DNA of 64,000 nucleotides from NCBI GenBank assembly GCA_900318535.1, contig ONKU01000019.1, forward strand, positions 472-64,471, written 5' to 3'. A model generated the notes under the pieces. The model was not told the DNA's origin and ran no database searches. It saw only the letters and a list, made by a program, of their open reading frames with translations. Below, piece by piece: positions 1 through 64,000 of the stretch; within the stretch, counting starts at the first letter, position 1, and every line of letters begins with the position of its first letter. The position numbers were made by a program, and so were the translations under genes. The DNA is from an uncultured Prevotellaceae bacterium. GTDB taxonomy: Bacteria > Bacteroidota > Bacteroidia > Bacteroidales > Muribaculaceae.

Positions 1-1678
1 CCAAAACATATCATCCGAGTACGTCACGGCAGCCGTGCTCCAGCCACTGCCCACGTAGATGGTCAGCAGATTTCTGCTGCCATAGAACATGTATCTCATA
101 TCGGTCACCTTGGACGTGTTGAAACTGCTCAGGTCAAGGCTCGTCAATTTAGAACAGCTTGGGAACATATACCCCATATTGGTCACCTCACTGGTGTTCA
201 GGTAACTCATGCCCGTGATGGATTCAAGGTTCCACATTTCGTAGAACCAATCGTAGGTGGACGTCGGGCGGGCACCAGCAAACGACGGGTCAAAGACAAC
301 CTTGGTCACGCTGGCATTGATACCGTCGGTGTCCCAACCGGTATCGGTGGCGCCCGTGTTCAGGTCATAGGTCGTGCCCGTGCGGCTGCTGCGGTTGCCG
401 TCGTAGTAGAACGTCAACGTCGTGTTCGACGGCGTGTAGCAGGCATAGGCCTCTTTCCACTCGGTGAAGTAGCCCGGGTTGCTCGGGCCGCCGTCGATAT
501 GGGCATAGGTCTTGCCTTTCGGGTTGGATGAACTCCAGGTCGTGCCCTGGCCGCCCACCAGACTGGTGCAACCCTCGAACATATTTGAAGAATACGTCAC
601 AGCAGCGGTGCTCCAGCCATTACCTACATAGACAGTTCGCAGATTGGTGCAGTTGGAGAACATGTATTCCATATTGGTCACCTGGGAAGTGTTGAAACTG
701 CTCAGGTTCAGACTCTCCAATGCCTGGCAACTGCCGAACATGGTACGCATAGTGGTCACACGGGAGGTGTTGAAATGACTCAAGTCAATGCCCGTCAAAC
801 CAGAGCAAATTTTGGAACCAACTGCCGGTGGTCGTCGGGCGGGCATCAGCAAACGAGGAGTTAAAGACCACTTTGGTCACATTGGCATTGGTGCCGTCAG
901 TGTACCATGCGGGATAGGTGGATCCCGTGTTCAGGCTGTAGGTCGTGCCCATGCGGCTGCTGCGCAGGTAGTCGTAGTAGAACGTCAGCGTCGTGTTCGA
1001 CGGCGTGTAGCAGGCATAGGCAACAGGAGGATTCTTTTCGGTGAAGTAGCCCGGGTTGCTCGTGCCGCCGTCGATGCGGGCGTAGGTCTTGTCTTTCGGG
1101 TTGGATGTGCTCCAGGTCGTACCCTGGCCGCCCACCAGGCTGGAGCAGTTAGCGAACATAGACTCGGAATTCGTCACGGCCGCCGTGCTCCAACTACTGT
1201 CCACATAGATGGTCGTCAAGTTGCTGCAGCCATTGAACATGTAAGCCATATCGGTCACCTGGGACGTATTGAAGTGGCTCAGGTCAAGGCTAGTCAATTT
1301 TGTACAGATGGCGAACATCCAACCCATTCTGGTCACCTCGCTGGTGTTCAGGTAACTCATGCCAGTGATGGATTCAAGATTCTGCATGCGATAGAACCAA
1401 TCGTAGGTGGTCGTCGGGCGGAAATTGGCGAACGAGGGGTCAAAGACTACCTTGGTCACATAGGATTTGGTGCCATCAGTGTCCCAACCGGTATCGTTGG
1501 CGCCCGTGTTCAGGTCGTAGGTCGTGCCCGTGCGGGTGCTGCGGTAGTTGTCGTAGTAGAACGTCAGCGTCGTGTTCGACGACGTGTAGCAGGCATAGGC
1601 CTCGGCAGCACTGGCGCCGAGGGCGCACATCATGGCCGCCACCAGGACAGCAAGTCTGAAAAGTAGTGCCTTTTTCAT
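1..1678 (-). pseudogene. BspA/DUF285-type leucine-rich-repeat surface protein built of ~190-aa modules; one-base frameshift at ~808; runs off the left window edge
   Basis: Signal peptide MKKALLFRLAVLVAAMMCALGASA and repeats LDLSHFNTSQVTDMAYMF. ORF 785..1678 ends WFQNLLWFDGH*. Removing one base at 807-809 gives WFQNCSGLTGIDLSHFNTSRV..., which I translated without a stop to position 1. Confidence 0.85.
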
Positions 1679-1717
1679 AATTGATGGGTTTTATTCGGTT
1701 AATAATGTTATTTGTCG

Positions 1718-1725
1718 CAAATTTA
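1718..1725 (-). promoter_or_regulatory. Bacteroidetes -7 promoter element (TAAATTTG) for the BspA gene
   Basis: CAAATTTA on + strand, 40 nt upstream of ATG 1678. Confidence 0.6.
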
Positions 1726-1820
1726 GTAAAGATTTGATTAAAATAAAAGAAAAAGACAAAAAAAGTGTCGCATCCGCACCCCTCACCAAAAAGGAAAACA
1801 ACAAACACAACAAATACAAT

Positions 1821-2008
1821 GGCATCCGCACCCCCATTGCCACACGCTAAGGCGCTAAGCCGCGAAGTTTCTATTATCGTAAAGAGCCCCGTTAGGGACG
1901 ACCAGGGTATGATGGCCCCTTACGGGGCTCTTTACAGGTAACTGATTATTCAAAAACAACATCTTAGCGGCTTGGCGTCTTAGCGTGAGGCAACAGAGCG
2001 CGGATGCC
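1821..2008. repeat. Nested inverted-repeat element (MITE/REPIN-like)
   Basis: Left arm ggcatccgca...cacgctaaggcgctaagccgc (1821-1867) pairs imperfectly with gcggcttggcgtcttagcgtg...gcggatgcc (1963-2008). Internal hairpin gtaaagagccccgt...acggggctctttac at 1879-1935. Confidence 0.75.
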
Positions 2009-2043
2009 AACTAGGGACTAGGGACTAGAAACCAAAGATCAGG
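2009..2043 (+). repeat. Heptamer tandem array
   Basis: AACTAGG GACTAGG GACTAGA AACCAAA GATCAGG. Confidence 0.7.
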
Positions 2044-2046
2044 GCG

Positions 2047-2078
2047 TTTGGTTTTCTCATGAAAAAGTCGTACCTTTG
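2047..2078 (+). promoter_or_regulatory. Bacteroidetes primary sigma promoter for uvrA
   Basis: TTTG 2047-2050, 20-nt spacer, TACCTTTG 2071-2078. Confidence 0.75.
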
Positions 2079-2097
2079 CGGGCTCGAATTTTCTAGA

Positions 2098-4899
2098 ATG
2101 GCTACTGGAGGCGACATCATCATCAAGGGGGCCCGCGTCAACAACCTGAAGAATGTTGACGTGACGATACCGCGCGGCAAGTTCGTCGTGGTTACGGGCC
2201 TGTCGGGCAGCGGCAAGTCGTCGCTGGCCTTCGACACACTGTATGCCGAGGGGCAGCGCCGCTATGTCGAGAGCCTGTCGTCCTATGCGCGCCAGTTCAT
2301 GGGGCGCCTGAGCAAACCCGACTGCGACTTCATCTACGGCCTACCGCCCGCCATTGCCGTGGAGCAGCGCACCGTGACGCGCAACTCGCGCAGCACCGTG
2401 GGCACGAGCACCGAGATCTATGACTACCTGCGCCTGCTGTTCGCCCGCGTGGGCAAGACGTTCTCGCCCGTGTCGGGAAACTTGGTGAAAAAGCACACCG
2501 CCAACGACGTCATCGACACCATCAACACCTACCCCGACGGCACCCGCCTGGCGCTGTTGACCGAGGTCATCGTGCCCGAGGGGCGCGACCTGCGCACCCA
2601 ACTCGACATCCTGACCAAGGGCGGCTACTCCAGGCTGATGACCCGCGACGGCCGCTTTGTGGACATTGCCCAGGTCATGGCGACCGACGGCGAACTCGAT
2701 GCCGCCGACTACCGACTGCTCATCGACCGCCTGGCGGTGACCCACAGCCGCGACGACGAGATGCGCCTGCTGGACTCGCTGCAGACGGCTTTCTACGAGG
2801 GCAAGGACGAGTGCATCGTCGTGGTGTGGCAGCAGGACGGCTCGACGGTGGAGCACCGCTTCTCCAAACGCTTTGAGCTGGACGGGATGACGTTTGAAGA
2901 GCCCAGCGACCTGATGTTCAACTTCAACAACCCGCTGGGGGCATGCCCCACGTGCGAGGGATTCGGCAGTGTCATCGGCATCGACGAGAGCCTGGTGGTG
3001 CCCGACCGCAGCCGCTCGGTCTATGACGATGCGGTGATGTGCTGGCGCGGACAGGTCATGGGAGAGTGGAAAAAAGAGTTTATCCACATCGCCTCAAGTC
3101 ACAATTTTCCCATCCACAAGCCCTATCACGAGCTCAACCAGGAGCAGCTCGACCTGCTGTGGCACGGCTCCGATGACGGCCGCTGGCCGGGCATCGACGG
3201 CTTCTTTGAGTGGGTCAAGAGCAAGTCCTATGCCATCCAGTTCCGCGTGCTGCTGGCACGCTACCGCGGCAAGACGGTGTGCCCCGACTGCCACGGCACC
3301 CGCCTGAAGCCCCAAGCGGGCTACGTCAAGGTGGGCGGCAAGACCATCAGCGAGCTGGTGCGCATGCCCGTCAAAGAGCTGAAGCAGTGGTTCAGCGAGC
3401 TGAGCCTCGACGAGACCGACGCAACGATTGCCAAGCGGCTGTTGACCGAGATCAACACCCGCCTGGAGTACCTGTGCAACGTGGGCGTGGGCTACCTGAC
3501 GCTCGACCGCCTGTCGGCAACCCTGTCGGGCGGCGAGAGCCAGCGCATCAACCTGGCGACGGCCCTGGGCAGCTCGCTGGTCGGCTCGGTCTATATCCTG
3601 GACGAGCCCTCCATCGGCCTGCACCCGCGCGACACCCACCGGCTGATACACGTGCTGCGCATGCTGCAGCAGCTGGGCAACACGGTGGTCGTGGTCGAGC
3701 ATGACGAGGACATCATCCGCAGCGCCGACTACCTGATCGACGTCGGCCCCGAGGCCGGACGCAACGGCGGCCGCATCACCTATCAGGGCCCCGTCAGCCA
3801 GCTCGAGGGCGCGCAAGAGAGCTACACCGCCAAGTACCTCACCGGCGAACTGACCATCCCGCTGCCCAAGCATCGCCGCAAGTGGAGCCAGTATATCGAG
3901 GTCAAGGGGGCGACCCACAACAACCTCAAGAACATCGACGTGAAGTTCCCGCTGGGTGTAATGACGGTGGTCACCGGCGTGAGCGGCTCGGGAAAATCGA
4001 CCCTCGTGGGCAAAATCCTCTACCCTGCCCTGGCGCGCAATTACGACCAGACGGCCGAGGTGCCCGGCAGCCACAAGAGCATCGGCGGCGACCTGAACCG
4101 GCTGTCGGCGGTGGAATTCATCGACCAGGGTCCCATCGGCAAGAGTTCGCGCAGCAATCCGGCCACTTACCTCAAGGCCTTTGACGAGATACGCCAGCTG
4201 TTCGCCCAGCAGCAGCTGTCCAAGCAGATGGGCTACAACGGCAGCTTCTTCTCGTTCAACTCGCCGGGCGGCCGTTGCGAGGAGTGCAAGGGCGAGGGCA
4301 CCATTACCATCGAGATGCAGTTCATGGCCGACATCACCCTCACGTGTGAGGCCTGCCACGGCAAGCGCTTCTCCCGCAACGCGCTGGACATCACCTTCAG
4401 GGACAAGACCATCAGCGACATCCTGGACATGACGGTGAACCAGGCCATCGAGTTCTTCAACGAGTCGAGCACCTACAACGAGCACAAGATCGTGCGGCGC
4501 CTCAAGCCGTTGCAGGACGTGGGTCTGGGTTACATCAAGCTGGGACAGTCGTCGTCCACACTGTCGGGCGGCGAAAACCAGCGCGTGAAACTGGCCTATT
4601 ACCTGAGCGGCGAGCGACAGGGCAACACGCTGTTCATCTTTGACGAACCCACCACCGGCCTGCACCTGCACGACATCAACACGCTGATGAAATCCTTTGA
4701 CCAGCTCATCGGCAACGGCCACACGGTGGTCATCATCGAGCACAACCTGGAAGTCATCAAGTGCGCAGACCACATCATCGACCTGGGGCCCGAGGGCGGC
4801 GACCTGGGCGGCAACATCGTCGTGGCTGGCACTCCCGAGGAGGTCGCCAAGTGCAAAGAGAGCTACACGGCACAGTTCCTGGCCGAGAAACTGAAATAA
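2098..4899 (+). CDS. uvrA: Excinuclease ABC subunit A
   Basis: [12 protein letters not shown], two Walker A motifs ([18 protein letters not shown]), LSGGE signatures, Zn-finger CxxC pairs. Start moved from 2059 to ATG 2098, downstream of the promoter. Confidence 0.97.
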
Positions 4900-4938
4900 C
4901 GACCCCGTCTCACGCCAAGACACCAAATTTTGAATACA

Positions 4939-5499
4939 ATGATGGACAATAACACAGCAAGGGAAATCAGGAAAGAGTTTTTTGCTTACCGCAACGGCAT
5001 CATCGCCGACAAACTGCGCCATGCGGGCGACCCGCACTCCATGATCATGGGCTGCCTGCTGGTTGACGTGACGGCCATTGCCCAACGCACCCGCGAGGCC
5101 CTTGGGGATGACGCACAACTCCTGGCCCTGGCCCAGGAGCTGTGGGCCGACACCAACTCGCGCGAGTGCCGTCTGGCAGCGCCCATGCTCTACCCTGCCA
5201 CGCTGATGTCACTCGAGACCGCCATGCAGTGGTGCCAGAGCGTTGAGACCGTCGAAATCGCCGACAACCTGTGCCACAAACTGCTGCGCAACCTGCCTGA
5301 GGCCGATGCCCTGTTCCGCCAACTCATCGCCCAGGAACAGACCATGCTCAAATACACCGGCTACCGCCTGTTACTCAACCTGTTGCTGACGGGCAAGACG
5401 CAAGCCACACCCGCACTGAAAGCCATCGTCGAAGCCGAAGCAGCACAGGCACAACCCCCGCTCACCACGCTCCTGCGCGATGTGCTGGAAGAATTCTAA
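4939..5499 (+). CDS. DNA alkylation repair (AlkD-like HEAT repeat) family protein
   Basis: Helical protein with RNGIIA...LAQELW...RECRLAA pattern, recalled from Bacteroidales DNA alkylation repair proteins; follows uvrA. Confidence 0.6.
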   Translation: MMDNNTAREIRKEFFAYRNGIIADKLRHAGDPHSMIMGCLLVDVTAIAQRTREALGDDAQLLALAQELWADTNSRECRLAAPMLYPATLMSLETAMQWCQSVETVEIADNLCHKLLRNLPEADALFRQLIAQEQTMLKYTGYRLLLNLLLTGKTQATPALKAIVEAEAAQAQPPLTTLLRDVLEEF

Positions 5500-5515
5500 G
5501 AAAACAACTGAATGA

Positions 5516-5541
5516 GTAGAGACGAAACATCTTGCGTCTCC
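5516..5541 (+). repeat. GTAG-type REP-like palindrome
   Basis: GTAGAGACGaaacatcttgCGTCTCc between two convergent stop codons. Confidence 0.6.
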
Positions 5542-5564
5542 AGGCAGATATCATTGGGCACAAG

Positions 5565-6776
5565 TCAGCTCAACGATTCTTCACGCTTGATATTGCTGAC
5601 GAGCGTCCACGTGTAGTGCAGATAGGTCACCAGATAGATGATGGCTGCCACCACGTGGCCGTTACCCTTGTCGCCAAAGAGGTAAATGCCGTAGTAATAC
5701 AGGCTGACGAGCGTCGTGATGACGGCATACTTGATGAAACGCCTGTCCCAGCACGCCAGCAATACCAGCAAAAGGTCCAGCAAATAGGCATAGCGGTCGT
5801 GCATGCTGGGCAAGAGCAATAGCATCGTCCACATGAACCACGCTGCCACGGCATAGAAGCGCTCACGCGCCAGCAAGTCGGTTTTGTGGTTCAGGCAGTA
5901 CCACAGGCCCACAGCCAGCGCTGCCACCGTGAGCATGATGGCAAACCAGCGCATCGACCAGTAGTCATTGCCCACGAGCATCCACAGGCTGGGGAAACTC
6001 ATGTACATTTCCTGATAATGGCCCACCTGTCCCGTATAGATAAGGATGGGTGCCAACAGGCTGCGTCCATAGGCAAACGCCACGATACCCGACAGCCACA
6101 TCACCGCCACGGACAGCAAAATCCACAACAGGCTGAAACGCTTGCTCAACAGGTAATATACACCGATAATCGGCAGGATAAACACGGTCTGCAACTTGCA
6201 GGCAAACGCCAATCCCAGCATCACGAAGGCACCGACAAAGGAGTTGCGGCGCAACAGGTAGAGCGTAGCCAGGCAGCAAGTGGCATACAGCGAGTCGCAT
6301 TGGCCCCAATAGGAAGAATTGAGCATCACTGTGGGTAAGAGCCACACCGCGGCGGCCACCAGCCACGACTGGAAGCGCACACGGCGCACAGCGTCGGCAG
6401 CAGGAGCACCCGACAGGCTCTCCATGCGCACGTCACGATAGATAGCGGCAGCCACGAGCGCCAGCGGGATATCGAACAGCGACGAGAGCAGTTTGTACTG
6501 CACCACAGCCGGCAGGGGCAGATAAGTCATCAGCGAAATCAAGCTCTGGTAAAGCAGGCCATAATCGCCCACCTGACCGGCAAGTGCCGGCAGTCCGCCG
6601 GCCGCCTGGATCTTTTCGAACCACGGTATCAGGCAATAGGTCATGTCCTCGGACACGAAATAACGGCCCGCCCACCTGATGGCCACGCCAACAACAAACA
6701 GCAGCGCCAGCAGCAGCACGTGGCGGTGCCTGTCGATGGCGTCGATGCATTTATTCTCCAGTGATGTCGTTTTCAT
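5565..6776 (-). CDS. Polytopic membrane GT-C fold glycosyltransferase (mannosyltransferase-like)
   Basis: Many TM segments; DY in first loop, WGQCDS, KLQ and HDRY motifs. Start taken at MKTTS (6776). Confidence 0.65.
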   Translation of the reverse strand: MKTTSLENKCIDAIDRHRHVLLLALLFVVGVAIRWAGRYFVSEDMTYCLIPWFEKIQAAGGLPALAGQVGDYGLLYQSLISLMTYLPLPAVVQYKLLSSLFDIPLALVAAAIYRDVRMESLSGAPAADAVRRVRFQSWLVAAAVWLLPTVMLNSSYWGQCDSLYATCCLATLYLLRRNSFVGAFVMLGLAFACKLQTVFILPIIGVYYLLSKRFSLLWILLSVAVMWLSGIVAFAYGRSLLAPILIYTGQVGHYQEMYMSFPSLWMLVGNDYWSMRWFAIMLTVAALAVGLWYCLNHKTDLLARERFYAVAAWFMWTMLLLLPSMHDRYAYLLDLLLVLLACWDRRFIKYAVITTLVSLYYYGIYLFGDKGNGHVVAAIIYLVTYLHYTWTLVSNIKREESLS

Positions 6777-6870
6777 TGCGATAATCGATTGCATGACACG
6801 GGAATTGACCCCGATGCGCAAAAATAGTACAAATATTCCTTGTGGGCAAGACCACAGCGGCCTTTTTCGG

Positions 6871-8007
6871 TCATCCGTCCCACATCAGGTCGCGAATCAC
6901 GCTGTCGCTCAGCAAGATGCCTTCAGCAGTGAGCACATAGCGCGACCCGTCGTCCAGCCTGACGTTGCCGGCCTCAATATGGCGCTGCACCTCGCGAGAG
7001 AAATGATTCCACGCCTCGTCGCCGAAGTCTTCACGCAAGCGCTCGGCATCGACACCGCGCGCCGTCCTCAGCCCGAGCATCACCCGCTCGTCGTATCGCT
7101 CCCAACGCGTCATCTCCTCCTGCTCACAGGCCGGCATACCGGCATTGATGCGGGCAACATACTGATGCCGGTCACAGGGATTGCTGCGACGGACGTTGCC
7201 GTCATAGCTGTGAGCCGCTGCCCCCAGGCCCAGATAGGGCGTCTCGTCCCAATACGAGGAATTGTGGCGGGAATAGTAGCCTGGAAGGGCAAAATTAGAA
7301 ATCTCATAATGCTCAAAACCAGCATTTTGCAGCATCCTCACGAGCACTTTATACATTTCGATGCAATCCTCCTCGGGCACCTCGCTCACCTCGCCCCGCT
7401 CGCGCTGCCGCCACAACCGCGTGCCCTCCTCATAGGTCAGCCCATAGGCCGAGACGTGTTGAGGGCTTAAAGCGATGGCCTGCTCGACGGTGCGGGTCCA
7501 CGAGTCGAGCGTCTGCCCCGGCAAGCCGTAGATGAGATCGATGCTGACGTTGGTGATGCCTGCCGCATGCAGGTTTTCCATCGCCTGGGTGACCTGACGG
7601 GCATTGTGACGGCGCCCGATGGCCCGCAGGATGGGGTCCTCGAACGACTGCACGCCCATGCTCACGCGGTTCACGCCCAGCGGACGCAACGCCGCACACC
7701 ATTCGGCCGTCACATCGTCGGGGTTGGCCTCGATGGTGAACTCCTCGACGTCAGACAGGTTTAATGATTCGTTCAGTCCCTTAACCAGCCGTTCCAGCAG
7801 CGGCAACGGCAGCTGCGACGGCGTGCCGCCACCCATATACAGGGTGCGCAACTGCTCGCCGCGCAATTCCGGATTGCGCAACGCGGCCTCGGCCACAACC
7901 GCCTCGACATAAGGCGCGCCCGCGTCCTTCAATTCCAGCGTGGAAAAAAAGTCGCAGTAGCTGCAGCGGCTTGCGCAAAAGGGGATATGGACATACACTC
8001 CTGCCAT
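6871..8007 (-). CDS. hemW: Radical SAM heme chaperone HemW
   Basis: YVHIPFCASRCSYCDF (CxxxCxxC), GGGTPS, YEISNF, HNSSYW. Confidence 0.92.
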   Translation of the reverse strand: MAGVYVHIPFCASRCSYCDFFSTLELKDAGAPYVEAVVAEAALRNPELRGEQLRTLYMGGGTPSQLPLPLLERLVKGLNESLNLSDVEEFTIEANPDDVTAEWCAALRPLGVNRVSMGVQSFEDPILRAIGRRHNARQVTQAMENLHAAGITNVSIDLIYGLPGQTLDSWTRTVEQAIALSPQHVSAYGLTYEEGTRLWRQRERGEVSEVPEEDCIEMYKVLVRMLQNAGFEHYEISNFALPGYYSRHNSSYWDETPYLGLGAAAHSYDGNVRRSNPCDRHQYVARINAGMPACEQEEMTRWERYDERVMLGLRTARGVDAERLREDFGDEAWNHFSREVQRHIEAGNVRLDDGSRYVLTAEGILLSDSVIRDLMWDG

Positions 8008-8101
8008 TTCATGTCGCGTTATTCATGGTGCAAAATTAGTCATTTTTGGCCTTGTTGAAAATTTTCTTTTTAATAATGTTGTGATTCAGCGCAAAAATGA
8101 C

Positions 8102-8109
8102 TAATTTTG
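8102..8109 (+). promoter_or_regulatory. -7 promoter element for fusA2; divergent hemW element at 8031-8038
   Basis: TAATTTTG on + strand; CAAAATTA at 8031-8038 for the - strand. Confidence 0.6.
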
Positions 8110-8170
8110 CAGGCCGTTTAGCAAACAAAATATCAATTCACTATATAACAACCATTTAACAACAACACTA

Positions 8171-10330
8171 ATGAAGGTTTACAAAACAAACGAGATCAAG
8201 AACATCTCTCTCGTCGGTGGCAAGGGCGCTGGTAAGACCACTCTCACCGAGTCTATCCTCCTTGAGGGCGGCGCAATCAGCCGCAGGGGCACCGTCGATG
8301 GCGGCAACACCGTGAGCGACAACACCCCCGTTGAGAAAGAGTATGGTTACTCTGTTTCCTCTACCGTTTTCTTCGCCGAGAAGAACGGCAAGAAGCTCAA
8401 CTTCTTTGACTGCCCGGGTAGTGACGACTTCGTGGGCAATGCCGTGACCGCACTGAGCGTGACCGACACGGCTGCCCTGGTCGTTGATGGCCGCAATGGC
8501 GTTGAGGTAGGTACACAAAACAACTTCCGCACCGTTGAGCGCCTTGGCAAGCCCCTGATGTTTGTCATCAACCGCCTCGAGGACGAGAAGTGCGACTTTG
8601 ACAACGTATATAACCAGCTGCGTGAGACCTACGGCAACAAGGTTGTTGCCCTCCAGTTCCCCGTGAACGCAGGTCCCGGCTTCAATAGCGTGGTTGACGT
8701 GCTGGCCATGAAGCAGTACACCTGGCCCAAGGACGGCGGCAAGGCTACCGTTAGCGACATTGACGGCGCACACGCCGACAAGGCCGAGGAGTACCGCATG
8801 GCACTGCTCGAGCTCGCTGCTGAGAACGACGAGGAGCTGATGATGAAGTTCCTCGACGAGATGAACCTGACCGAGGAAGAGACCATCAAGGGTATCCGCC
8901 TGGGTATGGTGGACCGCAGTATCTTCCCCATCGTGCTCGTGAGCGCTGAGAAGAACATCGGCACCGACCGCATGCTCGAGATCATGAGCATCATCGTTCC
9001 CGACGTGACCGAGATGCCCGCTCCCAAGAACACCAACGGCGACGAGGTTCCCGCTGACGAGAACGGCCCCGTGAGCGTCTTCTTCTTCAAGACCTCGGTA
9101 GAGAGCCACATCGGTGAGGTTTCCTACTTCAAGGTTATGAGCGGTGTCCTCAAGGCTGGCGCCGACCTGACCAACATGAACCGTGGCAGCAAGGAGCGCC
9201 TGGCTCAGATCAACGTCGTTTGCGGACAGAACAAGACCGCTATCGACGAGATCCACGCCGGTGACATCGGTGCTGCTGTGAAACTGAAAGACGTGCGCTG
9301 CGGCAACACCCTCAACGAGAAGGGCTGCGAGCACATCTTTGACTTCATCCCCTATCCCGCTCCCAAGTATCAGCGTGCCATCCGCGCCCTGAACGAGAGC
9401 GAGACCGAGAAGCTGGGTGCCGTCCTCAACCGCATGCACGAGGAGGATCCCACGCTGTTGATCGAGCAGAGCAAGGAGTTGCGCCAGACCATCGTTTCAG
9501 GTCAGGGCGAATTCCACCTGCGCACCCTCAAGTGGAACATCGAGAACAACGACAAGATCCAGATCGAGTATCAGGAGCCCCGCATCCCCTACCGCGAGAC
9601 CATTACCAAGGCTGCCCGTGCCGACTATCGTCACAAGAAGCAGTCTGGTGGTAGCGGCCAGTTCGGTGAGGTTCACCTGATTGTGGAGCCCTACCGCGAG
9701 GGCATGCCCGAACCCGACACCTACAAGTTCGGCAACCAGGAGTACAAGATGAACATCAAGGACAAGCAGGAAATCCCCATGGAATGGGGCGGTATGCTGG
9801 TTGTCTATAACTGTATCGTTGGTGGTGCCATCGATGCACGCTTCATCCCCGCCATCGTCAAGGGTATCATGGACCGCATGGAACAGGGCCCGTTGACCGG
9901 TAGCTACGCACGCGACGTGCGCGTATGCATCTACGATGGTAAGATGCACCCGGTAGACAGTAACGAAATCTCCTTCCGTCTGGCAGCCCGCAACGCCTTC
10001 TCCACCGCATTCCGCGATGCTAACCCCAAGGTGTTGGAGCCCGTCTATGACGTTGAGATCCTGTTGCCCGGCGACTGCATGGGTGGTGTTCAGAGCGACC
10101 TGCAGGGCCGCCGCGGCATCATGATGGACATGTCGAGCGCCAATGGTATGGAGCGCGTTAAGGCCCGCATCCCCTTGAAGGAGATGTCGAGCTACAGCAC
10201 CGCCCTGAGCTCCATCTCGGGTGGCCGCGCTTCGTTCAACATGAAGTTCTCGAGCTACGAGCTCGTGCCCGCCGACGTGCAGGCTCAGCTGCTCAAGGAG
10301 TACGAGGAGAGCAAGCAGGACGAGGATTAA
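8171..10330 (+). CDS. fusA2: Elongation factor G paralog EF-G2
   Basis: EF-G architecture (YRETI, DYRHKKQSGGSGQFG, LEPVY) with a degenerate G domain (DCPGSDDF, NRLE) and a domain IV insertion; hemW-fusA2-rprXY synteny. Confidence 0.9.
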   Translation: MKVYKTNEIKNISLVGGKGAGKTTLTESILLEGGAISRRGTVDGGNTVSDNTPVEKEYGYSVSSTVFFAEKNGKKLNFFDCPGSDDFVGNAVTALSVTDTAALVVDGRNGVEVGTQNNFRTVERLGKPLMFVINRLEDEKCDFDNVYNQLRETYGNKVVALQFPVNAGPGFNSVVDVLAMKQYTWPKDGGKATVSDIDGAHADKAEEYRMALLELAAENDEELMMKFLDEMNLTEEETIKGIRLGMVDRSIFPIVLVSAEKNIGTDRMLEIMSIIVPDVTEMPAPKNTNGDEVPADENGPVSVFFFKTSVESHIGEVSYFKVMSGVLKAGADLTNMNRGSKERLAQINVVCGQNKTAIDEIHAGDIGAAVKLKDVRCGNTLNEKGCEHIFDFIPYPAPKYQRAIRALNESETEKLGAVLNRMHEEDPTLLIEQSKELRQTIVSGQGEFHLRTLKWNIENNDKIQIEYQEPRIPYRETITKAARADYRHKKQSGGSGQFGEVHLIVEPYREGMPEPDTYKFGNQEYKMNIKDKQEIPMEWGGMLVVYNCIVGGAIDARFIPAIVKGIMDRMEQGPLTGSYARDVRVCIYDGKMHPVDSNEISFRLAARNAFSTAFRDANPKVLEPVYDVEILLPGDCMGGVQSDLQGRRGIMMDMSSANGMERVKARIPLKEMSSYSTALSSISGGRASFNMKFSSYELVPADVQAQLLKEYEESKQDED

Positions 10331-10356
10331 TCCCCACCTGTCTGTTACATTATTAT

Positions 10357-10389
10357 ATAATGGGCGACCCCATGGGGCCGCCCATTATT
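10357..10389 (+). terminator. Intrinsic terminator after fusA2
   Basis: ataatgggcg...cgcccattat followed by a T run. Confidence 0.8.
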
Positions 10390-10466
10390 TTGTTGTGCCA
10401 TTTGGCGGGCGATGAGGCGGAATTAACATTTAGCGCTAATTTTTTGCGCAAAAAGTGACAGAAAAT

Positions 10467-10497
10467 TTTGGATTTACACAATAAAGTGTTAATTTTG
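10467..10497 (+). promoter_or_regulatory. Promoter for rprXY
   Basis: TTTG 10467-10470, 19-nt spacer, TAATTTTG 10490-10497. Confidence 0.7.
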
Positions 10498-10543
10498 CCG
10501 TTGATTGTTAAAAACAAGACGCAGAAGTTAAGAGGAACTCATC

Positions 10544-12043
10544 ATGAAGAGGTCAACGATTTGGATATTGACGGTTGTGATGGCGATAGCCCTGCTGGGA
10601 CTGCTCGCCATGCAGATCGTGTATCTGGAGAAGATGGTCGACATGCGCAACAGCCAGTTCAGCGAGACTGTGAAGCGTAGTCTTTACAGCGTGTCCACCA
10701 TGTTGGAACAGAATGAGACAAAATATTTCTTGGACATGGACCTGGCCGAGGCCGAACAGACCTACAAGGGCATCAGCCAGAACAGCTTCAGTTTCACCGA
10801 CCGGCATGAGGCCAACATCGACACGACCCTCAACACCGAGGATCCCGCCAACCTGCGCCCCGCCAACCGCAACACGCTGAAGGATCTGAACGACAGCTAC
10901 CAGCGCAAGCAGGAAATCCTCAGGGGGCAATTCCTGTACCAGAAGAGCCTGCTCTACGAGGTGATTCTTACGATTCTGAACCATTCCAGCGACCGCCCCA
11001 TCCAGGAGCGTGCCGACAGTTTGACCGTAGATAGCTACCTGCGGTCGGAGCTGGAATTTAACGGTCTGTCGCTACCCTTTGAGTTCGCGGTCGTGAACCG
11101 CACCAACGGTGTCGTCTATAAGACCAGCGGCTACTCCCCAATGTCGCAACAAGACGTTTACAGCCTGATGCTTTTCCCCAATGACCCGAAGAGCAAGCAG
11201 AACACGCTGAACGTCATGTTCCCCACCAAGAGCGACTACATCTTCTCGTCGGTGAAGTTCCTGGTGCCCTCGCTGGCATTCACCTTCCTGCTGCTGGGCG
11301 TGTTCCTGTACACCATCACCGTGGCCTTCAGGCAAAAGAAGCTGAGCGAGATCAAGAACGACTTCATCAACAACATGACGCACGAGTTCAAGACGCCCAT
11401 CTCGTCCATCTCGATTGCCGCACAGATGCTGAACGACGACAGCGTGCGCAAGAGTCCCGAGATGCTCAAGCACGTCTCGGGCGTCATCAACGACGAGACC
11501 AAGCGCTTGCGTTTCCAGGTTGAGAAAGTGCTGCAGCTGTCACTGTTCGACCGCAAGAACGCCACCATGCGCCTCGAGGAAGAAGACGCCAACGCCAGCA
11601 TCTACAGCGTCATCAACACGTTCAAACTCAAAGTAGAGAAATACGGCGGCCACATCGAAGCCAACCTCGATGCCGAGGATCCCATCATCAACGTGGACCG
11701 CATGCACTTCACCAACGTGATCTTCAACCTGCTGGACAACGCCGTCAAGTACCGGCGCGACGACGTGCCGCCCGAACTCGTGGTAGCCACCGTCAATCCT
11801 GATGAGGACCACATCCAGATCACCATCCAGGACAACGGCATCGGCATGAAACGCGAAGACCTGAAGAAGATTTTCGAGAAGTTCTACCGCGTCTCGACAG
11901 GCAACCGCCACGACGTGAAGGGCTTTGGCCTGGGACTGGCTTACGTACACAAAATGATTGACCTGTTCGGCGGCAGCATCCGCGCCGAGAGCGAGGTCAA
12001 CCACGGATCGAAATTCATTATCACATTACCACTATACAAATAA
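10544..12043 (+). CDS. rprX: Sensor histidine kinase, RprX-like
   Basis: Two TM helices, H-box NMTHEFKTPI, N-box NLLDNAVKY, DNGIG, GFGLGL. Confidence 0.88.
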   Translation: MKRSTIWILTVVMAIALLGLLAMQIVYLEKMVDMRNSQFSETVKRSLYSVSTMLEQNETKYFLDMDLAEAEQTYKGISQNSFSFTDRHEANIDTTLNTEDPANLRPANRNTLKDLNDSYQRKQEILRGQFLYQKSLLYEVILTILNHSSDRPIQERADSLTVDSYLRSELEFNGLSLPFEFAVVNRTNGVVYKTSGYSPMSQQDVYSLMLFPNDPKSKQNTLNVMFPTKSDYIFSSVKFLVPSLAFTFLLLGVFLYTITVAFRQKKLSEIKNDFINNMTHEFKTPISSISIAAQMLNDDSVRKSPEMLKHVSGVINDETKRLRFQVEKVLQLSLFDRKNATMRLEEEDANASIYSVINTFKLKVEKYGGHIEANLDAEDPIINVDRMHFTNVIFNLLDNAVKYRRDDVPPELVVATVNPDEDHIQITIQDNGIGMKREDLKKIFEKFYRVSTGNRHDVKGFGLGLAYVHKMIDLFGGSIRAESEVNHGSKFIITLPLYK

Positions 12044-12056
12044 AAGGACGACAATT

Positions 12057-12767
12057 ATGGAAGACAAACTGAGAATTCTGTTATGTGAGGACGACGAGAA
12101 CCTGGGAACCCTCACCCGTGAATATCTTGAGGACAAGGGCTTCAAGGCCGAGCTGTTTGCCGACGGCGAGGCAGGTTACAAGGCATTCCTCAAGGGCAAA
12201 TACGACATCTGTCTGCTCGACGTGATGATGCCCAAGAAGGACGGTTACCAGCTGGCACAGGAAATCCGCGCCATCAACAGCGATGTGCCCATCATTTTCC
12301 TCACCGCCAAGGCCCTGAAAGAGGACATCCTCGAGGGCTTCAAGATTGGTGCCGACGACTACATCACCAAGCCCTTCTCGATGGAGGAGCTCGTGATGCG
12401 CATCGAGGCCATCCTGCGCCGCGTCAAGGGCAAGAAGGGCAAAGAAGTCACCGTTTACAAGATCGGCAAATTCACCTTCGACACCCAGCGCCAGGTACTG
12501 TTCACCGACGACAAGAGTGACAACCTCACCACCAAGGAGAGCGAGCTGCTGAGCCTGCTGTGCGCCCACATGAACGAGATTCTGGAGCGCAACTTCGCCC
12601 TGAAGACCATCTGGATCGATGACAACTACTTCAATGCACGCTCGATGGACGTTTACATCACCAAGCTGCGCAAGAAACTCAAAGATGACCCCACTATCGA
12701 GATCATCAACATCCACGGCAAGGGCTACAAGCTCATCGCCCCCGAGGTGAATCCCGAGGAGAATTGA
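12057..12767 (+). CDS. rprY: OmpR-family response regulator, RprY-like
   Basis: CEDDENL, LLDVMMP, FLTAK, winged helix RSMDVYITKLRKKL; true start MEDK at 12057. Confidence 0.9.
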   Translation: MEDKLRILLCEDDENLGTLTREYLEDKGFKAELFADGEAGYKAFLKGKYDICLLDVMMPKKDGYQLAQEIRAINSDVPIIFLTAKALKEDILEGFKIGADDYITKPFSMEELVMRIEAILRRVKGKKGKEVTVYKIGKFTFDTQRQVLFTDDKSDNLTTKESELLSLLCAHMNEILERNFALKTIWIDDNYFNARSMDVYITKLRKKLKDDPTIEIINIHGKGYKLIAPEVNPEEN

Positions 12768-12784
12768 CATTCTTTCCACTTTCA

Positions 12785-12816
12785 ACAAGTTTCGCCCGAA
12801 AGGGCGATTCTTGTTA
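12785..12816 (+). terminator. Hairpin/terminator after rprY
   Basis: aacaagtttcgccc GAAA gggcgattcttgtt. Confidence 0.6.
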
Positions 12817-12944
12817 TGTGGGCGCCATGTTTGTCCTAAATTGCGTTAAATGTGTGCCAATCGCACACCCACCCCACCTCGGCATTTGCGCCATTATCAG
12901 GATTTTCTTACTTTTGCATCACCAAAAACAGTGATTGACAAACT

Positions 12945-13685
12945 ATGGTTTATATCTATCGCATATACCAGTGGTGCATTGCATCACCCATCATGCTGGT
13001 TTACAGCATCATCACCGCACTCATCACCATTGTTGGCTGTCTTTTCAACCAGGACTATTGGGGTTACTTCCCCGCCAAGTGGTGGGCACGCGTGTGGTGC
13101 TGGATTCATTTGGTACGCATCAAGGTAGTGGGGCGCGAGCTCATTGACCACGAGACGAGCTACGTGTTTGTCGCCAACCATCAGGGTGCCTATGACATCT
13201 TTTCCATCTACGGTTTCCTGGGACACAACTTCAAGTGGATGATGCGCAAGGGCATCACCAACATCCCCATCATCGGCACCGCTTGCCGCATGGCAGGCCA
13301 CATTCTGGTGGACACCCACACGGCTCAAGGCCTGCGCGACACCATGGCCGCTGCCAAGAAGAAACTGCATGGAGGCATGTCGATTGTCGTCTTTCCCGAG
13401 GGTCGCCGCACCGACACCGGCCTGATGGGCCCGTTCAAGAACGGCGCGTTCAAGCTGGCATTGGAATTTGGCCTGCCCGTAGTGCCCATCACCATCGACG
13501 GCAGCTACAAGGTCATGCCCCGCAGCACCTTCAACGTCACCCCGGGCACCATCACTCTCACCTTCCATGAGCCCATCCAGCACCAGGGCGGCAACGACAT
13601 TGCCCAGGTGAGCCACCAGTGCCGCGAAATCATCCAGCAGGACCTGCCCCCCGACATGCGCGACCCAGCACCAGCCGCCCAATAG
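12945..13685 (+). CDS. plsC: 1-acyl-sn-glycerol-3-phosphate acyltransferase
   Basis: NHQGAYD (HxxxxD) and FPEGRRT motifs. Confidence 0.85.
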   Translation: MVYIYRIYQWCIASPIMLVYSIITALITIVGCLFNQDYWGYFPAKWWARVWCWIHLVRIKVVGRELIDHETSYVFVANHQGAYDIFSIYGFLGHNFKWMMRKGITNIPIIGTACRMAGHILVDTHTAQGLRDTMAAAKKKLHGGMSIVVFPEGRRTDTGLMGPFKNGAFKLALEFGLPVVPITIDGSYKVMPRSTFNVTPGTITLTFHEPIQHQGGNDIAQVSHQCREIIQQDLPPDMRDPAPAAQ

Positions 13686-13758
13686 CCCCCTCCCGTCCCG
13701 TATGTTGCGTTGCCAGCGCAACAAAAAAATCAGAATCAAAAACACCCATCATCAAATA

Positions 13759-13806
13759 AAGATGGACCCCAAAAGTCTGTTCAAAGAGACTTCTGGGGTC
13801 CATCTT
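13759..13806. terminator. Long hairpin between convergent genes
   Basis: aagatggacccc aaaagtct...agacttct ggggtccatctt. Confidence 0.6.
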
Positions 13807-13858
13807 GTTCTTGATTCGATTACCGGAGAACGCCTTCGCTAGCGTCAGCAATAGACGG

Positions 13859-14599
13859 CTAAATAATCATGTCATTCTTGACGGTCTGCTCAAGTTCCGA
13901 AGCAATTCTTTTCCACTCCTTGGAATTGATATAGTCCATGATGATGTGGGCGTGCTTGACATTGTGCATGTCACTGCCCAGGTAATCAATCATGCCATTG
14001 CGCACAAACCACAGCGCGCTGTCACGCGCTTCCTCGCCAAAGTAGCCCGTGAACGACAGGATATTGACCTGGAAACGGGCGCCGGCATTGTGCAGCTGCT
14101 CGTAGCGTTTGCGGCGACGGGAGTAGTAGGTATAGCGCTCGGGGTGGGCCAAGATGGTCCTGTAACCCTTGACCTGCATGTCGAACAGCAGGTCGTCAAG
14201 GTTCATGAGTTCCTGTTGGAAAGAGTTCTCAAGCAAGATGTGGTTTCCCGGCATGGGGATCAAGTGATCGGCTGCATACTCCTTGTCAAAATACTCATCC
14301 ATGCGGTACTCGGCACTCAGGTACAGCTCCATGTCAATACCTGCATCGGTAACCGCATCCTTGAGCTTCATGAACGCGTCCGTGAGCGTCTCACGTGTGT
14401 TCTCAAACGTTACCGCCGTCACATGCGACGTGAGGATGACGCGGTGGATGCCCATCTCGGCCTCAGCCTTAAGCATCTCCAACGACTGCTCAACCGACTG
14501 TGAACCATGGTCCACGCCCGGCAGGATGTGGCAATGCACATCGGTATTATAGAAGAGTTTAACCTGCTCTTTCTTGCTCTTGAAGAGTTTGCCAAACAT
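13859..14599 (-). CDS. CpsB/CapC family PHP tyrosine-protein phosphatase
   Basis: DVHCHILPGVDHG, TSH, LAHPERY, GSDMH; start MFGK at 14599. Confidence 0.85.
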   Translation of the reverse strand: MFGKLFKSKKEQVKLFYNTDVHCHILPGVDHGSQSVEQSLEMLKAEAEMGIHRVILTSHVTAVTFENTRETLTDAFMKLKDAVTDAGIDMELYLSAEYRMDEYFDKEYAADHLIPMPGNHILLENSFQQELMNLDDLLFDMQVKGYRTILAHPERYTYYSRRRKRYEQLHNAGARFQVNILSFTGYFGEEARDSALWFVRNGMIDYLGSDMHNVKHAHIIMDYINSKEWKRIASELEQTVKNDMII

Positions 14600-14865
14600 A
14601 ATTATTAAATTATCTACTACAAAACAGCCTGCAAAATTAGTCCTTTTTTTGTAATCCTGCAAGTTAATTCTGTTTTTCTTATTGACAACTTGTTACCATC
14701 TTGTCGTGGCCCTCAGTTCCCGTCACGCTCCAAAAAGGTAAAAAATCATAACCGGGAGTCGAAAAAAATGCCATGTCGCTTTGATAATAAATAATATTAT
14801 TACCTTTGCCCGCAACGAGCATCATGTAACAGATTATTCAACAATAACCTCAATTCACTTCAGCA

Positions 14866-16212
14866 ATGAAAATCATCATCGTAGGGGCCGGAGCCATCGG
14901 AGCTCATTTGGCCGACCTGTTCTCCAAAATCAAGCAGGACATCGTCATCATTGATGACGACGAGGAAAAGCTGGAGCGCATCCAGGCCGACAGCGACCTG
15001 ATGACCATCCAGGCATCGACCAACACTCCCATCAAGGCCCTGAAAGATGCCGGAGTGAAGCACGCCGACCTGTTCATTGCGGTCACGCGTGACGAGAATC
15101 TGAACCTGAGCCTGTGCGTGCTGGCCCGTTCAATGGGCGCGCGGCAGACGGTGGCCAAGGTGGAGAATGCCGAGTTTACCGACCCCCAGATTACCGAAGC
15201 CTTCAAGGCGGCAGGCATCTCATCCATCATCGACCCCGACAACCTGGCGGCGCTTGACATTGTCAATGGCATGAAGCTGACATGGGCCCGGCAACGGTGG
15301 GACGTGCACGGCGGCCTGCTCACGCTGCTGGGCATCAAGGTGAGGGAATCGTGCAAAATCCTCGGCCAGCCGTTCAAGGAAATCTTCAAGCCCGATTCAC
15401 CCTACCATGTGGTCGCCATCAAGCGCGGCCAGTCAACCATCATGCCATCGGGCGACGACATGCTCATGCCAGGCGATTTTGTCTATTTCATGACCACCAG
15501 GGAATATGTTCCCAACATGAGGGTGATCATGGGAAAGGAAAACTACCCAGACGTGAAAAACGTCTTTATCGTCGGTGGCGGCAAGACGGCCGTCAGGGTC
15601 GTCAACATGCTGCCGAACGACATGAAGGCCAAAATCTTTGAAAACGACCCGCGGCGCTGCGAAGAACTTATCGACCTGGTAGACACCAGCCACGTGATGA
15701 TCATCAATGCCGACGGCCGCTCGGTGGCCAACCTGATGGAGGAGAACATCAAGTCGGCACATGCGTTTGTCGCCCTCACCGGCAATGCCGAGGCCAACAT
15801 CCTGGCATGCCTCACTGCCAAGCAGTTGGGGGTGCGCAAGACCATCGCCATGATCGAGAACATGGACTATATGGACATTGCCGGCAATGTGGACATCGGG
15901 ACCATCATCAACAAGCAGGCATTGACCGCCAGTCACATCTATCAGCTGCTGCTCAACGGCGATGTGCGCAACATGCGCAACCTGATGACCGTCAATGCCG
16001 ACGTGGCCGAGTTCACCGCCCGCCCCGGCTCGCGCATCACACGCAAAAAGGTTCGAGACCTGGATTTCCCGCGCGAGGCCGAATTGGGCGGATTGGTGCG
16101 TGACGGAAAGGGCATTCTTGTCAATGGCGAGACACAGATCCAACCTGGCGACATCGTTGTGGTCTTCTGCCACGGCACTGAGATCAGCCGCATCGAGAAA
16201 TTTTTCATCTAA
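14866..16212 (+). CDS. trkA: Trk system potassium uptake NAD-binding subunit
   Basis: Two RCK domains (IIIVGAGAIG, IVGGGKTA) plus C-terminal RCK_C; promoter TACCTTTG 14801-14808. Confidence 0.93.
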   Translation: MKIIIVGAGAIGAHLADLFSKIKQDIVIIDDDEEKLERIQADSDLMTIQASTNTPIKALKDAGVKHADLFIAVTRDENLNLSLCVLARSMGARQTVAKVENAEFTDPQITEAFKAAGISSIIDPDNLAALDIVNGMKLTWARQRWDVHGGLLTLLGIKVRESCKILGQPFKEIFKPDSPYHVVAIKRGQSTIMPSGDDMLMPGDFVYFMTTREYVPNMRVIMGKENYPDVKNVFIVGGGKTAVRVVNMLPNDMKAKIFENDPRRCEELIDLVDTSHVMIINADGRSVANLMEENIKSAHAFVALTGNAEANILACLTAKQLGVRKTIAMIENMDYMDIAGNVDIGTIINKQALTASHIYQLLLNGDVRNMRNLMTVNADVAEFTARPGSRITRKKVRDLDFPREAELGGLVRDGKGILVNGETQIQPGDIVVVFCHGTEISRIEKFFI

Positions 16213-16223
16213 CCCCATCCACG

Positions 16224-17681
16224 ATGTTCAACAAGCTATTGATTTGCAAGATTCTGGGCACGCTGCTGTGGATTGAGGCCGCCTTCATGTCACTGGGGCT
16301 TATCCTGGCCATTTGCCACATGGAGAGCGACATCGTGGCCTTTGCGGTCACGGTGGGCGTGACGCTGCTGGTAGGCACGGCGTTGAGGCTGACTGGACGC
16401 CACGCGACCAACACGTTGAGCCGCCGCGACGCCTATCTGCTGGTGACCGTCGTGTGGATTGCGTTTGCGCTCTTCGGGATGTTACCGTTCCTCATCGGCG
16501 GATATATCGACCATGTGACCGATGCCTTCTTCGAGACGATGTCGGGCCTGACGACAACCGGGGCAACCGTCATCGATAAGGTCGAAGGCTTGCCCCACGG
16601 CATACTGTTTTGGCGCTCGTTGACGCAATGGATTGGCGGTTTGGGAATCGTGTTCTTCACCATCGCCGTCATCCCGTCGTTTGTGGGCGGCTCCATCAAG
16701 GTATTTGCCGCCGAGGCCACCGGTCCCATCAAGAGCAAGATGCATCCGCGCCTCACCACCACGGCCAAGGCCCTATGGGGAGTTTATATCCTGTTGACGG
16801 CCGTATGTGCCTTTTGCTTCTTCATCTTCGGCATGAGTCCGTTTGACGCTGTGAACTACGCCATGACGGTAACGGCGACAGGCGGCTTTGCCACCCATGA
16901 CGCCAGCACCGGTTACTTCAACAACGCCGCCATCGACTACACCGCGATTGTGTTCATGTTCCTCTCGGGCGTGAGCTTCGCTTTACTCTATGCCAGCCTG
17001 CTGCAGGGCAAAATCAAGCAGTTGTTCAAGAACGCCGAGTTCCGTTTCTACACTGCATTGACGTTGGCGGCCACTGCCGTGATTGTTTATTTCCTGCTGC
17101 GCTACAACCATTACACCTTTAGCGACGCCATCCGTTACGCCCTGTTCCAGGTAGTGTCCTTTGTCACCACAACTGGCATGTTCAACGAGGACGCTGCCCA
17201 GTGGCATCACATCACCTGGGTGGTACTGAGCCTGTGCATGTTCTTTGGCGGATGTGCAGGCAGCACTGCCAGCGGATTCAAGTGCGCACGCGGGGTCATA
17301 GCCCTGAAAATCCTGCGCAACGAGGTTCGCCGCATGGTTCACCCCAAGGCGCTGCTGCCCGTCAAGGTCAACAACACATCGGTCCATTCCCCCAGCCAAA
17401 TCACGCTGCTGGCATTCTTCATTGCCTACATTACCCTGTGTTTCACGGCCTATTTCATCATGATTCTTGCCGGTGTGGACAGCACCAACTCCATCACCAT
17501 CGCCTTGAGCTGCGGCAGCAACGTGGGTCCCACTCTGGGACTGGAAATCGGCCCGACGATGTCATGGAGCATCCTGCCGCCACTGGTGAAATGGATTCTT
17601 TCAGGACTGATGCTCATGGGGCGTCTCGAGATCTTCACCGTGCTGGTCATTTTCTCGCCGTCGTTCTGGAAAAACCATTGA
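16224..17681 (+). CDS. trkH: Trk system potassium uptake membrane protein
   Basis: FETMSGLTTTGA, QWIGGLG, TGGF, TTTG, NVGP, MGRLE pore loops. Confidence 0.93.
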   Translation: MFNKLLICKILGTLLWIEAAFMSLGLILAICHMESDIVAFAVTVGVTLLVGTALRLTGRHATNTLSRRDAYLLVTVVWIAFALFGMLPFLIGGYIDHVTDAFFETMSGLTTTGATVIDKVEGLPHGILFWRSLTQWIGGLGIVFFTIAVIPSFVGGSIKVFAAEATGPIKSKMHPRLTTTAKALWGVYILLTAVCAFCFFIFGMSPFDAVNYAMTVTATGGFATHDASTGYFNNAAIDYTAIVFMFLSGVSFALLYASLLQGKIKQLFKNAEFRFYTALTLAATAVIVYFLLRYNHYTFSDAIRYALFQVVSFVTTTGMFNEDAAQWHHITWVVLSLCMFFGGCAGSTASGFKCARGVIALKILRNEVRRMVHPKALLPVKVNNTSVHSPSQITLLAFFIAYITLCFTAYFIMILAGVDSTNSITIALSCGSNVGPTLGLEIGPTMSWSILPPLVKWILSGLMLMGRLEIFTVLVIFSPSFWKNH

Positions 17682-17814
17682 AAATCAAAAAAAGAGCGAA
17701 AAAATTTTCCCAGTTCAAAAAATCGACGTACCTTTGCACGCCATTACAAAAAAGTGAGGCGTTTACCACCGCCTAAACGTTGTAAGTTTAACAATTTAAA
17801 GATACATCAAGACA

Positions 17815-18069
17815 ATGAAAAAGGATATCCATCCCAGCAACTATCGCGAGGTTGCGTTCAAGGACATGTCTAACGAGGAGGTCTTCATCACCCGCAGCAC
17901 GGTGAACACCAAGGAGACCATCGAGATCGACGGTACCACCTATCCCCTGGTGAAGCTCGAGATCACCAACACGTCGCACCCCTTCTTCACCGGCAAGCAG
18001 AAGCTCGTCGACACCGCAGGTCGCGTGGACAAGTTCATGCAGCGCTACGGCAACCGCAAGAAGAAATAA
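17815..18069 (+). CDS. rpmE2: 50S ribosomal protein L31 type B
   Basis: MKKDIHP...[21 protein letters not shown] with no CxxC; promoter TACCTTTG 17729-17736. Confidence 0.95.
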
Positions 18070-18083
18070 GACGAAACATCACC

Positions 18084-18101
18084 GCCGTGAGCGCTCACGG
18101 C
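18084..18101. repeat. Perfect 18-bp palindrome
   Basis: gccgtgagc|gctcacggc. Confidence 0.7.
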
Positions 18102-18111
18102 AGGTTCTACA

Positions 18112-18153
18112 AGACACGGCGACGCGCCCTTCCCAATCAAACGGGAGGGCGCG
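18112..18153 (+). repeat. Direct repeat copy 1, a terminator-like hairpin
   Basis: agacacggcgacgcgcccttcccaatcaaacgggagggcgcg; differs from copy 2 by a single-base indel. Confidence 0.9.
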
Positions 18154-18226
18154 TCACTGATATTTACAAGAAAATAACTACCTTTGCGCCATCATTATCA
18201 TATTAACCATCAGTCAAGATATCAAT

Positions 18227-19726
18227 ATGGGAGTTTATTACACTAAACTACGCACTTATTTTCAACGGGCAGCCGTAGCCCTTGCCACCCTGGCGATCCT
18301 GCTGTTGCCGCAGCAGCTCAAAGCGCAGGACTGGTTTGGAGACGTGGACCTGGACGGCAAAGTCAACATCGGTGATGTGACCTCGCTAATCGACCACCTG
18401 CTGGCAAATGATCCCTTCACACCGTTTAATCCTTACGAGACCCGCCTGACGGCCAAGGGATATGGTGCCGTGGGCGATGGTGTGACCGATGACACACAGG
18501 CACTGGAGAACCTGTTTGATGCGGCATACCGCATGCACAAGGCGGTATTCTTCGAGCCCGGGACCTATCTCATTCGCCGCGCGTTAACATTGCGCACCGG
18601 CATGGAGATTTATGGCGACAACGCAACCATCAAGAAGCGGGAAGCCGTCACCACGTCATTGACCCAGGCGGCATCTAAGCATCAGACCTACATCGACGTC
18701 GCCGATGCCAGTGGATTTAACGTGGGCGACATGTTTGTCATCATTGAGCCTAACTATGCCAATGAGTGCACATTCGGCATCGTCACTTCCATAGAGGGAA
18801 ACCGCATCAATTTCTCCAATGTCATCAGCGACACGCAGAACAAATTCCCCGGGTGCGTCCGCAATTACGTCTCTGGCCGACAAGTGACCACCTCATTCGC
18901 GCTGCTGCGCTCCTGGAGCCCGCGTTTTGACTGCGACGGCGTGTACATCCACGATATCATCCTGGACGGCAACCGGAATAGTTCCGAACCCAAGGTTTGG
19001 TCCAACAGCTGCATCCACCTGGACGCCTATTACCCGCCTAACGGTTACACCGGTAATACAGGAATCGAATATAGGCACATCCAGCGAAATCTCACCGTCA
19101 ACAATGTGACCATCAAGAACTCGCCACACGACGGCATTAGCGACCAGAGCATGGGCGGCCTGCACGTGAGCAACTGCACCATCGAGAATCCCGCGATGCA
19201 CGGGGTGCACATGGGCACGAGATACTCAGGTGGTGTGATTACCGACAACAAGATGACTGGTAGCGGTGCATCGGGAGCCGGTGTTTTCCTATGCCAGAAT
19301 GTCGTCAACGTGATTGTCGAGAACAACGAGATTTCGAGTTTCAATCATGGTGTCAGCGACGAGGAATTTGCTACCTGCGGCAAGTACACCATTGTCCGCA
19401 ACAACGTGTTCAAGAACATCACCAGCTATGTGTTTGACTTCCTGAAGGCCAGCGCCACCTCGCGCGGCGGCGGACACATCATTACCGACAACAGCATCGA
19501 GGGGTTGAAGGCCATGATGTTCTCAGGCAAATACCTGGACTATGTCACCATCGCCAACAACACGGTGTCCAGCGTCACTACCGCTCCCACCGCCATCGTC
19601 AGCATTACCAATAGCGACAATGTCGTCATCTCGGGCAACAATCTGCCGTCGGGTACAACGATTGCACAGCCCGTGAGGAGCACCGACACGACCAACCTGC
19701 TCGACAACGGCAATTCCTGGAATTGA
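18227..19726 (+). CDS. Secreted protein: single dockerin-like Ca-binding repeat plus Pectate_lyase_3-like right-handed beta-helix
   Basis: Signal peptide ending LKA; GDVDLDGKVNIGDVTSLIDHLL; YGAVGDGVTDDTQAL, FFEPGTY; repeated beta-helix coils; own -7 element at 18179-18186. Confidence 0.75.
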   Translation: MGVYYTKLRTYFQRAAVALATLAILLLPQQLKAQDWFGDVDLDGKVNIGDVTSLIDHLLANDPFTPFNPYETRLTAKGYGAVGDGVTDDTQALENLFDAAYRMHKAVFFEPGTYLIRRALTLRTGMEIYGDNATIKKREAVTTSLTQAASKHQTYIDVADASGFNVGDMFVIIEPNYANECTFGIVTSIEGNRINFSNVISDTQNKFPGCVRNYVSGRQVTTSFALLRSWSPRFDCDGVYIHDIILDGNRNSSEPKVWSNSCIHLDAYYPPNGYTGNTGIEYRHIQRNLTVNNVTIKNSPHDGISDQSMGGLHVSNCTIENPAMHGVHMGTRYSGGVITDNKMTGSGASGAGVFLCQNVVNVIVENNEISSFNHGVSDEEFATCGKYTIVRNNVFKNITSYVFDFLKASATSRGGGHIITDNSIEGLKAMMFSGKYLDYVTIANNTVSSVTTAPTAIVSITNSDNVVISGNNLPSGTTIAQPVRSTDTTNLLDNGNSWN

Positions 19727-19768
19727 TTTAGCTATAGCACGATAACAGCGCACAGGAACATTCCCAGC

Positions 19769-19809
19769 AGACACGGCGACGCGCCCTTCCCATCAAACGG
19801 GAGGGCGCG
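19769..19809 (+). repeat. Direct repeat copy 2
   Basis: agacacggcgacgcgcccttcccatcaaacgggagggcgcg. Confidence 0.9.
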
Positions 19810-19843
19810 CCGCTTGTTTAATCGCACAGCCAGTCGAAATCAG

Positions 19844-19969
19844 TTAACAATAATTGTTCTCGCACTCTTTACCGCAGTTACAGCACTAGTGATGCCTTTG
19901 AACGTCATGATACCGAAACGGCTGCTGCCATTGGAGGAATTGACGATATTTATCCTTGAGCCAACTCAT
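19844..19969 (-). pseudogene. 5' remnant of a second DUF3667-family gene
   Basis: Translates MSWLKDKYRQFLQWQQPFRYHDVQRHH*CCNCGKECENNYC*, paralleling the N-terminus of the adjacent gene (LKKLYRRFKAWQ...YCNNCGYEYTGNFC). Confidence 0.7.
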
Positions 19970-19988
19970 CCTATTCTCTACTTATATC

Positions 19989-21086
19989 TTAGCTAATCAT
20001 TCTCAACAAGACACCTGATCTAACTAGCTCCATAGCGATGCAGATGATGATGAACGACACGAGGAACAGCAATGGCAAAGCCATCGCACGCAGCCACCCT
20101 CGTTCACGCCACAACTTGCGGTTAATAACGTCGGCCACCGATAACATCAGACCAGAACACGAAATGCAGAACACGCTTAGCATCCTGAGAAGCCACTTCT
20201 CTTCTACAACTTTGGTCGCATATTCAGGTTTTGTAGTAACACTATACCATAAAGCAATCGCGAAGAAACACAACACGATGACCATGACCATCAACAGCAC
20301 CCGCCACACGGTGCCCCACCAGCCGTAGCCAAACACCTGCTTGTAGTTCACAGTGACAATGACAGGCATCACCAATAAGGAACTTTCTATCATTATATCC
20401 TCAAAGCCGCTACTGCCCGCTTCATAGCCCAAATCTATTCCGGCCAGCTTGACAAAAGTAGAGATGATGAACACCCACACAAAGTACTGCGTTGTCATGA
20501 ACACCTGGATAAAGAAGCCTTGAGGTACTGTGTGCCGTGGATTGCGCGGCGAGTGCCTGAACACCAGCCAGGTGGGAAGTATCAGCAACGAGAAGATAAA
20601 CAGGTACAACCACTCAATATGATTTCCGATCCATTGAGACACAAAATCAAAATAGTATTGCCATCCTGTTGACGTGATAGCCCCAGGATCATATTCAATA
20701 AGTGCCGCCCAGTATTCAGGAAAGATGGCTTTACCGACAAGAAACAGGATTACCGCCACGAGCACAAGCATCTTGACGGGCGGAAAGCTCGACTGCCATT
20801 TGCCGTTGATATAATCGCTGATGAAATAGCCCGGACGCCACATCAGCTGCCACAACGAGTAGGGCAACGAGCGGCCACCCAGGCCCCACACGTCCATCAC
20901 GCTATGGCGCACCACATTCCACGTGACGCGGCCTGCTGTGGCTCGTTGTCCGCACACGGGGCAAAAGTTCCCTGTGTATTCATATCCGCAATTGTTGCAG
21001 TACCGTGGCACATCAGCCACAGGATAATCGGCGGGATGAACTTGCCAAGCCTTGAAACGACGATATAATTTCTTGAGACTAAACAC
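19989..21086 (-). CDS. DUF3667-type zinc-ribbon membrane protein
   Basis: CNNCG...FCPVCGQ, LMWRPGYFISDYINGK, multiple TM; GTG start 21086 overlaps the upstream stop. Confidence 0.75.
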   Translation of the reverse strand: MFSLKKLYRRFKAWQVHPADYPVADVPRYCNNCGYEYTGNFCPVCGQRATAGRVTWNVVRHSVMDVWGLGGRSLPYSLWQLMWRPGYFISDYINGKWQSSFPPVKMLVLVAVILFLVGKAIFPEYWAALIEYDPGAITSTGWQYYFDFVSQWIGNHIEWLYLFIFSLLILPTWLVFRHSPRNPRHTVPQGFFIQVFMTTQYFVWVFIISTFVKLAGIDLGYEAGSSGFEDIMIESSLLVMPVIVTVNYKQVFGYGWWGTVWRVLLMVMVIVLCFFAIALWYSVTTKPEYATKVVEEKWLLRMLSVFCISCSGLMLSVADVINRKLWRERGWLRAMALPLLFLVSFIIICIAMELVRSGVLLRMIS

Positions 21087-21696
21087 CGTCGCTTTTGGGT
21101 GCAGGTGCAGTTTCAGGCTCAGGTGCAGGCTCAACTGCAGGCTCAACTGCAGCAGTAGCATTGCGCACACGGCGCTCGGCAAGGTACTCTTGCAGGCTGG
21201 TGAAGTTGAACAGCAGCAGGCAGATGCCTGTCATCAGCACAACGGTGGAAACGTTCTCGCGCAATGACGACACCATGAGCGACAGCACGCCGCACAGCAC
21301 TACGACCAACGGGCAGATGTAATACCATCCCTTGACGTTCAGGCTCTTGCGGGACAGCATCAGGTAGATGACATGGAAGAGTCCCAACACGATGAGCAGG
21401 ACGGCCATGAGCAGCTGCAGGATGCCGTCAAACTTGTCGGGTTTCAATATCATCACCAGACCAAAGCACAAGCCTCCCACAGCGGGCAGCACCCCCATGT
21501 AGTCGACTCCGGTGCGGGCATCGGTATGGCGGACGGCAACCATAATCAGATAGACGACAGCCGGCAACATGAACATCGCACCCATCACGCGACACCCCCA
21601 CAACAGGATATCAGGCACGCTGTGGAAAACCATCAAGATAACACCGGCAAGCAGCAAAATCACATTAGTGAGCAGGTTAATACTGACCTTTTTCAT
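21079..21696 (-). CDS. DUF308/HdeD-like membrane protein
   Basis: About 6 TM helices and a Pro/Glu-rich tail. Confidence 0.6.
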   Translation of the reverse strand: MKKVSINLLTNVILLLAGVILMVFHSVPDILLWGCRVMGAMFMLPAVVYLIMVAVRHTDARTGVDYMGVLPAVGGLCFGLVMILKPDKFDGILQLLMAVLLIVLGLFHVIYLMLSRKSLNVKGWYYICPLVVVLCGVLSLMVSSLRENVSTVVLMTGICLLLFNFTSLQEYLAERRVRNATAAVEPAVEPAPEPETAPAPKSDGV

Positions 21697-21804
21697 TGTT
21701 TTCTGTAAGGTTAATGGTCACTTGTTAATAATTTTTCCACAAAAATAGCTTAAAAACAGTTATATTCAAAAAAATGACGCAAAAAAGTATTATCTTTGCA
21801 GTGA

Positions 21805-22710
21805 ATGCAAGAGAAACGCATGCACATACTCGCCATCATCAACCCCGTGTCGGGGACCAGCAACAAGGACAAGATTCCTCGGCTCATCGACACGGTCGTG
21901 GAACCCGACCGCCATGAAGTGAGCATCATGGCCACCGAATACCCCGGCCATGCCCATGAAATCGCCGAACAGGCTGTCAAGGACGGCTTCGACGTGGTCG
22001 TCGCCATTGGCGGTGACGGTACCGTCAACGAGGTGGGCAGCGCCCTGTGCGGCACACCCACAGCGCTGGCCATTGTGCCGTGCGGCTCGGGCAACGGCCT
22101 GGCACGCCACCTGCGCATCTCGATGAACGCCAACCGGGCCCTGCAGGTGCTCAACAACGGCGTGGTGGGCAAGTTTGACTACTGCACCGTGAACGGCAAG
22201 CCTTTCTTCTGCACCTGCGGCATGGGATTTGACGCCACGGTGAGCTACAAGTTCTCCAACGAGGGCACCCGCGGCTTTATCACCTACATCAAGACCGCCT
22301 TGACCGAGTATATCAAGTACAAGCCTCAAGAATACATCATCGACATCGACGGCATGAGGATGAAGGAGAAAGCCTTTGTCATCGCCTGCTGCAATGCGGC
22401 ACAATACGGCAACAACGCCTATATCGCACCGCGCGCGACCATGCAGGACGGCATGCTCGACCTGACGGTGATGCACCCGTTCAACTTTGTCGAGAGCCCG
22501 CTCATCGGAGCCCGCCTGTTCCTGCGCCAGCTGGGACACGACAACCACGTGAGCATCTACCGCGGCAAGCGTGTTACCATTGAGCGCAGCCACGACGACA
22601 TCCTCCACATCGACGGAGATCCCGTTATGATGCCCGCCAGGGTCGTCATCGAGAACGTGAGACGCGGCATCAACATTCTGGTGCCGCCCACCCTGCCCGA
22701 CGACGTCTGA
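21805..22710 (+). CDS. YegS/BmrU-like diacylglycerol kinase family lipid kinase
   Basis: IINPVSG, GGDGTVNEV, GSGNGLAR, QYGNNA, HIDGD. Confidence 0.9.
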   Translation: MQEKRMHILAIINPVSGTSNKDKIPRLIDTVVEPDRHEVSIMATEYPGHAHEIAEQAVKDGFDVVVAIGGDGTVNEVGSALCGTPTALAIVPCGSGNGLARHLRISMNANRALQVLNNGVVGKFDYCTVNGKPFFCTCGMGFDATVSYKFSNEGTRGFITYIKTALTEYIKYKPQEYIIDIDGMRMKEKAFVIACCNAAQYGNNAYIAPRATMQDGMLDLTVMHPFNFVESPLIGARLFLRQLGHDNHVSIYRGKRVTIERSHDDILHIDGDPVMMPARVVIENVRRGINILVPPTLPDDV

Positions 22711-22711
22711 T

Positions 22712-22746
22712 AACCAATAGCCAAAACCTAACGACTAACAACAAGA
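22712..22746 (+). repeat. Heptamer tandem array
   Basis: AACCAAT AGCCAAA ACCTAAC GACTAAC AACAAGA. Confidence 0.55.
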
Positions 22747-22753
22747 TATAGAA

Positions 22754-24712
22754 ATGAGTTATCTGAAATTTGACAAAAACCTGATGATCAATTTGGAGCA
22801 GTCACTGCCCAAAGAGATGCTGCGAACCAACCAGTCGGGAGCCTACCACTGCACCACCATCGTTGGCTGCAACACCCGCAAGCAGCATGGCTTGCTGGTC
22901 ATCCCTGTTCCCGAGCTCGACGACAACAACCATGTGCTGCTGTCCTCGCTCGACGAGACCGTCATCCAGCACGGTGCGCCGTTCAACCTGGGACTGCACC
23001 GCTACAAGGGTGACACCTACAGCCCCAACGGCCACAAGTACATCCGCGAGTATGACTGCGAACGCGTGCCCACCACCACCTATCGCGTGGGCGGCGTCAT
23101 CCTCAAGAAAGAGAAGATCTTTATCACCCACGAGAACCGCATCCTCATCCGTTACACGCTGGTGGATGCCCACTCGGCAACGACGCTGCAGTTCAGGCCC
23201 TTCCTGGCCTTCCGCAACGCCAATGACCTGTGCGTGGAAAATGCAGTCGCCAGCCGCGACTACCAGGAGGTGGCCAACGGTATCGCCACCTGCATGTACA
23301 ACGGCTATCCCACCCTGTACATGCAGATGAACCACAAGCCCCGCTTCGTGTTTGACCCGCACTGGTACAAGAACATCGAGTATACCAAGGACCAGGAGCG
23401 CGGCATCCCCTACAGCGAGGACCTGTACGTGCCCGGCTACTTCGAGGTCGAGATCAAGAAGGGCGAGCCCCTCATCTTCTCGGCAGGTGTCGAGGAGGTG
23501 AACACCCGCACGCTCACCAAGATGTATGAAGACGAGATCAAGCCGCGCACACCGCGCACGAGCTTCTATAACTGCATGAAGAACAGCGCCAAGCAGTTCT
23601 ACATCACCAACAAGGAGGGTCACTACCTGCTGGCCGGCTATCCCTGGTTCAAGATCCGCGCCCGCGACGAGTTCATCGCTCTGCCGGGCTGCACCCTGTC
23701 GGTACACCACCGCCAGGACTTCGAGCTCATCATGGATACCGCACAGCGCGCCCTCTACGACTGGATGCGCGACGGCACGCTCGACAAGCATCTCGACGGC
23801 CTGGAACTGCCCGACATACCCCTGTGGGCCATCTGGGCCGTACAACGCTATGCCCACGACCTCAATGCCGAGGCCGCCCGCGAGCGCTATGGCCAACTGG
23901 TCAAGGACCTGATCAACTTCATTGCTGACGGCCATCATCCCAACCTCAAGTTGGATCCTAACGGCCTTGTCGCTACCGACGGCACCAAGCGTCCCGTCTC
24001 GTGGATGAACAGCACTCACCCCGACGGCACGCCGCTCATCCCCCGCACGGGTTATCTGGTCGAGTTCAACGCCTTGTGGTACAACGCCCTCAGATTTGCT
24101 GTGGAAGAGCTCTTCGGCACTGTTGAAGAGGAGAAAGACTTTGTTGAGCGCTGCAACGCCATTGCCGAGAAGTGCAAACCCGCCTTCATCGAGACGTTCA
24201 TGACCGATTACGGCTACCTGTACGACTACGTGAACGGCAGTTACACCGACCTGAGCGTGCGTCCCAACATGATCATCGCCGCCGCTACCGACTACAGCCC
24301 GCTGGACCGCCGCCAGCGCAAACGCATCCTTGACATCACCACCCGCGAGCTGCTGACTCCCAAGGGACTGCGTACCCTGAGCCCCAACAGCTACGGCTAT
24401 ATTCCCTGGTATCTGGGCACCCCCGAGGAGCGCCAGACGGCCTACTATGCCGGCAGCGCACGTCCCTGGCTGATGGACTTCTACAGCAAGGCCTACATCC
24501 GCGTCTTCGGCTTGAACAGCATCTCGTTCATCGAGCGCATGATGATCGGCTTCGAGGACGAAATGAAGGAAGGCTGCATCGGCTCGCTCAGCGAACTGTA
24601 TGACGGCAACCCGCCGTTCATCGGACGTGGCGCCGTGAGCTTCGCTCCCAACGTGGGCGGCATCCTGCGCGTGCTTCGCACCTTCAAGAACCTTCACATC
24701 ATTGACGAATAA
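22754..24712 (+). CDS. Glycogen debranching enzyme / amylo-alpha-1,6-glucosidase (GH133-like)
   Basis: RKQHGLL N-terminal domain, AGYPWF, SVRPN, GLRTLSP, GSLSELYDG. Confidence 0.85.
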   Translation: MSYLKFDKNLMINLEQSLPKEMLRTNQSGAYHCTTIVGCNTRKQHGLLVIPVPELDDNNHVLLSSLDETVIQHGAPFNLGLHRYKGDTYSPNGHKYIREYDCERVPTTTYRVGGVILKKEKIFITHENRILIRYTLVDAHSATTLQFRPFLAFRNANDLCVENAVASRDYQEVANGIATCMYNGYPTLYMQMNHKPRFVFDPHWYKNIEYTKDQERGIPYSEDLYVPGYFEVEIKKGEPLIFSAGVEEVNTRTLTKMYEDEIKPRTPRTSFYNCMKNSAKQFYITNKEGHYLLAGYPWFKIRARDEFIALPGCTLSVHHRQDFELIMDTAQRALYDWMRDGTLDKHLDGLELPDIPLWAIWAVQRYAHDLNAEAARERYGQLVKDLINFIADGHHPNLKLDPNGLVATDGTKRPVSWMNSTHPDGTPLIPRTGYLVEFNALWYNALRFAVEELFGTVEEEKDFVERCNAIAEKCKPAFIETFMTDYGYLYDYVNGSYTDLSVRPNMIIAAATDYSPLDRRQRKRILDITTRELLTPKGLRTLSPNSYGYIPWYLGTPEERQTAYYAGSARPWLMDFYSKAYIRVFGLNSISFIERMMIGFEDEMKEGCIGSLSELYDGNPPFIGRGAVSFAPNVGGILRVLRTFKNLHIIDE

Positions 24713-24726
24713 ACCTATCAAGAGAT

Positions 24727-25989
24727 ATGAAAGCATTAATGTTCGGATGGGAGTTCCCTCCCCACATTCTGGGAGGCCTGGGAACAGCAAGTTACGGCCT
24801 CACTAAGGGCATGTGGCAAAACGGTGACATGGACATCACCTTTGTCATTCCCAAGCCCTGGGGCGACGAGCCCAAGGATTTTGCCAACATCATCGGCGCG
24901 AACTGCACGCCCGTTGCATGGCGTGATGTGGACTGGGACTATGTGCAGGCCCGCATCGGCAATGTGATGGATCCGCAGCTGTACTACAACCTGCGCGACC
25001 ACATCTATGGCGACTTCAACTACATGAGCACCAACGACCTGGGGTGCATCGAGTTCTCGGGACGCTATCCTGAGAACCTGCTCGAGGAGATCAACAACTA
25101 CAGCATCGTGGCAGGCGTCATCGCCCGCACGGTGGACTGCGACGTCATCCACAGCCACGACTGGCTCACCTATCCTGCCGGCATCCATGCCAAGCAGGTG
25201 ACTGGCAAGCCCCTGGTGATCCACGTGCACGCCACCGACTTTGACCGCTCGCGCGGCAATGTCAATCCCACGGTGTTCAGCATCGAGAAGGACGGTATGA
25301 ACCATGCCGACCACATCATCACCGTGAGCAACCTCACGCGCCGCACCGTTATCGAGAAATACGGCATCAGCCCCGACAAGGTGACCACCGTGCACAACGC
25401 CGTGGAGCCCCTCAACGAGGAATTGCTCAACCTGGAGGCTCCTCCGGGCAAGACGAACAAGGTCATCACCTTCTTGGGCCGCATCACCATGCAGAAGGGC
25501 CCCGAGTACTTTGTTGAGGCTGCCGCACAGGTGCTGCACAAGGTCAACAACGCGCAATTTGTGATGGCCGGCAGCGGCGACATGATGGACAAGATGATTC
25601 GCCTTGCTGCCAAGCGCGACATCGCCGACCGTTTCCACTTCACGGGCTTCCTGAAAGGCAAACAGGTGTATGAGATGCTGGCAGCCAGCGACGTGTACAT
25701 CATGCCGTCGGTCAGCGAGCCCTTCGGCATCTCGCCGCTCGAGGCGATGCAGATGGGCGTACCCTCGATCATCAGCAAGCAGAGCGGCTGTGCCGAGATC
25801 CTGGACAACGTCATCAAGATCGACTACTGGGATACCAATGCCATGGCCGATGCCATCTACAGCATCATCAAGTATCCCGCAATGTACAACGAGTTGCGCG
25901 ATCAAGGTCTTGCCGAGGTCAACCAGATCACCTGGGACAAGGCTGGCGCCAAGGTCATCAACATCTACCGCAACCTGATCAACCGTTAG
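24727..25989 (+). CDS. GT4 glycosyltransferase, probable alpha-glucan synthase
   Basis: WEFPPHILGGLG, HSHDWLT, QKGPEYF, PSVSEPFGISPLEAM. Confidence 0.85.
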   Translation: MKALMFGWEFPPHILGGLGTASYGLTKGMWQNGDMDITFVIPKPWGDEPKDFANIIGANCTPVAWRDVDWDYVQARIGNVMDPQLYYNLRDHIYGDFNYMSTNDLGCIEFSGRYPENLLEEINNYSIVAGVIARTVDCDVIHSHDWLTYPAGIHAKQVTGKPLVIHVHATDFDRSRGNVNPTVFSIEKDGMNHADHIITVSNLTRRTVIEKYGISPDKVTTVHNAVEPLNEELLNLEAPPGKTNKVITFLGRITMQKGPEYFVEAAAQVLHKVNNAQFVMAGSGDMMDKMIRLAAKRDIADRFHFTGFLKGKQVYEMLAASDVYIMPSVSEPFGISPLEAMQMGVPSIISKQSGCAEILDNVIKIDYWDTNAMADAIYSIIKYPAMYNELRDQGLAEVNQITWDKAGAKVINIYRNLINR

Positions 25990-25994
25990 GCAAC

Positions 25995-26029
25995 AACTAA
26001 AAACCAAGAACCAAGAACTAAAAACTCAA
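25995..26029 (+). repeat. Heptamer tandem array
   Basis: AACTAAA AACCAAG AACCAAG AACTAAA AACTCAA, ending 5 nt before ATG 26035. Confidence 0.75.
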
Positions 26030-26034
26030 TAATA

Positions 26035-27534
26035 ATGAAAGCGATTTGTTTTTATTTCCAGATTCATCAGCCGTTCCGCCTGAAACATTACCGTTTCTTC
26101 GACATCGGCAACGACCACTACTACTATGATGACTTTGCCGACGATGACATCATCACGCGCATCGCACAGCGGTCTTATCTGCCCGCCAACCAGATGCTGC
26201 TCGACATGATCAAGGAAAACGGCAAGAAGTTCAAAGTGGCCTTCTCCATCAGCGGCACCGCACTGGAGCAGTTGGAACAGTATGTACCCGAGTTCATCGA
26301 CTCGATGAAGGAACTGGCCGCCACCGGCTGCGTCGAGTTCCTGAGCGAGACCTATGCCCACAGCCTGTCGTCGCTCTACGACCCCGACGAGTTTGTGGCC
26401 CAGGTCAAGGCTCACGACGCCAAGATCTACCAGCTCTTCGGCCAAAAGCCCAAGGTGTTCCGCAACACCGAGCTGATCTATGACGACGACGTGGCCTCGA
26501 TGGTCTATGCCATGGGCTTCAAGGCCGCCATCACCGCCGATGCCAAGCACGTGCTGGGCTGGCGCTCGCCCAACTTCCTGTACAGTTCGGCTTCGGCTCC
26601 CAAGCTCAAGCTGCTGTTGAAGAACGGCAAGCTGAGCGACGACATTTCGTTCCGTTTCAGCAACCCCGAGTGGGCATCCTATCCCCTCACGGCCGACAAG
26701 TACATCAACTGGATCAACGAGTTGCCCCAGGAGGAACAGCTGGTCAACCTGTTCATGAACTACGACGCGCTGGGCGAGCTGCAGCCTCGCGAGAGCGGCA
26801 TCTTTGAGTTCATCAAGGCACTGCCCCGCTTTGCCGCCGAGCACGACATCCAGTTCTGGACTCCCAGCGAGGTGGTTTCCAAGTTCAAACCCGTTGCCGA
26901 ACTCGCCGTGCCCTATCCCATGTCATGGACCGACGAGGCCCGCGACACCAGCGCATGGCTGGGCAACACCCTGCAGCAGGAGGCCGTCAGGAAACTGTAC
27001 TCCATCGGTGAACGCGTGCGCCTGTGCACCGACCGCCGCATCAAGCAGGACTGGAACTACCTGCAGGCCAGCGACCACTTCTTCTACATGTCCACCAAGC
27101 ACAACGACGACGGCTCGGTACACAGCCACTACAGCCCCTATGACTCGCCCTACACCGCGTTCACCAACTACATGAACGTGCTGAGCGACTTCATGACACG
27201 CGTCGAGGAGCAGTACCCCGCCAGCATCGACAACGAGGAGCTGAACTCGCTGCTGCTCACCATCCGCAATCAGGAGCAGGAGATCGAGAAGCTGCACCGC
27301 GAGGTAGAGATGATGCGCAACAACATCGTCCAGGACACCACCGGCGACTTCCCCATCGACGAGGAGCCCGCTCCCGAGCCCGAACCCGTCAAGGAGGAAA
27401 AACCCGCTCCTGAGAAGAAGAAACCGGCTGCCAAAAAGCCCGCGGCCAAGAAACCCGCTGCTAAGAAGCCTGCAGCCAAAAAGCCTGCAGCCAAGAAGCC
27501 TGCAGCCAAGAAACCCGCTGCAAAAAAGGCATAA
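26035..27534 (+). CDS. GH57 family alpha-amylase/glucanotransferase with a Lys/Ala-rich tail
   Basis: FQIHQP, ETYAHSLS, FRNTELIY, MNYD; C-terminal KKPAA x7. Confidence 0.88.
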   Translation: MKAICFYFQIHQPFRLKHYRFFDIGNDHYYYDDFADDDIITRIAQRSYLPANQMLLDMIKENGKKFKVAFSISGTALEQLEQYVPEFIDSMKELAATGCVEFLSETYAHSLSSLYDPDEFVAQVKAHDAKIYQLFGQKPKVFRNTELIYDDDVASMVYAMGFKAAITADAKHVLGWRSPNFLYSSASAPKLKLLLKNGKLSDDISFRFSNPEWASYPLTADKYINWINELPQEEQLVNLFMNYDALGELQPRESGIFEFIKALPRFAAEHDIQFWTPSEVVSKFKPVAELAVPYPMSWTDEARDTSAWLGNTLQQEAVRKLYSIGERVRLCTDRRIKQDWNYLQASDHFFYMSTKHNDDGSVHSHYSPYDSPYTAFTNYMNVLSDFMTRVEEQYPASIDNEELNSLLLTIRNQEQEIEKLHREVEMMRNNIVQDTTGDFPIDEEPAPEPEPVKEEKPAPEKKKPAAKKPAAKKPAAKKPAAKKPAAKKPAAKKPAAKKA

Positions 27535-27557
27535 TTGCCAGCCGTAGACATCTCATG

Positions 27558-27593
27558 ATGAGAGGATGCCCATTCGCTGAGGCATCCTCTCAT
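27558..27593 (+). terminator. Intrinsic terminator of the glycogen operon
   Basis: atgagaggatgcc...ggcatcctctcat followed by T-rich sequence. Confidence 0.85.
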
Positions 27594-27861
27594 TTTATTT
27601 TATTATGTGCCGTGAAAAGCGGTACCAACTGCATCTCGCCGCAGCTGGCCATGGCAAGACCGTCAGGATGGCGCAAAATCATCATGCTAGGCCGCACTTT
27701 CACTTGCAAAATGTAACAAAAAACGAGTATTTCGAGAGCTCTGAATAAAAAATACATTTTTTAAGGCCTAAAATGCTAACTTTTGGGCAAAAATCACTAC
27801 CTTTGCACCGCAAAAGCGAAATTCATAATAATTGCAATTATATTCAACAAAAATTTAGTAA

Positions 27862-30534
<2,673 letters not shown>

Positions 30535-30547
30535 ACTACCACACATC

Positions 30548-30586
30548 AAACAAGCGGTGGAGCCAAATTGGCTCCACCGCTTGTTT
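30548..30586. terminator. Bidirectional terminator
   Basis: Perfect inverted repeat aaacaagcggtggagcc / ggctccaccgcttgttt. Confidence 0.9.
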
Positions 30587-30636
30587 TGTCACAGGGACAG
30601 TTCCGTATTGCGAGCGACAGCTCGTAACAGTAACAA

Positions 30637-31638
30637 TCACTTCACCACCTCGGCCAGCTTGTTGGCCAGGTCGTCTCCCGTCAGGCCGCGCGACAGGATC
30701 GTGCCGTCGGGGCCAAAGACGATGATGTGGGGAATGCCCTTGATGCCGTAGAGGTCGGTCGGCTCGGTCAGCTTGTGGGTGCCGACAATGACCGGCCAGG
30801 TGATTTTGAGCTCCTCGATGGCCTTGCGCGTGTCGTCGGGATTGTCCCACACGGCAACGCCCAGCACGTCAAACTTATCGCCATACTTGGCCTTCAAGGC
30901 CTGCAGCTTGGGAATCTCGGCGCGACAGGGCGGGCACCAGCTGGCCCAGTAGTCCACGACAACGACCTTACCCTTGCCCACGTAGTCCGAAAGCTTCTGC
31001 ACCGCGCCATCCTCGGCAACGACCTCAAAGTCGGTAAACTTCTGGCCCTCGGCCGTAACGGTGAGCTGGCGGGCAGCATTCTTGGCCTTCTCGACACGCT
31101 TCAACTGGGCATACTCGACAGGAGCATCCTTGAGCAACGCGTCAATTTCGGCTTCGCTGAAGTCTTTATACATCAAGTAGTTGCAGAAGGCCCACGGACC
31201 GATGGCATTGTCCTTGTTCTCCTGATAGAACTTCAACAGCCCCTCGGCATAGCGGGCATCACTCTCGGCCTCGGTAATCGTCGTGTCATCGGCAATCTGC
31301 TGCATTTCTTTGCTCCATGCCGCCATTTTATCGTTAAGCGGGCTGATGGCATTACCGGCGGCAATGTCGAGCTTCACCTCGCCGGGTTCAACAATGAAGC
31401 CATAAGGGCTACCTCCGGCATACAGGCGCGCAAAGAAGCCCTTGTCAGCATCACCCTCAAAGACACACATCTGGTTCTCGACAGTGGCGGTGGCAACGGT
31501 ATCGCCCGTGTCATAGTTGGTCAGGAAGGCGGTTTCGCCGTTATTGCTGTCGTCAGGGAAGGTGACAGTCACCTTGTAGCCCTTGCCGCACGATGCGAGC
31601 AGCATCAGGGCAGTAAACATAAAAACAAACTTCTTCAT
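30637..31638 (-). CDS. TlpA-like thiol-disulfide oxidoreductase lipoprotein with DUF4369-like N-terminus
   Basis: Lipobox LLASC, WASWCPPC, GIPH. Confidence 0.88.
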   Translation of the reverse strand: MKKFVFMFTALMLLASCGKGYKVTVTFPDDSNNGETAFLTNYDTGDTVATATVENQMCVFEGDADKGFFARLYAGGSPYGFIVEPGEVKLDIAAGNAISPLNDKMAAWSKEMQQIADDTTITEAESDARYAEGLLKFYQENKDNAIGPWAFCNYLMYKDFSEAEIDALLKDAPVEYAQLKRVEKAKNAARQLTVTAEGQKFTDFEVVAEDGAVQKLSDYVGKGKVVVVDYWASWCPPCRAEIPKLQALKAKYGDKFDVLGVAVWDNPDDTRKAIEELKITWPVIVGTHKLTEPTDLYGIKGIPHIIVFGPDGTILSRGLTGDDLANKLAEVVK

Positions 31639-31686
31639 ATTATTCTCGTCTTTTAGTTATTGGTTGTCAATAGGGGGTATGTCATC

Positions 31687-34600
31687 TCAATCCTTGATAG
31701 CGCGGTAGATGAGCGACTGGATGTGGCTGCGGGCGCTGATGCGGCCAAAGTTCGGGTTGTTGCGCGTGGGGCTCACACGGTTGCTCAAGAAGATGTAGAA
31801 CATGTCGTTCTTGGGATCGACCCAGAAGCAGGTGCCCGTGAAGCCCGTGTGGCCGAAGGTCTCGGGGGTTGCCTCGGCACAGGTGTTGCTCGCATCGGGG
31901 TTGCCCACGACGGGTTTGTCAAAGCCCAAGCCGCGGTGGCTGTTGGGGCTCTTCTGCGTCGTGAAGGTCTCGACAGTCGATGCCTTCAACAGGCGCACTC
32001 CGCCATAGGTGCCGCCGTTCAGCCACATCTGGAACAGTTTGGCCAGGTCGTTGGCATTACTGAAGAGTCCCGCGTTACCCTGCACGCCGCCCGAGAAGGC
32101 GGCCAGCTCGTCGTGGACGTAGCCGTGGATGTGCTGGCGGCGCAGGTAGGTATCCTTTTCGGTATAGGCAATCTCGTCGCGCGAGAACTTGCTCAGCGGG
32201 CGGTACATCGTGTGATAGGCGCCTAGCGGAGCAAAGATGTAGTTGTTGACATAGTAGTTGAGCGGCGAGTGCGTCATGCGCTGTACGGCATCGGCCAGCA
32301 GCGAGAAGTTACAGCAGCTGTACAGATATTTCTTCTTGCCCAGCTTGGCGTGGTACATGCGGTTCATGATCGAGTCATAAGTCACACGACCGCCCCACAG
32401 GCCATCGGCAATGGCGATGTTGAACTTGTCGGTCTTGACCTTCGAGAGGATGTCGGTGCGCATCTTGGCGTCCTTGTGACCCCAGGCACCGTTCATGATC
32501 TTGATGGTGTGTGTAGCGTCTTCGGCCCCGGCGATGAGGGTACCGCTATAGGTATTGGGATCCATCATCATCTTCCACATGTCGAGCGAGGCAGGCATGC
32601 CCGTCTCGTGGTAGAGCAGGTCACGGAAGGTGATGTCCTCCTTGTCGCCGTCGCGCAGGCCAGGGATGTACTCGCTCGCCTTGTCGTCGAGGCGGAACTT
32701 GCCGTCGTCAAAGGCCTTCATCACGCCGCTGATGGTGCCGGTGGCCTTAGACACCGATGCCAGACCAAAGAGCGTGTTGTCATCGACCTTGACCGTGCTG
32801 CTGTAGTCGATGGTGCCGAACGAGCCCTTGTAAACAACCTTGCCATGGCGGGCCACAATCACCTGGCAGCCGGGGAAGGCATGCTGCTGCACACCCAGGC
32901 GGCACACCGAGTCAATCTGGGCCGTCAAACGGTTGTCCAGGCCCACTTCGGCAGGAATGGAGTAGCCCAGTCGCGTGGCAGGATAATGGATGCCGTGCCC
33001 CGCGTCAAAACGGGTCTTCTTGCCATCGAACGACAGCGAAATGGGCAGGTTGCCACCCGCGGCATTGCCGCCAAAGATGGTCTGTGCCGCATAGTCCTCG
33101 GCAAGGGTATTGTTCTGGTAAGTCAGCACCACTGCCTTGACGTGCTTGTTGGTAATGACTTTGCCGTAGTTCTTGATTTCGTAGGGCTTGCAGGTGAGCG
33201 CCACAATCACGTTCTTGCACTTCTTGACCACGGTTTCCAGGGCGGCACGGTTGGCCTCGTTATCCTCGCCCACCTCGACGATGATGGTATTGAAGTGGCC
33301 GTCGTGCAGTTGCTCGGCCAGTGCGCTGGCGGTACCGGCCTTGGAGAGGTCAAAGCGTTTCACCTGGGCATAGTCGGCACAGCGGCGGGTGAACGTCGAT
33401 GCCGTACCGTTCTCGTTGCCGATGGTGGCCACAGCGATGCGGCGGCTCTGCAGGTTGTGAACGGGCAGAATGTTGTCGTTGTTCTTGATGACGGTGATGC
33501 TGCCGGCCGTGAGCTGACGCTTGAGCACAGCAGCCTGCTGCGAGTTCACGTCACTGACCAGGTTGGACGTATTCACTCGCTGGGGAGCGGTGAGGTCGAG
33601 CGCATACTTGTAGCGCAGGATCTTCTTGCAGCGTTCATCAATCATCTGCTGGGGAATGGTACCGCTGGACACGGCACGCTGCACCGCAGCAATCTCATCG
33701 CCGATGTTCTCGGGCATGAGCAGCACGTCGTTGCCGGCCAGCAGGGCATTGACACATGCCGAACCCTTCAGCATCTGGGTCGCTCCCTTCATGTTCAGCG
33801 CATCGGTAAAGATCAAGCCATTGAAGCCCATCTCGCCACGCAGGAGCGTGTTCACACAGTCAGCTGACAGGCTGGTGGGTGCCTTGCCGCCATCGATAGA
33901 GGGCACCAGCAGGTGGGCCGTGAGGATGCCACTCAGGCCGGCATCGATAAACCGGCGGAAGGGCACCAGCTCACAGGTATTGATTTCCTGTAAGGTCTTG
34001 TTGATGACCGGCAGCGTCTTGTGCGAGTCCTCGCTCGACGCGCCATGGCCGGGATAATGCTTGCCCACTGCCATCACGCCGCCGTCCTCAAGACCGCGGG
34101 CAAAGGCGATGGCATGCCTTGCCACCAGTTCAGGGCTCTCGCCGAAGGAGCGGTCGCCGATGACGGGATTCAGCGGGTTGTCGTTCACGTCAAGCACCGG
34201 GGCAAAATTCACCTGAATGCCCATGCGGCGGCATTGACGGGCCACTTCGCGACCGTACTCATAGAGCAGCATGTCGTTGTCCAGAGCCCCCAGGATGAGG
34301 TTGCGCTGGAAATTGGGCACTTCCTTGAGCCTCATGCCCAGACCCCACTCGCCGTCGATGGTGATCATCAGCGGCACTGTGGCCAGCGACTGCGCCAGGT
34401 TGGTCACGGCGGCCTGATCGGCGATGGTGCTGTTCTCATAGATGAGCCCGCCCACCATATTCTGGGTAACCAGGCGACGCACCAGCTCACGGGTCGCATC
34501 GTTGTCCGACGGCGTCACGGCAGCGATGATGAGCTGTCCGATGCGCGCCTCGGGCGACATGGAGTCAAAGACGCTGTCCACCCAGGCATTCATCGCTACC

Positions 34601-34710
34601 TGATCCACTTGGTTGAACAGGTTGGGCAGACGTGTGGCTTCACGGCCTGCGGCACTCATCGTGAGCACCACAGCCACTGCAGCCAGCAGCATACGTTTGA
34701 ATTTGGTCAT
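31687..34710 (-). CDS. GH3 beta-N-acetylglucosaminidase fused to a beta-lactamase-like serine hydrolase
   Basis: DGEWGLG, NFAPVLD, KHYPGHG, FTDALNM; C-terminal ASVSK (SxxK) and GHTGFTG. Start taken at MTKF (34710). Confidence 0.9.
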   Translation of the reverse strand: MTKFKRMLLAAVAVVLTMSAAGREATRLPNLFNQVDQVAMNAWVDSVFDSMSPEARIGQLIIAAVTPSDNDATRELVRRLVTQNMVGGLIYENSTIADQAAVTNLAQSLATVPLMITIDGEWGLGMRLKEVPNFQRNLILGALDNDMLLYEYGREVARQCRRMGIQVNFAPVLDVNDNPLNPVIGDRSFGESPELVARHAIAFARGLEDGGVMAVGKHYPGHGASSEDSHKTLPVINKTLQEINTCELVPFRRFIDAGLSGILTAHLLVPSIDGGKAPTSLSADCVNTLLRGEMGFNGLIFTDALNMKGATQMLKGSACVNALLAGNDVLLMPENIGDEIAAVQRAVSSGTIPQQMIDERCKKILRYKYALDLTAPQRVNTSNLVSDVNSQQAAVLKRQLTAGSITVIKNNDNILPVHNLQSRRIAVATIGNENGTASTFTRRCADYAQVKRFDLSKAGTASALAEQLHDGHFNTIIVEVGEDNEANRAALETVVKKCKNVIVALTCKPYEIKNYGKVITNKHVKAVVLTYQNNTLAEDYAAQTIFGGNAAGGNLPISLSFDGKKTRFDAGHGIHYPATRLGYSIPAEVGLDNRLTAQIDSVCRLGVQQHAFPGCQVIVARHGKVVYKGSFGTIDYSSTVKVDDNTLFGLASVSKATGTISGVMKAFDDGKFRLDDKASEYIPGLRDGDKEDITFRDLLYHETGMPASLDMWKMMMDPNTYSGTLIAGAEDATHTIKIMNGAWGHKDAKMRTDILSKVKTDKFNIAIADGLWGGRVTYDSIMNRMYHAKLGKKKYLYSCCNFSLLADAVQRMTHSPLNYYVNNYIFAPLGAYHTMYRPLSKFSRDEIAYTEKDTYLRRQHIHGYVHDELAAFSGGVQGNAGLFSNANDLAKLFQMWLNGGTYGGVRLLKASTVETFTTQKSPNSHRGLGFDKPVVGNPDASNTCAEATPETFGHTGFTGTCFWVDPKNDMFYIFLSNRVSPTRNNPNFGRISARSHIQSLIYRAIKD

Positions 34711-34759
34711 TTCTATCATCTGTTTAGGGTCCATAGGGCCTTTAACGCCCTAATCGTCA

Positions 34760-36277
34760 TTACTTCTGTTTAATTCTCACCTCGTCCTTGGCATCGATTT
34801 TCTTGCCGGCGGCCTCAAGTCGCTTGACATAGTCGAGCATGTGGTTGCCGTACTTCTGCGTATCGACAAACAGGCGCTTGCAGCGGGTCATGGGCGTCAT
34901 GTAGTCGCCGCCGTTGGCCAGATAGTCGATAGTGGCAACGATATAGGTCTTCTTGGGGTCGATCTTCTTGCCCTTGAGGGTGGCGCCGGTCATCTCGCCC
35001 TTGCTGTTGTAGGTGGCGCGCAGTTCCTTGCTCACGGCATCACCACCGCGGCCGCACATCAGCTTCACGCTCTCGATCAGCTCGTTGCCGGGCATCTCAA
35101 GCACCACAAAACGGTTATCAAAGGGGAACATCGAGCCGATGACGCCCTCGGTAACAGTGCCTTGAGGCATGTCGCAGCGAATTCCGCCCTTGTTCATGAT
35201 CGCGCAGTCGATGTTCTTGATGCCTGAGAGTTCCTTGAGGATTTCCATGGTGGCATCGCTCACCCAGTTCTGGATGGTGGCACTCGAGTTCCTCATGTAA
35301 CGGGCGCTGGTGCCCACGGGGTTGTTCATGATGCTGTCCACACCGTGGCGGTAGTTGTCGAGCCAAGCATTCATGGCGGTATAACGGCTGGCAGCCTCAT
35401 CCCAGCTGGCATCCACGGGAATGTGGTTATAGACGATGTCGCCGGTTTCCAGGTCCAGGTCATAGGTTGCCACCAGCTTGCCGCTCTTGCCGTTCTGGCC
35501 GATGGGAATCATCTTGCCGTCGGCATTGGCGATGCGGTCCCAACCGCCACCGGGCTTGATGGTCGTGTGGGAGTGCGAACTGATGACCATGTCGATATAA
35601 TGGCTCTGCCTGATGATGAGCGTGTCATTGGGCTCAGTGGGCTCATAACTGCTGTAGCCGATGTGGGACACCATGATGGCATAATCCACACCCTGCACCT
35701 CCTTGAGGTACTTGGCAGTGGCATCAGCCACATCAGGAGCGTTGTGGTAGCGCAGCTCCTGGCAGTTCATGTCGGCAATCAAGCCGGCGGGATTGACGTT
35801 GATGCCGAAGAACGCCACACGCTTGTCGCCCACGGCCTTGACCCAATAGGGCTGGAACAGGCCGTCGAGCGGCGTGGCGCTGAGGTCATAGTTTGTGCTG
35901 ATCTTCACCGCATCCACGTTGCGATAGTGCTCAGCCAGTTCCTCCATGCCGTTGTCAAACTCATGATTGCCCATGATAATCGCGTCATAGCCCAGCGAAT
36001 CCATCAACGCATACTCCACCTCGCCACGATATAGCGAGAAGAACAGCGTGCCTTGCACGGCATCACCGGCATGAATCAGCACCGTGTTGGGATTGTCGGC
36101 ACGCAGCTGGTCATAGATGGCCCTGCGACGTGCCACACCGCCGTTGCCGTCGGACGCAGGGTCCACCTGGCTGTGGGTGTCATTAACTGCGATAATCATC
36201 AGGTGCTCGGCACGCAGGGCGGGAACCACCATCAACGCGCACAGGCACAGGAGCATGAAGTTGCGGAATTTTGCCAT
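34760..36277 (-). CDS. 5'-nucleotidase (metallophosphoesterase plus C-terminal domain)
   Basis: NDTHSQ, AGDAVQG, GNHEFD, HSHT, NKGGIR, TIDYLANGGD. Confidence 0.88.
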   Translation of the reverse strand: MAKFRNFMLLCLCALMVVPALRAEHLMIIAVNDTHSQVDPASDGNGGVARRRAIYDQLRADNPNTVLIHAGDAVQGTLFFSLYRGEVEYALMDSLGYDAIIMGNHEFDNGMEELAEHYRNVDAVKISTNYDLSATPLDGLFQPYWVKAVGDKRVAFFGINVNPAGLIADMNCQELRYHNAPDVADATAKYLKEVQGVDYAIMVSHIGYSSYEPTEPNDTLIIRQSHYIDMVISSHSHTTIKPGGGWDRIANADGKMIPIGQNGKSGKLVATYDLDLETGDIVYNHIPVDASWDEAASRYTAMNAWLDNYRHGVDSIMNNPVGTSARYMRNSSATIQNWVSDATMEILKELSGIKNIDCAIMNKGGIRCDMPQGTVTEGVIGSMFPFDNRFVVLEMPGNELIESVKLMCGRGGDAVSKELRATYNSKGEMTGATLKGKKIDPKKTYIVATIDYLANGGDYMTPMTRCKRLFVDTQKYGNHMLDYVKRLEAAGKKIDAKDEVRIKQK

Positions 36278-36458
36278 ATTTTTCAGTAGTTATTATACCA
36301 TTATTTATTAAACGACAAAGTTACAACAATTTTTAGTTTTGCCGATGCCGAAATTGATTTTTCATAGGCGCATCAACATTTTTCAACACGAAAATAATAC
36401 AGGTACAAAAAAAGCAGTATCTTTGCCGATTGTAAATGAACCACATAGTATATATACA

Positions 36459-36833
36459 ATGGACAACAATATCAAAAAAATACTTGAGACCGACACTAAC
36501 GGGCTGTTGACCTATGAATACATTGCCAACAACATGGGCAATATCGACGAGGATATGAGCACCCTGGTGGATAACATGATCCTCAAGGACCGCACGGGTC
36601 AGTTTGTCGTGAGCACCGCCCGCTACCTCAACGCCATCGACCGCGAGAAGTACGCCACGAGTATCGACCTGCTCGTCAAGGCCGCCATCGCCAAGGACCG
36701 CGACCACGTGTATCTGGCTTACCTGGCCTCGTCGCTGTGGGGAGCTGACTACAAGGAGCGTGCCGCCGAGTTGAGCGCCAGCGACGACAACTTCCGCCGC
36801 ATCTACAAGCGTCTCTACCCCGTGGGAATCTAA
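36459..36833 (+). CDS. Hypothetical protein
   Basis: Host-like codon usage; -7 element TATCTTTG at 36418-36425 supports start 36459. Confidence 0.7.
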   Translation: MDNNIKKILETDTNGLLTYEYIANNMGNIDEDMSTLVDNMILKDRTGQFVVSTARYLNAIDREKYATSIDLLVKAAIAKDRDHVYLAYLASSLWGADYKERAAELSASDDNFRRIYKRLYPVGI

Positions 36834-36870
36834 TCTCAGGCAAATTACTGAACTCACAATAAACGTAATA

Positions 36871-37728
36871 ATGAAAAGAAATCTACTTTTATCCATCGTG
36901 ATGGTTGCGTTCACGCTCATGTCGTGCTCGGCAAGCAATGCCGAGGGATCGGCCAGCGCACCCGCTAAAGGCAAAACCGATAACAAGATGACTAAAGTCA
37001 AACTCGAGACAACGCTGGGCGACATCGTCGTCGAGCTCTACAACGAGACTCCCCAACACCGTGACAACTTCATCAAGCTGGTCAAGGAGGGTTACTACAA
37101 TGGTGTGCTCTTCCACCGCGTGATCAAGGACTTCATGATCCAGACCGGTGACGGCAACTCCAAGAACGCCGGTCCCGAGACCACACTGGGCGACGGCGAC
37201 CCCGGCTACACCATCGAGGCCGAGTTTGTCTATCCCAAGTATTTCCACAAGCGTGGCGCACTGGCGGCTGCCCGCACTCCCGATCAGATGAACCCCGAGC
37301 GCCGCAGCAGCGGCAGCCAGTTCTACATTGTCACCGGCAAGATCTTCAGTAGCGAAGTCCTCAAGCAGATGATCCAAAACAAGGCCAAAAGGGTAAAAGA
37401 GGAGACCGTCGTCCGTCTGGTGACCGAGAACAGTGCCAAGATCAAGCAGATGCAGGAGAAACAAGACAATGCCGGCATGATTGCACTGCAGAACGAAATC
37501 CTCCAGCAAGCCCAGGCTAAGGCCGATAGCTTGACCAAACTCACCGATGAACAGATGGACGCCTATACCAGCATCGGCGGCACGCCCCATCTCGACGGAG
37601 AGTACACCGTCTTTGGCGAAGTGGTATCGGGCATGGATGTCGTGGACAAGATTCAGAACACCACCACAGGACGCAATGACCGTCCCACGGTAGACATCAA
37701 GATCGTCAAGGCCACCATCTTAAAATAA
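36871..37728 (+). CDS. Cyclophilin-type peptidyl-prolyl isomerase lipoprotein
   Basis: Lipobox LMSC, FHRVIKDFMIQTGD, SGSQFYIV, HLDGEYTVFGEV. Confidence 0.92.
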   Translation: MKRNLLLSIVMVAFTLMSCSASNAEGSASAPAKGKTDNKMTKVKLETTLGDIVVELYNETPQHRDNFIKLVKEGYYNGVLFHRVIKDFMIQTGDGNSKNAGPETTLGDGDPGYTIEAEFVYPKYFHKRGALAAARTPDQMNPERRSSGSQFYIVTGKIFSSEVLKQMIQNKAKRVKEETVVRLVTENSAKIKQMQEKQDNAGMIALQNEILQQAQAKADSLTKLTDEQMDAYTSIGGTPHLDGEYTVFGEVVSGMDVVDKIQNTTTGRNDRPTVDIKIVKATILK

Positions 37729-37759
37729 GGGCCCGCAAGTCCTGACAAGAAAAAAATGA

Positions 37760-37795
37760 GTGGACTTATTAGCCGAATCCGGCTAGTAAGTCCAT
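37760..37795 (+). terminator. Terminator-like hairpin
   Basis: tggacttattagccg / cggctagtaagtcca followed by Ts. Confidence 0.7.
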
Positions 37796-37925
37796 TTTCT
37801 TGAAAAAAAGGGGGTATTTTGAAAAAAAACAGGAAAATGGCTTTGCGGGTGAGAAAAAATGCCTAAATTTGGGGTTTGTAATTTAACAACAGGGCGCATG
37901 TGTCCCTGTACTAAAAACAAGTATT

Positions 37926-39830
37926 ATGATGGAACCGCGTGAACAATCTGAATCGATGAACAATCTCGAGAAGGATCAAATCTTGAGCACTGAGGCCCAG
38001 AACGAGCCCCAGGAAGTTGTGAGTGAAGAAGTTAAAGTTGAGGAACCCGCTACCGAGGAGCCCAAGGCCGAAGAGCCTGTCGCCGAGGAAGCCGTGGCCG
38101 AAGAAACAGCCGCCCCTGAGGAGCCTGCCCCCAAACTGGAGCTAGCCGGCAAGACCAAGAGCGAGCTTGTGGAAATGATGCGCACCGTCGCCGCCCGCCC
38201 CATCGAGGAGGTGAAGGACGAGGTGCAAGCCATCAAGGCCGCGTTCTTTGCCCTGCGCCGCGAGGAGACGGCACAGGAGAAAGAGGCCTTCCTCGCCAAT
38301 GGCAACGAAGAGAGTGACTTCACCCCTAAAGAGGATGCCGATGAAAACGACCTCAAGGAGTTGCTCAACGTGCTCAAGGAACGCCGCACCGAATATAACG
38401 CCGCCCAGGAGGCCAACCGTGAAGCCAACCTGGAAAAGAAGCGCCAAATCATCGTTCTCATCAACGAGATCGCCAACGACCCCGACAATATCAACCGCCA
38501 GTTCAACCGCGTGAAGCAGCTGCAACAGGAATTCAAGGATGCCGGAGAGGTGCCCGCCACCGCCGACACCGAAATCTGGAAGGAGTTCCAGCGCGCCACC
38601 GAACGTTTCTATGACGTGCTGAAGATGAACAAGGAGCTGCGCGACTACGATTTCAAGAAGAACCTGGAATTGAAACAGCAGCTGTGTGAGGAGGCCGAGG
38701 CCCTGGACGAGGAGACCGACATCGTGGCCGCCTTCAGGAAACTGCAGGAGTTGCACAACAACTGGCGCGAAATCGGCCCCGTGGCCAAGGAACTGCGCGA
38801 GGAACTGTGGGCCCGCTTCAAGGCAGCATCGAGCGCCATCAACAAGAAGTACCAGACCTTCTTTGAGGACCGCAAGAGCAAGGAGAAGGAAAATGCCGAT
38901 GCCAAGACCGAGCTGTGCGAGAAAATCGAGCAGATCTCGACCGATAACCTCAAGACCTATGCACAATGGGACGAGGTGACCAAGCAGATCATCGCCCTGC
39001 AAGAGGACTGGAAAAAGCTGGGCTACGCCTCACGCAAAGCCAACGCCGCGCTGTTTGCCCGTTTCCGCAAGTCCTGCGATGAGTTCTTTGCCAAGAAGGC
39101 CGAGTTCTACAAGAACATGAAGGAGGAACTCAGCTCCAACCTGGCCAAGAAGATCGACCTGTGTGAGCGCGCCGAGGCCCTCATGGACTCCACCGACTGG
39201 AAGGAGGCCACCGACAAGTTCGTCGAGATGCAGAAGGAGTGGAAGACCATCGGACCGGTGGTGAAGAAATACAGCGACAACGTGTGGAAACGCTTCATTG
39301 CCGCCTGCGACCACTTCTTTGAGGAGAAGAAGAAACAGAATGTCAACGTCCATGCCGTCGAGCACGACAACCTCAAGGCCAAGAAGGAGGTCATCGCCAA
39401 CCTGAAGGCCACCATCGAGGAGGCTGCCGAAGATGCCGCCCAGACCGTGCGCGACCTGATGGACCGCTGGCAGGAAATCGGCCATGTACCCTTCAAGGAG
39501 AAAGACAAAATCTATGCCCAGTACCGTGAGCTGGTGGACAAGGCATTCGAGACGCTCAACATGCGTGGTTCGCGTCCCCGCGGCGACGGCGGCTCTCGTG
39601 GCCCGCGCCAGTCAGGCGGTGACCGCAACCTGAGCGAGCGCGACCGCCTGGTGCGCACCTATGAGCAGCGCATGAGCGAGCTGAAGACCTTTGAGAACAA
39701 CATGGGCTTCCTGACCGCCAACACCAAGAGCGGCAATTCGCTCGTCCAGGAGATGGAGCGTCGCATCGCCAAGCTCAAAGAGGAGATTGCCGAGCTCGAG
39801 CAGAAAATCAAGGAACTGGACAACGCCTAA
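37926..39830 (+). CDS. DUF349 domain-containing coiled-coil protein
   Basis: Repeated LQxxWxxIGPV...LWxRF modules and NL.KK..LCE motifs. Confidence 0.85.
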   Translation: MMEPREQSESMNNLEKDQILSTEAQNEPQEVVSEEVKVEEPATEEPKAEEPVAEEAVAEETAAPEEPAPKLELAGKTKSELVEMMRTVAARPIEEVKDEVQAIKAAFFALRREETAQEKEAFLANGNEESDFTPKEDADENDLKELLNVLKERRTEYNAAQEANREANLEKKRQIIVLINEIANDPDNINRQFNRVKQLQQEFKDAGEVPATADTEIWKEFQRATERFYDVLKMNKELRDYDFKKNLELKQQLCEEAEALDEETDIVAAFRKLQELHNNWREIGPVAKELREELWARFKAASSAINKKYQTFFEDRKSKEKENADAKTELCEKIEQISTDNLKTYAQWDEVTKQIIALQEDWKKLGYASRKANAALFARFRKSCDEFFAKKAEFYKNMKEELSSNLAKKIDLCERAEALMDSTDWKEATDKFVEMQKEWKTIGPVVKKYSDNVWKRFIAACDHFFEEKKKQNVNVHAVEHDNLKAKKEVIANLKATIEEAAEDAAQTVRDLMDRWQEIGHVPFKEKDKIYAQYRELVDKAFETLNMRGSRPRGDGGSRGPRQSGGDRNLSERDRLVRTYEQRMSELKTFENNMGFLTANTKSGNSLVQEMERRIAKLKEEIAELEQKIKELDNA

Positions 39831-39877
39831 TCCACCATACCGTGGACATGGTCCTGTCACCGACACATCCATAACCG

Positions 39878-39912
39878 ACGACAGGGGAGTGCAACAACCG
39901 CTCCCCCGTCGT
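39878..39912 (+). terminator. Intrinsic terminator
   Basis: acgacaggggag / ctcccccgtcgt followed by ttgtt. Confidence 0.65.
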
Positions 39913-39957
39913 TTGTTGACTTAATCATAACCATTAACGAGAACCATCACACCCTGA

Positions 39958-41355
39958 ATGAAGAGCAAAGGCAGATACGGCCAATTTGTCAAGTGGATAT
40001 TCAGCATCATCGACTTGCTGATTGTCAACTTGGTGTTCTTCGCGTCCATGTACTGGCAGCACGACAGCCTGCCCGCCGACTCTGAGCTGTACTCGAGACC
40101 CGTGTGGCTCGTGCTCAACATGGCGATGCTCGTCGGCCTGTACTTCTACAACGACGTGCATGAGCGCCGCGTCTTCTATGCCGAGAAGGTCGTTGGCCAA
40201 GCACTCAAGCTGGTGCTCACCCATGCGGGAATCTTCGTCACGCTGATTTCCTTCCTGGGACATGCCGGCGCACAGTGGCGACGGGTGTTGTGGTTCTACA
40301 TCGTCTTTTTTGTCGTTCTGGCCGCGTGGTGGGTCATCTCACGTCAGCTGGTGAAACTGTACCGCAACAGGGGCTTCAACTTCAAGCGGGTCATCGTCAT
40401 CGGCGGCGGCACAGTGGGCGTGCGTCTCATCAACGAGATGCTGGCCGACCAGGGCTACGGTTACCACATCGTGGGCTTCTTTGACGACAACCCCAAGGCA
40501 CGCTCTGCCTCGGCGGCCTATCAGGGCTCGCTCGACGACGTGGAGCAGTTTGTCAAGACACATCAGGTGGACGAGATGTTCTGCGCCGTGCCCGACATCG
40601 AGGACAACCAGAACGTGTCGCGCATGATACGCATCGCCGACAACAACGCGGTGGACTTCTACTACGTTCCCCAATTCGGGCGCACGGTGACCCGTCAGTT
40701 CGAGTTGCAGTCGGTGGGCGATGTGCCCATTCTGGCGGTTCACCCCTACCCCTTGAAGAACCCCATCAACCGCTTTGTCAAACGCGCCTTTGACCTGCTG
40801 GCATCAACGATTGCACTCATCTTGTCGCCATTGGTTGTCATTCCTGTGGCTATCGGTATCAAGCTGTCGTCGCCAGGCCCCATATTCTTTGTGCAGAAGC
40901 GCACCGGCTACCGCGGACAGGCATTCAACTGCTACAAGTTCCGCACGATGCGCGTCAACGCCGACAGTGACACGCTGCAGGCCACCAAGGGCGACCCGCG
41001 TGTGACGCGGTTCGGCAATTTCCTGCGCCGCACCAGCATTGACGAACTGCCGCAATTTTATAATGTGTGGCGCGGCGAAATGAGCATCGTTGGTCCCCGT
41101 CCCCACATGGTGGCACAGACCGAACTCTACAGTGAGCTCATCGACAAATACATGCTGCGGCACACCATCAAGCCCGGCATCACCGGATGGGCACAGGTGC
41201 GCGGCTACCGCGGACAGACCGAGGAACTGTGGCAAATGGAAAAACGCGTCGAGTATGACGTGTGGTATGCCGAGAACTGGACTTTCTTCATGGACCTGAA
41301 AATCATCTTCCGCACCGTGTGGAACGCCCTTAAGGGCGAGGATAATGCGTATTAG
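39958..41355 (+). CDS. Undecaprenyl-phosphate glucose phosphotransferase, WcaJ-like
   Basis: N-terminal TMs, Rossmann-like domain, KRAFD, YKFRTM, DELPQF, GPRPH, KPGITGWAQV. Confidence 0.9.
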   Translation: MKSKGRYGQFVKWIFSIIDLLIVNLVFFASMYWQHDSLPADSELYSRPVWLVLNMAMLVGLYFYNDVHERRVFYAEKVVGQALKLVLTHAGIFVTLISFLGHAGAQWRRVLWFYIVFFVVLAAWWVISRQLVKLYRNRGFNFKRVIVIGGGTVGVRLINEMLADQGYGYHIVGFFDDNPKARSASAAYQGSLDDVEQFVKTHQVDEMFCAVPDIEDNQNVSRMIRIADNNAVDFYYVPQFGRTVTRQFELQSVGDVPILAVHPYPLKNPINRFVKRAFDLLASTIALILSPLVVIPVAIGIKLSSPGPIFFVQKRTGYRGQAFNCYKFRTMRVNADSDTLQATKGDPRVTRFGNFLRRTSIDELPQFYNVWRGEMSIVGPRPHMVAQTELYSELIDKYMLRHTIKPGITGWAQVRGYRGQTEELWQMEKRVEYDVWYAENWTFFMDLKIIFRTVWNALKGEDNAY

Positions 41356-41400
41356 TCTCTAGTTTTTAGTCCCTAGTTTCTAGTTTCTAGTTTTTAGGTT
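41352..41400 (-). repeat. Heptamer tandem array, 7 units, reverse orientation
   Basis: TTAGTCT CTAGTTT TTAGTCC CTAGTTT CTAGTTT CTAGTTT TTAGGTT; includes the wcaJ-like stop codon. Confidence 0.85.
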
Positions 41401-41407
41401 ATTCATC

Positions 41408-43252
41408 ATGGGTGATTATCATGGATTGACTCGCCGGGAGTATGCTTTGGCGCTGTTGAGGAGTTGTTATGGCTATGACAGTTTCCGCGGTCAGCAGTGG
41501 GACATCATCGACCACACGCTCGACGGGGGCGACAGCATCGTGCTCATGCCCACGGGCGGCGGCAAATCCATCTGTTATCAGATTCCGGGACTGATGAGTG
41601 ACAACGGCTTTGTCATCGTCATCTCACCGCTGCTGGCGCTCATGAACGACCAGATCGACGCCTTGCAGCAGAACGGCGTGCCCGCGCGGGCCCTGAACAG
41701 CGAGAAAAGCGAGAGCGAGAACCGGCAGACCATGGAACTGCTCATGCAGGGCAAGGTCAAGCTGCTCTACATATCTCCCGAAAAGCTGCTCAGCGAGATT
41801 GACCGCTGGTCCAATGCCATCACTGACCGTATCTGCCTGTTTGCCGTGGATGAGGCCCATTGCATCTCGCAATGGGGCCACGACTTCCGCCCCGAGTACA
41901 CCCAGCTGAGCGCACTCAAGCAACGCTACCCCGATGTCCCCGTGATGGCGCTCACCGCTACGGCCGACCGCATCACGCGCGACGACATCGCCACACAGCT
42001 CCACATTCCTGAGGGCCGGCTGTTCATCAGCTCGTTTGACCGCCCCAACATCTCGCTCAACGTCGTGCAAGGCTCCACCGGCCGCCAAAAGTTCCGCCAG
42101 ATTGTGCAGTTCATCAACCTGCACAACGATGAGAGCGGCATCATCTACTGCCTGCGCCGCAAGGATACCGAGAAAATGGCTGCCGACCTCACCCGCCTGG
42201 GCATTAAGGCCGAAGCTTTCCATGCCGCCATGAGCGCGAGCGAGAAGCAACGTGTGCAGCGCGACTTCATCAACGACGACTTGAAGGTGGTGTGCGCCAC
42301 CATCGCTTTCGGCATGGGCATCGACAAGAGCAATGTGCGCTACGTCATCCACAGCAACATGCCCCGCAACATCGAGAGCTACTATCAGGAAATAGGACGG
42401 GCGGGACGCGACGGATTACCCGCCGACGCAGTGCTGTTCTACAACTATGGCGACATGGTTACCCTGCAGTATTTTGCCCGGCAGTCCGGACAGGTGCAGA
42501 TCAACATGGACAAGCTGCGCAGCATGCAACAGTTTGCCGAGAGCGGCGTGTGCCGCCGTCGCATCCTGCTCAGCTACTTCAATGAGCGCTTTGACCACGA
42601 TTGCCACAACTGTGACGTGTGCGACAACCCGCCCGAACGCTTCGACGGCACAAAGCTGGCCCAGATGGCCTTGAGTGCCATCAAGCGCACCGATGAACAG
42701 GCCGGCTTGTACACCGTGACCGATATCCTGCGCGGCATGCGCAAAGCCGACATCGTCGAAAAAGGCTACGACAGGCTCAAGACCTTCGGTGTAGGGCATG
42801 ACCTGAGTAATGCCGAATGGAATGCCTACCTGCTGCAAATGCTGCAGATGGGACTATTCGAGGTTGCCTATGACGAAAACAACCACCTGAAAATCACCGA
42901 ATTTGGAAACGATGTGCTTTTCGGGAAGCAAACGATTGAACTCAACCGTTTCAAGCGACGCGCATTCAAGTCCGAGAAAGCCGCTCCAGTAATTGCCGAA
43001 GAAAAACAGACGGCCAAGGTGATGGACAAGGCCCTGTTCGAGAAACTGCGTGATGTGCGCAAAGCGCTCGCACAGGCGAACCATATCGCCCCCTACATGG
43101 TATTCAGCGACAAGTCACTCACAGCCATGGCCACCGAGAAGCCGACGACGCAAGCCGCCTTCGGCATCATCTACGGCGTGGGTGAATTGAAATGCCAAAA
43201 ATACTGGCGTCCCTTCACCGCCGCCATCCGCGACCATTTGGGCATCAAATGA
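41408..43252 (+). CDS. recQ: ATP-dependent DNA helicase RecQ
   Basis: [34 protein letters not shown], Zn-binding Cys cluster, RQC and HRDC domains. Confidence 0.96.
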
Positions 43253-44591
43253 TGCCAGAGAGGTAGAGGAAGATGAAGAAAATGGAAACCGGTGCGATGT
43301 AACGCAGGCAGAAGATGAGATAAGGCTCCACGATTGTGCCCTTTAAGCGACCGCCATTGGTCAACTGGTCATGAACGACCTTGCGGTCAAGAATCCATCC
43401 CACATAAACGGCAGTGAACAGTCCGCCCAGCAGCATGAAGATGTTGCTGGCGGCATAGTCCATCATGTCGAAGATGTTCTTGCCCCACAACTTGATGTCG
43501 TCAAGCACATTGAACGACAAGGCGGCCACAGTAGCCAACACAAAAGTGAACATCGCAGTCCAGGCGATGGCACGAGGTCGTGACATCTTGTGCTCCTCGA
43601 TGAGGAACGTGATGGGAATCTCGCTCAAGGAAATCGTCGAGGTCAAGGAGGCAAAGAACACCAGCAGGAAGAACAGCAGGGCCCAGAAATAGCCCCCTGA
43701 CATCTGCTGGAAAATACTCGGCAACACCTCAAAAATCAGACGAGGACCAGCAGTGGGCTCCACGCCAAAAGAGAAAACCGCAGGGAATATCATCACACCC
43801 GACAGGATGGCCACCATGGTGTCGAGCACGGCAACGGTCGTGGCATCCTTGGACAGCGAGGTGTCATCCTTGAAATAGGAACTGTAGGTCACCAGGCACG
43901 AGATGCCGATGGAAAGTGACAGAAATGCCTGGCCAAAAGCGTCCAGCACGCCACGCATGGTCAGTGCCGAAAAATCGGGATAGAACAGGAACTTGAGGCC
44001 CTTGCCTGCACCTGGCAGGAGCAACGAATTGATACAGAAAACGATGAGGATGACGAACAGTAGCGGCATCATGATCCTAGCCACGCGCTCGATGCCTTTC
44101 TCGATGCCACGGCTCATCACCAAGAAGTTGAGAATGAGGAAGAGCACTGTCCAGCCCACGCAACGCTCAGGACTGGTAACCAATGACGTGAACATGCTGT
44201 TGTACTCATCAGGTGTGTGGCCAATCAAGTGGCCTACTGCAGCCTGATAAAGGTACTCAATGATCCAGCCGCACACTACACTGTAGAAACCGATGACGAT
44301 AAAACTGCCCAGGATGCACAAGTAGGTGAACAGATAATACTTCTTGCCCGGAGAGAGACGCTTTAACGCGGCCTTCATGTTGCTATGCGTCGAACGCCCG
44401 ATAATGAACTCACTCAATATCACGGGAATACCCATCACCAAGATGCAGCAGATGTACACAAGAATAAAGGCACCGCCTCCGTTCACACCTGCCTCGTAGG
44501 GGAAGCGCCAGATGTTTCCCAAACCCACTGCCGAGCCTACAGCCGCGGCGATGGCACCCATACGTGTTGCAAATCCTCCTCGTTTTGCCAT
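43245..44591 (-). CDS. Sodium-dependent transporter (NSS/SNF family)
   Basis: [28 protein letters not shown]; about 11 TM. Confidence 0.93.
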
Positions 44592-44683
44592 AATATACTA
44601 CTTAGATTTAATGGTGGCAAAAGTAGCACAATCTGCCGACATCATCAAACCTAATGCAACATTTTTATCCAGAATAAAGCCGT

Positions 44684-44989
44684 TCAGAACTGCGGTACGG
44701 GATCCAGGCGGCGCGGTTTGACAGGAGCCTTAGGTTTCTTGGGCGAAGAATGTTTGGATTGGCGCTTTTTCTTTGCCTGCTTGTGGCGGGTAGGCTTGTC
44801 GGCCACGACCACAACCGAATCGGTCTCAGCCTCGAAGGCTTCCACTGCAGCCTGGGCCACTGGAGGAGGCGGAGTCGTTTTTTTCAGCTTGACAACGGCA
44901 GTGACAAGCAACAACACGACTATCAGCGCCAACAGGACTATAGTCCCACGCCGCTCTCGCCTCGTCATGTCGAAAAACCCTTTTTTCAT
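44684..44989 (-). CDS. Small single-pass membrane protein with a basic tail
   Basis: FFDMTRRERRG + TM + Lys-rich region; -7 element at 45023-45030 on the - strand. Confidence 0.65.
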   Translation of the reverse strand: MKKGFFDMTRRERRGTIVLLALIVVLLLVTAVVKLKKTTPPPPVAQAAVEAFEAETDSVVVVADKPTRHKQAKKKRQSKHSSPKKPKAPVKPRRLDPVPQF

Positions 44990-45180
44990 CGTGTATTACT
45001 GCTCAGGTTGTGAATGCCTGCACAAAAGTAGCCAAAATCATCCTGCAGTCAAGCTGGATTATGTCTCTTTTTTTATTCTGCAGCGATTTTCAATTCATTT
45101 TTCACGGCAAAAAAAGTTTGGTATTAGAAAAATGATTACTTTTGCACTTTAAATAATCAATTAAGAGACAAAATCTACAG

Positions 45181-45639
45181 ATGAAGAGTTTTATTCTGTC
45201 AATTCCTAAATTTGTGCCCTCGTTAATCATGATACTGGCGGCGCTATACTTCACGTTCGCCGATAATCCTTTGGGCATCAATGGATTGAAAGTATTCCCC
45301 TATGCCGAACAAGTAGGGCATTTCATTCTCTATTTCCTGGTTGCTCTGGTTTTCATTCTTGATTATGCTAAATCCAAGTTGCCCCATCACAGCAAGATCA
45401 ACCAGGAGATGGCCCTGGCTGCCGTCAGTGCCGTGATGGCATTGCTGTTAGAGATTGGCTTAATGTGGAAAACCAACGGTTACAACTACGACGTCAGCAA
45501 CATCTATGTAGCCACACTGGGCGCTGCGCTAGCATTTTTGTTCTACCACTTCTGGTTGCTGCACCCGTTCCGCCACTACCTGTATCACTCCATACAGCAC
45601 CACTGGCGCTATCAGCATCGCCGCAAGAAAAAGAAATAA
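45181..45639 (+). CDS. VanZ-like membrane protein
   Basis: HFILYF motif, 4 TM, His/Lys-rich C-terminus; -7 element TACTTTTG 45137-45144. Confidence 0.55.
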   Translation: MKSFILSIPKFVPSLIMILAALYFTFADNPLGINGLKVFPYAEQVGHFILYFLVALVFILDYAKSKLPHHSKINQEMALAAVSAVMALLLEIGLMWKTNGYNYDVSNIYVATLGAALAFLFYHFWLLHPFRHYLYHSIQHHWRYQHRRKKKK

Positions 45640-45733
45640 AGCGCTACCGCTGTAAGAGAAAAAAAACTGAAAAGAAACATTTTTTAGGCAATATCTTTTT
45701 TTTTCAAAGATATTGCCTAAATTTGTCATCTAA

Positions 45734-45782
45734 AACCAACAACTCAGGACTAGGGACCAGAATCTTAAAACCAAGAACTGAA
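45734..45782 (+). repeat. Heptamer tandem array
   Basis: AACCAAC AACTCAG GACTAGG GACCAGA ATCTTAA AACCAAG AACTGAA, ending 1 nt before ATG 45784. Confidence 0.75.
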
Positions 45783-45783
45783 T

Positions 45784-46947
45784 ATGCTGTTTTCCGACAA
45801 GATCAAACAACTGCGCCTAGAGAGCGGCAAGCTGCAAAAAGACCTCGCCAAAGCCATTGGCGTTGATGTGCCTGCCTACAGCCGATTTGAGCACGGTGAG
45901 CGTAGGCCCAAACGCGACCAGGTGCTGCGTCTGGCCCGCATCTTCAAGACCGACCCCGATGAGCTGGTTGCAGCATGGCTTGCAGATGAGGCATACTCCC
46001 ACATTGCCCAAGACAAGATGGCCACACAAGCTGCCGCTATGCTCCACGAGATGCTTGGCGGGCACTCGACCGGCAACCAGCAAGCACCCGCAACGGAGCC
46101 CGCACAACCAGCCGCAACTCCAGTGCCCATGGCAACACGCAACCTCATCAAGCGGTTAGGCCGCTCGTTGATGCCACACTATGAGCAGGGCGATGCCGCG
46201 ACCGTGATGCAGCGCATCGAGGACGAGAGTATCGACTGCATCGTCACCACCCCGCCCTACTGGCGCCGCCGCACCCAGGGCACCGAGAGCATCACCGCCA
46301 CCAGCAAGGAAGATTTCGTCAACGAGTTGTTGCAAACCATGGCCCAAGCATGGCGTGTGCTCAAGCCTCAAGGTTCGTTGTGGCTCAACATGGGTGACGA
46401 CACGACCGACGGCTTCGTACAGGGTATCCCATGGCGCGTGGTACTCCAGATGATTGACAATCAAGGATGGCAGCTGGTCAACGAAGTGGTATGGAATAAG
46501 ACCACAACCTCCCCCCAAGGCAGTCAGGACCACCTGCGCAAGGTGCACGAGTTCATGTTCCATCTGGTCAAGAGCGATGACTTCTACTACAATGACGAAG
46601 CGTTGCGGCGCACCTTCGCCTTAATCATGCGGCACGAGGGGAAAGACCGCGGCAAACCCGCCAAAGGGAAACAGCACCAAGGACTCGTGCCCAGCGATGT
46701 ATGGACAATAGGTGTGCAGCGCTCGGGTATTGCCCACTACTGTGTTGCCCCCGACACGCTTTACCGCTTGCCTCTGGTGGCCACCTGCCCGCGCGACGGC
46801 ATCGTCCTTGACCCCTACTGCGGAACCGGCACGGCTTGCAAAATCGCCTACGAAATGAACCTGCGCAGCATCGGCATTGACATCAACGCAGAATACATCA
46901 GGCAAGCCCGCGCCACCACCGAAGCCAAGCCTTTAAGCCTCTTCTGA
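45784..46947 (+). CDS. XRE-type HTH fused to a beta-class N4/N6 DNA methyltransferase
   Basis: IKQLR...QKDLAKAIG...YSRFEHGER; motif IV VTTPPY precedes motif I DPYCGTGT. Confidence 0.85.
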   Translation: MLFSDKIKQLRLESGKLQKDLAKAIGVDVPAYSRFEHGERRPKRDQVLRLARIFKTDPDELVAAWLADEAYSHIAQDKMATQAAAMLHEMLGGHSTGNQQAPATEPAQPAATPVPMATRNLIKRLGRSLMPHYEQGDAATVMQRIEDESIDCIVTTPPYWRRRTQGTESITATSKEDFVNELLQTMAQAWRVLKPQGSLWLNMGDDTTDGFVQGIPWRVVLQMIDNQGWQLVNEVVWNKTTTSPQGSQDHLRKVHEFMFHLVKSDDFYYNDEALRRTFALIMRHEGKDRGKPAKGKQHQGLVPSDVWTIGVQRSGIAHYCVAPDTLYRLPLVATCPRDGIVLDPYCGTGTACKIAYEMNLRSIGIDINAEYIRQARATTEAKPLSLF

Positions 46948-47021
46948 TCAATCTAGAGCATTCAAGACGCCACGGGTATCTGGATTTTTTGTAATTTTGC
47001 AGCCAAAATTACAATTCAGGC

Positions 47022-48965
47022 ATGATATCGATACAAGGACTCAAAGTGGAATTCGGCAGCCAAGTGCTGTTCGAGAATATCAGCTACGTCATCAACAAGC
47101 GCGACAAGATTGCGCTGGTTGGCAAGAACGGCGCTGGCAAAACCACCATGTTGAGAATCATTACTGGCGAGCAAATGCCCACCAGCGGCACGGTATCACG
47201 CCAAGCCGACATCACCATCGGCTATCTGCCTCAGCAGATGCAGCTCAAGGATGAGTTTACCGTCAAAGAGGAAGCGGGGCGAGCTTTTGAGCACTTGCAG
47301 CAGATGGATGCCACCATCGACCGAATGAACCAGGAACTGGCCGAGCGCACTGACTATGACAGTGAAGAGTACCAGGAATTGATCGAGCGAGTGGCCCAAA
47401 AGACCGAACTGCGGGCCCTGATGCAGAGCGAAAACATCGAGGCCGAGATTGAGAAGACCCTGATGGGCCTGGGATTTGAACGTAGCGACTTTAACCGACC
47501 CACTAAAGAGTTCAGCGGCGGCTGGCGCATGCGTATCGAGTTGGCCAAACTGTTGCTGCGACGCCCTGACGTGTTGTTGCTCGATGAGCCGACCAACCAT
47601 CTGGACATCGAGTCTATCCAGTGGCTGGAAACCTTCTTGAAAAACCGCAACGGCGCCTTGCTGCTTGTCTCGCACGACCGCGCCTTCATTGATAATGTGA
47701 CCAACCGCACTATCGAGATTTCGTTAGGCAAAATCTATGACTACAATGTGAGCTACAGCCAGTTTGTGGAGCTGCGCAAGGAACGCGTCGAGCAGCAGAT
47801 GCGAGCTTACGAGAACCAGCAGAAGCTCATCCACGATACCGAGGACTTTATTGAACGGTTCCGCTACAAGGCCACCAAGGCCGTGCAAGTGCAAAGCCGC
47901 ATCAAGATGCTTGACAAGCTAGAGCGCATCGAGGTCGATGAGGTGGACCGCAGCCGCATGAGGCTGAAATTCCCGCCCGCTCCCCGCAGCGGCGACTATC
48001 CTGTCATTGCCGAGGACCTGCGCAAGGACTACGGCAACCTTAACGTCTTCCATGATGTGACATTCACCATTAAGCGCGGCGAGAAGGTCGCCTTCGTGGG
48101 CAAGAACGGTGCGGGCAAATCGACCCTCGTCAAGTGTATCATGGGCGAAATCCCCTTCGACGGCAAACTGCAAATCGGGCACAACGTAAAAATCGGCTAT
48201 TTCGCTCAAAACCAGGCGCAGTTGCTCGATGAGACGCTGACAGTGCACGACACTATCGATTATGTTGCAGTGGGCGACATACGCACACGCATCAACGACA
48301 TACTGGGCGCCTTCATGTTCGGTGGCAAGAATGCCGACAAGAAGGTTAAAGTACTCAGCGGCGGCGAAAAGAGCCGTCTGGCCATGATTCGTCTGCTGCT
48401 TCAACCCGTCAACCTGCTCATCCTCGATGAGCCCACCAACCACCTGGACATGCCCAGCAAGGATGTGTTGAAAGAGGCCATCCAAGCCTTTGAGGGCACA
48501 GTCATTGTCGTATCGCATGACCGCGACTTCCTGAATGGCATCGTCAGCAAGGTGTATGAGTTCGGTGAGCATCGCGTGCGCGAGCACCTGGGCGGCATCT
48601 ATGACTTCCTGCAGAAAAAACAGCTTGACTCGCTGCAACAGCTAGAGGCCAAGCAAGCACCCGCAGCTACGATTAACGAGGATTCACCCGAGCCTACTGC
48701 CAGCCAGGGCAAAATGGACTACCAGCGGCAAAAGGAACACGAGCGACGCATCCGTCAAGCCGAGAAAAAGGTAAAAACCTGTGAAGCGAAAATCGCCGAA
48801 TTGGAGCAGCAACTCGCTGACATCGAGGACAAACTGTCCACCGCCACCAGCGAGAATGTCGACATCTACTACAAGCACTCCCAAATCAGCCGCGAACTCG
48901 ACGACATCATGGCCCAATGGGAGCAAGCCAGCGCCGAACTCGAAAAAGTGAAAGAATTAAGATGA
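47022..48965 (+). CDS. ABC-F family ATP-binding protein
   Basis: Two ABC domains (GKNGAGKT/S, FSGGW/LSGGE, DEPTNHLD), no TM, C-terminal coiled coil. Confidence 0.95.
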   Translation: MISIQGLKVEFGSQVLFENISYVINKRDKIALVGKNGAGKTTMLRIITGEQMPTSGTVSRQADITIGYLPQQMQLKDEFTVKEEAGRAFEHLQQMDATIDRMNQELAERTDYDSEEYQELIERVAQKTELRALMQSENIEAEIEKTLMGLGFERSDFNRPTKEFSGGWRMRIELAKLLLRRPDVLLLDEPTNHLDIESIQWLETFLKNRNGALLLVSHDRAFIDNVTNRTIEISLGKIYDYNVSYSQFVELRKERVEQQMRAYENQQKLIHDTEDFIERFRYKATKAVQVQSRIKMLDKLERIEVDEVDRSRMRLKFPPAPRSGDYPVIAEDLRKDYGNLNVFHDVTFTIKRGEKVAFVGKNGAGKSTLVKCIMGEIPFDGKLQIGHNVKIGYFAQNQAQLLDETLTVHDTIDYVAVGDIRTRINDILGAFMFGGKNADKKVKVLSGGEKSRLAMIRLLLQPVNLLILDEPTNHLDMPSKDVLKEAIQAFEGTVIVVSHDRDFLNGIVSKVYEFGEHRVREHLGGIYDFLQKKQLDSLQQLEAKQAPAATINEDSPEPTASQGKMDYQRQKEHERRIRQAEKKVKTCEAKIAELEQQLADIEDKLSTATSENVDIYYKHSQISRELDDIMAQWEQASAELEKVKELR

Positions 48966-49501
48966 GATTAGTCCAAATCAATAGCGGGAATGCTGATGAC
49001 GTGGAGTTGAGGAGGCTCTATGAGACGGCGTTTCCTGTGCAGGAGCAGATTCCTTACGATGACCTCATCCATCTGTTGGATGTCATGGACATCGACTATA
49101 CCGCCTACTATGACGATGAGGCGTTCGTTGGCCTGACTATGGTGCTGCGCCTGCCCAAATACAACTGGTGGTGGTACTTTGCGGTGAAAGAGGAACTGCG
49201 TGGCAAAGGTATCGGGCAGAAAATCCTGGGCTGCATACTTGACAAGTACCGCGAGGGGCGCCCCTTCATCATGGATATCGAATCTCCCCTGCAGGCTGAT
49301 GCGCCTAATCCTGAGCAACGCCGCCGTCGCCACGCATTCTACCTGCGCAACGGCATGAAGGACACAGGCACGAGCCGCACTTGGGACGGTCTCACCTTCA
49401 CCATCCTGACCAACAGCGACGAGCCATTCACCCAGCAGGACTATGAAGACATCGTCACCGCCCTGCGCGCCGCGTGGAAAAACATGCCTGGCGGACAATA
49501 A
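48962..49501 (+). CDS. GNAT family acetyltransferase
   Basis: AVKEELRGKGIG, RHAFYLRNG; ATGA overlap with the ABC-F stop. Confidence 0.85.
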   Translation: MRLVQINSGNADDVELRRLYETAFPVQEQIPYDDLIHLLDVMDIDYTAYYDDEAFVGLTMVLRLPKYNWWWYFAVKEELRGKGIGQKILGCILDKYREGRPFIMDIESPLQADAPNPEQRRRRHAFYLRNGMKDTGTSRTWDGLTFTILTNSDEPFTQQDYEDIVTALRAAWKNMPGGQ

Positions 49502-49557
49502 GACAATTTAACCATTATCACTTGCCTGTTTCATCCCAATCGCCTATTTTTGCGGGC

Positions 49558-50520
49558 ATGAAGCGGGTTTTATTCATATTCATGGCGATGGTCGCTCTTC
49601 TCGGGGCGGCACAAGAGAATCAGCCCATCAGGCTGCAGTTTGACCAATCCAAAATCAGTCCGCAGTTCACCATGCCCGAGTTGCCCGCGCCTATCACTCC
49701 TGCCACCGCCATCTCCCCCACCTTCAACGCCAATCTGCCCACGGCCGCCGACCTCAAGCTAGACTACCGCATGAATCGCCATGCCTACTCGTTGGCCATC
49801 TACCAGCAAGACATGCGCAACAATCGCATGAGCGCCATGCCGCAGTTCCGTTACGACACCAGCCCCTATGGCCATGACTATGCTGTAGGCGGTGTCATTA
49901 CCCGTGTGGGCAATGGATATCTTACAGGTGCAGGCTCTCACACGACCTATCTCGGCATGGGCAATATGGCGAGCGCCAGCGTCGCCTTCACGATGCCCAT
50001 GGGTGACCGCTTTCAAGTCACGGCCGGCGTGACCGGCAGCAAGTACCATTTTGACCGAAGCGCCTGGAACGACTATGGCGTGTTTGGCAATGCCTCGTTC
50101 CGCCTCAACGACCGCCTGTCCCTCAACGCATTCGGTCAATACTACGTCAACCAGCAGTTTCACTCGGTGGCCACGATGCCGTTCTTGGGCAGCTCGTCCT
50201 ACGGTGGCACCTTGGGATGGCGTGCCAGCGACAAATTCTCGCTCGACGTGGGCGCCCGCCGCATTTACGACCCTTACACGGGCCGATGGCGCACCCTGCC
50301 AGTCGTGCAGCCCACCTTCTCCCTCTTTGGGGCACCTATCTCGTTTGATGCAGGCCCCTTTATTTATCAGTTGCTTGACAATTTAATAGGCAGCGGCAAG
50401 AAAGACCGTGACTGGGGCGACCCGCGTTACCGTCCAGTATCTGCTCCCGGTGCCGTCACCAGCCAGCCCGGCTTCAACCCCAATAGTCCCGTTCCCATCC
50501 CCGACGCCTTCCGCCATTGA
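49558..50520 (+). CDS. Hypothetical secreted protein, possibly a beta-barrel
   Basis: Signal peptide and amphipathic beta-strand pattern; -7 element at 49545-49552. Confidence 0.6.
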   Translation: MKRVLFIFMAMVALLGAAQENQPIRLQFDQSKISPQFTMPELPAPITPATAISPTFNANLPTAADLKLDYRMNRHAYSLAIYQQDMRNNRMSAMPQFRYDTSPYGHDYAVGGVITRVGNGYLTGAGSHTTYLGMGNMASASVAFTMPMGDRFQVTAGVTGSKYHFDRSAWNDYGVFGNASFRLNDRLSLNAFGQYYVNQQFHSVATMPFLGSSSYGGTLGWRASDKFSLDVGARRIYDPYTGRWRTLPVVQPTFSLFGAPISFDAGPFIYQLLDNLIGSGKKDRDWGDPRYRPVSAPGAVTSQPGFNPNSPVPIPDAFRH

Positions 50521-50599
50521 TTGTTTTATGGTTTTTTAGAGCCATGGATTTGGGCAGGTGCAAAAGATATTGTAATTTTGCACGTTAAACCACTATTGA

Positions 50600-51301
50600 A
50601 TGGATATCAAGGGCACCATAGAGGACATCATCAGGGAAGATCTTGCCGAGATTTGGTCTATCCTGAACAGCGACGAGAAGCATCTCATCGCTGAGAACTT
50701 CGTTGTCCACACCTACCGCAAGGGCCAGATCATCTATGCCGAAAAGGATGAGCCACAGTTCCTGTGGGTGCTCATCAAGGGCAAGGTGAAACGGTTCAAG
50801 AACGGCATTGGCGGCAAGCAGCAGATTCTGCGCCTTTACCGCCCCATCCAGTACTTCGGCTATCGGGCATGGTTTGCCAACGAGCCCTATGTGGCCAGCA
50901 CCATGGCCATCGAGCCGTCCCAAGTGGGAACGATTCCCATGTCGGTAGTGAAACAGCTCATCGACGGCAACATGAAATTGGCATGGTTCTTTATTCACGA
51001 GTTATCCAAGCATTTGGGCGGTAGCGACTCCAAGGTGGTCACCCTTACCCAAAAACACATCCGCGGCCGACTGGCCGAGGCCCTGTGCATGCTGGTGGAC
51101 AACTACGGCTACGAGGACGATGGCAAGACACTCAAAATCTACATGGCGCGTGAGGACCTGGCTAACCTGTCAAACATGACCACTGCCAATGCCATCCGCA
51201 CCCTATCGACCTTCGCCCAGGAACGTATCATCACTGTTGACGGTCGCCGCATCCGCATCGTTGACGAGTCCACCTTGCGCAACATCAGCCGATTTGGATA
51301 A
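50600..51301 (+). CDS. Crp/Fnr family regulator, Cur (BT4338/MalR)-like
   Basis: cNMP-binding domain plus LTQKHIRGRLAE...SREDL-like MAREDLANLSNMTTANAIRTLS HTH, matching the Bacteroides Cur sequence as recalled. Confidence 0.88.
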   Translation: MDIKGTIEDIIREDLAEIWSILNSDEKHLIAENFVVHTYRKGQIIYAEKDEPQFLWVLIKGKVKRFKNGIGGKQQILRLYRPIQYFGYRAWFANEPYVASTMAIEPSQVGTIPMSVVKQLIDGNMKLAWFFIHELSKHLGGSDSKVVTLTQKHIRGRLAEALCMLVDNYGYEDDGKTLKIYMAREDLANLSNMTTANAIRTLSTFAQERIITVDGRRIRIVDESTLRNISRFG

Positions 51302-51306
51302 CGACT

Positions 51307-51873
51307 ATGATTATCGCAAAACAAAAACGCCAAGAAAACATTGCTGAATATCTCCTCTACCTGTGGCAGGTCGAGGACTTGTTGCGTGCCTGCAACCTGG
51401 ATATCGACAAGGTCGAGAAAGCCGTCATCGGCCGTTATGACGTTGACGATAAGACCCGCAACGAAATCAAGGACTGGTACGAGTCGTTAATCAAGATGAT
51501 GGAGTTGGAGAACGTGCGTGAGCGCGGCCACATCCGCGTGTGCCACAACGTGCTCATCCGCCTCAACGACCTGCACATGCAACTGCTGGCCAACCAGGAC
51601 CGCTTTCCCGACTACCATGCCGACTACTACCGCACGCTGCCCTTTATCGTGCAGCTGCGCGCCACCCTGCCCGAGCAGGAACGTCCCAGCGAACTGGAAA
51701 CCTGCTTCAACGCGTTGTATGGCGTGATGATGCTGCACCTGCAGGGCAAAGAGATTTCACAAGACACTGCAGCTGCCATCAGCCAGATTTCCCACTTCAT
51801 CGGCATGCTTGCCGCCTACTACAAGCGCGATGAGGAGAAACCGCTCTTTGGCGACGACTTAAACGACAATTGA
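51307..51873 (+). CDS. DUF4924 family protein
   Basis: MIIAKQKRQENIAEYLLYLWQVEDL N-terminus; sits before rfbD-prfC. Confidence 0.8.
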   Translation: MIIAKQKRQENIAEYLLYLWQVEDLLRACNLDIDKVEKAVIGRYDVDDKTRNEIKDWYESLIKMMELENVRERGHIRVCHNVLIRLNDLHMQLLANQDRFPDYHADYYRTLPFIVQLRATLPEQERPSELETCFNALYGVMMLHLQGKEISQDTAAAISQISHFIGMLAAYYKRDEEKPLFGDDLNDN

Positions 51874-51876
51874 CCC

Positions 51877-52767
51877 ATGGCAACAACCAATATACTCATC
51901 ACCGGCGCTAACGGCCAACTGGGACACGAGATGCGCAATGTGCTGGCCAATGACCCGCACTTTAACGCCATCTTCACCGATGTGGCAGGCGATGACATCG
52001 TCACCCTGGACATCACCGATGAAACGGCCGTTGAGCAAGTGGTGGCAGACAACGCCATCGGCTACATCGTCAACTGTGCGGCCTATACCGCCGTTGACGC
52101 CGCCGAGGACAACGAACCGCTGGCAGCACGGCTCAACGCTGAAGCCGTGGGCATTCTGGCCCGAGTTGCCAAGCGCCACGGTGCCCGCATGGTGCACGTC
52201 TCGACCGACTACGTGTTTGACGGGCAAGGCTGCATCCCCTACACCGAGGAAATGCCCACCTGTCCCCAGTCGGCTTACGGTCGCACCAAGCTGGACGGAG
52301 AGCGGCAGTTGCTCGACGTGCTTGGAGACGATGCCGTCATCCTGCGCACGGCTTGGCTCTACTCGCCCTACGGAAAGAACTTCGTCAAGACCATGCTCAC
52401 ACTGGGCAAGGACAAGCCCGCCTTGAAGGTCGTGTTCGACCAGGTGGGCTCACCCACCTGCGCCCGTGACCTGGCACGTGCCATCGTCACCGTGATGAGC
52501 GCCCAGCAGTGGCACCCCGGCATCTACCACTACAGCAACGAGGGCGTCATCTCATGGTTTGACTTCACCAAGGCCATTCACCGCCTGGCTGGCATCACCA
52601 CCTGTGATGTGCAGCCATGCCACAGCGACGAATTCCCTGCCAAGGCCCACCGTCCCGCCTACAGCGTGCTGGACAAGACGAAATTCAAAGCCACATTCGG
52701 CGTGACCGTCCCCTACTGGCTCGACAGCCTCGAGGACACCCTGCATCAACTAACAACTAAAGACTAA
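51877..52767 (+). CDS. rfbD: dTDP-4-dehydrorhamnose reductase
   Basis: ITGANGQLG, NCAAYTAVD, STDYVFDG, YGRTK, RPAYSVLD. Confidence 0.95.
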   Translation: MATTNILITGANGQLGHEMRNVLANDPHFNAIFTDVAGDDIVTLDITDETAVEQVVADNAIGYIVNCAAYTAVDAAEDNEPLAARLNAEAVGILARVAKRHGARMVHVSTDYVFDGQGCIPYTEEMPTCPQSAYGRTKLDGERQLLDVLGDDAVILRTAWLYSPYGKNFVKTMLTLGKDKPALKVVFDQVGSPTCARDLARAIVTVMSAQQWHPGIYHYSNEGVISWFDFTKAIHRLAGITTCDVQPCHSDEFPAKAHRPAYSVLDKTKFKATFGVTVPYWLDSLEDTLHQLTTKD

Positions 52768-52789
52768 TAACTAAAAGCTAACAACTCAT
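52748..52789 (+). repeat. Heptamer tandem array overlapping the rfbD 3' end
   Basis: AACTAAC AACTAAA GACTAAT AACTAAA AGCTAAC AACTCAT, ending 1 nt before prfC ATG. Confidence 0.8.
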
Positions 52790-52790
52790 A

Positions 52791-54368
52791 ATGTCCCTGA
52801 CAACCGAAATCACCCGCCGCCGCACCTTTGCCATCATCTCTCACCCCGATGCCGGCAAGACGACGCTCACCGAGAAGCTCCTGCTCTTTGGTGGCGCTAT
52901 CCATGTGGCAGGCGCCGTGAAATCCAATAAGATCAAAAAGACCGCCACCAGCGACTGGATGGAAATCGAGAAACAACGTGGTATCTCGGTCGCCACCTCG
53001 GTCATGGGATTCAACTACGGTGACTACAAGATCAACATCCTCGACACCCCTGGCCACCAGGACTTTGCCGAGGACACCTACCGCACCCTGACGGCCGTTG
53101 ACAGCGTCATCATCGTCGTCGACGTCGCCAAGGGCGTGGAGACCCAGACCCGCAAGCTGATGGAGGTGTGCCGCATGCGCAACACCCCCGTCATCATCTT
53201 CGTCAACAAACTGGACCGCGAGGGTCGTGACCCGTTTGACATCCTCGACGAGCTGGAGCAGGAACTGAAGATCGACGTGCGCCCCTTGAGCTGGCCCATC
53301 AACATCGGTGCCCACTTCAAGGGCGTGTACAACATCTACGAGCACAACATCAGCCTGTTCAAGCCCGACAAGCAGCATGTGACCGACCGTGTCGACATCA
53401 ACGACATCAACGATCCCGCCATCGACGCTGCCGTGGGCAAGGCCGATGCCGAGAAGCTGCGTGCCGACATCGAACTCATCGACGGCGTCTATCCCGACTT
53501 CAACACCTTGGATTACCTGGATGCCAAGGTGGCTCCCGTATTCTTCGGATCGGCCCTGAACACCTTCGGCGTGAAGGAGTTGCTGGACTGCTTTGTGCGC
53601 ATCGCCCCGTCGCCCCGCCCCGTGAACGCCATCGAGCGCACGGTGGAGCCTGGCGAGGACAAGTTCACGGGCTTTGTGTTCAAGATCCATGCCAACATGG
53701 ACCCCAACCACCGCAGCTGCATCGCCTTTGTCAAGGTGTGCTCGGGCGTGTTCCAGCGCAACGGCAACTACAAGCACGTGCGCAGCGGTAAGAGCTACCG
53801 CTTCAGCGCCCCAACGGCATTCATGGCACAAAAGAAGGAAATCATCGACGAGGTTTATCCCGGCGACATCGTGGGTCTGCCCGACAACGGCATTTTCAAG
53901 ATCGGCGACACGCTGACCGAGGGCGAAGACCTCCACTTCCGCGGCTTGCCCAGCTTCTCGCCCGAGATGTTCAAGTACATCGAGAACAGCGACCCGATGA
54001 AGACCAAGCAGCTCAACAAGGGCCTGGAGCAGTTGATGGACGAGGGCGTGGCCCAGATGTTCATCAACCAGTTCAACAACCGCAAAATCATCGGCACCGT
54101 GGGACAGCTGCAGTTCGAGGTCATCCAGTACCGCCTGCTGCACGAGTATGGCGCCCAGTGCCGTTGGGAGCCTATCCACCTGTACAAGGCCTGCTGGATC
54201 GAGAGCGATGACGAAGACGCGCTGGATGCCTTCAAGAAGCGCAAACACCAATTCATGGCACTCGACATCGAGGGCCGCGACGTCTTCCTGGCCGACTCCA
54301 ACTATGTTTTGCAGATGGCTCAACAGGACTTCCCGAAAATCACCTTCCACTTCACAAGCGAATTCTAA
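52791..54368 (+). CDS. prfC: Peptide chain release factor 3
   Basis: [44 protein letters not shown]. Confidence 0.97.
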
Positions 54369-54407
54369 TATCATATAACCACATAAACACCTAACTTACA
54401 GACAGCA

Positions 54408-55871
54408 ATGGAAAGACTGAAAAGATTATACTTGCAGTACGTGGGCAGCGAGCCCACCGACATCGTGCTCATGGACAAGGCCGGTTCTAACCGCCAGTAT
54501 TATCGCCTGTCCGGCGAACGCTCCATCGTGGGCGTCATTGGCGAGTCACGCGAGGAGAATGACGCATTCATCTACATGGCGCACCACTTCCGCAAGCAGG
54601 GTCTGTCGGTGCCCGAGGTCTATGGCGTGAGCGATGACCACATGGCCTACATCCAGGAGGACTTGGGCAAGAAGCCCGAGAACATCCTGTGGAACAAGAT
54701 TCGCCGCAGTTCCATCACCCATGCCTTCACCAGCGGAGAAAAAGAGCTGCTGCGCCGCGCCATGCGCGACCTGGTGGACATCCAGTTCCGCGGAGGCCAA
54801 GACTTTGACTACAGCCACTGCTACCCCGCCAAGTGCTTTGACGAGCGCTCCATCAAGTGGGACTTGAACTACTTCAAGTACTGCTTCCTCAAGGCTACTG
54901 GCGTGGTCTTCAACGAGGACAAACTGGAGAACGATTTCGAGAAGCTGACCCAGGACCTGCTGGCCGTGCCCAGCGACACGTTCATGTACCGCGATTTCCA
55001 ATCCCGCAACGTGATGCTCGTGGGCGATGCCGACCACCCTGCCGACTGCAAACTGGCATTCATCGACTTCCAGGGCGGCCGCAAGGGCCCGTACTACTAC
55101 GATGTGGCCTCGTTTGTATGGCAGTCGCGTGCCAAGTATCCCGATGAATTGAAAAAGGACCTCGTCGAGGCCTATCTGCATAAGCTCAAGGAATACCTTC
55201 CCGACCTTGACGAGAAGGAATTCTATGACAACCTGCGGCTGTTTGTGCTCTTCCGCACGCTGCAGGTGCTGGGCGCCTACGGTTTCCGCGGCTACTTCGA
55301 GAAGAAGCCCGACTTCATGAAGAACAGCATCGTGCCCGCCGTTGCCAACCTGCGCAAACTGGTCATCGACAAGCCGTTCACCCAATATCCCTACTTGAGC
55401 CTCGTCATCGACGAGCTGGTCAACCTCAAGGACTTCGTCAGCGAGGATAAAGGCCTCACCGTCAGGGTAATGAGCTTCGCTTACAAGAAGGGTATTCCTC
55501 ACGATCCGTCAGGTAATGGCGGCGGTTTCGTGTTCGACTGCCGTGCGCTGAACAACCCGGGCAAGTACGACAAGTACAAAGCCTTCACGGGCCTGGACCA
55601 GAACGTTATCGACTTCCTGAAAAAGGAGAGTACCATTGACAAGTGGCTGGAGCACGTCTATGCCCTGGTCGACGAGTCGGTTGAGCGCTATGTGAAACGC
55701 AGCTTCACCGACCTGATGATCTGCTTCGGCTGTACGGGCGGACAGCACCGTTCGGTCTACGCTGCCGAGCACCTTGCCGAGCACATCCACCAGAAGTTCA
55801 ATGTGCGCGTTGAGCTCTCGCACCGCGAGCAGCCCGACCACGAGCGCACCCTCAATCCCACCGTGCAATGA
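54408..55871 (+). CDS. APH-like phosphotransferase (AmgK-like) fused to a RapZ C-terminal domain
   Basis: GSNRQYYR, RDFQSRNVM, IDFQGG; C-terminal SFAYKKGIP, FDCR, GCTGGQHRSV. Confidence 0.82.
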   Translation: MERLKRLYLQYVGSEPTDIVLMDKAGSNRQYYRLSGERSIVGVIGESREENDAFIYMAHHFRKQGLSVPEVYGVSDDHMAYIQEDLGKKPENILWNKIRRSSITHAFTSGEKELLRRAMRDLVDIQFRGGQDFDYSHCYPAKCFDERSIKWDLNYFKYCFLKATGVVFNEDKLENDFEKLTQDLLAVPSDTFMYRDFQSRNVMLVGDADHPADCKLAFIDFQGGRKGPYYYDVASFVWQSRAKYPDELKKDLVEAYLHKLKEYLPDLDEKEFYDNLRLFVLFRTLQVLGAYGFRGYFEKKPDFMKNSIVPAVANLRKLVIDKPFTQYPYLSLVIDELVNLKDFVSEDKGLTVRVMSFAYKKGIPHDPSGNGGGFVFDCRALNNPGKYDKYKAFTGLDQNVIDFLKKESTIDKWLEHVYALVDESVERYVKRSFTDLMICFGCTGGQHRSVYAAEHLAEHIHQKFNVRVELSHREQPDHERTLNPTVQ

Positions 55872-56623
55872 AAGCGCTGATTTTTGCCGCAGGGCTGGGA
55901 ACCCGTCTGCGCCCCCTAACCGACGACCGCCCCAAGGCGATGGTCGAAATCGCCGGCAAACCCATGCTGCAACACGTCATCGAACGCGTGGCGGCAGCCG
56001 GATTTGACGACATCACCATCAACATCCACCACTTCGGGCAGCTGATCATCGATTTCCTGGAGAAGAACGACAACTTCGGGCTGAACATCCACATCAGCGA
56101 CGAGCGCGGCCTGCTGCTCGACACGGGCGGCGGCATCCTCAAGGCACGCCAGTGGCTGGACGGCAACGAGCCGTTCCTGGTGCACAACACCGACATCATC
56201 AGCACACTGGACCTGAAGGCCTTCTACGACTACCATGTGGAGCATGACGCGCTGGCCACCATCCTGGTCAAGGAGCGCAAGACGCAACGCTACTTCCTGT
56301 TTGACGAGAACGACCGCCTGTGCGGCTGGACCAACAAGGCGACCGGCGAGTTCAAGCCTGACCCCGAAAAACTTCAGGGCCGTCAGTTGCGGGAAATGGC
56401 CTTTGGCGGCCTGCATGTGATTTCGCCGAGCATTTTCCCGCACCTCGAGCGCTATCGCCGCAACGAAGGGGAAAAATTCTCCATCACGCCGTTTTACATC
56501 AACGAGTGCAAGCACCACCTCATCCACGGCTACCACCCTGACAACGACTACCAGTGGCTCGACATCGGCAAGCCCGAGACGCTCACCCAAGCCCAGGAGT
56601 TACTCACAACGGACTCACGCTAA
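55868..56623 (+). CDS. Sugar-phosphate nucleotidyltransferase, MurU-like
   Basis: AAGLGTRLRPLT...PKAM, DTGGG, WLDIGKPE; ATGA overlap with the kinase stop. Confidence 0.82.
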   Translation: MKALIFAAGLGTRLRPLTDDRPKAMVEIAGKPMLQHVIERVAAAGFDDITINIHHFGQLIIDFLEKNDNFGLNIHISDERGLLLDTGGGILKARQWLDGNEPFLVHNTDIISTLDLKAFYDYHVEHDALATILVKERKTQRYFLFDENDRLCGWTNKATGEFKPDPEKLQGRQLREMAFGGLHVISPSIFPHLERYRRNEGEKFSITPFYINECKHHLIHGYHPDNDYQWLDIGKPETLTQAQELLTTDSR

Positions 56624-56660
56624 GGCGCCAAGTTGATTTTTAAACTTTTGGACCATTTGC

Positions 56661-56695
56661 CAATCAAAACTAAGAACTAGAAACCAAGAACTGAA
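56661..56695 (+). repeat. Heptamer tandem array
   Basis: CAATCAA AACTAAG AACTAGA AACCAAG AACTGAA, ending 3 nt before ATG 56699. Confidence 0.75.
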
Positions 56696-56698
56696 TAT

Positions 56699-57160
56699 AT
56701 GAAAAAAAGCATCATTATCGCAGCCATCATGCTGCTCGTGGCTGGCACCGTATCGCTCGATGCCCGCACCAAGAAAAGTACCAAGAAGGCTAAGGCCAGC
56801 AGCACACAGGTCATCTACACCGGTGACATTGCCAACAAGGTGATCGGCTACAACGGCACCACCCCGCTCAACATCACCGTCAAGAACGGCGTGATCGAGA
56901 ATATCGAGGTGCTGCCCAACCAGGAGTCTCCCAGCTACCTCAAGCGCGCTAAGGACAAAGTGCTGCCGCAGTACATCGGCAAGACCGTTGCCGAGGCCAA
57001 GAAACTCAATGCCGACATCGCCACTGGTGCCACCTATACCAGCAAGGCCCTCATCCAGAACATCCAGATGGGCCTCGACAAGGCAAAATCCACATCTTCT
57101 AAGAAGGCTACTTCCAAAAAGGCCGCCAAGAAGGGTAGCAAGAGCAAGAAACGTCGCTAA
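56699..57160 (+). CDS. Secreted FMN-binding domain protein
   Basis: Signal peptide, GYNG, DIATGATYTS flavinylation motif, Lys-rich termini. Confidence 0.85.
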   Translation: MKKSIIIAAIMLLVAGTVSLDARTKKSTKKAKASSTQVIYTGDIANKVIGYNGTTPLNITVKNGVIENIEVLPNQESPSYLKRAKDKVLPQYIGKTVAEAKKLNADIATGATYTSKALIQNIQMGLDKAKSTSSKKATSKKAAKKGSKSKKRR

Positions 57161-57177
57161 CCATTAAACGTCAACAC

Positions 57178-57220
57178 AAAAAACCGTATGCATCAACCAA
57201 TAGATACATACGGTTTTTTT
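57178..57220. terminator. Intrinsic, possibly bidirectional, terminator
   Basis: aaaaaaccgtatg / catacggtttttt. Confidence 0.85.
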
Positions 57221-57280
57221 AGTGTGAGGATGCAAGATTCGGCCTACCTTTGTGTTTAGGTTTTGTAAGAAGATGATTCA

Positions 57281-57823
57281 GTGACCGAACTGCAGATTGT
57301 CAAAGGAGTCAAGAACGGAGACCGGGAGGCCATGCGCACAATGTATGACCTGCTGGCGGGCTCGGCTATGGCCACTGCTGTCCGCTACCTGGGTGACAGT
57401 GATGAGTGCCGCGATGTGCTGCAGGACTGTTTTCTCAGGGCATTCACACGCATCGATGAGTTTTCTTATCGTGGACAAGGCTCACTGCGAGCCTGGATGA
57501 CCCGAATTGTCGCCAACGAGTCCATCAACCGGCTCAAGCGGCATGACCGGCTAACGTTCCTTGACGAGGAGAATGTAGAGGCGCCCGAAGAAGAGCCACC
57601 CGACATCAACGTTGTGCCGCTCGAGGAAATCAACAGGATGATTGCGGCACTGCCCACGGGCTACCGCGTGGTGTTCAATCAATTCGTGTTTGAGCACAAG
57701 AGCCACAAGGAAATCGCCCACATGCTGGGCATCAGGGAAAACTCTTCGGCTTCCCAACTACTGCGAGCCAAGCGACTGCTGGCCAAAATGATTCACCAAT
57801 ACAAACGAGAGCACGATGACTGA
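57281..57823 (+). CDS. ECF RNA polymerase sigma-70 factor
   Basis: DVLQDCFLRAF, LRAWMTRI, LPTGYRVVF...HKEIAHMLGI; GTG start; -7 element at 57245-57252. Confidence 0.92.
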   Translation: MTELQIVKGVKNGDREAMRTMYDLLAGSAMATAVRYLGDSDECRDVLQDCFLRAFTRIDEFSYRGQGSLRAWMTRIVANESINRLKRHDRLTFLDEENVEAPEEEPPDINVVPLEEINRMIAALPTGYRVVFNQFVFEHKSHKEIAHMLGIRENSSASQLLRAKRLLAKMIHQYKREHDD

Positions 57824-58988
57824 CAACGACTGGATAAAACAACTGCAAGCCAAGATGGACGGCTACAAGGAGCCCGTCCCCGATGACCTGTGGCACGACA
57901 TCGAGGCTCATCTGCCCCAGCGGCGCAAATCGATGCCCGTCTGGCGCCGTTATGCCGCAGCGGCAGCCATTGCGCTGGCCGTCATCGGTACTGGCAGTTT
58001 GTTGTGGAATAGAGGAGGAGATTCTTCTGTCGAAACTCCCGCCATCACCCTGACCCAAGACGAGGATCATCATACCCCAAAACCCGAAGTCCTCGCAGAA
58101 AATGACGTTACTAGCCCTGCTGTTGATAAGGCCGTTGTCTCTCACCACGTTACTCAAGCGGCTCCCGTCAACCACTCACCAGCCACGGGTCCCATCAGCG
58201 ACACCTACGAGGCTGTGCCACAAACGACTAATGACAAAGAACCAGAAAAAGTTGAAAAGGCCAATCAATCGACCCAGCCTGAAGAGGCTCCAAAGAGCGA
58301 TCAACCGGCACTTGCTCTCATTGACGACAAACCCATCCAACCGTCGTCGGCTAATAGCGACATTCGATGCCTTTCTCGCAAAAAGGAACCGATTACCATC
58401 GGATTGTTCGCTTCAAACCCCGTTATCACTCCAAAACTGGAAAGCATAGGTCTTTATACGGTTCATTTGATGAATGATGTGTCTGATAATCCAATATCGA
58501 TCTATGCCTATACCAAGCATTACAAGCCTGTCACTCTTGGTGCAAGCGTACGTGTGCCCATCGGCGGGCGATGGTCTATAACCAGTGGGTTGACTTACTC
58601 ACGCCTCAAGTCCAAAACAACGATTCAGAACACACACAAGGAACAGGTATTGCACTACATCGGGGTTCCATTGGGAGCGATTTATACTATTTGGGAGTAT
58701 AAGCGCTTCAACATCTATGCCATTGGGGGCATACAGGCCGATTTCAATGTCAAAGCGACGCTCAAAAACAGCACCCAGGCCGATGTGACCAACATCGGTA
58801 AAGACCGAGTGCAGTTCTCGGCCTCGGCAGGCCCAGGTTTGCAGTTCGACCTGTTGCAAGGCCTCGGAATCTACGTTGAGCCGACGGCACGTTATTACTT
58901 CAATAACGGTAGCACCGTTGACAATTATTTCAAGGACAAGCCTTGGAACATCAACGTGAATGCAGGTCTGCGACTTTCCCTGCAATAA
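57816..58988 (+). CDS. Putative anti-sigma factor with a C-terminal outer-membrane beta-barrel
   Basis: Short N-terminal VPDDLWHDIE domain, one TM, long low-complexity linker, beta-strands ending AGLRLSLQ; overlaps the sigma stop. Confidence 0.7.
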   Translation: MTDNDWIKQLQAKMDGYKEPVPDDLWHDIEAHLPQRRKSMPVWRRYAAAAAIALAVIGTGSLLWNRGGDSSVETPAITLTQDEDHHTPKPEVLAENDVTSPAVDKAVVSHHVTQAAPVNHSPATGPISDTYEAVPQTTNDKEPEKVEKANQSTQPEEAPKSDQPALALIDDKPIQPSSANSDIRCLSRKKEPITIGLFASNPVITPKLESIGLYTVHLMNDVSDNPISIYAYTKHYKPVTLGASVRVPIGGRWSITSGLTYSRLKSKTTIQNTHKEQVLHYIGVPLGAIYTIWEYKRFNIYAIGGIQADFNVKATLKNSTQADVTNIGKDRVQFSASAGPGLQFDLLQGLGIYVEPTARYYFNNGSTVDNYFKDKPWNINVNAGLRLSLQ

Positions 58989-59050
58989 CAGTTCCCTGTT
59001 TCACAGGAATTGTGTAACTTTGCCTTCATCATCCAAACACAATTATTGCA

Positions 59051-59575
59051 ATGAAGAGTTATCTGGAAATCAAAGTGCCTATCTCCTTTGACGATTACTG
59101 GTTCAGGGAGTTGCGTGACCTGCTCGATGGCGTCGATATCCGCTGGCAGCGGGGATATTACCATATCACAATGGCCTTCCTGGATTTTGCGCCCGATAAT
59201 GTCAATCTGGTACCCGGGCTGAACAACATCCTCGATGATGCCGTGGCCCCTACCCTCACGTTTGACAAGCTTGACGCGTTTGCCTCGGGCTATCATCGGC
59301 AGGTCATCCATCTCACGACCACCGATGCTCCCGCCGACTTCCTGGCATTGGTTGAGGACGTCAGGCGATATTTCAAGACCAAAGGCTGTGAAATACAGTC
59401 CGATTTCAAGCTGCACGTCACCCTGGGCCGTGTGCAGGATGCAAGGATGAATGTGCGCAAACTCCAGGACATCATCAGCCAGGTGGATCTGCCCACGTTC
59501 ACGATGGAATTGACGGATGTCGAGTACCGCATCTTCCGCGGAAAAACGCTGGGCCTGTGGAAACTGATGGCCTGA
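59051..59575 (+). CDS. 2H phosphoesterase (2'-5' RNA ligase/ThpR family)
   Basis: HITM and HVTL motifs; own -7 element TAACTTTG 59015-59022. Confidence 0.85.
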   Translation: MKSYLEIKVPISFDDYWFRELRDLLDGVDIRWQRGYYHITMAFLDFAPDNVNLVPGLNNILDDAVAPTLTFDKLDAFASGYHRQVIHLTTTDAPADFLALVEDVRRYFKTKGCEIQSDFKLHVTLGRVQDARMNVRKLQDIISQVDLPTFTMELTDVEYRIFRGKTLGLWKLMA

Positions 59576-59632
59576 CGATGCAAGATTTTGAAATTACGTT
59601 GTTTAAGTGATAGCAACAGTTCAAACATCAAT

Positions 59633-60913
59633 ATGACAACTATGAGAAGAATCTGGATATTACTGGCTATCGCATCACTGATGCTGGTAGCGATGGCATC
59701 GTGCAGCAGCAGCGACGAGGATGTGACCATGGGCGAAGACGAGCTTATTCAACTGAGCGACAGGCCAACCCTCATCCAGCTCACCGAAGAGCAAAAGATG
59801 ATGCGCAACAACAACAATGAGTTTGCATGGCGCCTGTTCCGCACCACGCAGCAAACCGATGACCGTCAGGGCAGCACCATCCTGTCGCCCCTGAGCGTGA
59901 CCTACTTGCTCGGGATGATGGATGCAGGCGCTGCAGGCAGCACACGCGACGAAATCACCGATGTGCTAGGATTCGGTAACGATGTGGCAGCCGTCAACGA
60001 GTACTGCAAGACAATGATTGACGGCAGTGCCGTTGCCGATCCTGCCGCCACGGTAAAAACCGCCAACTGCATCGAGGTGAATTCGGCCCAGGGCATCGGT
60101 CTGCTCCCGCAATTTATCGAGAACATGAAGCATTACTATTATGCTCAAATCGAAGCGCTGGATTTCACCCAGGGCAGCGCCCTCGACAAGATCAACAGCT
60201 GGTGCAAGGACCATACCGACGGCATGATTCCCTCGATTCTTGACCAGCTCAATCCCGACCAGGCGATGATTATGCTCAACGCCATCTACTTTAAGGCCGA
60301 CTGGAACGTCAAGTTCAACAAGAAGTACACCCGCAAGTTGGACTTCACCCTCCCCAATGGCACAACCGCCAAGCGCGACCTCATGCATATCAAGGTCCGC
60401 ACGTTCTACGGCCAGAACGATAGCTGCTCGGTTGTGCGCCTCCCCTTTGGCAGCGGCGCCTATGGCATGTATATCCTGCTCCCCACCAAGGGAGTGAGTC
60501 TTGAGGAACTCATCCAGGGCATGAACTACCAGGACCTGAATGCGAACATTTACAACAACACCTATTTGGGTGACATCGACATCCTGTTGCCCAAATTTGA
60601 GACATCAAGCAAAGTTCAACTGATCGAACCACTCAGTGACATGGGCATCAAATCGGCATTTGACCCCTTCAGTGCCAATTTCTCAAACATGACGAATGCC
60701 CCGCTGTGCGTATCCATGATGCTGCAAAAAGCCAAGATTGAGGTCAACGAAGACGGAGCCAAGGCGGCTGCTGTCACTATGGCGGGTTTTACCTATACAA
60801 GTTATGAGCCCTACAATAAGTTCGACTTCCATGCCACCCGTCCCTTCCTGTACCTCATCCTGGAAGAGAGCACCCGCTCGATTTTCTTTATCGGCACCTA
60901 TTGCGGCGATTAA
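59633..60913 (+). CDS. Serpin family lipoprotein
   Basis: Lipobox MASC, ILSPLS, INSWCKDHTDGMIP, LNAIYFKADW, hinge EDGAKAAAVT, FHATRPFLYLI. Confidence 0.93.
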   Translation: MTTMRRIWILLAIASLMLVAMASCSSSDEDVTMGEDELIQLSDRPTLIQLTEEQKMMRNNNNEFAWRLFRTTQQTDDRQGSTILSPLSVTYLLGMMDAGAAGSTRDEITDVLGFGNDVAAVNEYCKTMIDGSAVADPAATVKTANCIEVNSAQGIGLLPQFIENMKHYYYAQIEALDFTQGSALDKINSWCKDHTDGMIPSILDQLNPDQAMIMLNAIYFKADWNVKFNKKYTRKLDFTLPNGTTAKRDLMHIKVRTFYGQNDSCSVVRLPFGSGAYGMYILLPTKGVSLEELIQGMNYQDLNANIYNNTYLGDIDILLPKFETSSKVQLIEPLSDMGIKSAFDPFSANFSNMTNAPLCVSMMLQKAKIEVNEDGAKAAAVTMAGFTYTSYEPYNKFDFHATRPFLYLILEESTRSIFFIGTYCGD

Positions 60914-60938
60914 GTCCCGCAACCAGATATATACAACA

Positions 60939-60972
60939 CAAGCCGCAGGCACCGAAAGGCGTCTGCGGCTTG
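60939..60972. terminator. Terminator between convergent genes
   Basis: caagccgcaggc / gtctgcggcttg followed by T-rich sequence. Confidence 0.8.
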
Positions 60973-60995
60973 CTGTTTCTTTTACTTGGCTTTAC

Positions 60996-61445
60996 TTACT
61001 CGGGATTGGTCCTGATCTCATAGATGACCTTGGCAGCCTCGGCTACCGTCTCGATGGGCGACCCTGCCGGTATCATGGTCTCGGTAGAAGCCATGTCGGG
61101 GTTGGCATACTGGTCGATAAGATTGCCCTGCTCGTCATAGACCGACACCTGAACGATGTTGAAGTTGTTCCAGTCGTCGGTAAATTTGTACAGAGTCAGT
61201 TTGTAGGCCACTGTCTTGTCATAGCCACGGTCACGGGTATAGAAATCACGAGCCTCGGGGATGTCAAACGAGTTGCGCACCCACACCAGAAAGCTCTTGC
61301 CATTATCACTTGTCGAAATTTCAGGGTTGACCGCGATGGTCTCACCGCCATCAGACAACACGTTAAACCAGTCGGTCGCATGAGCCGCGGGGGCTGCAAC
61401 CGTCAGCGCAATGAGCGCCATGAGTGTCATTAAGAATTTCTTCAT
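60996..61445 (-). CDS. Secreted protein, surface-adhesin E-like fold (tentative)
   Basis: Signal peptide ending AHA; DW...VWVR...YD.QGNLI...I..GS pattern; -7 element at 61476-61483 on the - strand. Confidence 0.55.
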   Translation of the reverse strand: MKKFLMTLMALIALTVAAPAAHATDWFNVLSDGGETIAVNPEISTSDNGKSFLVWVRNSFDIPEARDFYTRDRGYDKTVAYKLTLYKFTDDWNNFNIVQVSVYDEQGNLIDQYANPDMASTETMIPAGSPIETVAEAAKVIYEIRTNPE

Positions 61446-61706
61446 TGTCGTTTCAATCATTATTGTTTGTTGCGGCAAAGGTATAAAAATTTGAGTAAGC
61501 CAAACGCAAAAAGTCCACTTTCTTTGCCAAATGCCGCCAAAAACCCGTAAAAAGCATCACAATTCCATCCGACATGGACAACTATTGAGTGCGCACCCAT
61601 CAAAAAGTTATCCAAAAACGGTGATTTTACTATCGGTTTCTGGGTATTTATAGAAAATCTGTCTAAATAATTTGCACACGTCAATCCGATTCAATACCTT
61701 TGCAGC

Positions 61707-61766
61707 AATATGATACTTTTTTCCTAGCAAGGCAGTTTCGTCGTGAGACGAGGCGCTTTTCTTTTT
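61707..61766 (+). ncRNA. Candidate small RNA
   Basis: Promoter TTTG 61671-61674 + 20 nt + TACCTTTG 61695-61702; GTGA-loop hairpin and T run at ~61728-61766; the downstream gene has a separate -7 element at 61801-61808. Confidence 0.5.
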
Positions 61767-61839
61767 ATGACCATGGTTTGCTGATATTCAGTTTATTTTG
61801 TATATTTGCAGCACAATTCATCCACAAACTACTCTTATT

Positions 61840-62931
61840 ATGAACATCAGACTTTTATTCACGGCACTGCTCATCGGCACGCTGATGGCCAGTTGCTCAA
61901 CACAATCACAAGAAAACAAGGATAACATGGAACAGAAACCGGTAGCCGGCACCGACGGCAACAAGTATGTCCCCTATGACCAGCGCACAGGCGAGGAGGC
62001 AGTGGTCTATTTCACCCGCAACCTGAGTGCCGAGGGCCTGATCATGGCCTACGAGCAAGTGAACAAGATGATTGAGGGCCGCGTGGGCGTGAAACTGCAC
62101 ACGGGCGAACAAAACGGTCCCAACATCATCCCGCGCGAATGGGTCAAGGCCCTCATTGAGAAGGACCTGAAGGATGCCCACATCATCGAGACGAACACCT
62201 ACTACGAGGGCGACCGCTACACCACCGACCTGCACCGCAAGACCTTGCAGGTCAACGGCTGGACCTTCTGCCCCGTTGACATCCTTGACGAGGAAGACAC
62301 CGTGACGCTGCCCGTCGTTGGCGGCAAGTGGTTCGACAAGATGTCGATGGGCAGCCACATCAAGAATTATGACTCGATGGTGGCACTCACTCACTTCAAG
62401 GGCCACACCCAAGGCGGATTCGGAGGCTCGAACAAGAACATCGGCATCGGTTGTGCCGACGGCCGCATCGGCAAAGCATGGATCCACACCACCCCCGGCC
62501 AGGACGACCAATGGGACATCAAGGAAGAAGAATTCATGGAGCGCATGACCGAATCGACCAAGGCATCGATTGACTACTTCGGCCAGCACGTGACCTACGT
62601 CAACGTGATGCGCAACATGTCGGTATCCTGTGACTGCGAGGGACTTGAGGCTGAGCCCGTGGTAACCCCCAACGTGGGCATCCTCTCCTCGACCGACCTG
62701 CTCGCCATCGACCAGGCCTGCGTGGACATCATCTACGCCATGACGGCCGAGGAGCACCACGACATGCTCGAGCGCATCGAGAGCCGCCACGGCCTGCGCC
62801 AGCTGTCCTACATGAAAGAGTTGGGCATGGGCCATGACCGCTACATCCTCATCGACCTGGACAACGGCGGCAAGCGCATTACCGCCGCCGAGGCCGCCAA
62901 GGGCCTCAAGCCTTTCGTCCAGAAGAAATAA
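61840..62931 (+). CDS. DUF362 domain lipoprotein, probably Fe-S
   Basis: Lipobox MASC, VKLHTGE, THFKGH...GG, KNIGIG, SCDC, DLLAIDQA. Confidence 0.85.
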   Translation: MNIRLLFTALLIGTLMASCSTQSQENKDNMEQKPVAGTDGNKYVPYDQRTGEEAVVYFTRNLSAEGLIMAYEQVNKMIEGRVGVKLHTGEQNGPNIIPREWVKALIEKDLKDAHIIETNTYYEGDRYTTDLHRKTLQVNGWTFCPVDILDEEDTVTLPVVGGKWFDKMSMGSHIKNYDSMVALTHFKGHTQGGFGGSNKNIGIGCADGRIGKAWIHTTPGQDDQWDIKEEEFMERMTESTKASIDYFGQHVTYVNVMRNMSVSCDCEGLEAEPVVTPNVGILSSTDLLAIDQACVDIIYAMTAEEHHDMLERIESRHGLRQLSYMKELGMGHDRYILIDLDNGGKRITAAEAAKGLKPFVQKK

Positions 62932-62950
62932 ATTCGCGCAGACACAAAAA

Positions 62951-62995
62951 GTCGAAGACCTTGGCAAGGCCAGCGGCCTTGTCAAGGTCTTCGAC
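62951..62995. repeat. REP-like 21-bp-stem palindrome
   Basis: gtcgaagaccttggcaaggcc agc ggccttgtcaaggtcttcgac. Confidence 0.8.
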
Positions 62996-63060
62996 CTGCT
63001 TGGACGCATTTCGCACTAGATGGCATTGCGGTGTGTCCCAATGGGGAAAACAGGGAGTAA

Positions 63061-63651
63061 CTATCGTCTTTTAAAGACAACCAGCTGGGCATCGGCACCA
63101 TCCTTGCCATATTCGCTCACGAGGATATGGTTTTCATCGCATGCGATGCCAAAACAACGGCGGCCTTCGCTCCCCTGCTTTTCCACCTGATTACCCCAAT
63201 AACTGGCATTGTCATCAAGCAGTTTGACGCTGTTTCCATTGATGGAGTACTCCATGTTGACAAATGAGCCCTGCAGCACAAACAGATTGTCAATCTTTGG
63301 CATGTCACTGATGCCGAGGGCGTTGACCTCATCAATGAGCTGTTGCTTGATGGGTGATGTGGCATGTGGCAATTCATCAGCAGGCAGTTGCCAGCGCTTC
63401 AGGTTGGGATAATACTGGCGCAGCAATGCCTTATACTCCTCTTGGTTGAGATGCTGGCCGGTATTCTTATTATACTCGTCAACAAACTGGGAGCAAAACT
63501 CCACCATTTCCTCCATAGTGAAGTCGCCCGTAAAAGCGCCGTCCTTGTAGCAATAGATGCAATACTCCTCATTTTTACTGCCGTCGGCATTGGTTCCGAG
63601 CAGTTCCTCGGTAAGCGGCATTCCGCAACTCTGACAAAATTTCTGTTCCAT
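63061..63651 (-). CDS. Zinc-ribbon (CQSCGMP...YCIYC) protein fused to a DUF3795-associated C-terminal domain
   Basis: MEQKFCQSCGMPL...CYKDG...NLKRW, then KQQLIDEVNALGI...RCFGIACD...YGKDG; start 63651. Confidence 0.72.
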   Translation of the reverse strand: MEQKFCQSCGMPLTEELLGTNADGSKNEEYCIYCYKDGAFTGDFTMEEMVEFCSQFVDEYNKNTGQHLNQEEYKALLRQYYPNLKRWQLPADELPHATSPIKQQLIDEVNALGISDMPKIDNLFVLQGSFVNMEYSINGNSVKLLDDNASYWGNQVEKQGSEGRRCFGIACDENHILVSEYGKDGADAQLVVFKRR

Positions 63652-63653
63652 TG

Positions 63654-64000
63654 TTATATATATAATTTTAATCCATTTATTGTCTTTTGCAATTCTTCCA
63701 GGAACCGGGCGGCGTGGCCACCGTCCATCTGTACATGATGGAACTGGAACGAGATGGGAAGGCTGACTTTCAGCCACTTCTTGCGATAACGGCCCCACAT
63801 CACCATCGGATTGCTGAACTGGTCGGTGTACTGGTTGACGATGCTGTCCAGTTCGGTTGCCGTCATCGCCGATGTCCCTATTACCATCATGTCTTCCTGA
63901 AAACTGCTTGCACAGTCCTTTTTAGCTGACTGGGTCAAGTTGATGTAATCGGTGCCGAACTCATCCAAATCATCGGTAAATGGAATGTCGCATGAGCTGA
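63654..64000 (-). CDS. CatA-like O-acetyltransferase, 3' part only; runs off the right edge
   Basis: PMVMWGRY...LPISFQFHHVQMDGGHAARF resembles the CAT HHxxxDGxH motif; frame stays open to the window end. Confidence 0.75.
   Translation of the reverse strand, partial: SSCDIPFTDDLDEFGTDYINLTQSAKKDCASSFQEDMMVIGTSAMTATELDSIVNQYTDQFSNPMVMWGRYRKKWLKVSLPISFQFHHVQMDGGHAARFLEELQKTINGLKLYI

Follow-up and report, generated by a model that had tools for sequence, protein, structure and literature searches.

Degenerate heptamer arrays fill gene spacers throughout a rumen Muribaculaceae genome and may be related to small cassettes carrying IVP genes

The window, a 64,000-nt stretch of DNA from a rumen Muribaculaceae genome, contains seven arrays of tandem heptamers at gene junctions (Table 1). 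All seven had been described in an earlier note made from the sequence, at the same positions and in strict 7-nt phase, and a motif-chain scan recovered 7/7. Tandem repeats were reported by TRF at 2010-2028, 25991-26026, 41352-41397, and 52747-52791. The other three arrays (22712, 45734, and 56661), with their more degenerate sequence, were found by the PWM chain alone, and 22712 is the weakest. Other details of the earlier note were borne out as well: an ATG follows four of the arrays at a distance of 1-5 nt, two contain the stop codon of the upstream gene, and two share the identical end AACCAAGAACTGAATAT (45769-45785 and 56682-56698), the actual common stretch being 18 nt. Its unit, RACYARN, is consistent with the logo that we measured across the genome. 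None of the seven arrays is paired or encloses an ORF, and the genes downstream of them show no functional pattern. Rfam covariance models gave 0 matches to the window at the gathering threshold, and a known RNA family was therefore rejected as the identity of the arrays. An additional four-unit chain at 58220 is probably a chance match.

Table 1. Heptamer arrays and associated features of the window, with the two IVP genes of the genome that lie between heptamer arms
Feature	Position	Strand	Description
Junction motif GCGGATGCC	2000..2008	+	At inner (5') end of array 2009..2043
Array	2009..2043	+	Units AACTAGG GACTAGG GACTAGA AACCAAA GATCAGG; end 15 nt upstream of uvrA ATG 2059
Array	22712..22746	+	Weak, degenerate; fills spacer from DAGK-like gene (stop 22708-22710) to GDE gene (ATG 22754)
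Array	25995..26029	+	Sense; fills GT4-GH57 spacer (25990-26034); end 5 nt before ATG 26035
Array	41352..41400	-	Antisense, YTAG on mRNA strand; includes TAG stop (41353-41355) of Bac_transf (wcaJ-like) gene; end 7 nt before recQ ATG 41408
Array	45734..45782	+	Sense; end 1 nt before ATG 45784 of HTH-N6/N4 DNA methylase gene
Array	52748..52789	+	Sense; covers last codons and TAA stop (52765-52767) of rmlD and extends through spacer 52768-52790; end 1 nt before prfC ATG 52791
Array	56661..56695	+	Sense; in spacer 56624-56698; end 3 nt before FMN_bind ATG 56699; end shared with array 45734
Chain	58220..58247	+	Marginal, four units, within ORF 57816-58988; seen at lowest threshold
IVP gene	C42:161381-161698		F1 lineage; in inverted heptamer arms (cassette C42:161274-161776); GCGGATGCC is inner boundary of left arm
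IVP gene	C35:19719-20033		F4 lineage; in complementary heptamer arms (cassette C35:19650-20091)

Heptamer arrays occurred across the whole genome, with 271-349 arrays compared with 6-9 in shuffled intergenic DNA. Four-unit hYTARnn chains numbered 285 at a spacing of 7, 11-32 at other spacings, and 6-9 in Markov-2 shuffled intergenic DNA. Methods that do not assume the motif agreed: TRF reported 172 period-7 arrays with at least four copies and no more than 18 for every other period, and a lag detector gave 153 matches vs 0 in a Markov-3 shuffle. This excess is far beyond chance. The earlier note had made its reading depend on 7-nt periodic matches being more frequent than in shuffled intergenic DNA, and they are, by a wide margin. 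The arrays are a genome-wide degenerate heptanucleotide family, (hYTARnn)n, that fills gene spacers, and they qualify as long simple-sequence repeats (SSRs) of 5-11 nt units (Mrazek 2007). By class, the genome holds 2 arm pairs that contain a gene of the 23S-rRNA-intervening-sequence-protein family (IVP; PF05635/TIGR02436, a four-helix bundle), 36 ORF-less arm pairs, and ~180 solitary arrays. The majority stand alone, within unique sequence. The most perfect ones are at C27:33834-33924 and C27:103604-103687. Because only one array lies near a contig end, we rejected an assembly artefact.

Conservation within the unit is concentrated in the YTAR core, which was present in 141/147 arrays (96%) of the motif-agnostic TRF set and which places a stop codon on both strands. 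Mismatch between adjacent units was.25,.06,.08,.10,.21,.40, and.28 across the seven positions, with the YTA(R) core held three to six times more tightly than the remaining positions. Stops in all six frames were found in 68% of arrays vs 1.6% of control segments. The Y at position 2 and the R at position 5 were kept in 97-100% of cases, equally in sense and antisense arrays, a symmetry that the earlier note had overlooked and that led us to reject selection for stop codons at the mRNA level only. The unit logo has no G-run, and the frequency of G at positions 2-4 is at most 0.05. Additionally, the junction motif GCGGATGCC lies within 20 nt of the 5' end in 25/271 arrays (9%), always in the same orientation.

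The arrays are strongly polar relative to genes. The A/C-rich (G-poor) CTAR strand runs toward the adjacent gene in 120 cases and away from it in 13, divided into 55 toward vs 1 away at starts and 65 vs 12 at stops, with arrays being sense before start codons and antisense after stop codons. Inverted pairs within one spacer were '-+' in 36 cases and '+-' in 0. A bias in strand and position relative to start codons, which the earlier note had proposed to look for, is very strong genome-wide: an array end fell within -3 to +10 nt of a start for 81/147 sense vs 11/119 antisense arrays, and whole tandem spacers were filled by 37 sense vs 11 antisense arrays. That note did not recognize the roughly 40% of arrays that have the opposite orientation and directly follow stop codons. 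We rejected general composition as the source of these T-rich arrays, since array-free DNA downstream of stops is rich in A rather than T (A.336, T.262).

Initiation regions with sense arrays were much less structured (median MFE -2.0 vs -4.7 kcal/mol, p = 5e-20), which is compatible with a role in translation but no proof of one. Bacteroidia use Shine-Dalgarno (SD)-independent initiation (PMC6847099), and A-rich sense arrays before starts would agree with this mode. For around 90 genes in the genome, translation is predicted to begin from an array leader. The arrays may thus be relevant to translation initiation in Bacteroidia, which dispenses with Shine-Dalgarno pairing, and in Bacteroides engineering they could find use as portable leaders or insulators. 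The earlier note had raised co-option as A-rich translation enhancers as a possibility; a pure enhancer reading accounts neither for the arrays after stops nor for a core that is independent of orientation. A positioned ribosome-binding signal was rejected, since the position of the last core relative to the ATG ranges from -4 to -21, with no fixed register.

The arrays are stable within the species and, between species of the genus, are replaced or altered by whole units. Array 52748 was identical in 3 and array 56661 in 4 conspecific metagenome contigs, a comparison of two arrays in 7 contigs of 99.6-100% identity whose assemblies are consensus sequences, and phase-variable contingency loci were rejected on this basis. 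A first metagenome pattern scan for strain-level variation gave no matches. At the GT4-GH57 junction (25995), relatives have other 7-mer arrays, 9-mer TCTAGA arrays, or another module, and junction 41352 had five different fillings in five related species, several of them arm pairs with GGCATCCGC. Whole-unit differences also separate lineages, with L100 and L112 differing by 7 nt and 9-mer arrays ranging from 2 to 7 units. Among the 81 genomes of the genus, many lacked arrays entirely.

Heptamer families have a longer history in bacteria. The STRR (short tandemly repeated repetitive) heptamers of heterocystous cyanobacteria were reportedly described by Mazel et al. in 1990. The likeness to STRR drawn in the earlier note holds in kind, both being lineage-specific tandem intergenic heptamer families, and this supports calling the arrays STRR-like in that sense. 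Unlike STRR, the arrays have unrelated unit sequences and occur in another phylum, and the STRR1-3 units (CCCCAGT, TTGGTCA, and CAACAGT) formed 0 tandem sets in the genome. Mosaic REP/BIME elements and RAYT transposases are found in Enterobacteria and Pseudomonas. Like REP/BIME, the arrays are short extragenic repeats that occupy gene ends and the gaps between cistrons, frequently as inverted pairs, and they are combined with small motifs (GGCATCCGC, CGCTAAGN 8-mers, and ACGAATTNA 9-mers) as in REP/BIME mosaics. REPs are imperfect palindromes, whereas the arrays are 7-nt periodic. The genome has two RAYT-like Y1_Tnp genes, whose flanks hold GC-rich hairpins with a different sequence rather than heptamers. 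These genes neither track the arrays nor cleanly co-occur with them in the 81 genomes, and a RAYT/REP origin was rejected.

Closer parallels were described in 2015. Rehm et al. (PMC4692102) reported GGGAATC heptamers in Xanthomonas campestris and X. axonopodis and GGGGA(C/T)T in Nostoc PCC 7120, with the G-rich strand being the coding strand right after or over stops and the non-coding strand right before starts. The arrays resemble these in forming hundreds of intergenic 7-nt arrays with about four units preferred, many inverted pairs, few arrays in divergent spacers, and positions stable within species. They also follow the same polarity rule, as the counts above at starts, at stops, and in pairs illustrate. 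They differ in having AT-rich units with a YTAR core, stops on both strands, and no G-quadruplex potential, and in belonging to Bacteroidota. That study reported no link to mobile elements and did not mention IVP genes (PMC4692102). Genes of the IVP family are present in X. campestris and in Nostoc PCC 7120 alike. MacGregor (2015; PMC4679880) described direct repeats of TAACTGA in marine Beggiatoaceae, some cyanobacteria, and five Bacteroidetes; 147/170 sets run toward a start codon, many ending 1 nt short of it, some sets overlap the stop codon upstream, reverse sets occur just after stops, and a translational role was proposed. The arrays share with these the stop-containing heptamers, the forward orientation a few nucleotides upstream of starts, the overlap with upstream stops, and the reverse sets after stops. 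However, TAACTGA is one fixed unit without a reverse-strand stop, whereas the arrays are a degenerate family in which only the 4-nt core is fixed. The genome contains 135 single TAACTGA and 0 tandem sets of at least 2 copies. The arrays belong to the same unexplained class as the G-rich heptamers of Xanthomonas and Nostoc, TAACTGA of Beggiatoaceae, and cyanobacterial STRR. These families have been known since 1990 (STRR) and were re-described in 2015 in Xanthomonas, Nostoc, and Beggiatoaceae.

A further comparison concerns the intervening sequences (IVS) of 23S rRNA, for example in Coxiella burnetii, in which an S23p ORF lies inside a 28-bp terminal inverted-repeat stem that is excised by RNase III, and which are regarded as selfish (PMC4990558). 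Both strong PF05635 genes of the genome lie between a '-' arm and a '+' arm of complementary heptamers, a bracketing seen for only ~5 of ~2200 ordinary genes, and one of the two cassettes has GGCATCCGC at the inner edge of an arm. Arms next to ordinary genes are directed toward the gene, those around IVP genes away from it. As in an IVS, terminal inverted repeats that could pair into a stem of about 28 bp surround a small ORF of the IVP family. Unlike an IVS, these cassettes lie between protein-coding genes rather than in rRNA, their arms are tandem heptamers, and ORF-less arms are dispersed in hundreds of copies. Judged by sequence, the cassettes have the makeup of an IVS-like IVP cassette (a PF05635/TIGR02436 ORF within inverted repeats with long-stem potential), and the window arrays do not. 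The link between IVP genes and heptamer arms is new; the heptamer class itself was already known.

The link extends to other species of the genus. Both arms were present at 11/12 IVP genes sampled from array-rich congeners, and in array-poor species 5-6/8 IVP genes had inverted 7- or 8-nt arms of other sequence. Mapped on the IVP tree, arm family changed 6 times, the minimum possible (shuffled mean 13.3; 0/200 shuffles as low), an agreement that could partly stem from orthologous loci inherited with their arms. This match favours an IVS-like cassette origin. Array and IVP counts were correlated over the 81 genomes (Spearman 0.53), a relationship confounded by shared ancestry and genome size, and 13/15 genomes without IVP genes had no arrays. 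YTAR arrays are scarce in several genomes that carry 3-7 IVP genes. The earlier note had suggested the footprint of a mobile unit, for which the arms of IVP cassettes, with an arm family that follows IVP phylogeny, are indirect support. The check it had proposed, for four-helix-bundle genes at these junctions in relatives, gave 0 IVP genes at the more than 25 orthologous junctions examined. Within the genome, spacers with IVP genes make up only 2 of ~220 array-bearing spacers. Arms of ORF-less pairs were no more complementary to each other (median.667) than to arms elsewhere (.643, p =.15), and so the bulk of the pairs are not straightforward copies of a single cassette; we rejected plain terminal inverted repeats of one element as an account of the pairs. 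A search for a movement mechanism, target duplication, or enzyme for cassettes or arrays found none. The IVP protein is distantly like DGR Avd, a partner of reverse transcriptase (PMC10053308), with a score of 41 bits against the Avd model, under its cut-off of 80.

Taken together, we propose an account to which we give about an even chance of being right: the arrays are a heptamer family of known class, and within the genus they form the inverted arms of IVS-like IVP cassettes from which the dispersed arrays derive. The repeats would be the terminal arms of small cassettes, each with one IVP gene. Each arm family is paired with its own IVP lineage, and a single geometry applies throughout, with the G-poor CTAR strand facing outward, to the neighbouring host gene. 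Dispersed arrays would be ORF-less derivatives, half-remnants, or slippage offshoots of cassettes. Once transcribed, arm pairs could form stems of at least 28 bp, potentially cut by RNase III as are rRNA IVS stems. The outward A/C-rich arm may persist before starts because it makes an AUG-free, stop-saturated, unstructured leader, which would suit initiation independent of Shine-Dalgarno pairing in Bacteroidia. A wider reading is tentative and, on balance, doubtful: STRR, GGGAATC, TAACTGA, and the YTAR arrays would share one origin as arms of a widespread, hitherto undescribed class of selfish IVS-like cassettes, an Avd-like IVP would read its own arm and aid its spread or persistence, and the host would have domesticated the outward A/C-rich arm as an SD-independent, stop-insulated leader and arm pairs as RNase III sites in operons.

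The genome is a clean case with arrays at very high density, from a Bacteroidales lineage of gut and rumen, and it offers three measurable features: a constrained, strand-symmetric YTAR core, a near-absolute G-poor polarity, and the agreement of arm and IVP phylogeny. The last makes the origin of heptamer repeats experimentally addressable through IVP binding or processing of the cognate arm. If IVP acts on its arm, this would be a first function for the very common 'four helix bundle protein' family.

The arrays could instead be ordinary long SSRs that arose in situ through replication slippage and have no causal connection to IVP genes, which would merely sit in spacers that accumulate arrays, with host selection for open A-rich leaders and ORF-bounding stops shaping orientation and core. 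We consider this rather unlikely. Heptamers are the commonest class of long SSR in prokaryotes, for which slippage has been proposed (Mrazek 2007, as summarised in PMC4679880). The earlier note had taken strict phase under sequence drift to speak against slippage, but substitutions keep phase, and the whole-unit differences between lineages and the predominance of solitary arrays in unique sequence are in line with slippage. It also fits with array-free leaders being ~3-fold enriched for the same 5-mers (CTAAC, AACTA, and ACTAA) and with spacers of 20-150 nt carrying arrays in 18% of co-directional vs 5% of divergent cases. Slippage nevertheless leaves unexplained why arms point away from IVP genes yet toward all others, why arm family agrees perfectly with IVP phylogeny, and why arrays after stops are T-rich where other DNA is A-rich. 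The near-complete retention of Y and R in both orientations likewise goes beyond what mRNA-level selection alone would need.

A 7-nt period suits OB-fold single-strand binders, and the arrays might be multi-site platforms, either for a host ssRNA or ssDNA binder (such as a cold-shock protein or ribosomal protein S1) or for a protein that recognizes YTAR in DNA, forming a post-transcriptional or nucleoid-level network. Binding by S1 or cold-shock protein, with the period suited to OB folds, was proposed for the TAACTGA repeats (PMC4679880). We find such a platform distinctly unlikely here. It would explain units with a conserved 4-nt core and 3 free positions and their placement right before start codons, but the distance from core to ATG is not fixed, closely related species differ at one and the same junction in the variable triplets and even in period (7 vs 9), and no functional pattern was seen among genes downstream of the window arrays. 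A conserved host regulator would also have to be dispensable in the many array-free congeners.

Very unlikely, in our judgement, is that the arrays are neutral slippage products tolerated only outside ORFs because of their all-frame stops, with position and strand patterns as by-products. Six-frame stops would prevent persistence inside genes, and fast turnover between species and absence from many congeners fit with neutrality. However, an orientation bias would not follow from exclusion from ORFs, under neutral drift the seven positions should decay equally, which was not observed, and arrays were identical across the conspecific contigs.

Extremely improbable, and weakly refuted by our data, are footprints of repeated transposon insertion and excision (an IS5-like 4-bp duplication plus 3 nt) or telomerase-like or reverse-transcriptase template addition: YTAR is the target of IS5-type elements, units divide into 4 + 3 nt in 7-mers and 6 + 3 in 9-mers, and IVP distantly resembles Avd, but no transposase was linked to the arrays, the genome encodes a single DDE transposase, an IS4-like one whose inverted ends are unrelated to the arrays, the two Y1 transposases have other hairpins and a copy number in the genus that does not track arrays, the Avd score is below its cut-off, and no RVT_1 was found in the genome (92% complete). 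Target-site footprints and template addition, the latter also raised in the earlier note, were rejected on these grounds.

A promoter element was also rejected, since the -7 box TAnnTTTG was essentially as frequent after arrays as in the background (5.9% vs 5.8%). Twelve such boxes lie 1-9 nt downstream of an array.

Period-7 repeats were in large excess across this Muribaculaceae genome (G000), as the periodicity and motif scan suggested in the earlier note revealed. TRF reported 317 period-7 rows (172 with at least four copies) and at most 18 for any other period, and a lag detector found 153 period-7 segments versus 0 in a Markov-3 shuffle. Four-unit chains numbered 285 at spacing 7, compared with 11–32 at spacings 5–10 and 6–9 in shuffled intergenic DNA. 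Of 286 raw array calls, 272 were non-coding; merging of double calls at CTAG palindromes left 271 arrays.

The unit logo (814 units) was h-Y-T-A-R-n-n, with C at.85, T at.91, A at.91, and A/G at.94 in positions 2–5, in agreement with the unit RACYARN previously read from the window. Arrays taken from TRF without regard to motif had the YTAR consensus in 141 of 147 cases, and mismatch between neighboring units was.25,.06,.08,.10,.21,.40, and.28 at positions 1–7. Since mismatch is lowest at core positions, the YTAR core is constrained within arrays; Y (position 2) and R (position 5) were retained at 97%–100% in sense and antisense arrays alike. With a stop encoded by YTAR on either strand and a period that shares no factor with 3, 68% of arrays had stops in all six frames; only 1.6% of control intergenic segments did. 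It follows trivially that arrays lie outside ORFs and that an upstream gene sometimes ends at a stop codon within an array. Across G000, coding DNA was strongly depleted of CTAG (observed/expected 0.24), and arrays, which make up 0.35% of the DNA, held 13% of all CTAG sites. GATC was also under-represented (0.50 coding, 0.41 intergenic), pointing to a restriction or repair system that targets GATC.

Array frequency was 18% in co-directional spacers of 20–150 nt, 5% in divergent spacers, and 8% in convergent spacers. The suspected bias in strand and position relative to start codons held genome-wide, with the A/C-rich CTAR strand pointing towards the abutted gene 120 times and away 13 times (55 versus 1 at start codons, 65 versus 12 at stop codons). 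Spacers with two arrays were always '-+' (36 versus 0), and arrays filled the whole intercistronic spacer in 37 sense and 11 antisense cases. Initiation regions with a sense array were much less structured (median MFE −2.0 versus −4.7 kcal/mol, p = 5e-20), and T-rich arrays behind stop codons departed from the general composition at that place. Among array-less genes of G000, CTAR was ~2.5-fold enriched at −19 to −16 before start codons, and CTAAC, AACTA, and ACTAA were ~3-fold enriched over the last 28 nt of leaders. Twelve arrays (e.g., C29:74980, C42:159043, C42:96953; contig positions) end 1–9 nt before the Bacteroidia −7 box TAnnTTTG, where the −33 region would be.

Such polarity is not new, as it was published in 2015 for other heptamers. 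TAACTGA heptamers point toward a start codon in 147 of 170 sets, some overlap stops, a few hosts are Bacteroidetes, and a translational role via S1, Csp, or CsrA was proposed (MacGregor 2015, PMC4679880). GGGAATC and GGGGAYT repeats obey an identical polarity rule, often occur as inverted pairs, favor four units, and are stable in position (Rehm 2015, PMC4692102). The arrays here share this polarity but are AT-rich with a YTAR core, a new variant in Muribaculaceae.

Two strong PF05635 (23S_rRNA_IVP) genes, here IVP genes, occur in the genome, each enclosed by complementary heptamer arms, '-' on one side and '+' on the other. Pairs of the form '-...+' 390–442 nt apart with no ordinary gene inside were found at these two loci only, and ~5 of ~2200 ordinary single genes were so bracketed. 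Among fetched IVP genes of array-rich congeners, 11 of 12 had both arms and one had a single arm; in array-poor congeners, 5–6 of 8 were flanked by inverted arms of 7 or 8 nt whose sequence was different. Arm-family labels required 6 changes on the IVP protein tree, the minimum possible (shuffled mean 13.3; 0 of 200 shuffles as low), with clade support of 96/97, 85/89, and 88/94 for families F1, F4, and F2, and several IVP lineages coexist within one genome. Arrays were absent from 13 of 15 IVP-less genomes of the genus; array and IVP counts were correlated (Spearman 0.53). Both results are weak evidence because related genomes are not independent. The C42 IVP protein, as an approximate query possibly one residue off, scored 133 bits against TIGR02436 'four helix bundle protein' and 41 bits, below cut-off, against the DGR Avd model. 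One IVP lineage (support 100/99; L129, G004:C129:4170-5090, and L134, G058:C158:3880-4795, both congeners) carries ACGAAAA ... TTTCGTT arms whose A-rich strand reads inward, a geometry opposite to that of every YTAR-armed cassette.

These cassettes resemble rRNA intervening sequences (IVS) in architecture, with terminal inverted repeats and an internal ORF; in IVS elements, the repeats form a 28-bp stem, excision is by RNase III, and the ORF encodes S23p (PMC4990558). IVP is not mentioned in either heptamer paper (PMC4679880, PMC4692102), and a literature search found no paper joining heptamer repeats with IVP.

Features of the window and of contigs (C) of G000
Feature	Location	Strand	Sequence or content
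Array	window 2009-2043	+	AACTAGG GACTAGG GACTAGA AACCAAA GATCAGG
Array	window 22712-22746
Array	window 25995-26029
Array	window 41352-41400	-	TTAGTCT CTAGTTT TTAGTCC CTAGTTT CTAGTTT CTAGTTT TTAGGTT
Array	window 45734-45782
Array	window 52748-52789	+	AACTAAC AACTAAA GACTAAT AACTAAA AGCTAAC AACTCAT
Array	window 56661-56695
IVP cassette	C42		TAGTTTCTAGTCCCTAGTCCCTAGTTTCTAGTT-GGCATCCGC ... IVP ... AACTAGAAACTAGGGACTAGAAACTAGGG
IVP cassette	C35		GATTAGTGATTAATGGTTAGTGATTAGTGA ... IVP ... TCACTAATCTCTAATCACTAATCA
Methyltransferase gene	window 45784-46947		DNA N6/N4 methyltransferase, N-terminal HTH_3 fusion
RAYT/IS200-like Y1 transposase gene	C27:10291-10716		141 aa
RAYT/IS200-like Y1 transposase gene	C18:63808-64257		149 aa
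Short-period module	window 1845-1867		adjoins GGCATCCGC
Short-period module	window 56606-56632		adjoins GGCATCCGC
Short-period module	C9:19812-19990		adjoins GGCATCCGC
Full hairpin	C9:19893-19925		GGCATCCGC-N14-20-GCGGATGCC
Full hairpin	C39:466-500		GGCATCCGC-N14-20-GCGGATGCC
Full hairpin	C13:62165-62200		GGCATCCGC-N14-20-GCGGATGCC

All seven window arrays described earlier were present, and their 7-nt cuts read in phase. Inspection bore out that four end 1–5 nt upstream of an ATG, that arrays 45734 and 56661 have a common end (18 nt), and that the Bac_transf (wcaJ-like) gene and rmlD have their stop codons inside arrays. TRF reported four of the seven; a position-weight chain scan recovered all of them, 22712 being the weakest, plus one marginal match within an ORF (58220-58247). 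The methyltransferase gene starts 1 nt past an array end. The window (C26:472-64471; assembly 2.92 Mb, 43 contigs, 92% complete) is closest to public loci from rumen and gut MAGs, labelled Sodaliphilus sp. or uncultured Muribaculaceae/Prevotellaceae.

Two arrays were unchanged across seven conspecific metagenome contigs (99.6%–100% identity). Between species of the genus (80%–87% nucleotide identity), the filling differed at each of four junctions compared. The 41352 junction had five fillings in five related species, with arm pairs in three, one of them centered on GGCATCCGC; a fourth species had GGCATCCGC and no clear arms. The GT4–GH57 junction showed four states among >25 lineages: 7-mer arrays, which differ by exactly one unit between loci L100 and L112; 9-mer TCTAGA arrays of 2–7 units on a common tail; a different 30-nt module; and plain A-rich DNA. 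The 9-nt TCTAGA-core arrays (2–7 units) replace heptamers in close relatives, at loci L005, L007, L009, L016, L102-L104, L107, and L110 (junction orthologous to window 25990-26034), and in metagenome locus L108, an ACGAATT module takes the array's place. The 7-mers and 9-mers share a CTAG core but differ in period, so stops in all three frames are not universal. Five-unit CTAR chains occurred in 59 of 81 genomes of the genus (at least 30 in 33, up to 469; none in 22), with species-specific variable triplets, and 113 of 401 genomes of the phylum had at least one chain, few having many.

Several origins or roles were tested and unsupported: promoters; a positioned ribosome-binding signal, no fixed register of array to ATG having been found; phase variation; RAYT/REP origin; IS5-type footprints; and the template-adding process (reverse-transcriptase addition) proposed in the earlier note. 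Hairpins flanking the two Y1 transposase genes are GC-rich (GGGTCGNAGACCC-like and GAGACGCAAAATCTTGCGTCTC); the GAGACGCAAAATCTTGCGTCTC hairpin also recurs in other spacers and in relatives.

We propose that IVS-like IVP cassettes, whose fixed geometry would produce the polarity rule, may have given rise to the dispersed arrays, which would be their arms, derivatives without the ORF, half-remnants, and slippage offshoots. Lacking AUG, saturated with stops, and unstructured, an outward A/C-rich arm has the properties by which initiation is tuned in SD-less Bacteroidia (PMC6847099), and might for that reason be tolerated or favored in front of start codons. The window's arrays appear compatible with an origin from such cassettes. 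Array 2009 is preceded by GCGGATGCC, the inner junction motif of cassettes, at 2000-2008; array 41352 is a putative left arm whose predicted right partner is present in relatives, and 56661 a putative right arm whose predicted left partner is present in congener G013. Weak points of a cassette origin are that the junction motif is present at only 9% of arrays and that the arms of ORF-less pairs have no special match to each other. Two negative results also weigh against it: a mobility mechanism of arrays or cassettes was sought and none was found, and IVP genes, the four-helix-bundle family suspected at these junctions in relatives, were absent from every orthologous junction examined.

The short-period modules adjoining GGCATCCGC, also present in many further spacers, comprise 8-mers CGCTAAGN/CGCGAAGN, 9-mers ACGAATTNA (AAACTACGAATTACGCGAATTAAACTAAT), and 9-mers ACAAATACA, and with the heptamers form a BIME-like mosaic. 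Full hairpins have stems of 9–14 bp and are bordered on either side by arrays or other modules. There are 148 exact copies of GGCATCCGC versus ~26 expected; 64 of the 148 are intergenic.

Follow-up and report, generated by a model that had tools for sequence, protein, structure and literature searches.

A beta-helix gene between two copies of the rpmE2 terminator: a probable old insertion at a recombination hotspot of rumen Bacteroidales

Organisation of the locus and its cargo gene

The window (the whole 64-kb stretch of DNA that was analysed) carries, downstream of the ribosomal protein gene rpmE2, a gene for a beta-helix protein (the cargo) enclosed by two copies of a short repeat, designated T_L and T_R (Table 1). 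The rpmE2 product lacks the CxxC motif (by eye) and is therefore an L31 protein of type B. When the two repeat copies were compared, positions 18112-18135 and 19769-19792 were identical (24/24); with one additional A in the left copy, the match extends to 18153 and 19809, with 41 of 42 positions identical, and the copies start 1657 nt apart. Including the degenerate U-tract tail, the duplicated unit measures approximately 52-55 nt (AGACAC...GCTTGTTTA), and the identity between T_L and T_R over this unit is 89% in the window and 93% in strain L017. Each copy folds into a GC-rich hairpin (stems 18121-18133/18143-18155 and 19780-19809) with a perfect stem of 11-13 bp, a loop of 7-8 nt and a U-tract. 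The pair was the sole dispersed intergenic repeat in a self-BLAST of the 64 kb. The number of window matches to repeat motifs of 32 and 17 nt (up to three mismatches) was reached in 0 of 100 shuffles for either motif.

Gene calling placed a single gene between the repeats, with the remaining listed open reading frames overlapping it, and called no recombinase there. This confirmed the preliminary description of the locus, in which the repeats enclosed one promoter and gene unit free of integrase and transposase. The folding repeat itself, the perfect 18-nt palindrome on its left and the decayed gene on its right, all part of that description, were also recovered, the last as a remnant of a DUF3667 paralog (75% amino acid identity to L130/L152 by tblastn, E = 7e-24) of which the rest has been deleted. 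The intact DUF3667 protein to the right of the slot is 35-63% identical at the amino acid level in most related species and 85-91% identical in four lineages (L123/L142, L130/L152, L140), with a copy number of 0-2 across relatives. The conserved right flank, beyond the DUF308-like gene, consists of diacylglycerol kinase-type (DAGK) and glycogen genes.

The cargo protein matched the Pfam families Pect-lyase_RHGA_epim (PF12708, E = 9e-15) and Beta_helix (PF13229, E = 1e-10), with a weak dockerin-like match at the N-terminus, and a signal peptide is present (by eye). Its matches in the PDB were confined to the N-terminal region of GH55 beta-1,3-glucanases and PfbA-type proteins. Judged from its sequence, the cargo is probably a secreted protein, and it is predicted to be a glycan-active enzyme. 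It was also found in contigs built from the reads of four runs recorded as RNA. The -7 box TACCTTTG, which matches the Bacteroidetes TAnnTTTG consensus, is kept in all orthologous cassettes, including those of the window, L017, L136, L128, L034, L025 and L027. The trailer, and the junction at which CCCAGC meets AGACAC, are common to the window and L136, the cassettes of which are 88% identical at the nucleotide level.

Table 1. Features of the rpmE2 downstream locus in the window
Feature	Position	Strand	Evidence or remark
rpmE2, ribosomal protein L31, 84 aa	17815..18069	+	Pfam Ribosomal_L31, E = 1e-27; conserved left anchor of the slot
'pal', perfect 18-nt palindrome GCCGTGAGCGCTCACGGC	18084..18101	.	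First of two hairpins in the rpmE2 3' UTR
T_L, left rpmE2 intrinsic-terminator hairpin, degenerate U-tract	18112..18166	+	Cargo promoter directly after
Predicted -7 promoter box TACCTTTG of the cargo gene	18179..18186	+	Sequence, conservation
Cargo, 499-aa right-handed beta-helix protein	18227..19726	+	PF12708 and PF13229
42-nt trailer, cargo stop codon to T_R	19727..19768	+	Sequence
T_R, right terminator copy, intact tail CCGCTTGTTTA	19769..19820	+	Terminator scan: terminator-like
Remnant of rpmE2-proximal DUF3667 paralog, first 44 codons	19847..19975	-	tblastn
DUF3667 membrane protein gene, hypervariable right neighbour of the slot	19989..21086	-	Pfam DUF3667
DUF308-like membrane protein gene	21079..21696	-	Conserved right flank genes lie beyond

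The repeat as the resident terminator of rpmE2

Loci for comparison were gathered by a metagenome scan using the rpmE2 3' end, and an L31 scan of a genome collection gave at least three close relatives among the matches listed. The source organisms are uncultured rumen taxa at the level of metagenome-assembled genomes. The last 60 nt of rpmE2 hardly vary among species whose adjoining genes share only about 80% identity. Dozens of related rumen Bacteroidales whose site is empty have the hairpin (T) once and at the same position, about 45 nt 3' of rpmE2 in every one of these relatives. The T_L hairpin is orthologous to this single hairpin, and T_R matches the one T of the empty-site loci L130/L133 with 100% identity; such alleles fit the earlier proposal that deletion between the repeats would leave one terminator.

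Among 30 alleles, compensatory changes were found at 5 of 10 pairs of the T stem. T_R, which has kept the ancestral tail, was scored as terminator-like by a terminator scan, while T_L was missed because its T-run has decayed. A GC-rich stem-loop with a U-tract (in T_R), covariation and a conserved place after rpmE2 are properties of an intrinsic terminator, and on this comparative evidence the repeat is the resident intrinsic terminator of rpmE2 and not a mobile palindromic element. T_R folds on both strands, and from its position it is predicted to serve as the terminator of the cargo (+) as well as of the convergent DUF3667 gene (-). The rpmE2 3' UTR, in which 'pal' folds together with T, has a folding energy of -46 kcal/mol (z-score -6.5). 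'Pal' is kept in all relatives; the version in L147, GTGTGCGCACAC, is a compensatory variant. Rfam gave no match for either hairpin.

A repeated or mobile palindromic element had been proposed initially, together with a search for additional copies. This proposal did not hold, as T was found only twice in the 64 kb and, across 1.88 Mb of related loci, at no place other than the rpmE2 slot. T is palindromic and GC-rich, as REP elements are, but REP and BIME families have many dispersed copies, and the left copy is the positional ortholog of the one hairpin in all relatives. The arrangement of repeat, cargo and repeat recurs in more than 20 independent assemblies, which argues against an assembly artefact. 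The probability that the pair reflects independent insertions of a high-copy REP-like element, or such an artefact, is negligible.

Slot alleles in relatives and their exchange

The slot between the convergent rpmE2 and DUF3667 genes varies among relatives (tblastn maps). It is empty in most species (L123/L142, L130/L133, L035, L036, L140 and many others), holds the beta-helix gene in at least six lineages (72-100% amino acid identity) and an S41 peptidase gene in three others, and is filled by MITE-like elements in further lineages. The comparison of rpmE2 downstream loci suggested at the outset thus yielded both empty sites and different cargo. Gene content differs between rpmE2 and the DUF308/DAGK/GDE genes, and the variable segment has no mobility gene, with one called gene per cassette. 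No transposase, integrase or recombinase was found in the cassette or within about 8 kb (gene calls, Pfam of neighbours). Hotspots without mobile elements are reported to be turned over by homologous recombination in the flanking core genes (PMC5635113).

The S41 cassettes are also bracketed by a duplicate of their own genome's rpmE2 terminator (61-67 nt in L013/L147/L149, 55 nt in L114 and 35 nt in L115), and in the distant relative L062 a low-GC lipoprotein gene lies between two copies of its own rpmE2 terminator. The duplication spans about 50-67 nt at S41 cassettes and at the unrelated gene of L062. This recurrence with unrelated cargos was the unexpected result of the analysis. In L027 and L025 the cargo is present with no recognisable T_R, and therefore the duplication of T is not obligatory.

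Att sites are typically direct repeats that restore the 3' end of a conserved gene, and the 50-67 nt repeats, recurring at the same target, resemble them in restoring the end of the rpmE2 unit. The hairpins might then be the attL and attR of a decayed integrative element, an island at the rpmE2 terminator that had a copy of the terminator in its attP and of which one cargo is left. However, the insert is a single gene with a short leader and trailer, no integrase remnant was found in the beta-helix lineages (at least six), the three S41 lineages or L062, gene calls gave no integrase within about 8 kb, and a parallel, complete decay would be needed in every lineage. A decayed element is therefore considered unlikely.

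Each of the 22 same-species contigs read, all with the exact DUF3667 protein, carried the beta-helix gene, and no same-species empty site was found among them. In other species, orthologs with 72-90% amino acid identity sit in the same slot, and the left junction, where the T-tail is followed by GCAAGAAAATGACTACCTTTGC, is common to all beta-helix carriers. The preliminary description would have been refuted by a cargo fixed at this locus in all relatives, and a part of this was seen: the cargo is in every same-species contig read, and other species have orthologs, down to 72% identity, in the slot. Empty sites exist among the relatives. The GC content of the cargo (0.53-0.55) is like that of the adjoining genes (0.55-0.60); with this and the orthologs in the same slot, the insertion is, by sequence comparison, old. 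No copies of the cassette were found at other loci. A homolog with 62% amino acid identity lies at the recG-ligA locus of L030, about 40 nt and 4 nt from its neighbours, which leaves no room for a flanking hairpin.

The identity of T_L and T_R within a genome (83-97%) is similar to that of T between species (80-100%), so that the near-identity of the copies is no sign of a recent insertion. Concerted evolution of the T copies, suspected from L114/L115, was discarded, as these identities need no gene conversion. A tandem duplication as the first event, considered because CAAGA follows T_L in the window, was also discarded; in other carriers the ancestral junction is GCAAGA, and the match is probably due to chance.

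Several loci combine the cassette and its flanks differently. L136 has a T_R with 100% identity to the T of the empty locus L152, and a right flank that matches the empty loci L035/L121/L130/L152 at 96-99%. The empty loci L130/L133 have the left spacer and T exactly as in the window, with a different right flank. L140, in which the slot is empty, is a mosaic with 97-100% nucleotide identity over 21.7-25.5 kb and 78-92% beside it; it was first taken for a same-species empty site (DAGK 99%, GDE 100% amino acid identity) and then rejected as a recombination mosaic. The same cassette is joined to differing right-flank haplotypes exactly at T_R. Mosaic identity and incongruent haplotypes, as expected of homologous exchange, are thus present in L140, L136 and L130/L133, and the joins at T_R fit, at the sequence level, homologous exchange in which T acts as a short right arm. 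The gene trees of the flanks are star-like, so that a single gain followed by losses is not separable from repeated transfer.

The preliminary description had put forward an undescribed system, in which an enzyme-free cassette would be excised between the hairpins as a 1657-bp circle and re-captured at palindromes, perhaps by a recombinase acting in trans (integron-, pdif- or Xer-like). The direct repeats do enclose exactly one promoter and gene unit, the empty sites resemble precise excision products, and two or three unrelated cargos share the same architecture at the same terminator. The hairpin, with arms of 13-14 nt and a loop of 7-8 nt, also has the general geometry of a tyrosine-recombinase core site. 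However, the repeat is a species-specific resident terminator, the stem of which varies with compensation, unlike a recombinase binding site; the duplication boundaries vary by event (52, 55-58 and 61-67 nt); T is absent elsewhere in the 1.88 Mb; and the cargo is present in every same-species contig read, with orthologs confined to one slot. No excision or circle junction was seen in the assembled contigs, where rare products or intermediates would escape, so that the circular form found no support there. Two contigs that skip the cassette, X15 (18128>19800) and X24 (18072>19800), were rejected as excision products, since their loop or spacer differs from that of the window strain, and they are therefore empty-site alleles of other lineages. 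Contigs ending at both repeats reflect a de Bruijn-graph effect and are uninformative on circles. An active cassette is given little chance on these data, which speak instead for an old insertion that is gained or lost among genomes through ordinary homologous recombination.

Proposed origin and relation to known systems

The region is probably best explained as an old accessory-gene insertion in a recombination hotspot, rather than as an active cassette. In the ancestral state shown by the comparison, rpmE2 and a DUF3667 gene converged on a single GC-rich intrinsic terminator, T. The promoter and beta-helix unit entered directly after the U-tract of T in an ancestor of several rumen Bacteroidales species, leaving roughly 52 nt, covering the whole terminator, on both sides of the insert, so that rpmE2, the cargo and the DUF3667 gene each still face a terminator. 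Slot alleles would later have been swapped between related genomes by ordinary homologous recombination, of which the mosaic loci show a part. The left arm would be the nearly invariant rpmE2 and T. The right arm would be either the conserved genes 2-3.5 kb away or the 52-nt copy of T, the latter because the divergence of the DUF3667 neighbour prevents pairing there. A T-bounded cassette would bring its own minimal right arm and could therefore enter any genome with rpmE2 and T, and recombination between its two copies of T might remove it again.

The duplication of T may, tentatively, have arisen by one-sided homology-facilitated illegitimate recombination. A donor molecule with rpmE2, T and the cargo would pair through rpmE2, and its far end would join by microhomology just upstream of the recipient T, so that the resident T would be kept downstream. 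The candidate microhomology is (CA)AGACAC, present before T and at DUF3667 3' ends; this origin rests on a motif of 6-9 nt, and microhomologies of 3-10 bp are described for such recombination (PMC6382021). Illegitimate recombination alone leaves unexplained why three or four independent events each duplicated the entire hairpin. A further factor would be needed, either selection for insulation of the transcription units or an ascertainment that favours transferable cassettes.

Template switching (MMBIR/FoSTeS-like) would account for the duplication differently. Replication or repair stalled at the hairpin would have copied foreign DNA and re-entered upstream, and the hairpin would have been copied again; later spread would be by homologous recombination, as in the old-insertion explanation. 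Every duplication covers a complete hairpin with variable end points, and the hairpins are very stable, both of which speak for such switching. On the other hand, no donor copy of the cargo was found nearby, the closest paralog found (62% amino acid identity) being in another genome, there is no direct evidence of switching, and we know of no documented case for gene-sized insertions in bacteria. This origin is regarded as improbable.

Cassettes with duplicated terminators might be a general route of gene acquisition in Bacteroidales, to which we assign a rather low probability. The duplicate terminator may have been selected as a portable homology arm and transcriptional insulator, in which case single-gene cassettes would move between species whose downstream flanks cannot pair. 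Alternatively, an unrecognised trans-acting activity may target strong terminator hairpins and duplicate about 50-67 nt during insertion. A general route fits the four events at rpmE2 terminators (beta-helix, two S41 types and the L062 lipoprotein gene). If the route is general, accessory genes that have been exchanged recently or repeatedly in Bacteroidales of the gut and rumen could be traced by a simple signature independent of recombinases, the duplicated terminator; at the rpmE2 locus such genes encode secreted enzymes and surface proteins. An ultra-conserved gene with its terminator would then serve as a landing pad beside a hypervariable neighbour, with the transcription units still insulated after insertion. 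For the window, the result is mostly clarifying, in that the candidate system becomes an old, fixed insertion at a recombination hotspot.

Integron cassettes, including attC clusters lacking an integrase, are similar to the present cassette in being single-gene units with hairpin-forming bounds and no internal recombinase. However, attC sites are imperfect structures of 57-141 nt with R and L boxes and extrahelical bases, whereas T is a perfect-stem terminator of approximately 35 nt with a U-tract. Integron cassettes are usually promoterless; the beta-helix cassette has its own promoter with a conserved -7 box, its repeats are copies of a host terminator, and its boundaries vary. Neither a GTTRRRY nor an RYYYAAC core was seen at either cassette boundary by inspection, and no integrase was called within about 8 kb. 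The pdif modules of Acinetobacter plasmids are also recombinase-free and bounded by short palindrome-like sites. They occur in different contexts and have conserved XerC/XerD sites, usually inverted, whereas the T sites vary with compensation, are direct and lie at a single chromosomal locus.

Islands with attL and attR at the 3' ends of tRNA or other conserved genes share with the cassette a direct repeat that restores the 3' end of the target unit, and differ in that about ten carrier lineages here have a single-gene insert and neither an integrase nor its remnant. The ends of the cassette, CAAGAAAATAAC... and ...GGAACATTCCCAGC, are not inverted repeats (by inspection), and the flanking duplication of 52-67 nt is event-dependent, unlike the short target-site duplication of transposons and MITEs.

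Homology-facilitated illegitimate recombination, as described in Acinetobacter, S. pneumoniae and P. stutzeri, is alike in having one anchor (here rpmE2 and T) beside a non-homologous side, and a short GC-rich junction motif, the position of the junction varying between events. In the published cases known to us, recipient DNA is lost and no part of the anchor is duplicated.

The minimal mobile elements of Neisseria and the MGE-free hotspots resemble the rpmE2 slot in their variable content between the same conserved flanks in close relatives, with no mobility genes, and in a mosaic identity that points to flank-mediated exchange. Minimal mobile elements are likewise defined through homologous recombination in their flanks (PMC3787668). 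The rpmE2-slot cassettes differ from them in carrying a duplicate of the left neighbour's terminator, a possible right arm of 52 nt where the actual right flank lacks homology, and in the recurrence of this duplication with unrelated cargos.

The repeat pair and its identity

The repeat of the preliminary description proved to be real. Its two copies are identical over 24/24 positions (18112-18135 and 19769-19792), and the match reaches 18153/19809 (41/42 identical) if a single additional A on the left is allowed for; the start-to-start spacing is 1657 nt. A strong GC-rich hairpin is formed by each copy. This pair was the only dispersed intergenic repeat found by self-BLAST of the 64-kb window, and the window's match count for two repeat motifs (32 and 17 nt, ≤3 mismatches) was reached in 0 of 100 shuffles. 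The described cassette of promoter, single gene (the cargo) and trailer was likewise recovered, as were the perfect palindrome to the left and the decayed gene fragment to the right, which belongs to a second DUF3667 paralog. Gene calls of the interval between the copies gave no other real gene.

Features of the window around the cassette, with other repeats and blocks observed
Feature	Coordinates	Strand	Remarks
Tandem repeat	5-1603		unit of 570-580 nt, three copies at 75-87% identity
Long imperfect palindrome	1820-2009		about 190 nt, 67% (self-BLAST)
Imperfect palindrome	8029-8111		83 nt, 72% (self-BLAST)
Inverted repeat, 27 nt	8093-8119 and 14622-14648		93% complementary; contains the promoter-like motif TAATTTTGCAG; flanks a 6.5-kb block
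trkA-trkH	14866-17681		between CpsB-like gene and rpmE2
rpmE2 (L31)	17815-18069
Perfect palindrome, 18 nt	18084-18101
T_L, left repeat copy	18112-18153		predicted intrinsic terminator of rpmE2
-7 box, Bacteroidetes-type	18179-18186		TACCTTTG, conserved; between repeat copies
Cargo ORF, 499 aa	18227-19726		Pect-lyase_RHGA_epim and Beta_helix domains, weak dockerin-like N-terminus
Trailer, 42 nt			between repeat copies
T_R, right repeat copy	19769-19809
DUF3667 paralog remnant	19847-19975	minus	first 44 residues; 75% aa, E = 7e-24
DUF3667 neighbour	19989-21086
Block near-identical to L140	21722-25500		3.8 kb; diacylglycerol-kinase-like and glycogen-debranching genes
15-nt repeats	27418-27528		AAGAA(A/G)CC(C/T)GC-type; would encode a KKPAA-like low-complexity tract
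Near-perfect palindrome	30548-30586		39 nt, 97% (self-BLAST)

Loci for comparison (L numbers) were gathered by looking up exact proteins and by scanning a genome collection and metagenomes; among the matches listed, about 60 loci belong to one genus-level group of uncultured rumen Bacteroidales, that of the window, and near relatives are labelled Muribaculaceae or Prevotellaceae MAGs in NCBI records. In all of these relatives the rpmE2 stop codon is followed, about 45 nt on, by the same hairpin (T), which is single when the site is empty and has a GCTTGTTTTT-type tail. Compensatory substitutions were observed in 5/10 stem pairs (30 alleles), and no further copies were found in 1.88 Mb of related sequence. 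The left copy thus reads as the resident intrinsic terminator of rpmE2, and not as the repeated palindromic element that had been proposed, whether mobile or REP-like; the defining features of a REP element are absent. In a terminator scan T_R passed and T_L failed, because the T-run is decayed where T_L abuts the cargo promoter.

The 18-nt palindrome, directly after the rpmE2 stop codon and upstream of the hairpin, is found there in every related locus and so conserved throughout the genus; L147 has a compensatory variant (GTGTGCGCACAC). Two successive strong hairpins are unusual for a ribosomal-protein 3' UTR, and an Rfam search gave no match for either of them. Compared with loci L009-L036, L114 and L115, rpmE2 is nearly invariant in nucleotide sequence, last 60 nt included, and adjoining genes are only about 80% identical across the same species. 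This might reflect either extreme codon constraint or repeated homogenisation by interspecies recombination.

Slot contents and terminator duplication

The rpmE2 and DUF3667 membrane-protein genes converge on T, and the content of the space between them (the slot) is variable. Both predictions of the preliminary description for this site, empty sites and different cargo in relatives, were borne out.

Slot contents in related and more distant loci, with the accompanying terminator duplication
Content	Loci	Duplication
Empty	most species, e.g. L010, L011, L015, L016, L035, L036, L123, L130, L140
Beta-helix gene	window, L017, L136 (90% aa), L034 (87%), L128 (82%), L025 (81-84%), L027 (72%)	about 52 nt, AGACAC to tail (window and orthologs)
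S41 peptidase (64-66% aa between types)	L013/L147/L149	61-67 nt, start inside upstream palindrome
S41 peptidase	L114	55-58 nt, 20 nt past tail
S41 peptidase	L115	35-40 nt
MITE-like element just after T	L009 (8350-8560), L012 (8360-8590), L014 (8350-8540)
Low-GC 312-aa lipoprotein-like gene, opposite strand	L062, between 8276-8329 and 9494-9547	47-54 nt

The unexpected result was that other cargos at the rpmE2 terminator are also bracketed by a duplicated T of their own genome, with boundaries that differ between events. A scan for hairpin-type repeat pairs 0.3-6 kb apart in 1.27 Mb of Bacteroidales rpmE2 loci returned four loci, in three of which (window, L013, L062) the pair is at the rpmE2 terminator. 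L062 is a distant relative (L31 83% aa) whose second copy matches best when inverted (94%, versus 87% direct), and which has two more short repeat pairs upstream (2778-3442). The duplication is not present in every beta-helix carrier: T_R of L034 is a diverged T-family member, the right hairpin of L025 is only vaguely similar to T, and no T_R was found at the right end of the L027 cargo. The literature was searched for a duplicated terminator as a recurrent cassette boundary and no description was found; such a boundary could perhaps be novel.

The fourth locus, L079 (a distant Bacteroidia MAG), has a 51-nt non-terminator direct repeat (94%; 6501-6551 and 8098-8148) bracketing an ATPase-like gene (473 aa) that lies downstream of the rpmE2 terminator, at a distance of about 140 nt; here too, a single gene bounded by repeats is inserted near rpmE2. 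The MITE-like element, also seen in L117, is inserted directly after the terminator tail, has terminal inverted repeats (ACGTGAGTTCGATGA...) and internal GAGACGCAAAATCTTGCGTCTC hairpins, and is oppositely oriented in sister loci L009 and L014. The trkA-trkH pair is a second presence/absence polymorphism by species at this locus (carried by the window, L009, L013, L014, L035 and L036), and in related loci the 6.5-kb block holds a histidine kinase, a response regulator, an acyltransferase and the CpsB-like gene. Identity of the DUF3667 neighbour, a hypervariable gene, is 35-63% aa in most related, otherwise close species and 85-91% in L123/L142, L130/L152 and L140. It is present in 0, 1 or 2 copies as tandem paralogs, with a truncated remnant in the window; these look like diversifying or fast-turnover surface/membrane genes.

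Age of the cargo and exchange of slot alleles

Fixation of the cargo in relatives, which the preliminary description had set against its own reading, was found in part: the cargo is in all 22 same-species contigs read with the exact DUF3667 protein, and its orthologs, with identities as low as 72% aa, are in this slot too. The orthologs share a left junction (T tail, then GCAAGAAAATGACTACCTTTGC), and the GC content of the cargo (0.53-0.55) is close to that of neighbouring genes (0.55-0.60). The cassette is thus an old one, apparently fixed in this species. The near-identity of T_L and T_R does not imply a recent insertion, because T is conserved at 80-100% across the genus and the single-copy T at empty sites L130/L133 is 100% identical to T_R. 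There is no support for reading the unit as an active, enzyme-free mobile system that relies on a repeated palindromic element. The nearest homolog outside the slot (62% identical) lies between recG and ligA, only about 40 nt and 4 nt from its neighbours, which leaves no room for a flanking hairpin. Four runs whose records list RNA (metatranscriptome or RNA-Seq) gave assembled contigs with the cassette region, consistent with expression.

The L136 cassette is 88% identical in nucleotides to that of the window and has the same trailer junction (CCCAGC joined to AGACAC), and its T_R matches the single T of the empty locus L152 at 100%. The right flank of L136 shows 96-99% identity with those of empty L035, L121, L130 and L152, and is unrelated to that of the window. 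Empty L130/L133 have exactly the left spacer and T of the window, joined to the L136-type right flank. L140, with an empty slot, is 97-100% identical to the window over 21.7-25.5 kb and 78-92% on both sides, and this block is a clear tract of recent recombination between species. From these mixtures, left haplotype, cassette and right haplotype assort independently, and the switch points fall at T and in conserved flanks. Flank-gene trees are star-like.

Origin of the duplication and comparison with known systems

Comparison of the loci shows that insertions lie immediately after the terminator with a terminator on both sides, that the transcription units each keep one, and that slot alleles are shuffled between related genomes. 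This exchange would proceed by housekeeping homologous recombination, with rpmE2 plus T as the long left arm and, as right arm, conserved genes further right, or the 52-nt T copy if no pairing with the DUF3667 neighbour is possible. Since an insertion within T is all that separates a T-bounded insertion from an empty site, ordinary recombination could add or remove such an insertion in any genome that has rpmE2-T.

For the duplication itself, our preferred guess, a tentative one, is one-sided, homology-facilitated illegitimate recombination, in which rpmE2 would anchor the pairing, with the far end joined through microhomology just before T in the recipient. A motif, (CA)AGACAC, precedes T and is also present at the 3' ends of DUF3667 genes, and the L027 arrangement resembles the donor that this origin requires. 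Alternatively, the second copy might have arisen by template switching at the hairpin, or be what is left of a fully decayed integrative element. That the whole hairpin is duplicated each time could be explained by two factors: selection for insertions keeping all three units insulated, and a bias, in that transferable cassettes may be those observed.

The locus is of interest chiefly for the recurrent duplication of the terminator, which may act as a portable homology arm. The locus lacks the defining features of integron attC cassettes and of integrase-borne islands, and the beta-helix cassette lacks those of transposons and MITEs. For minimal mobile elements and MGE-free hotspots, turnover occurs through homologous recombination in the core genes that flank them (PMC3787668, PMC1797815, PMC5635113); the slot behaves in the same way, and has all features of this class that are open to testing.
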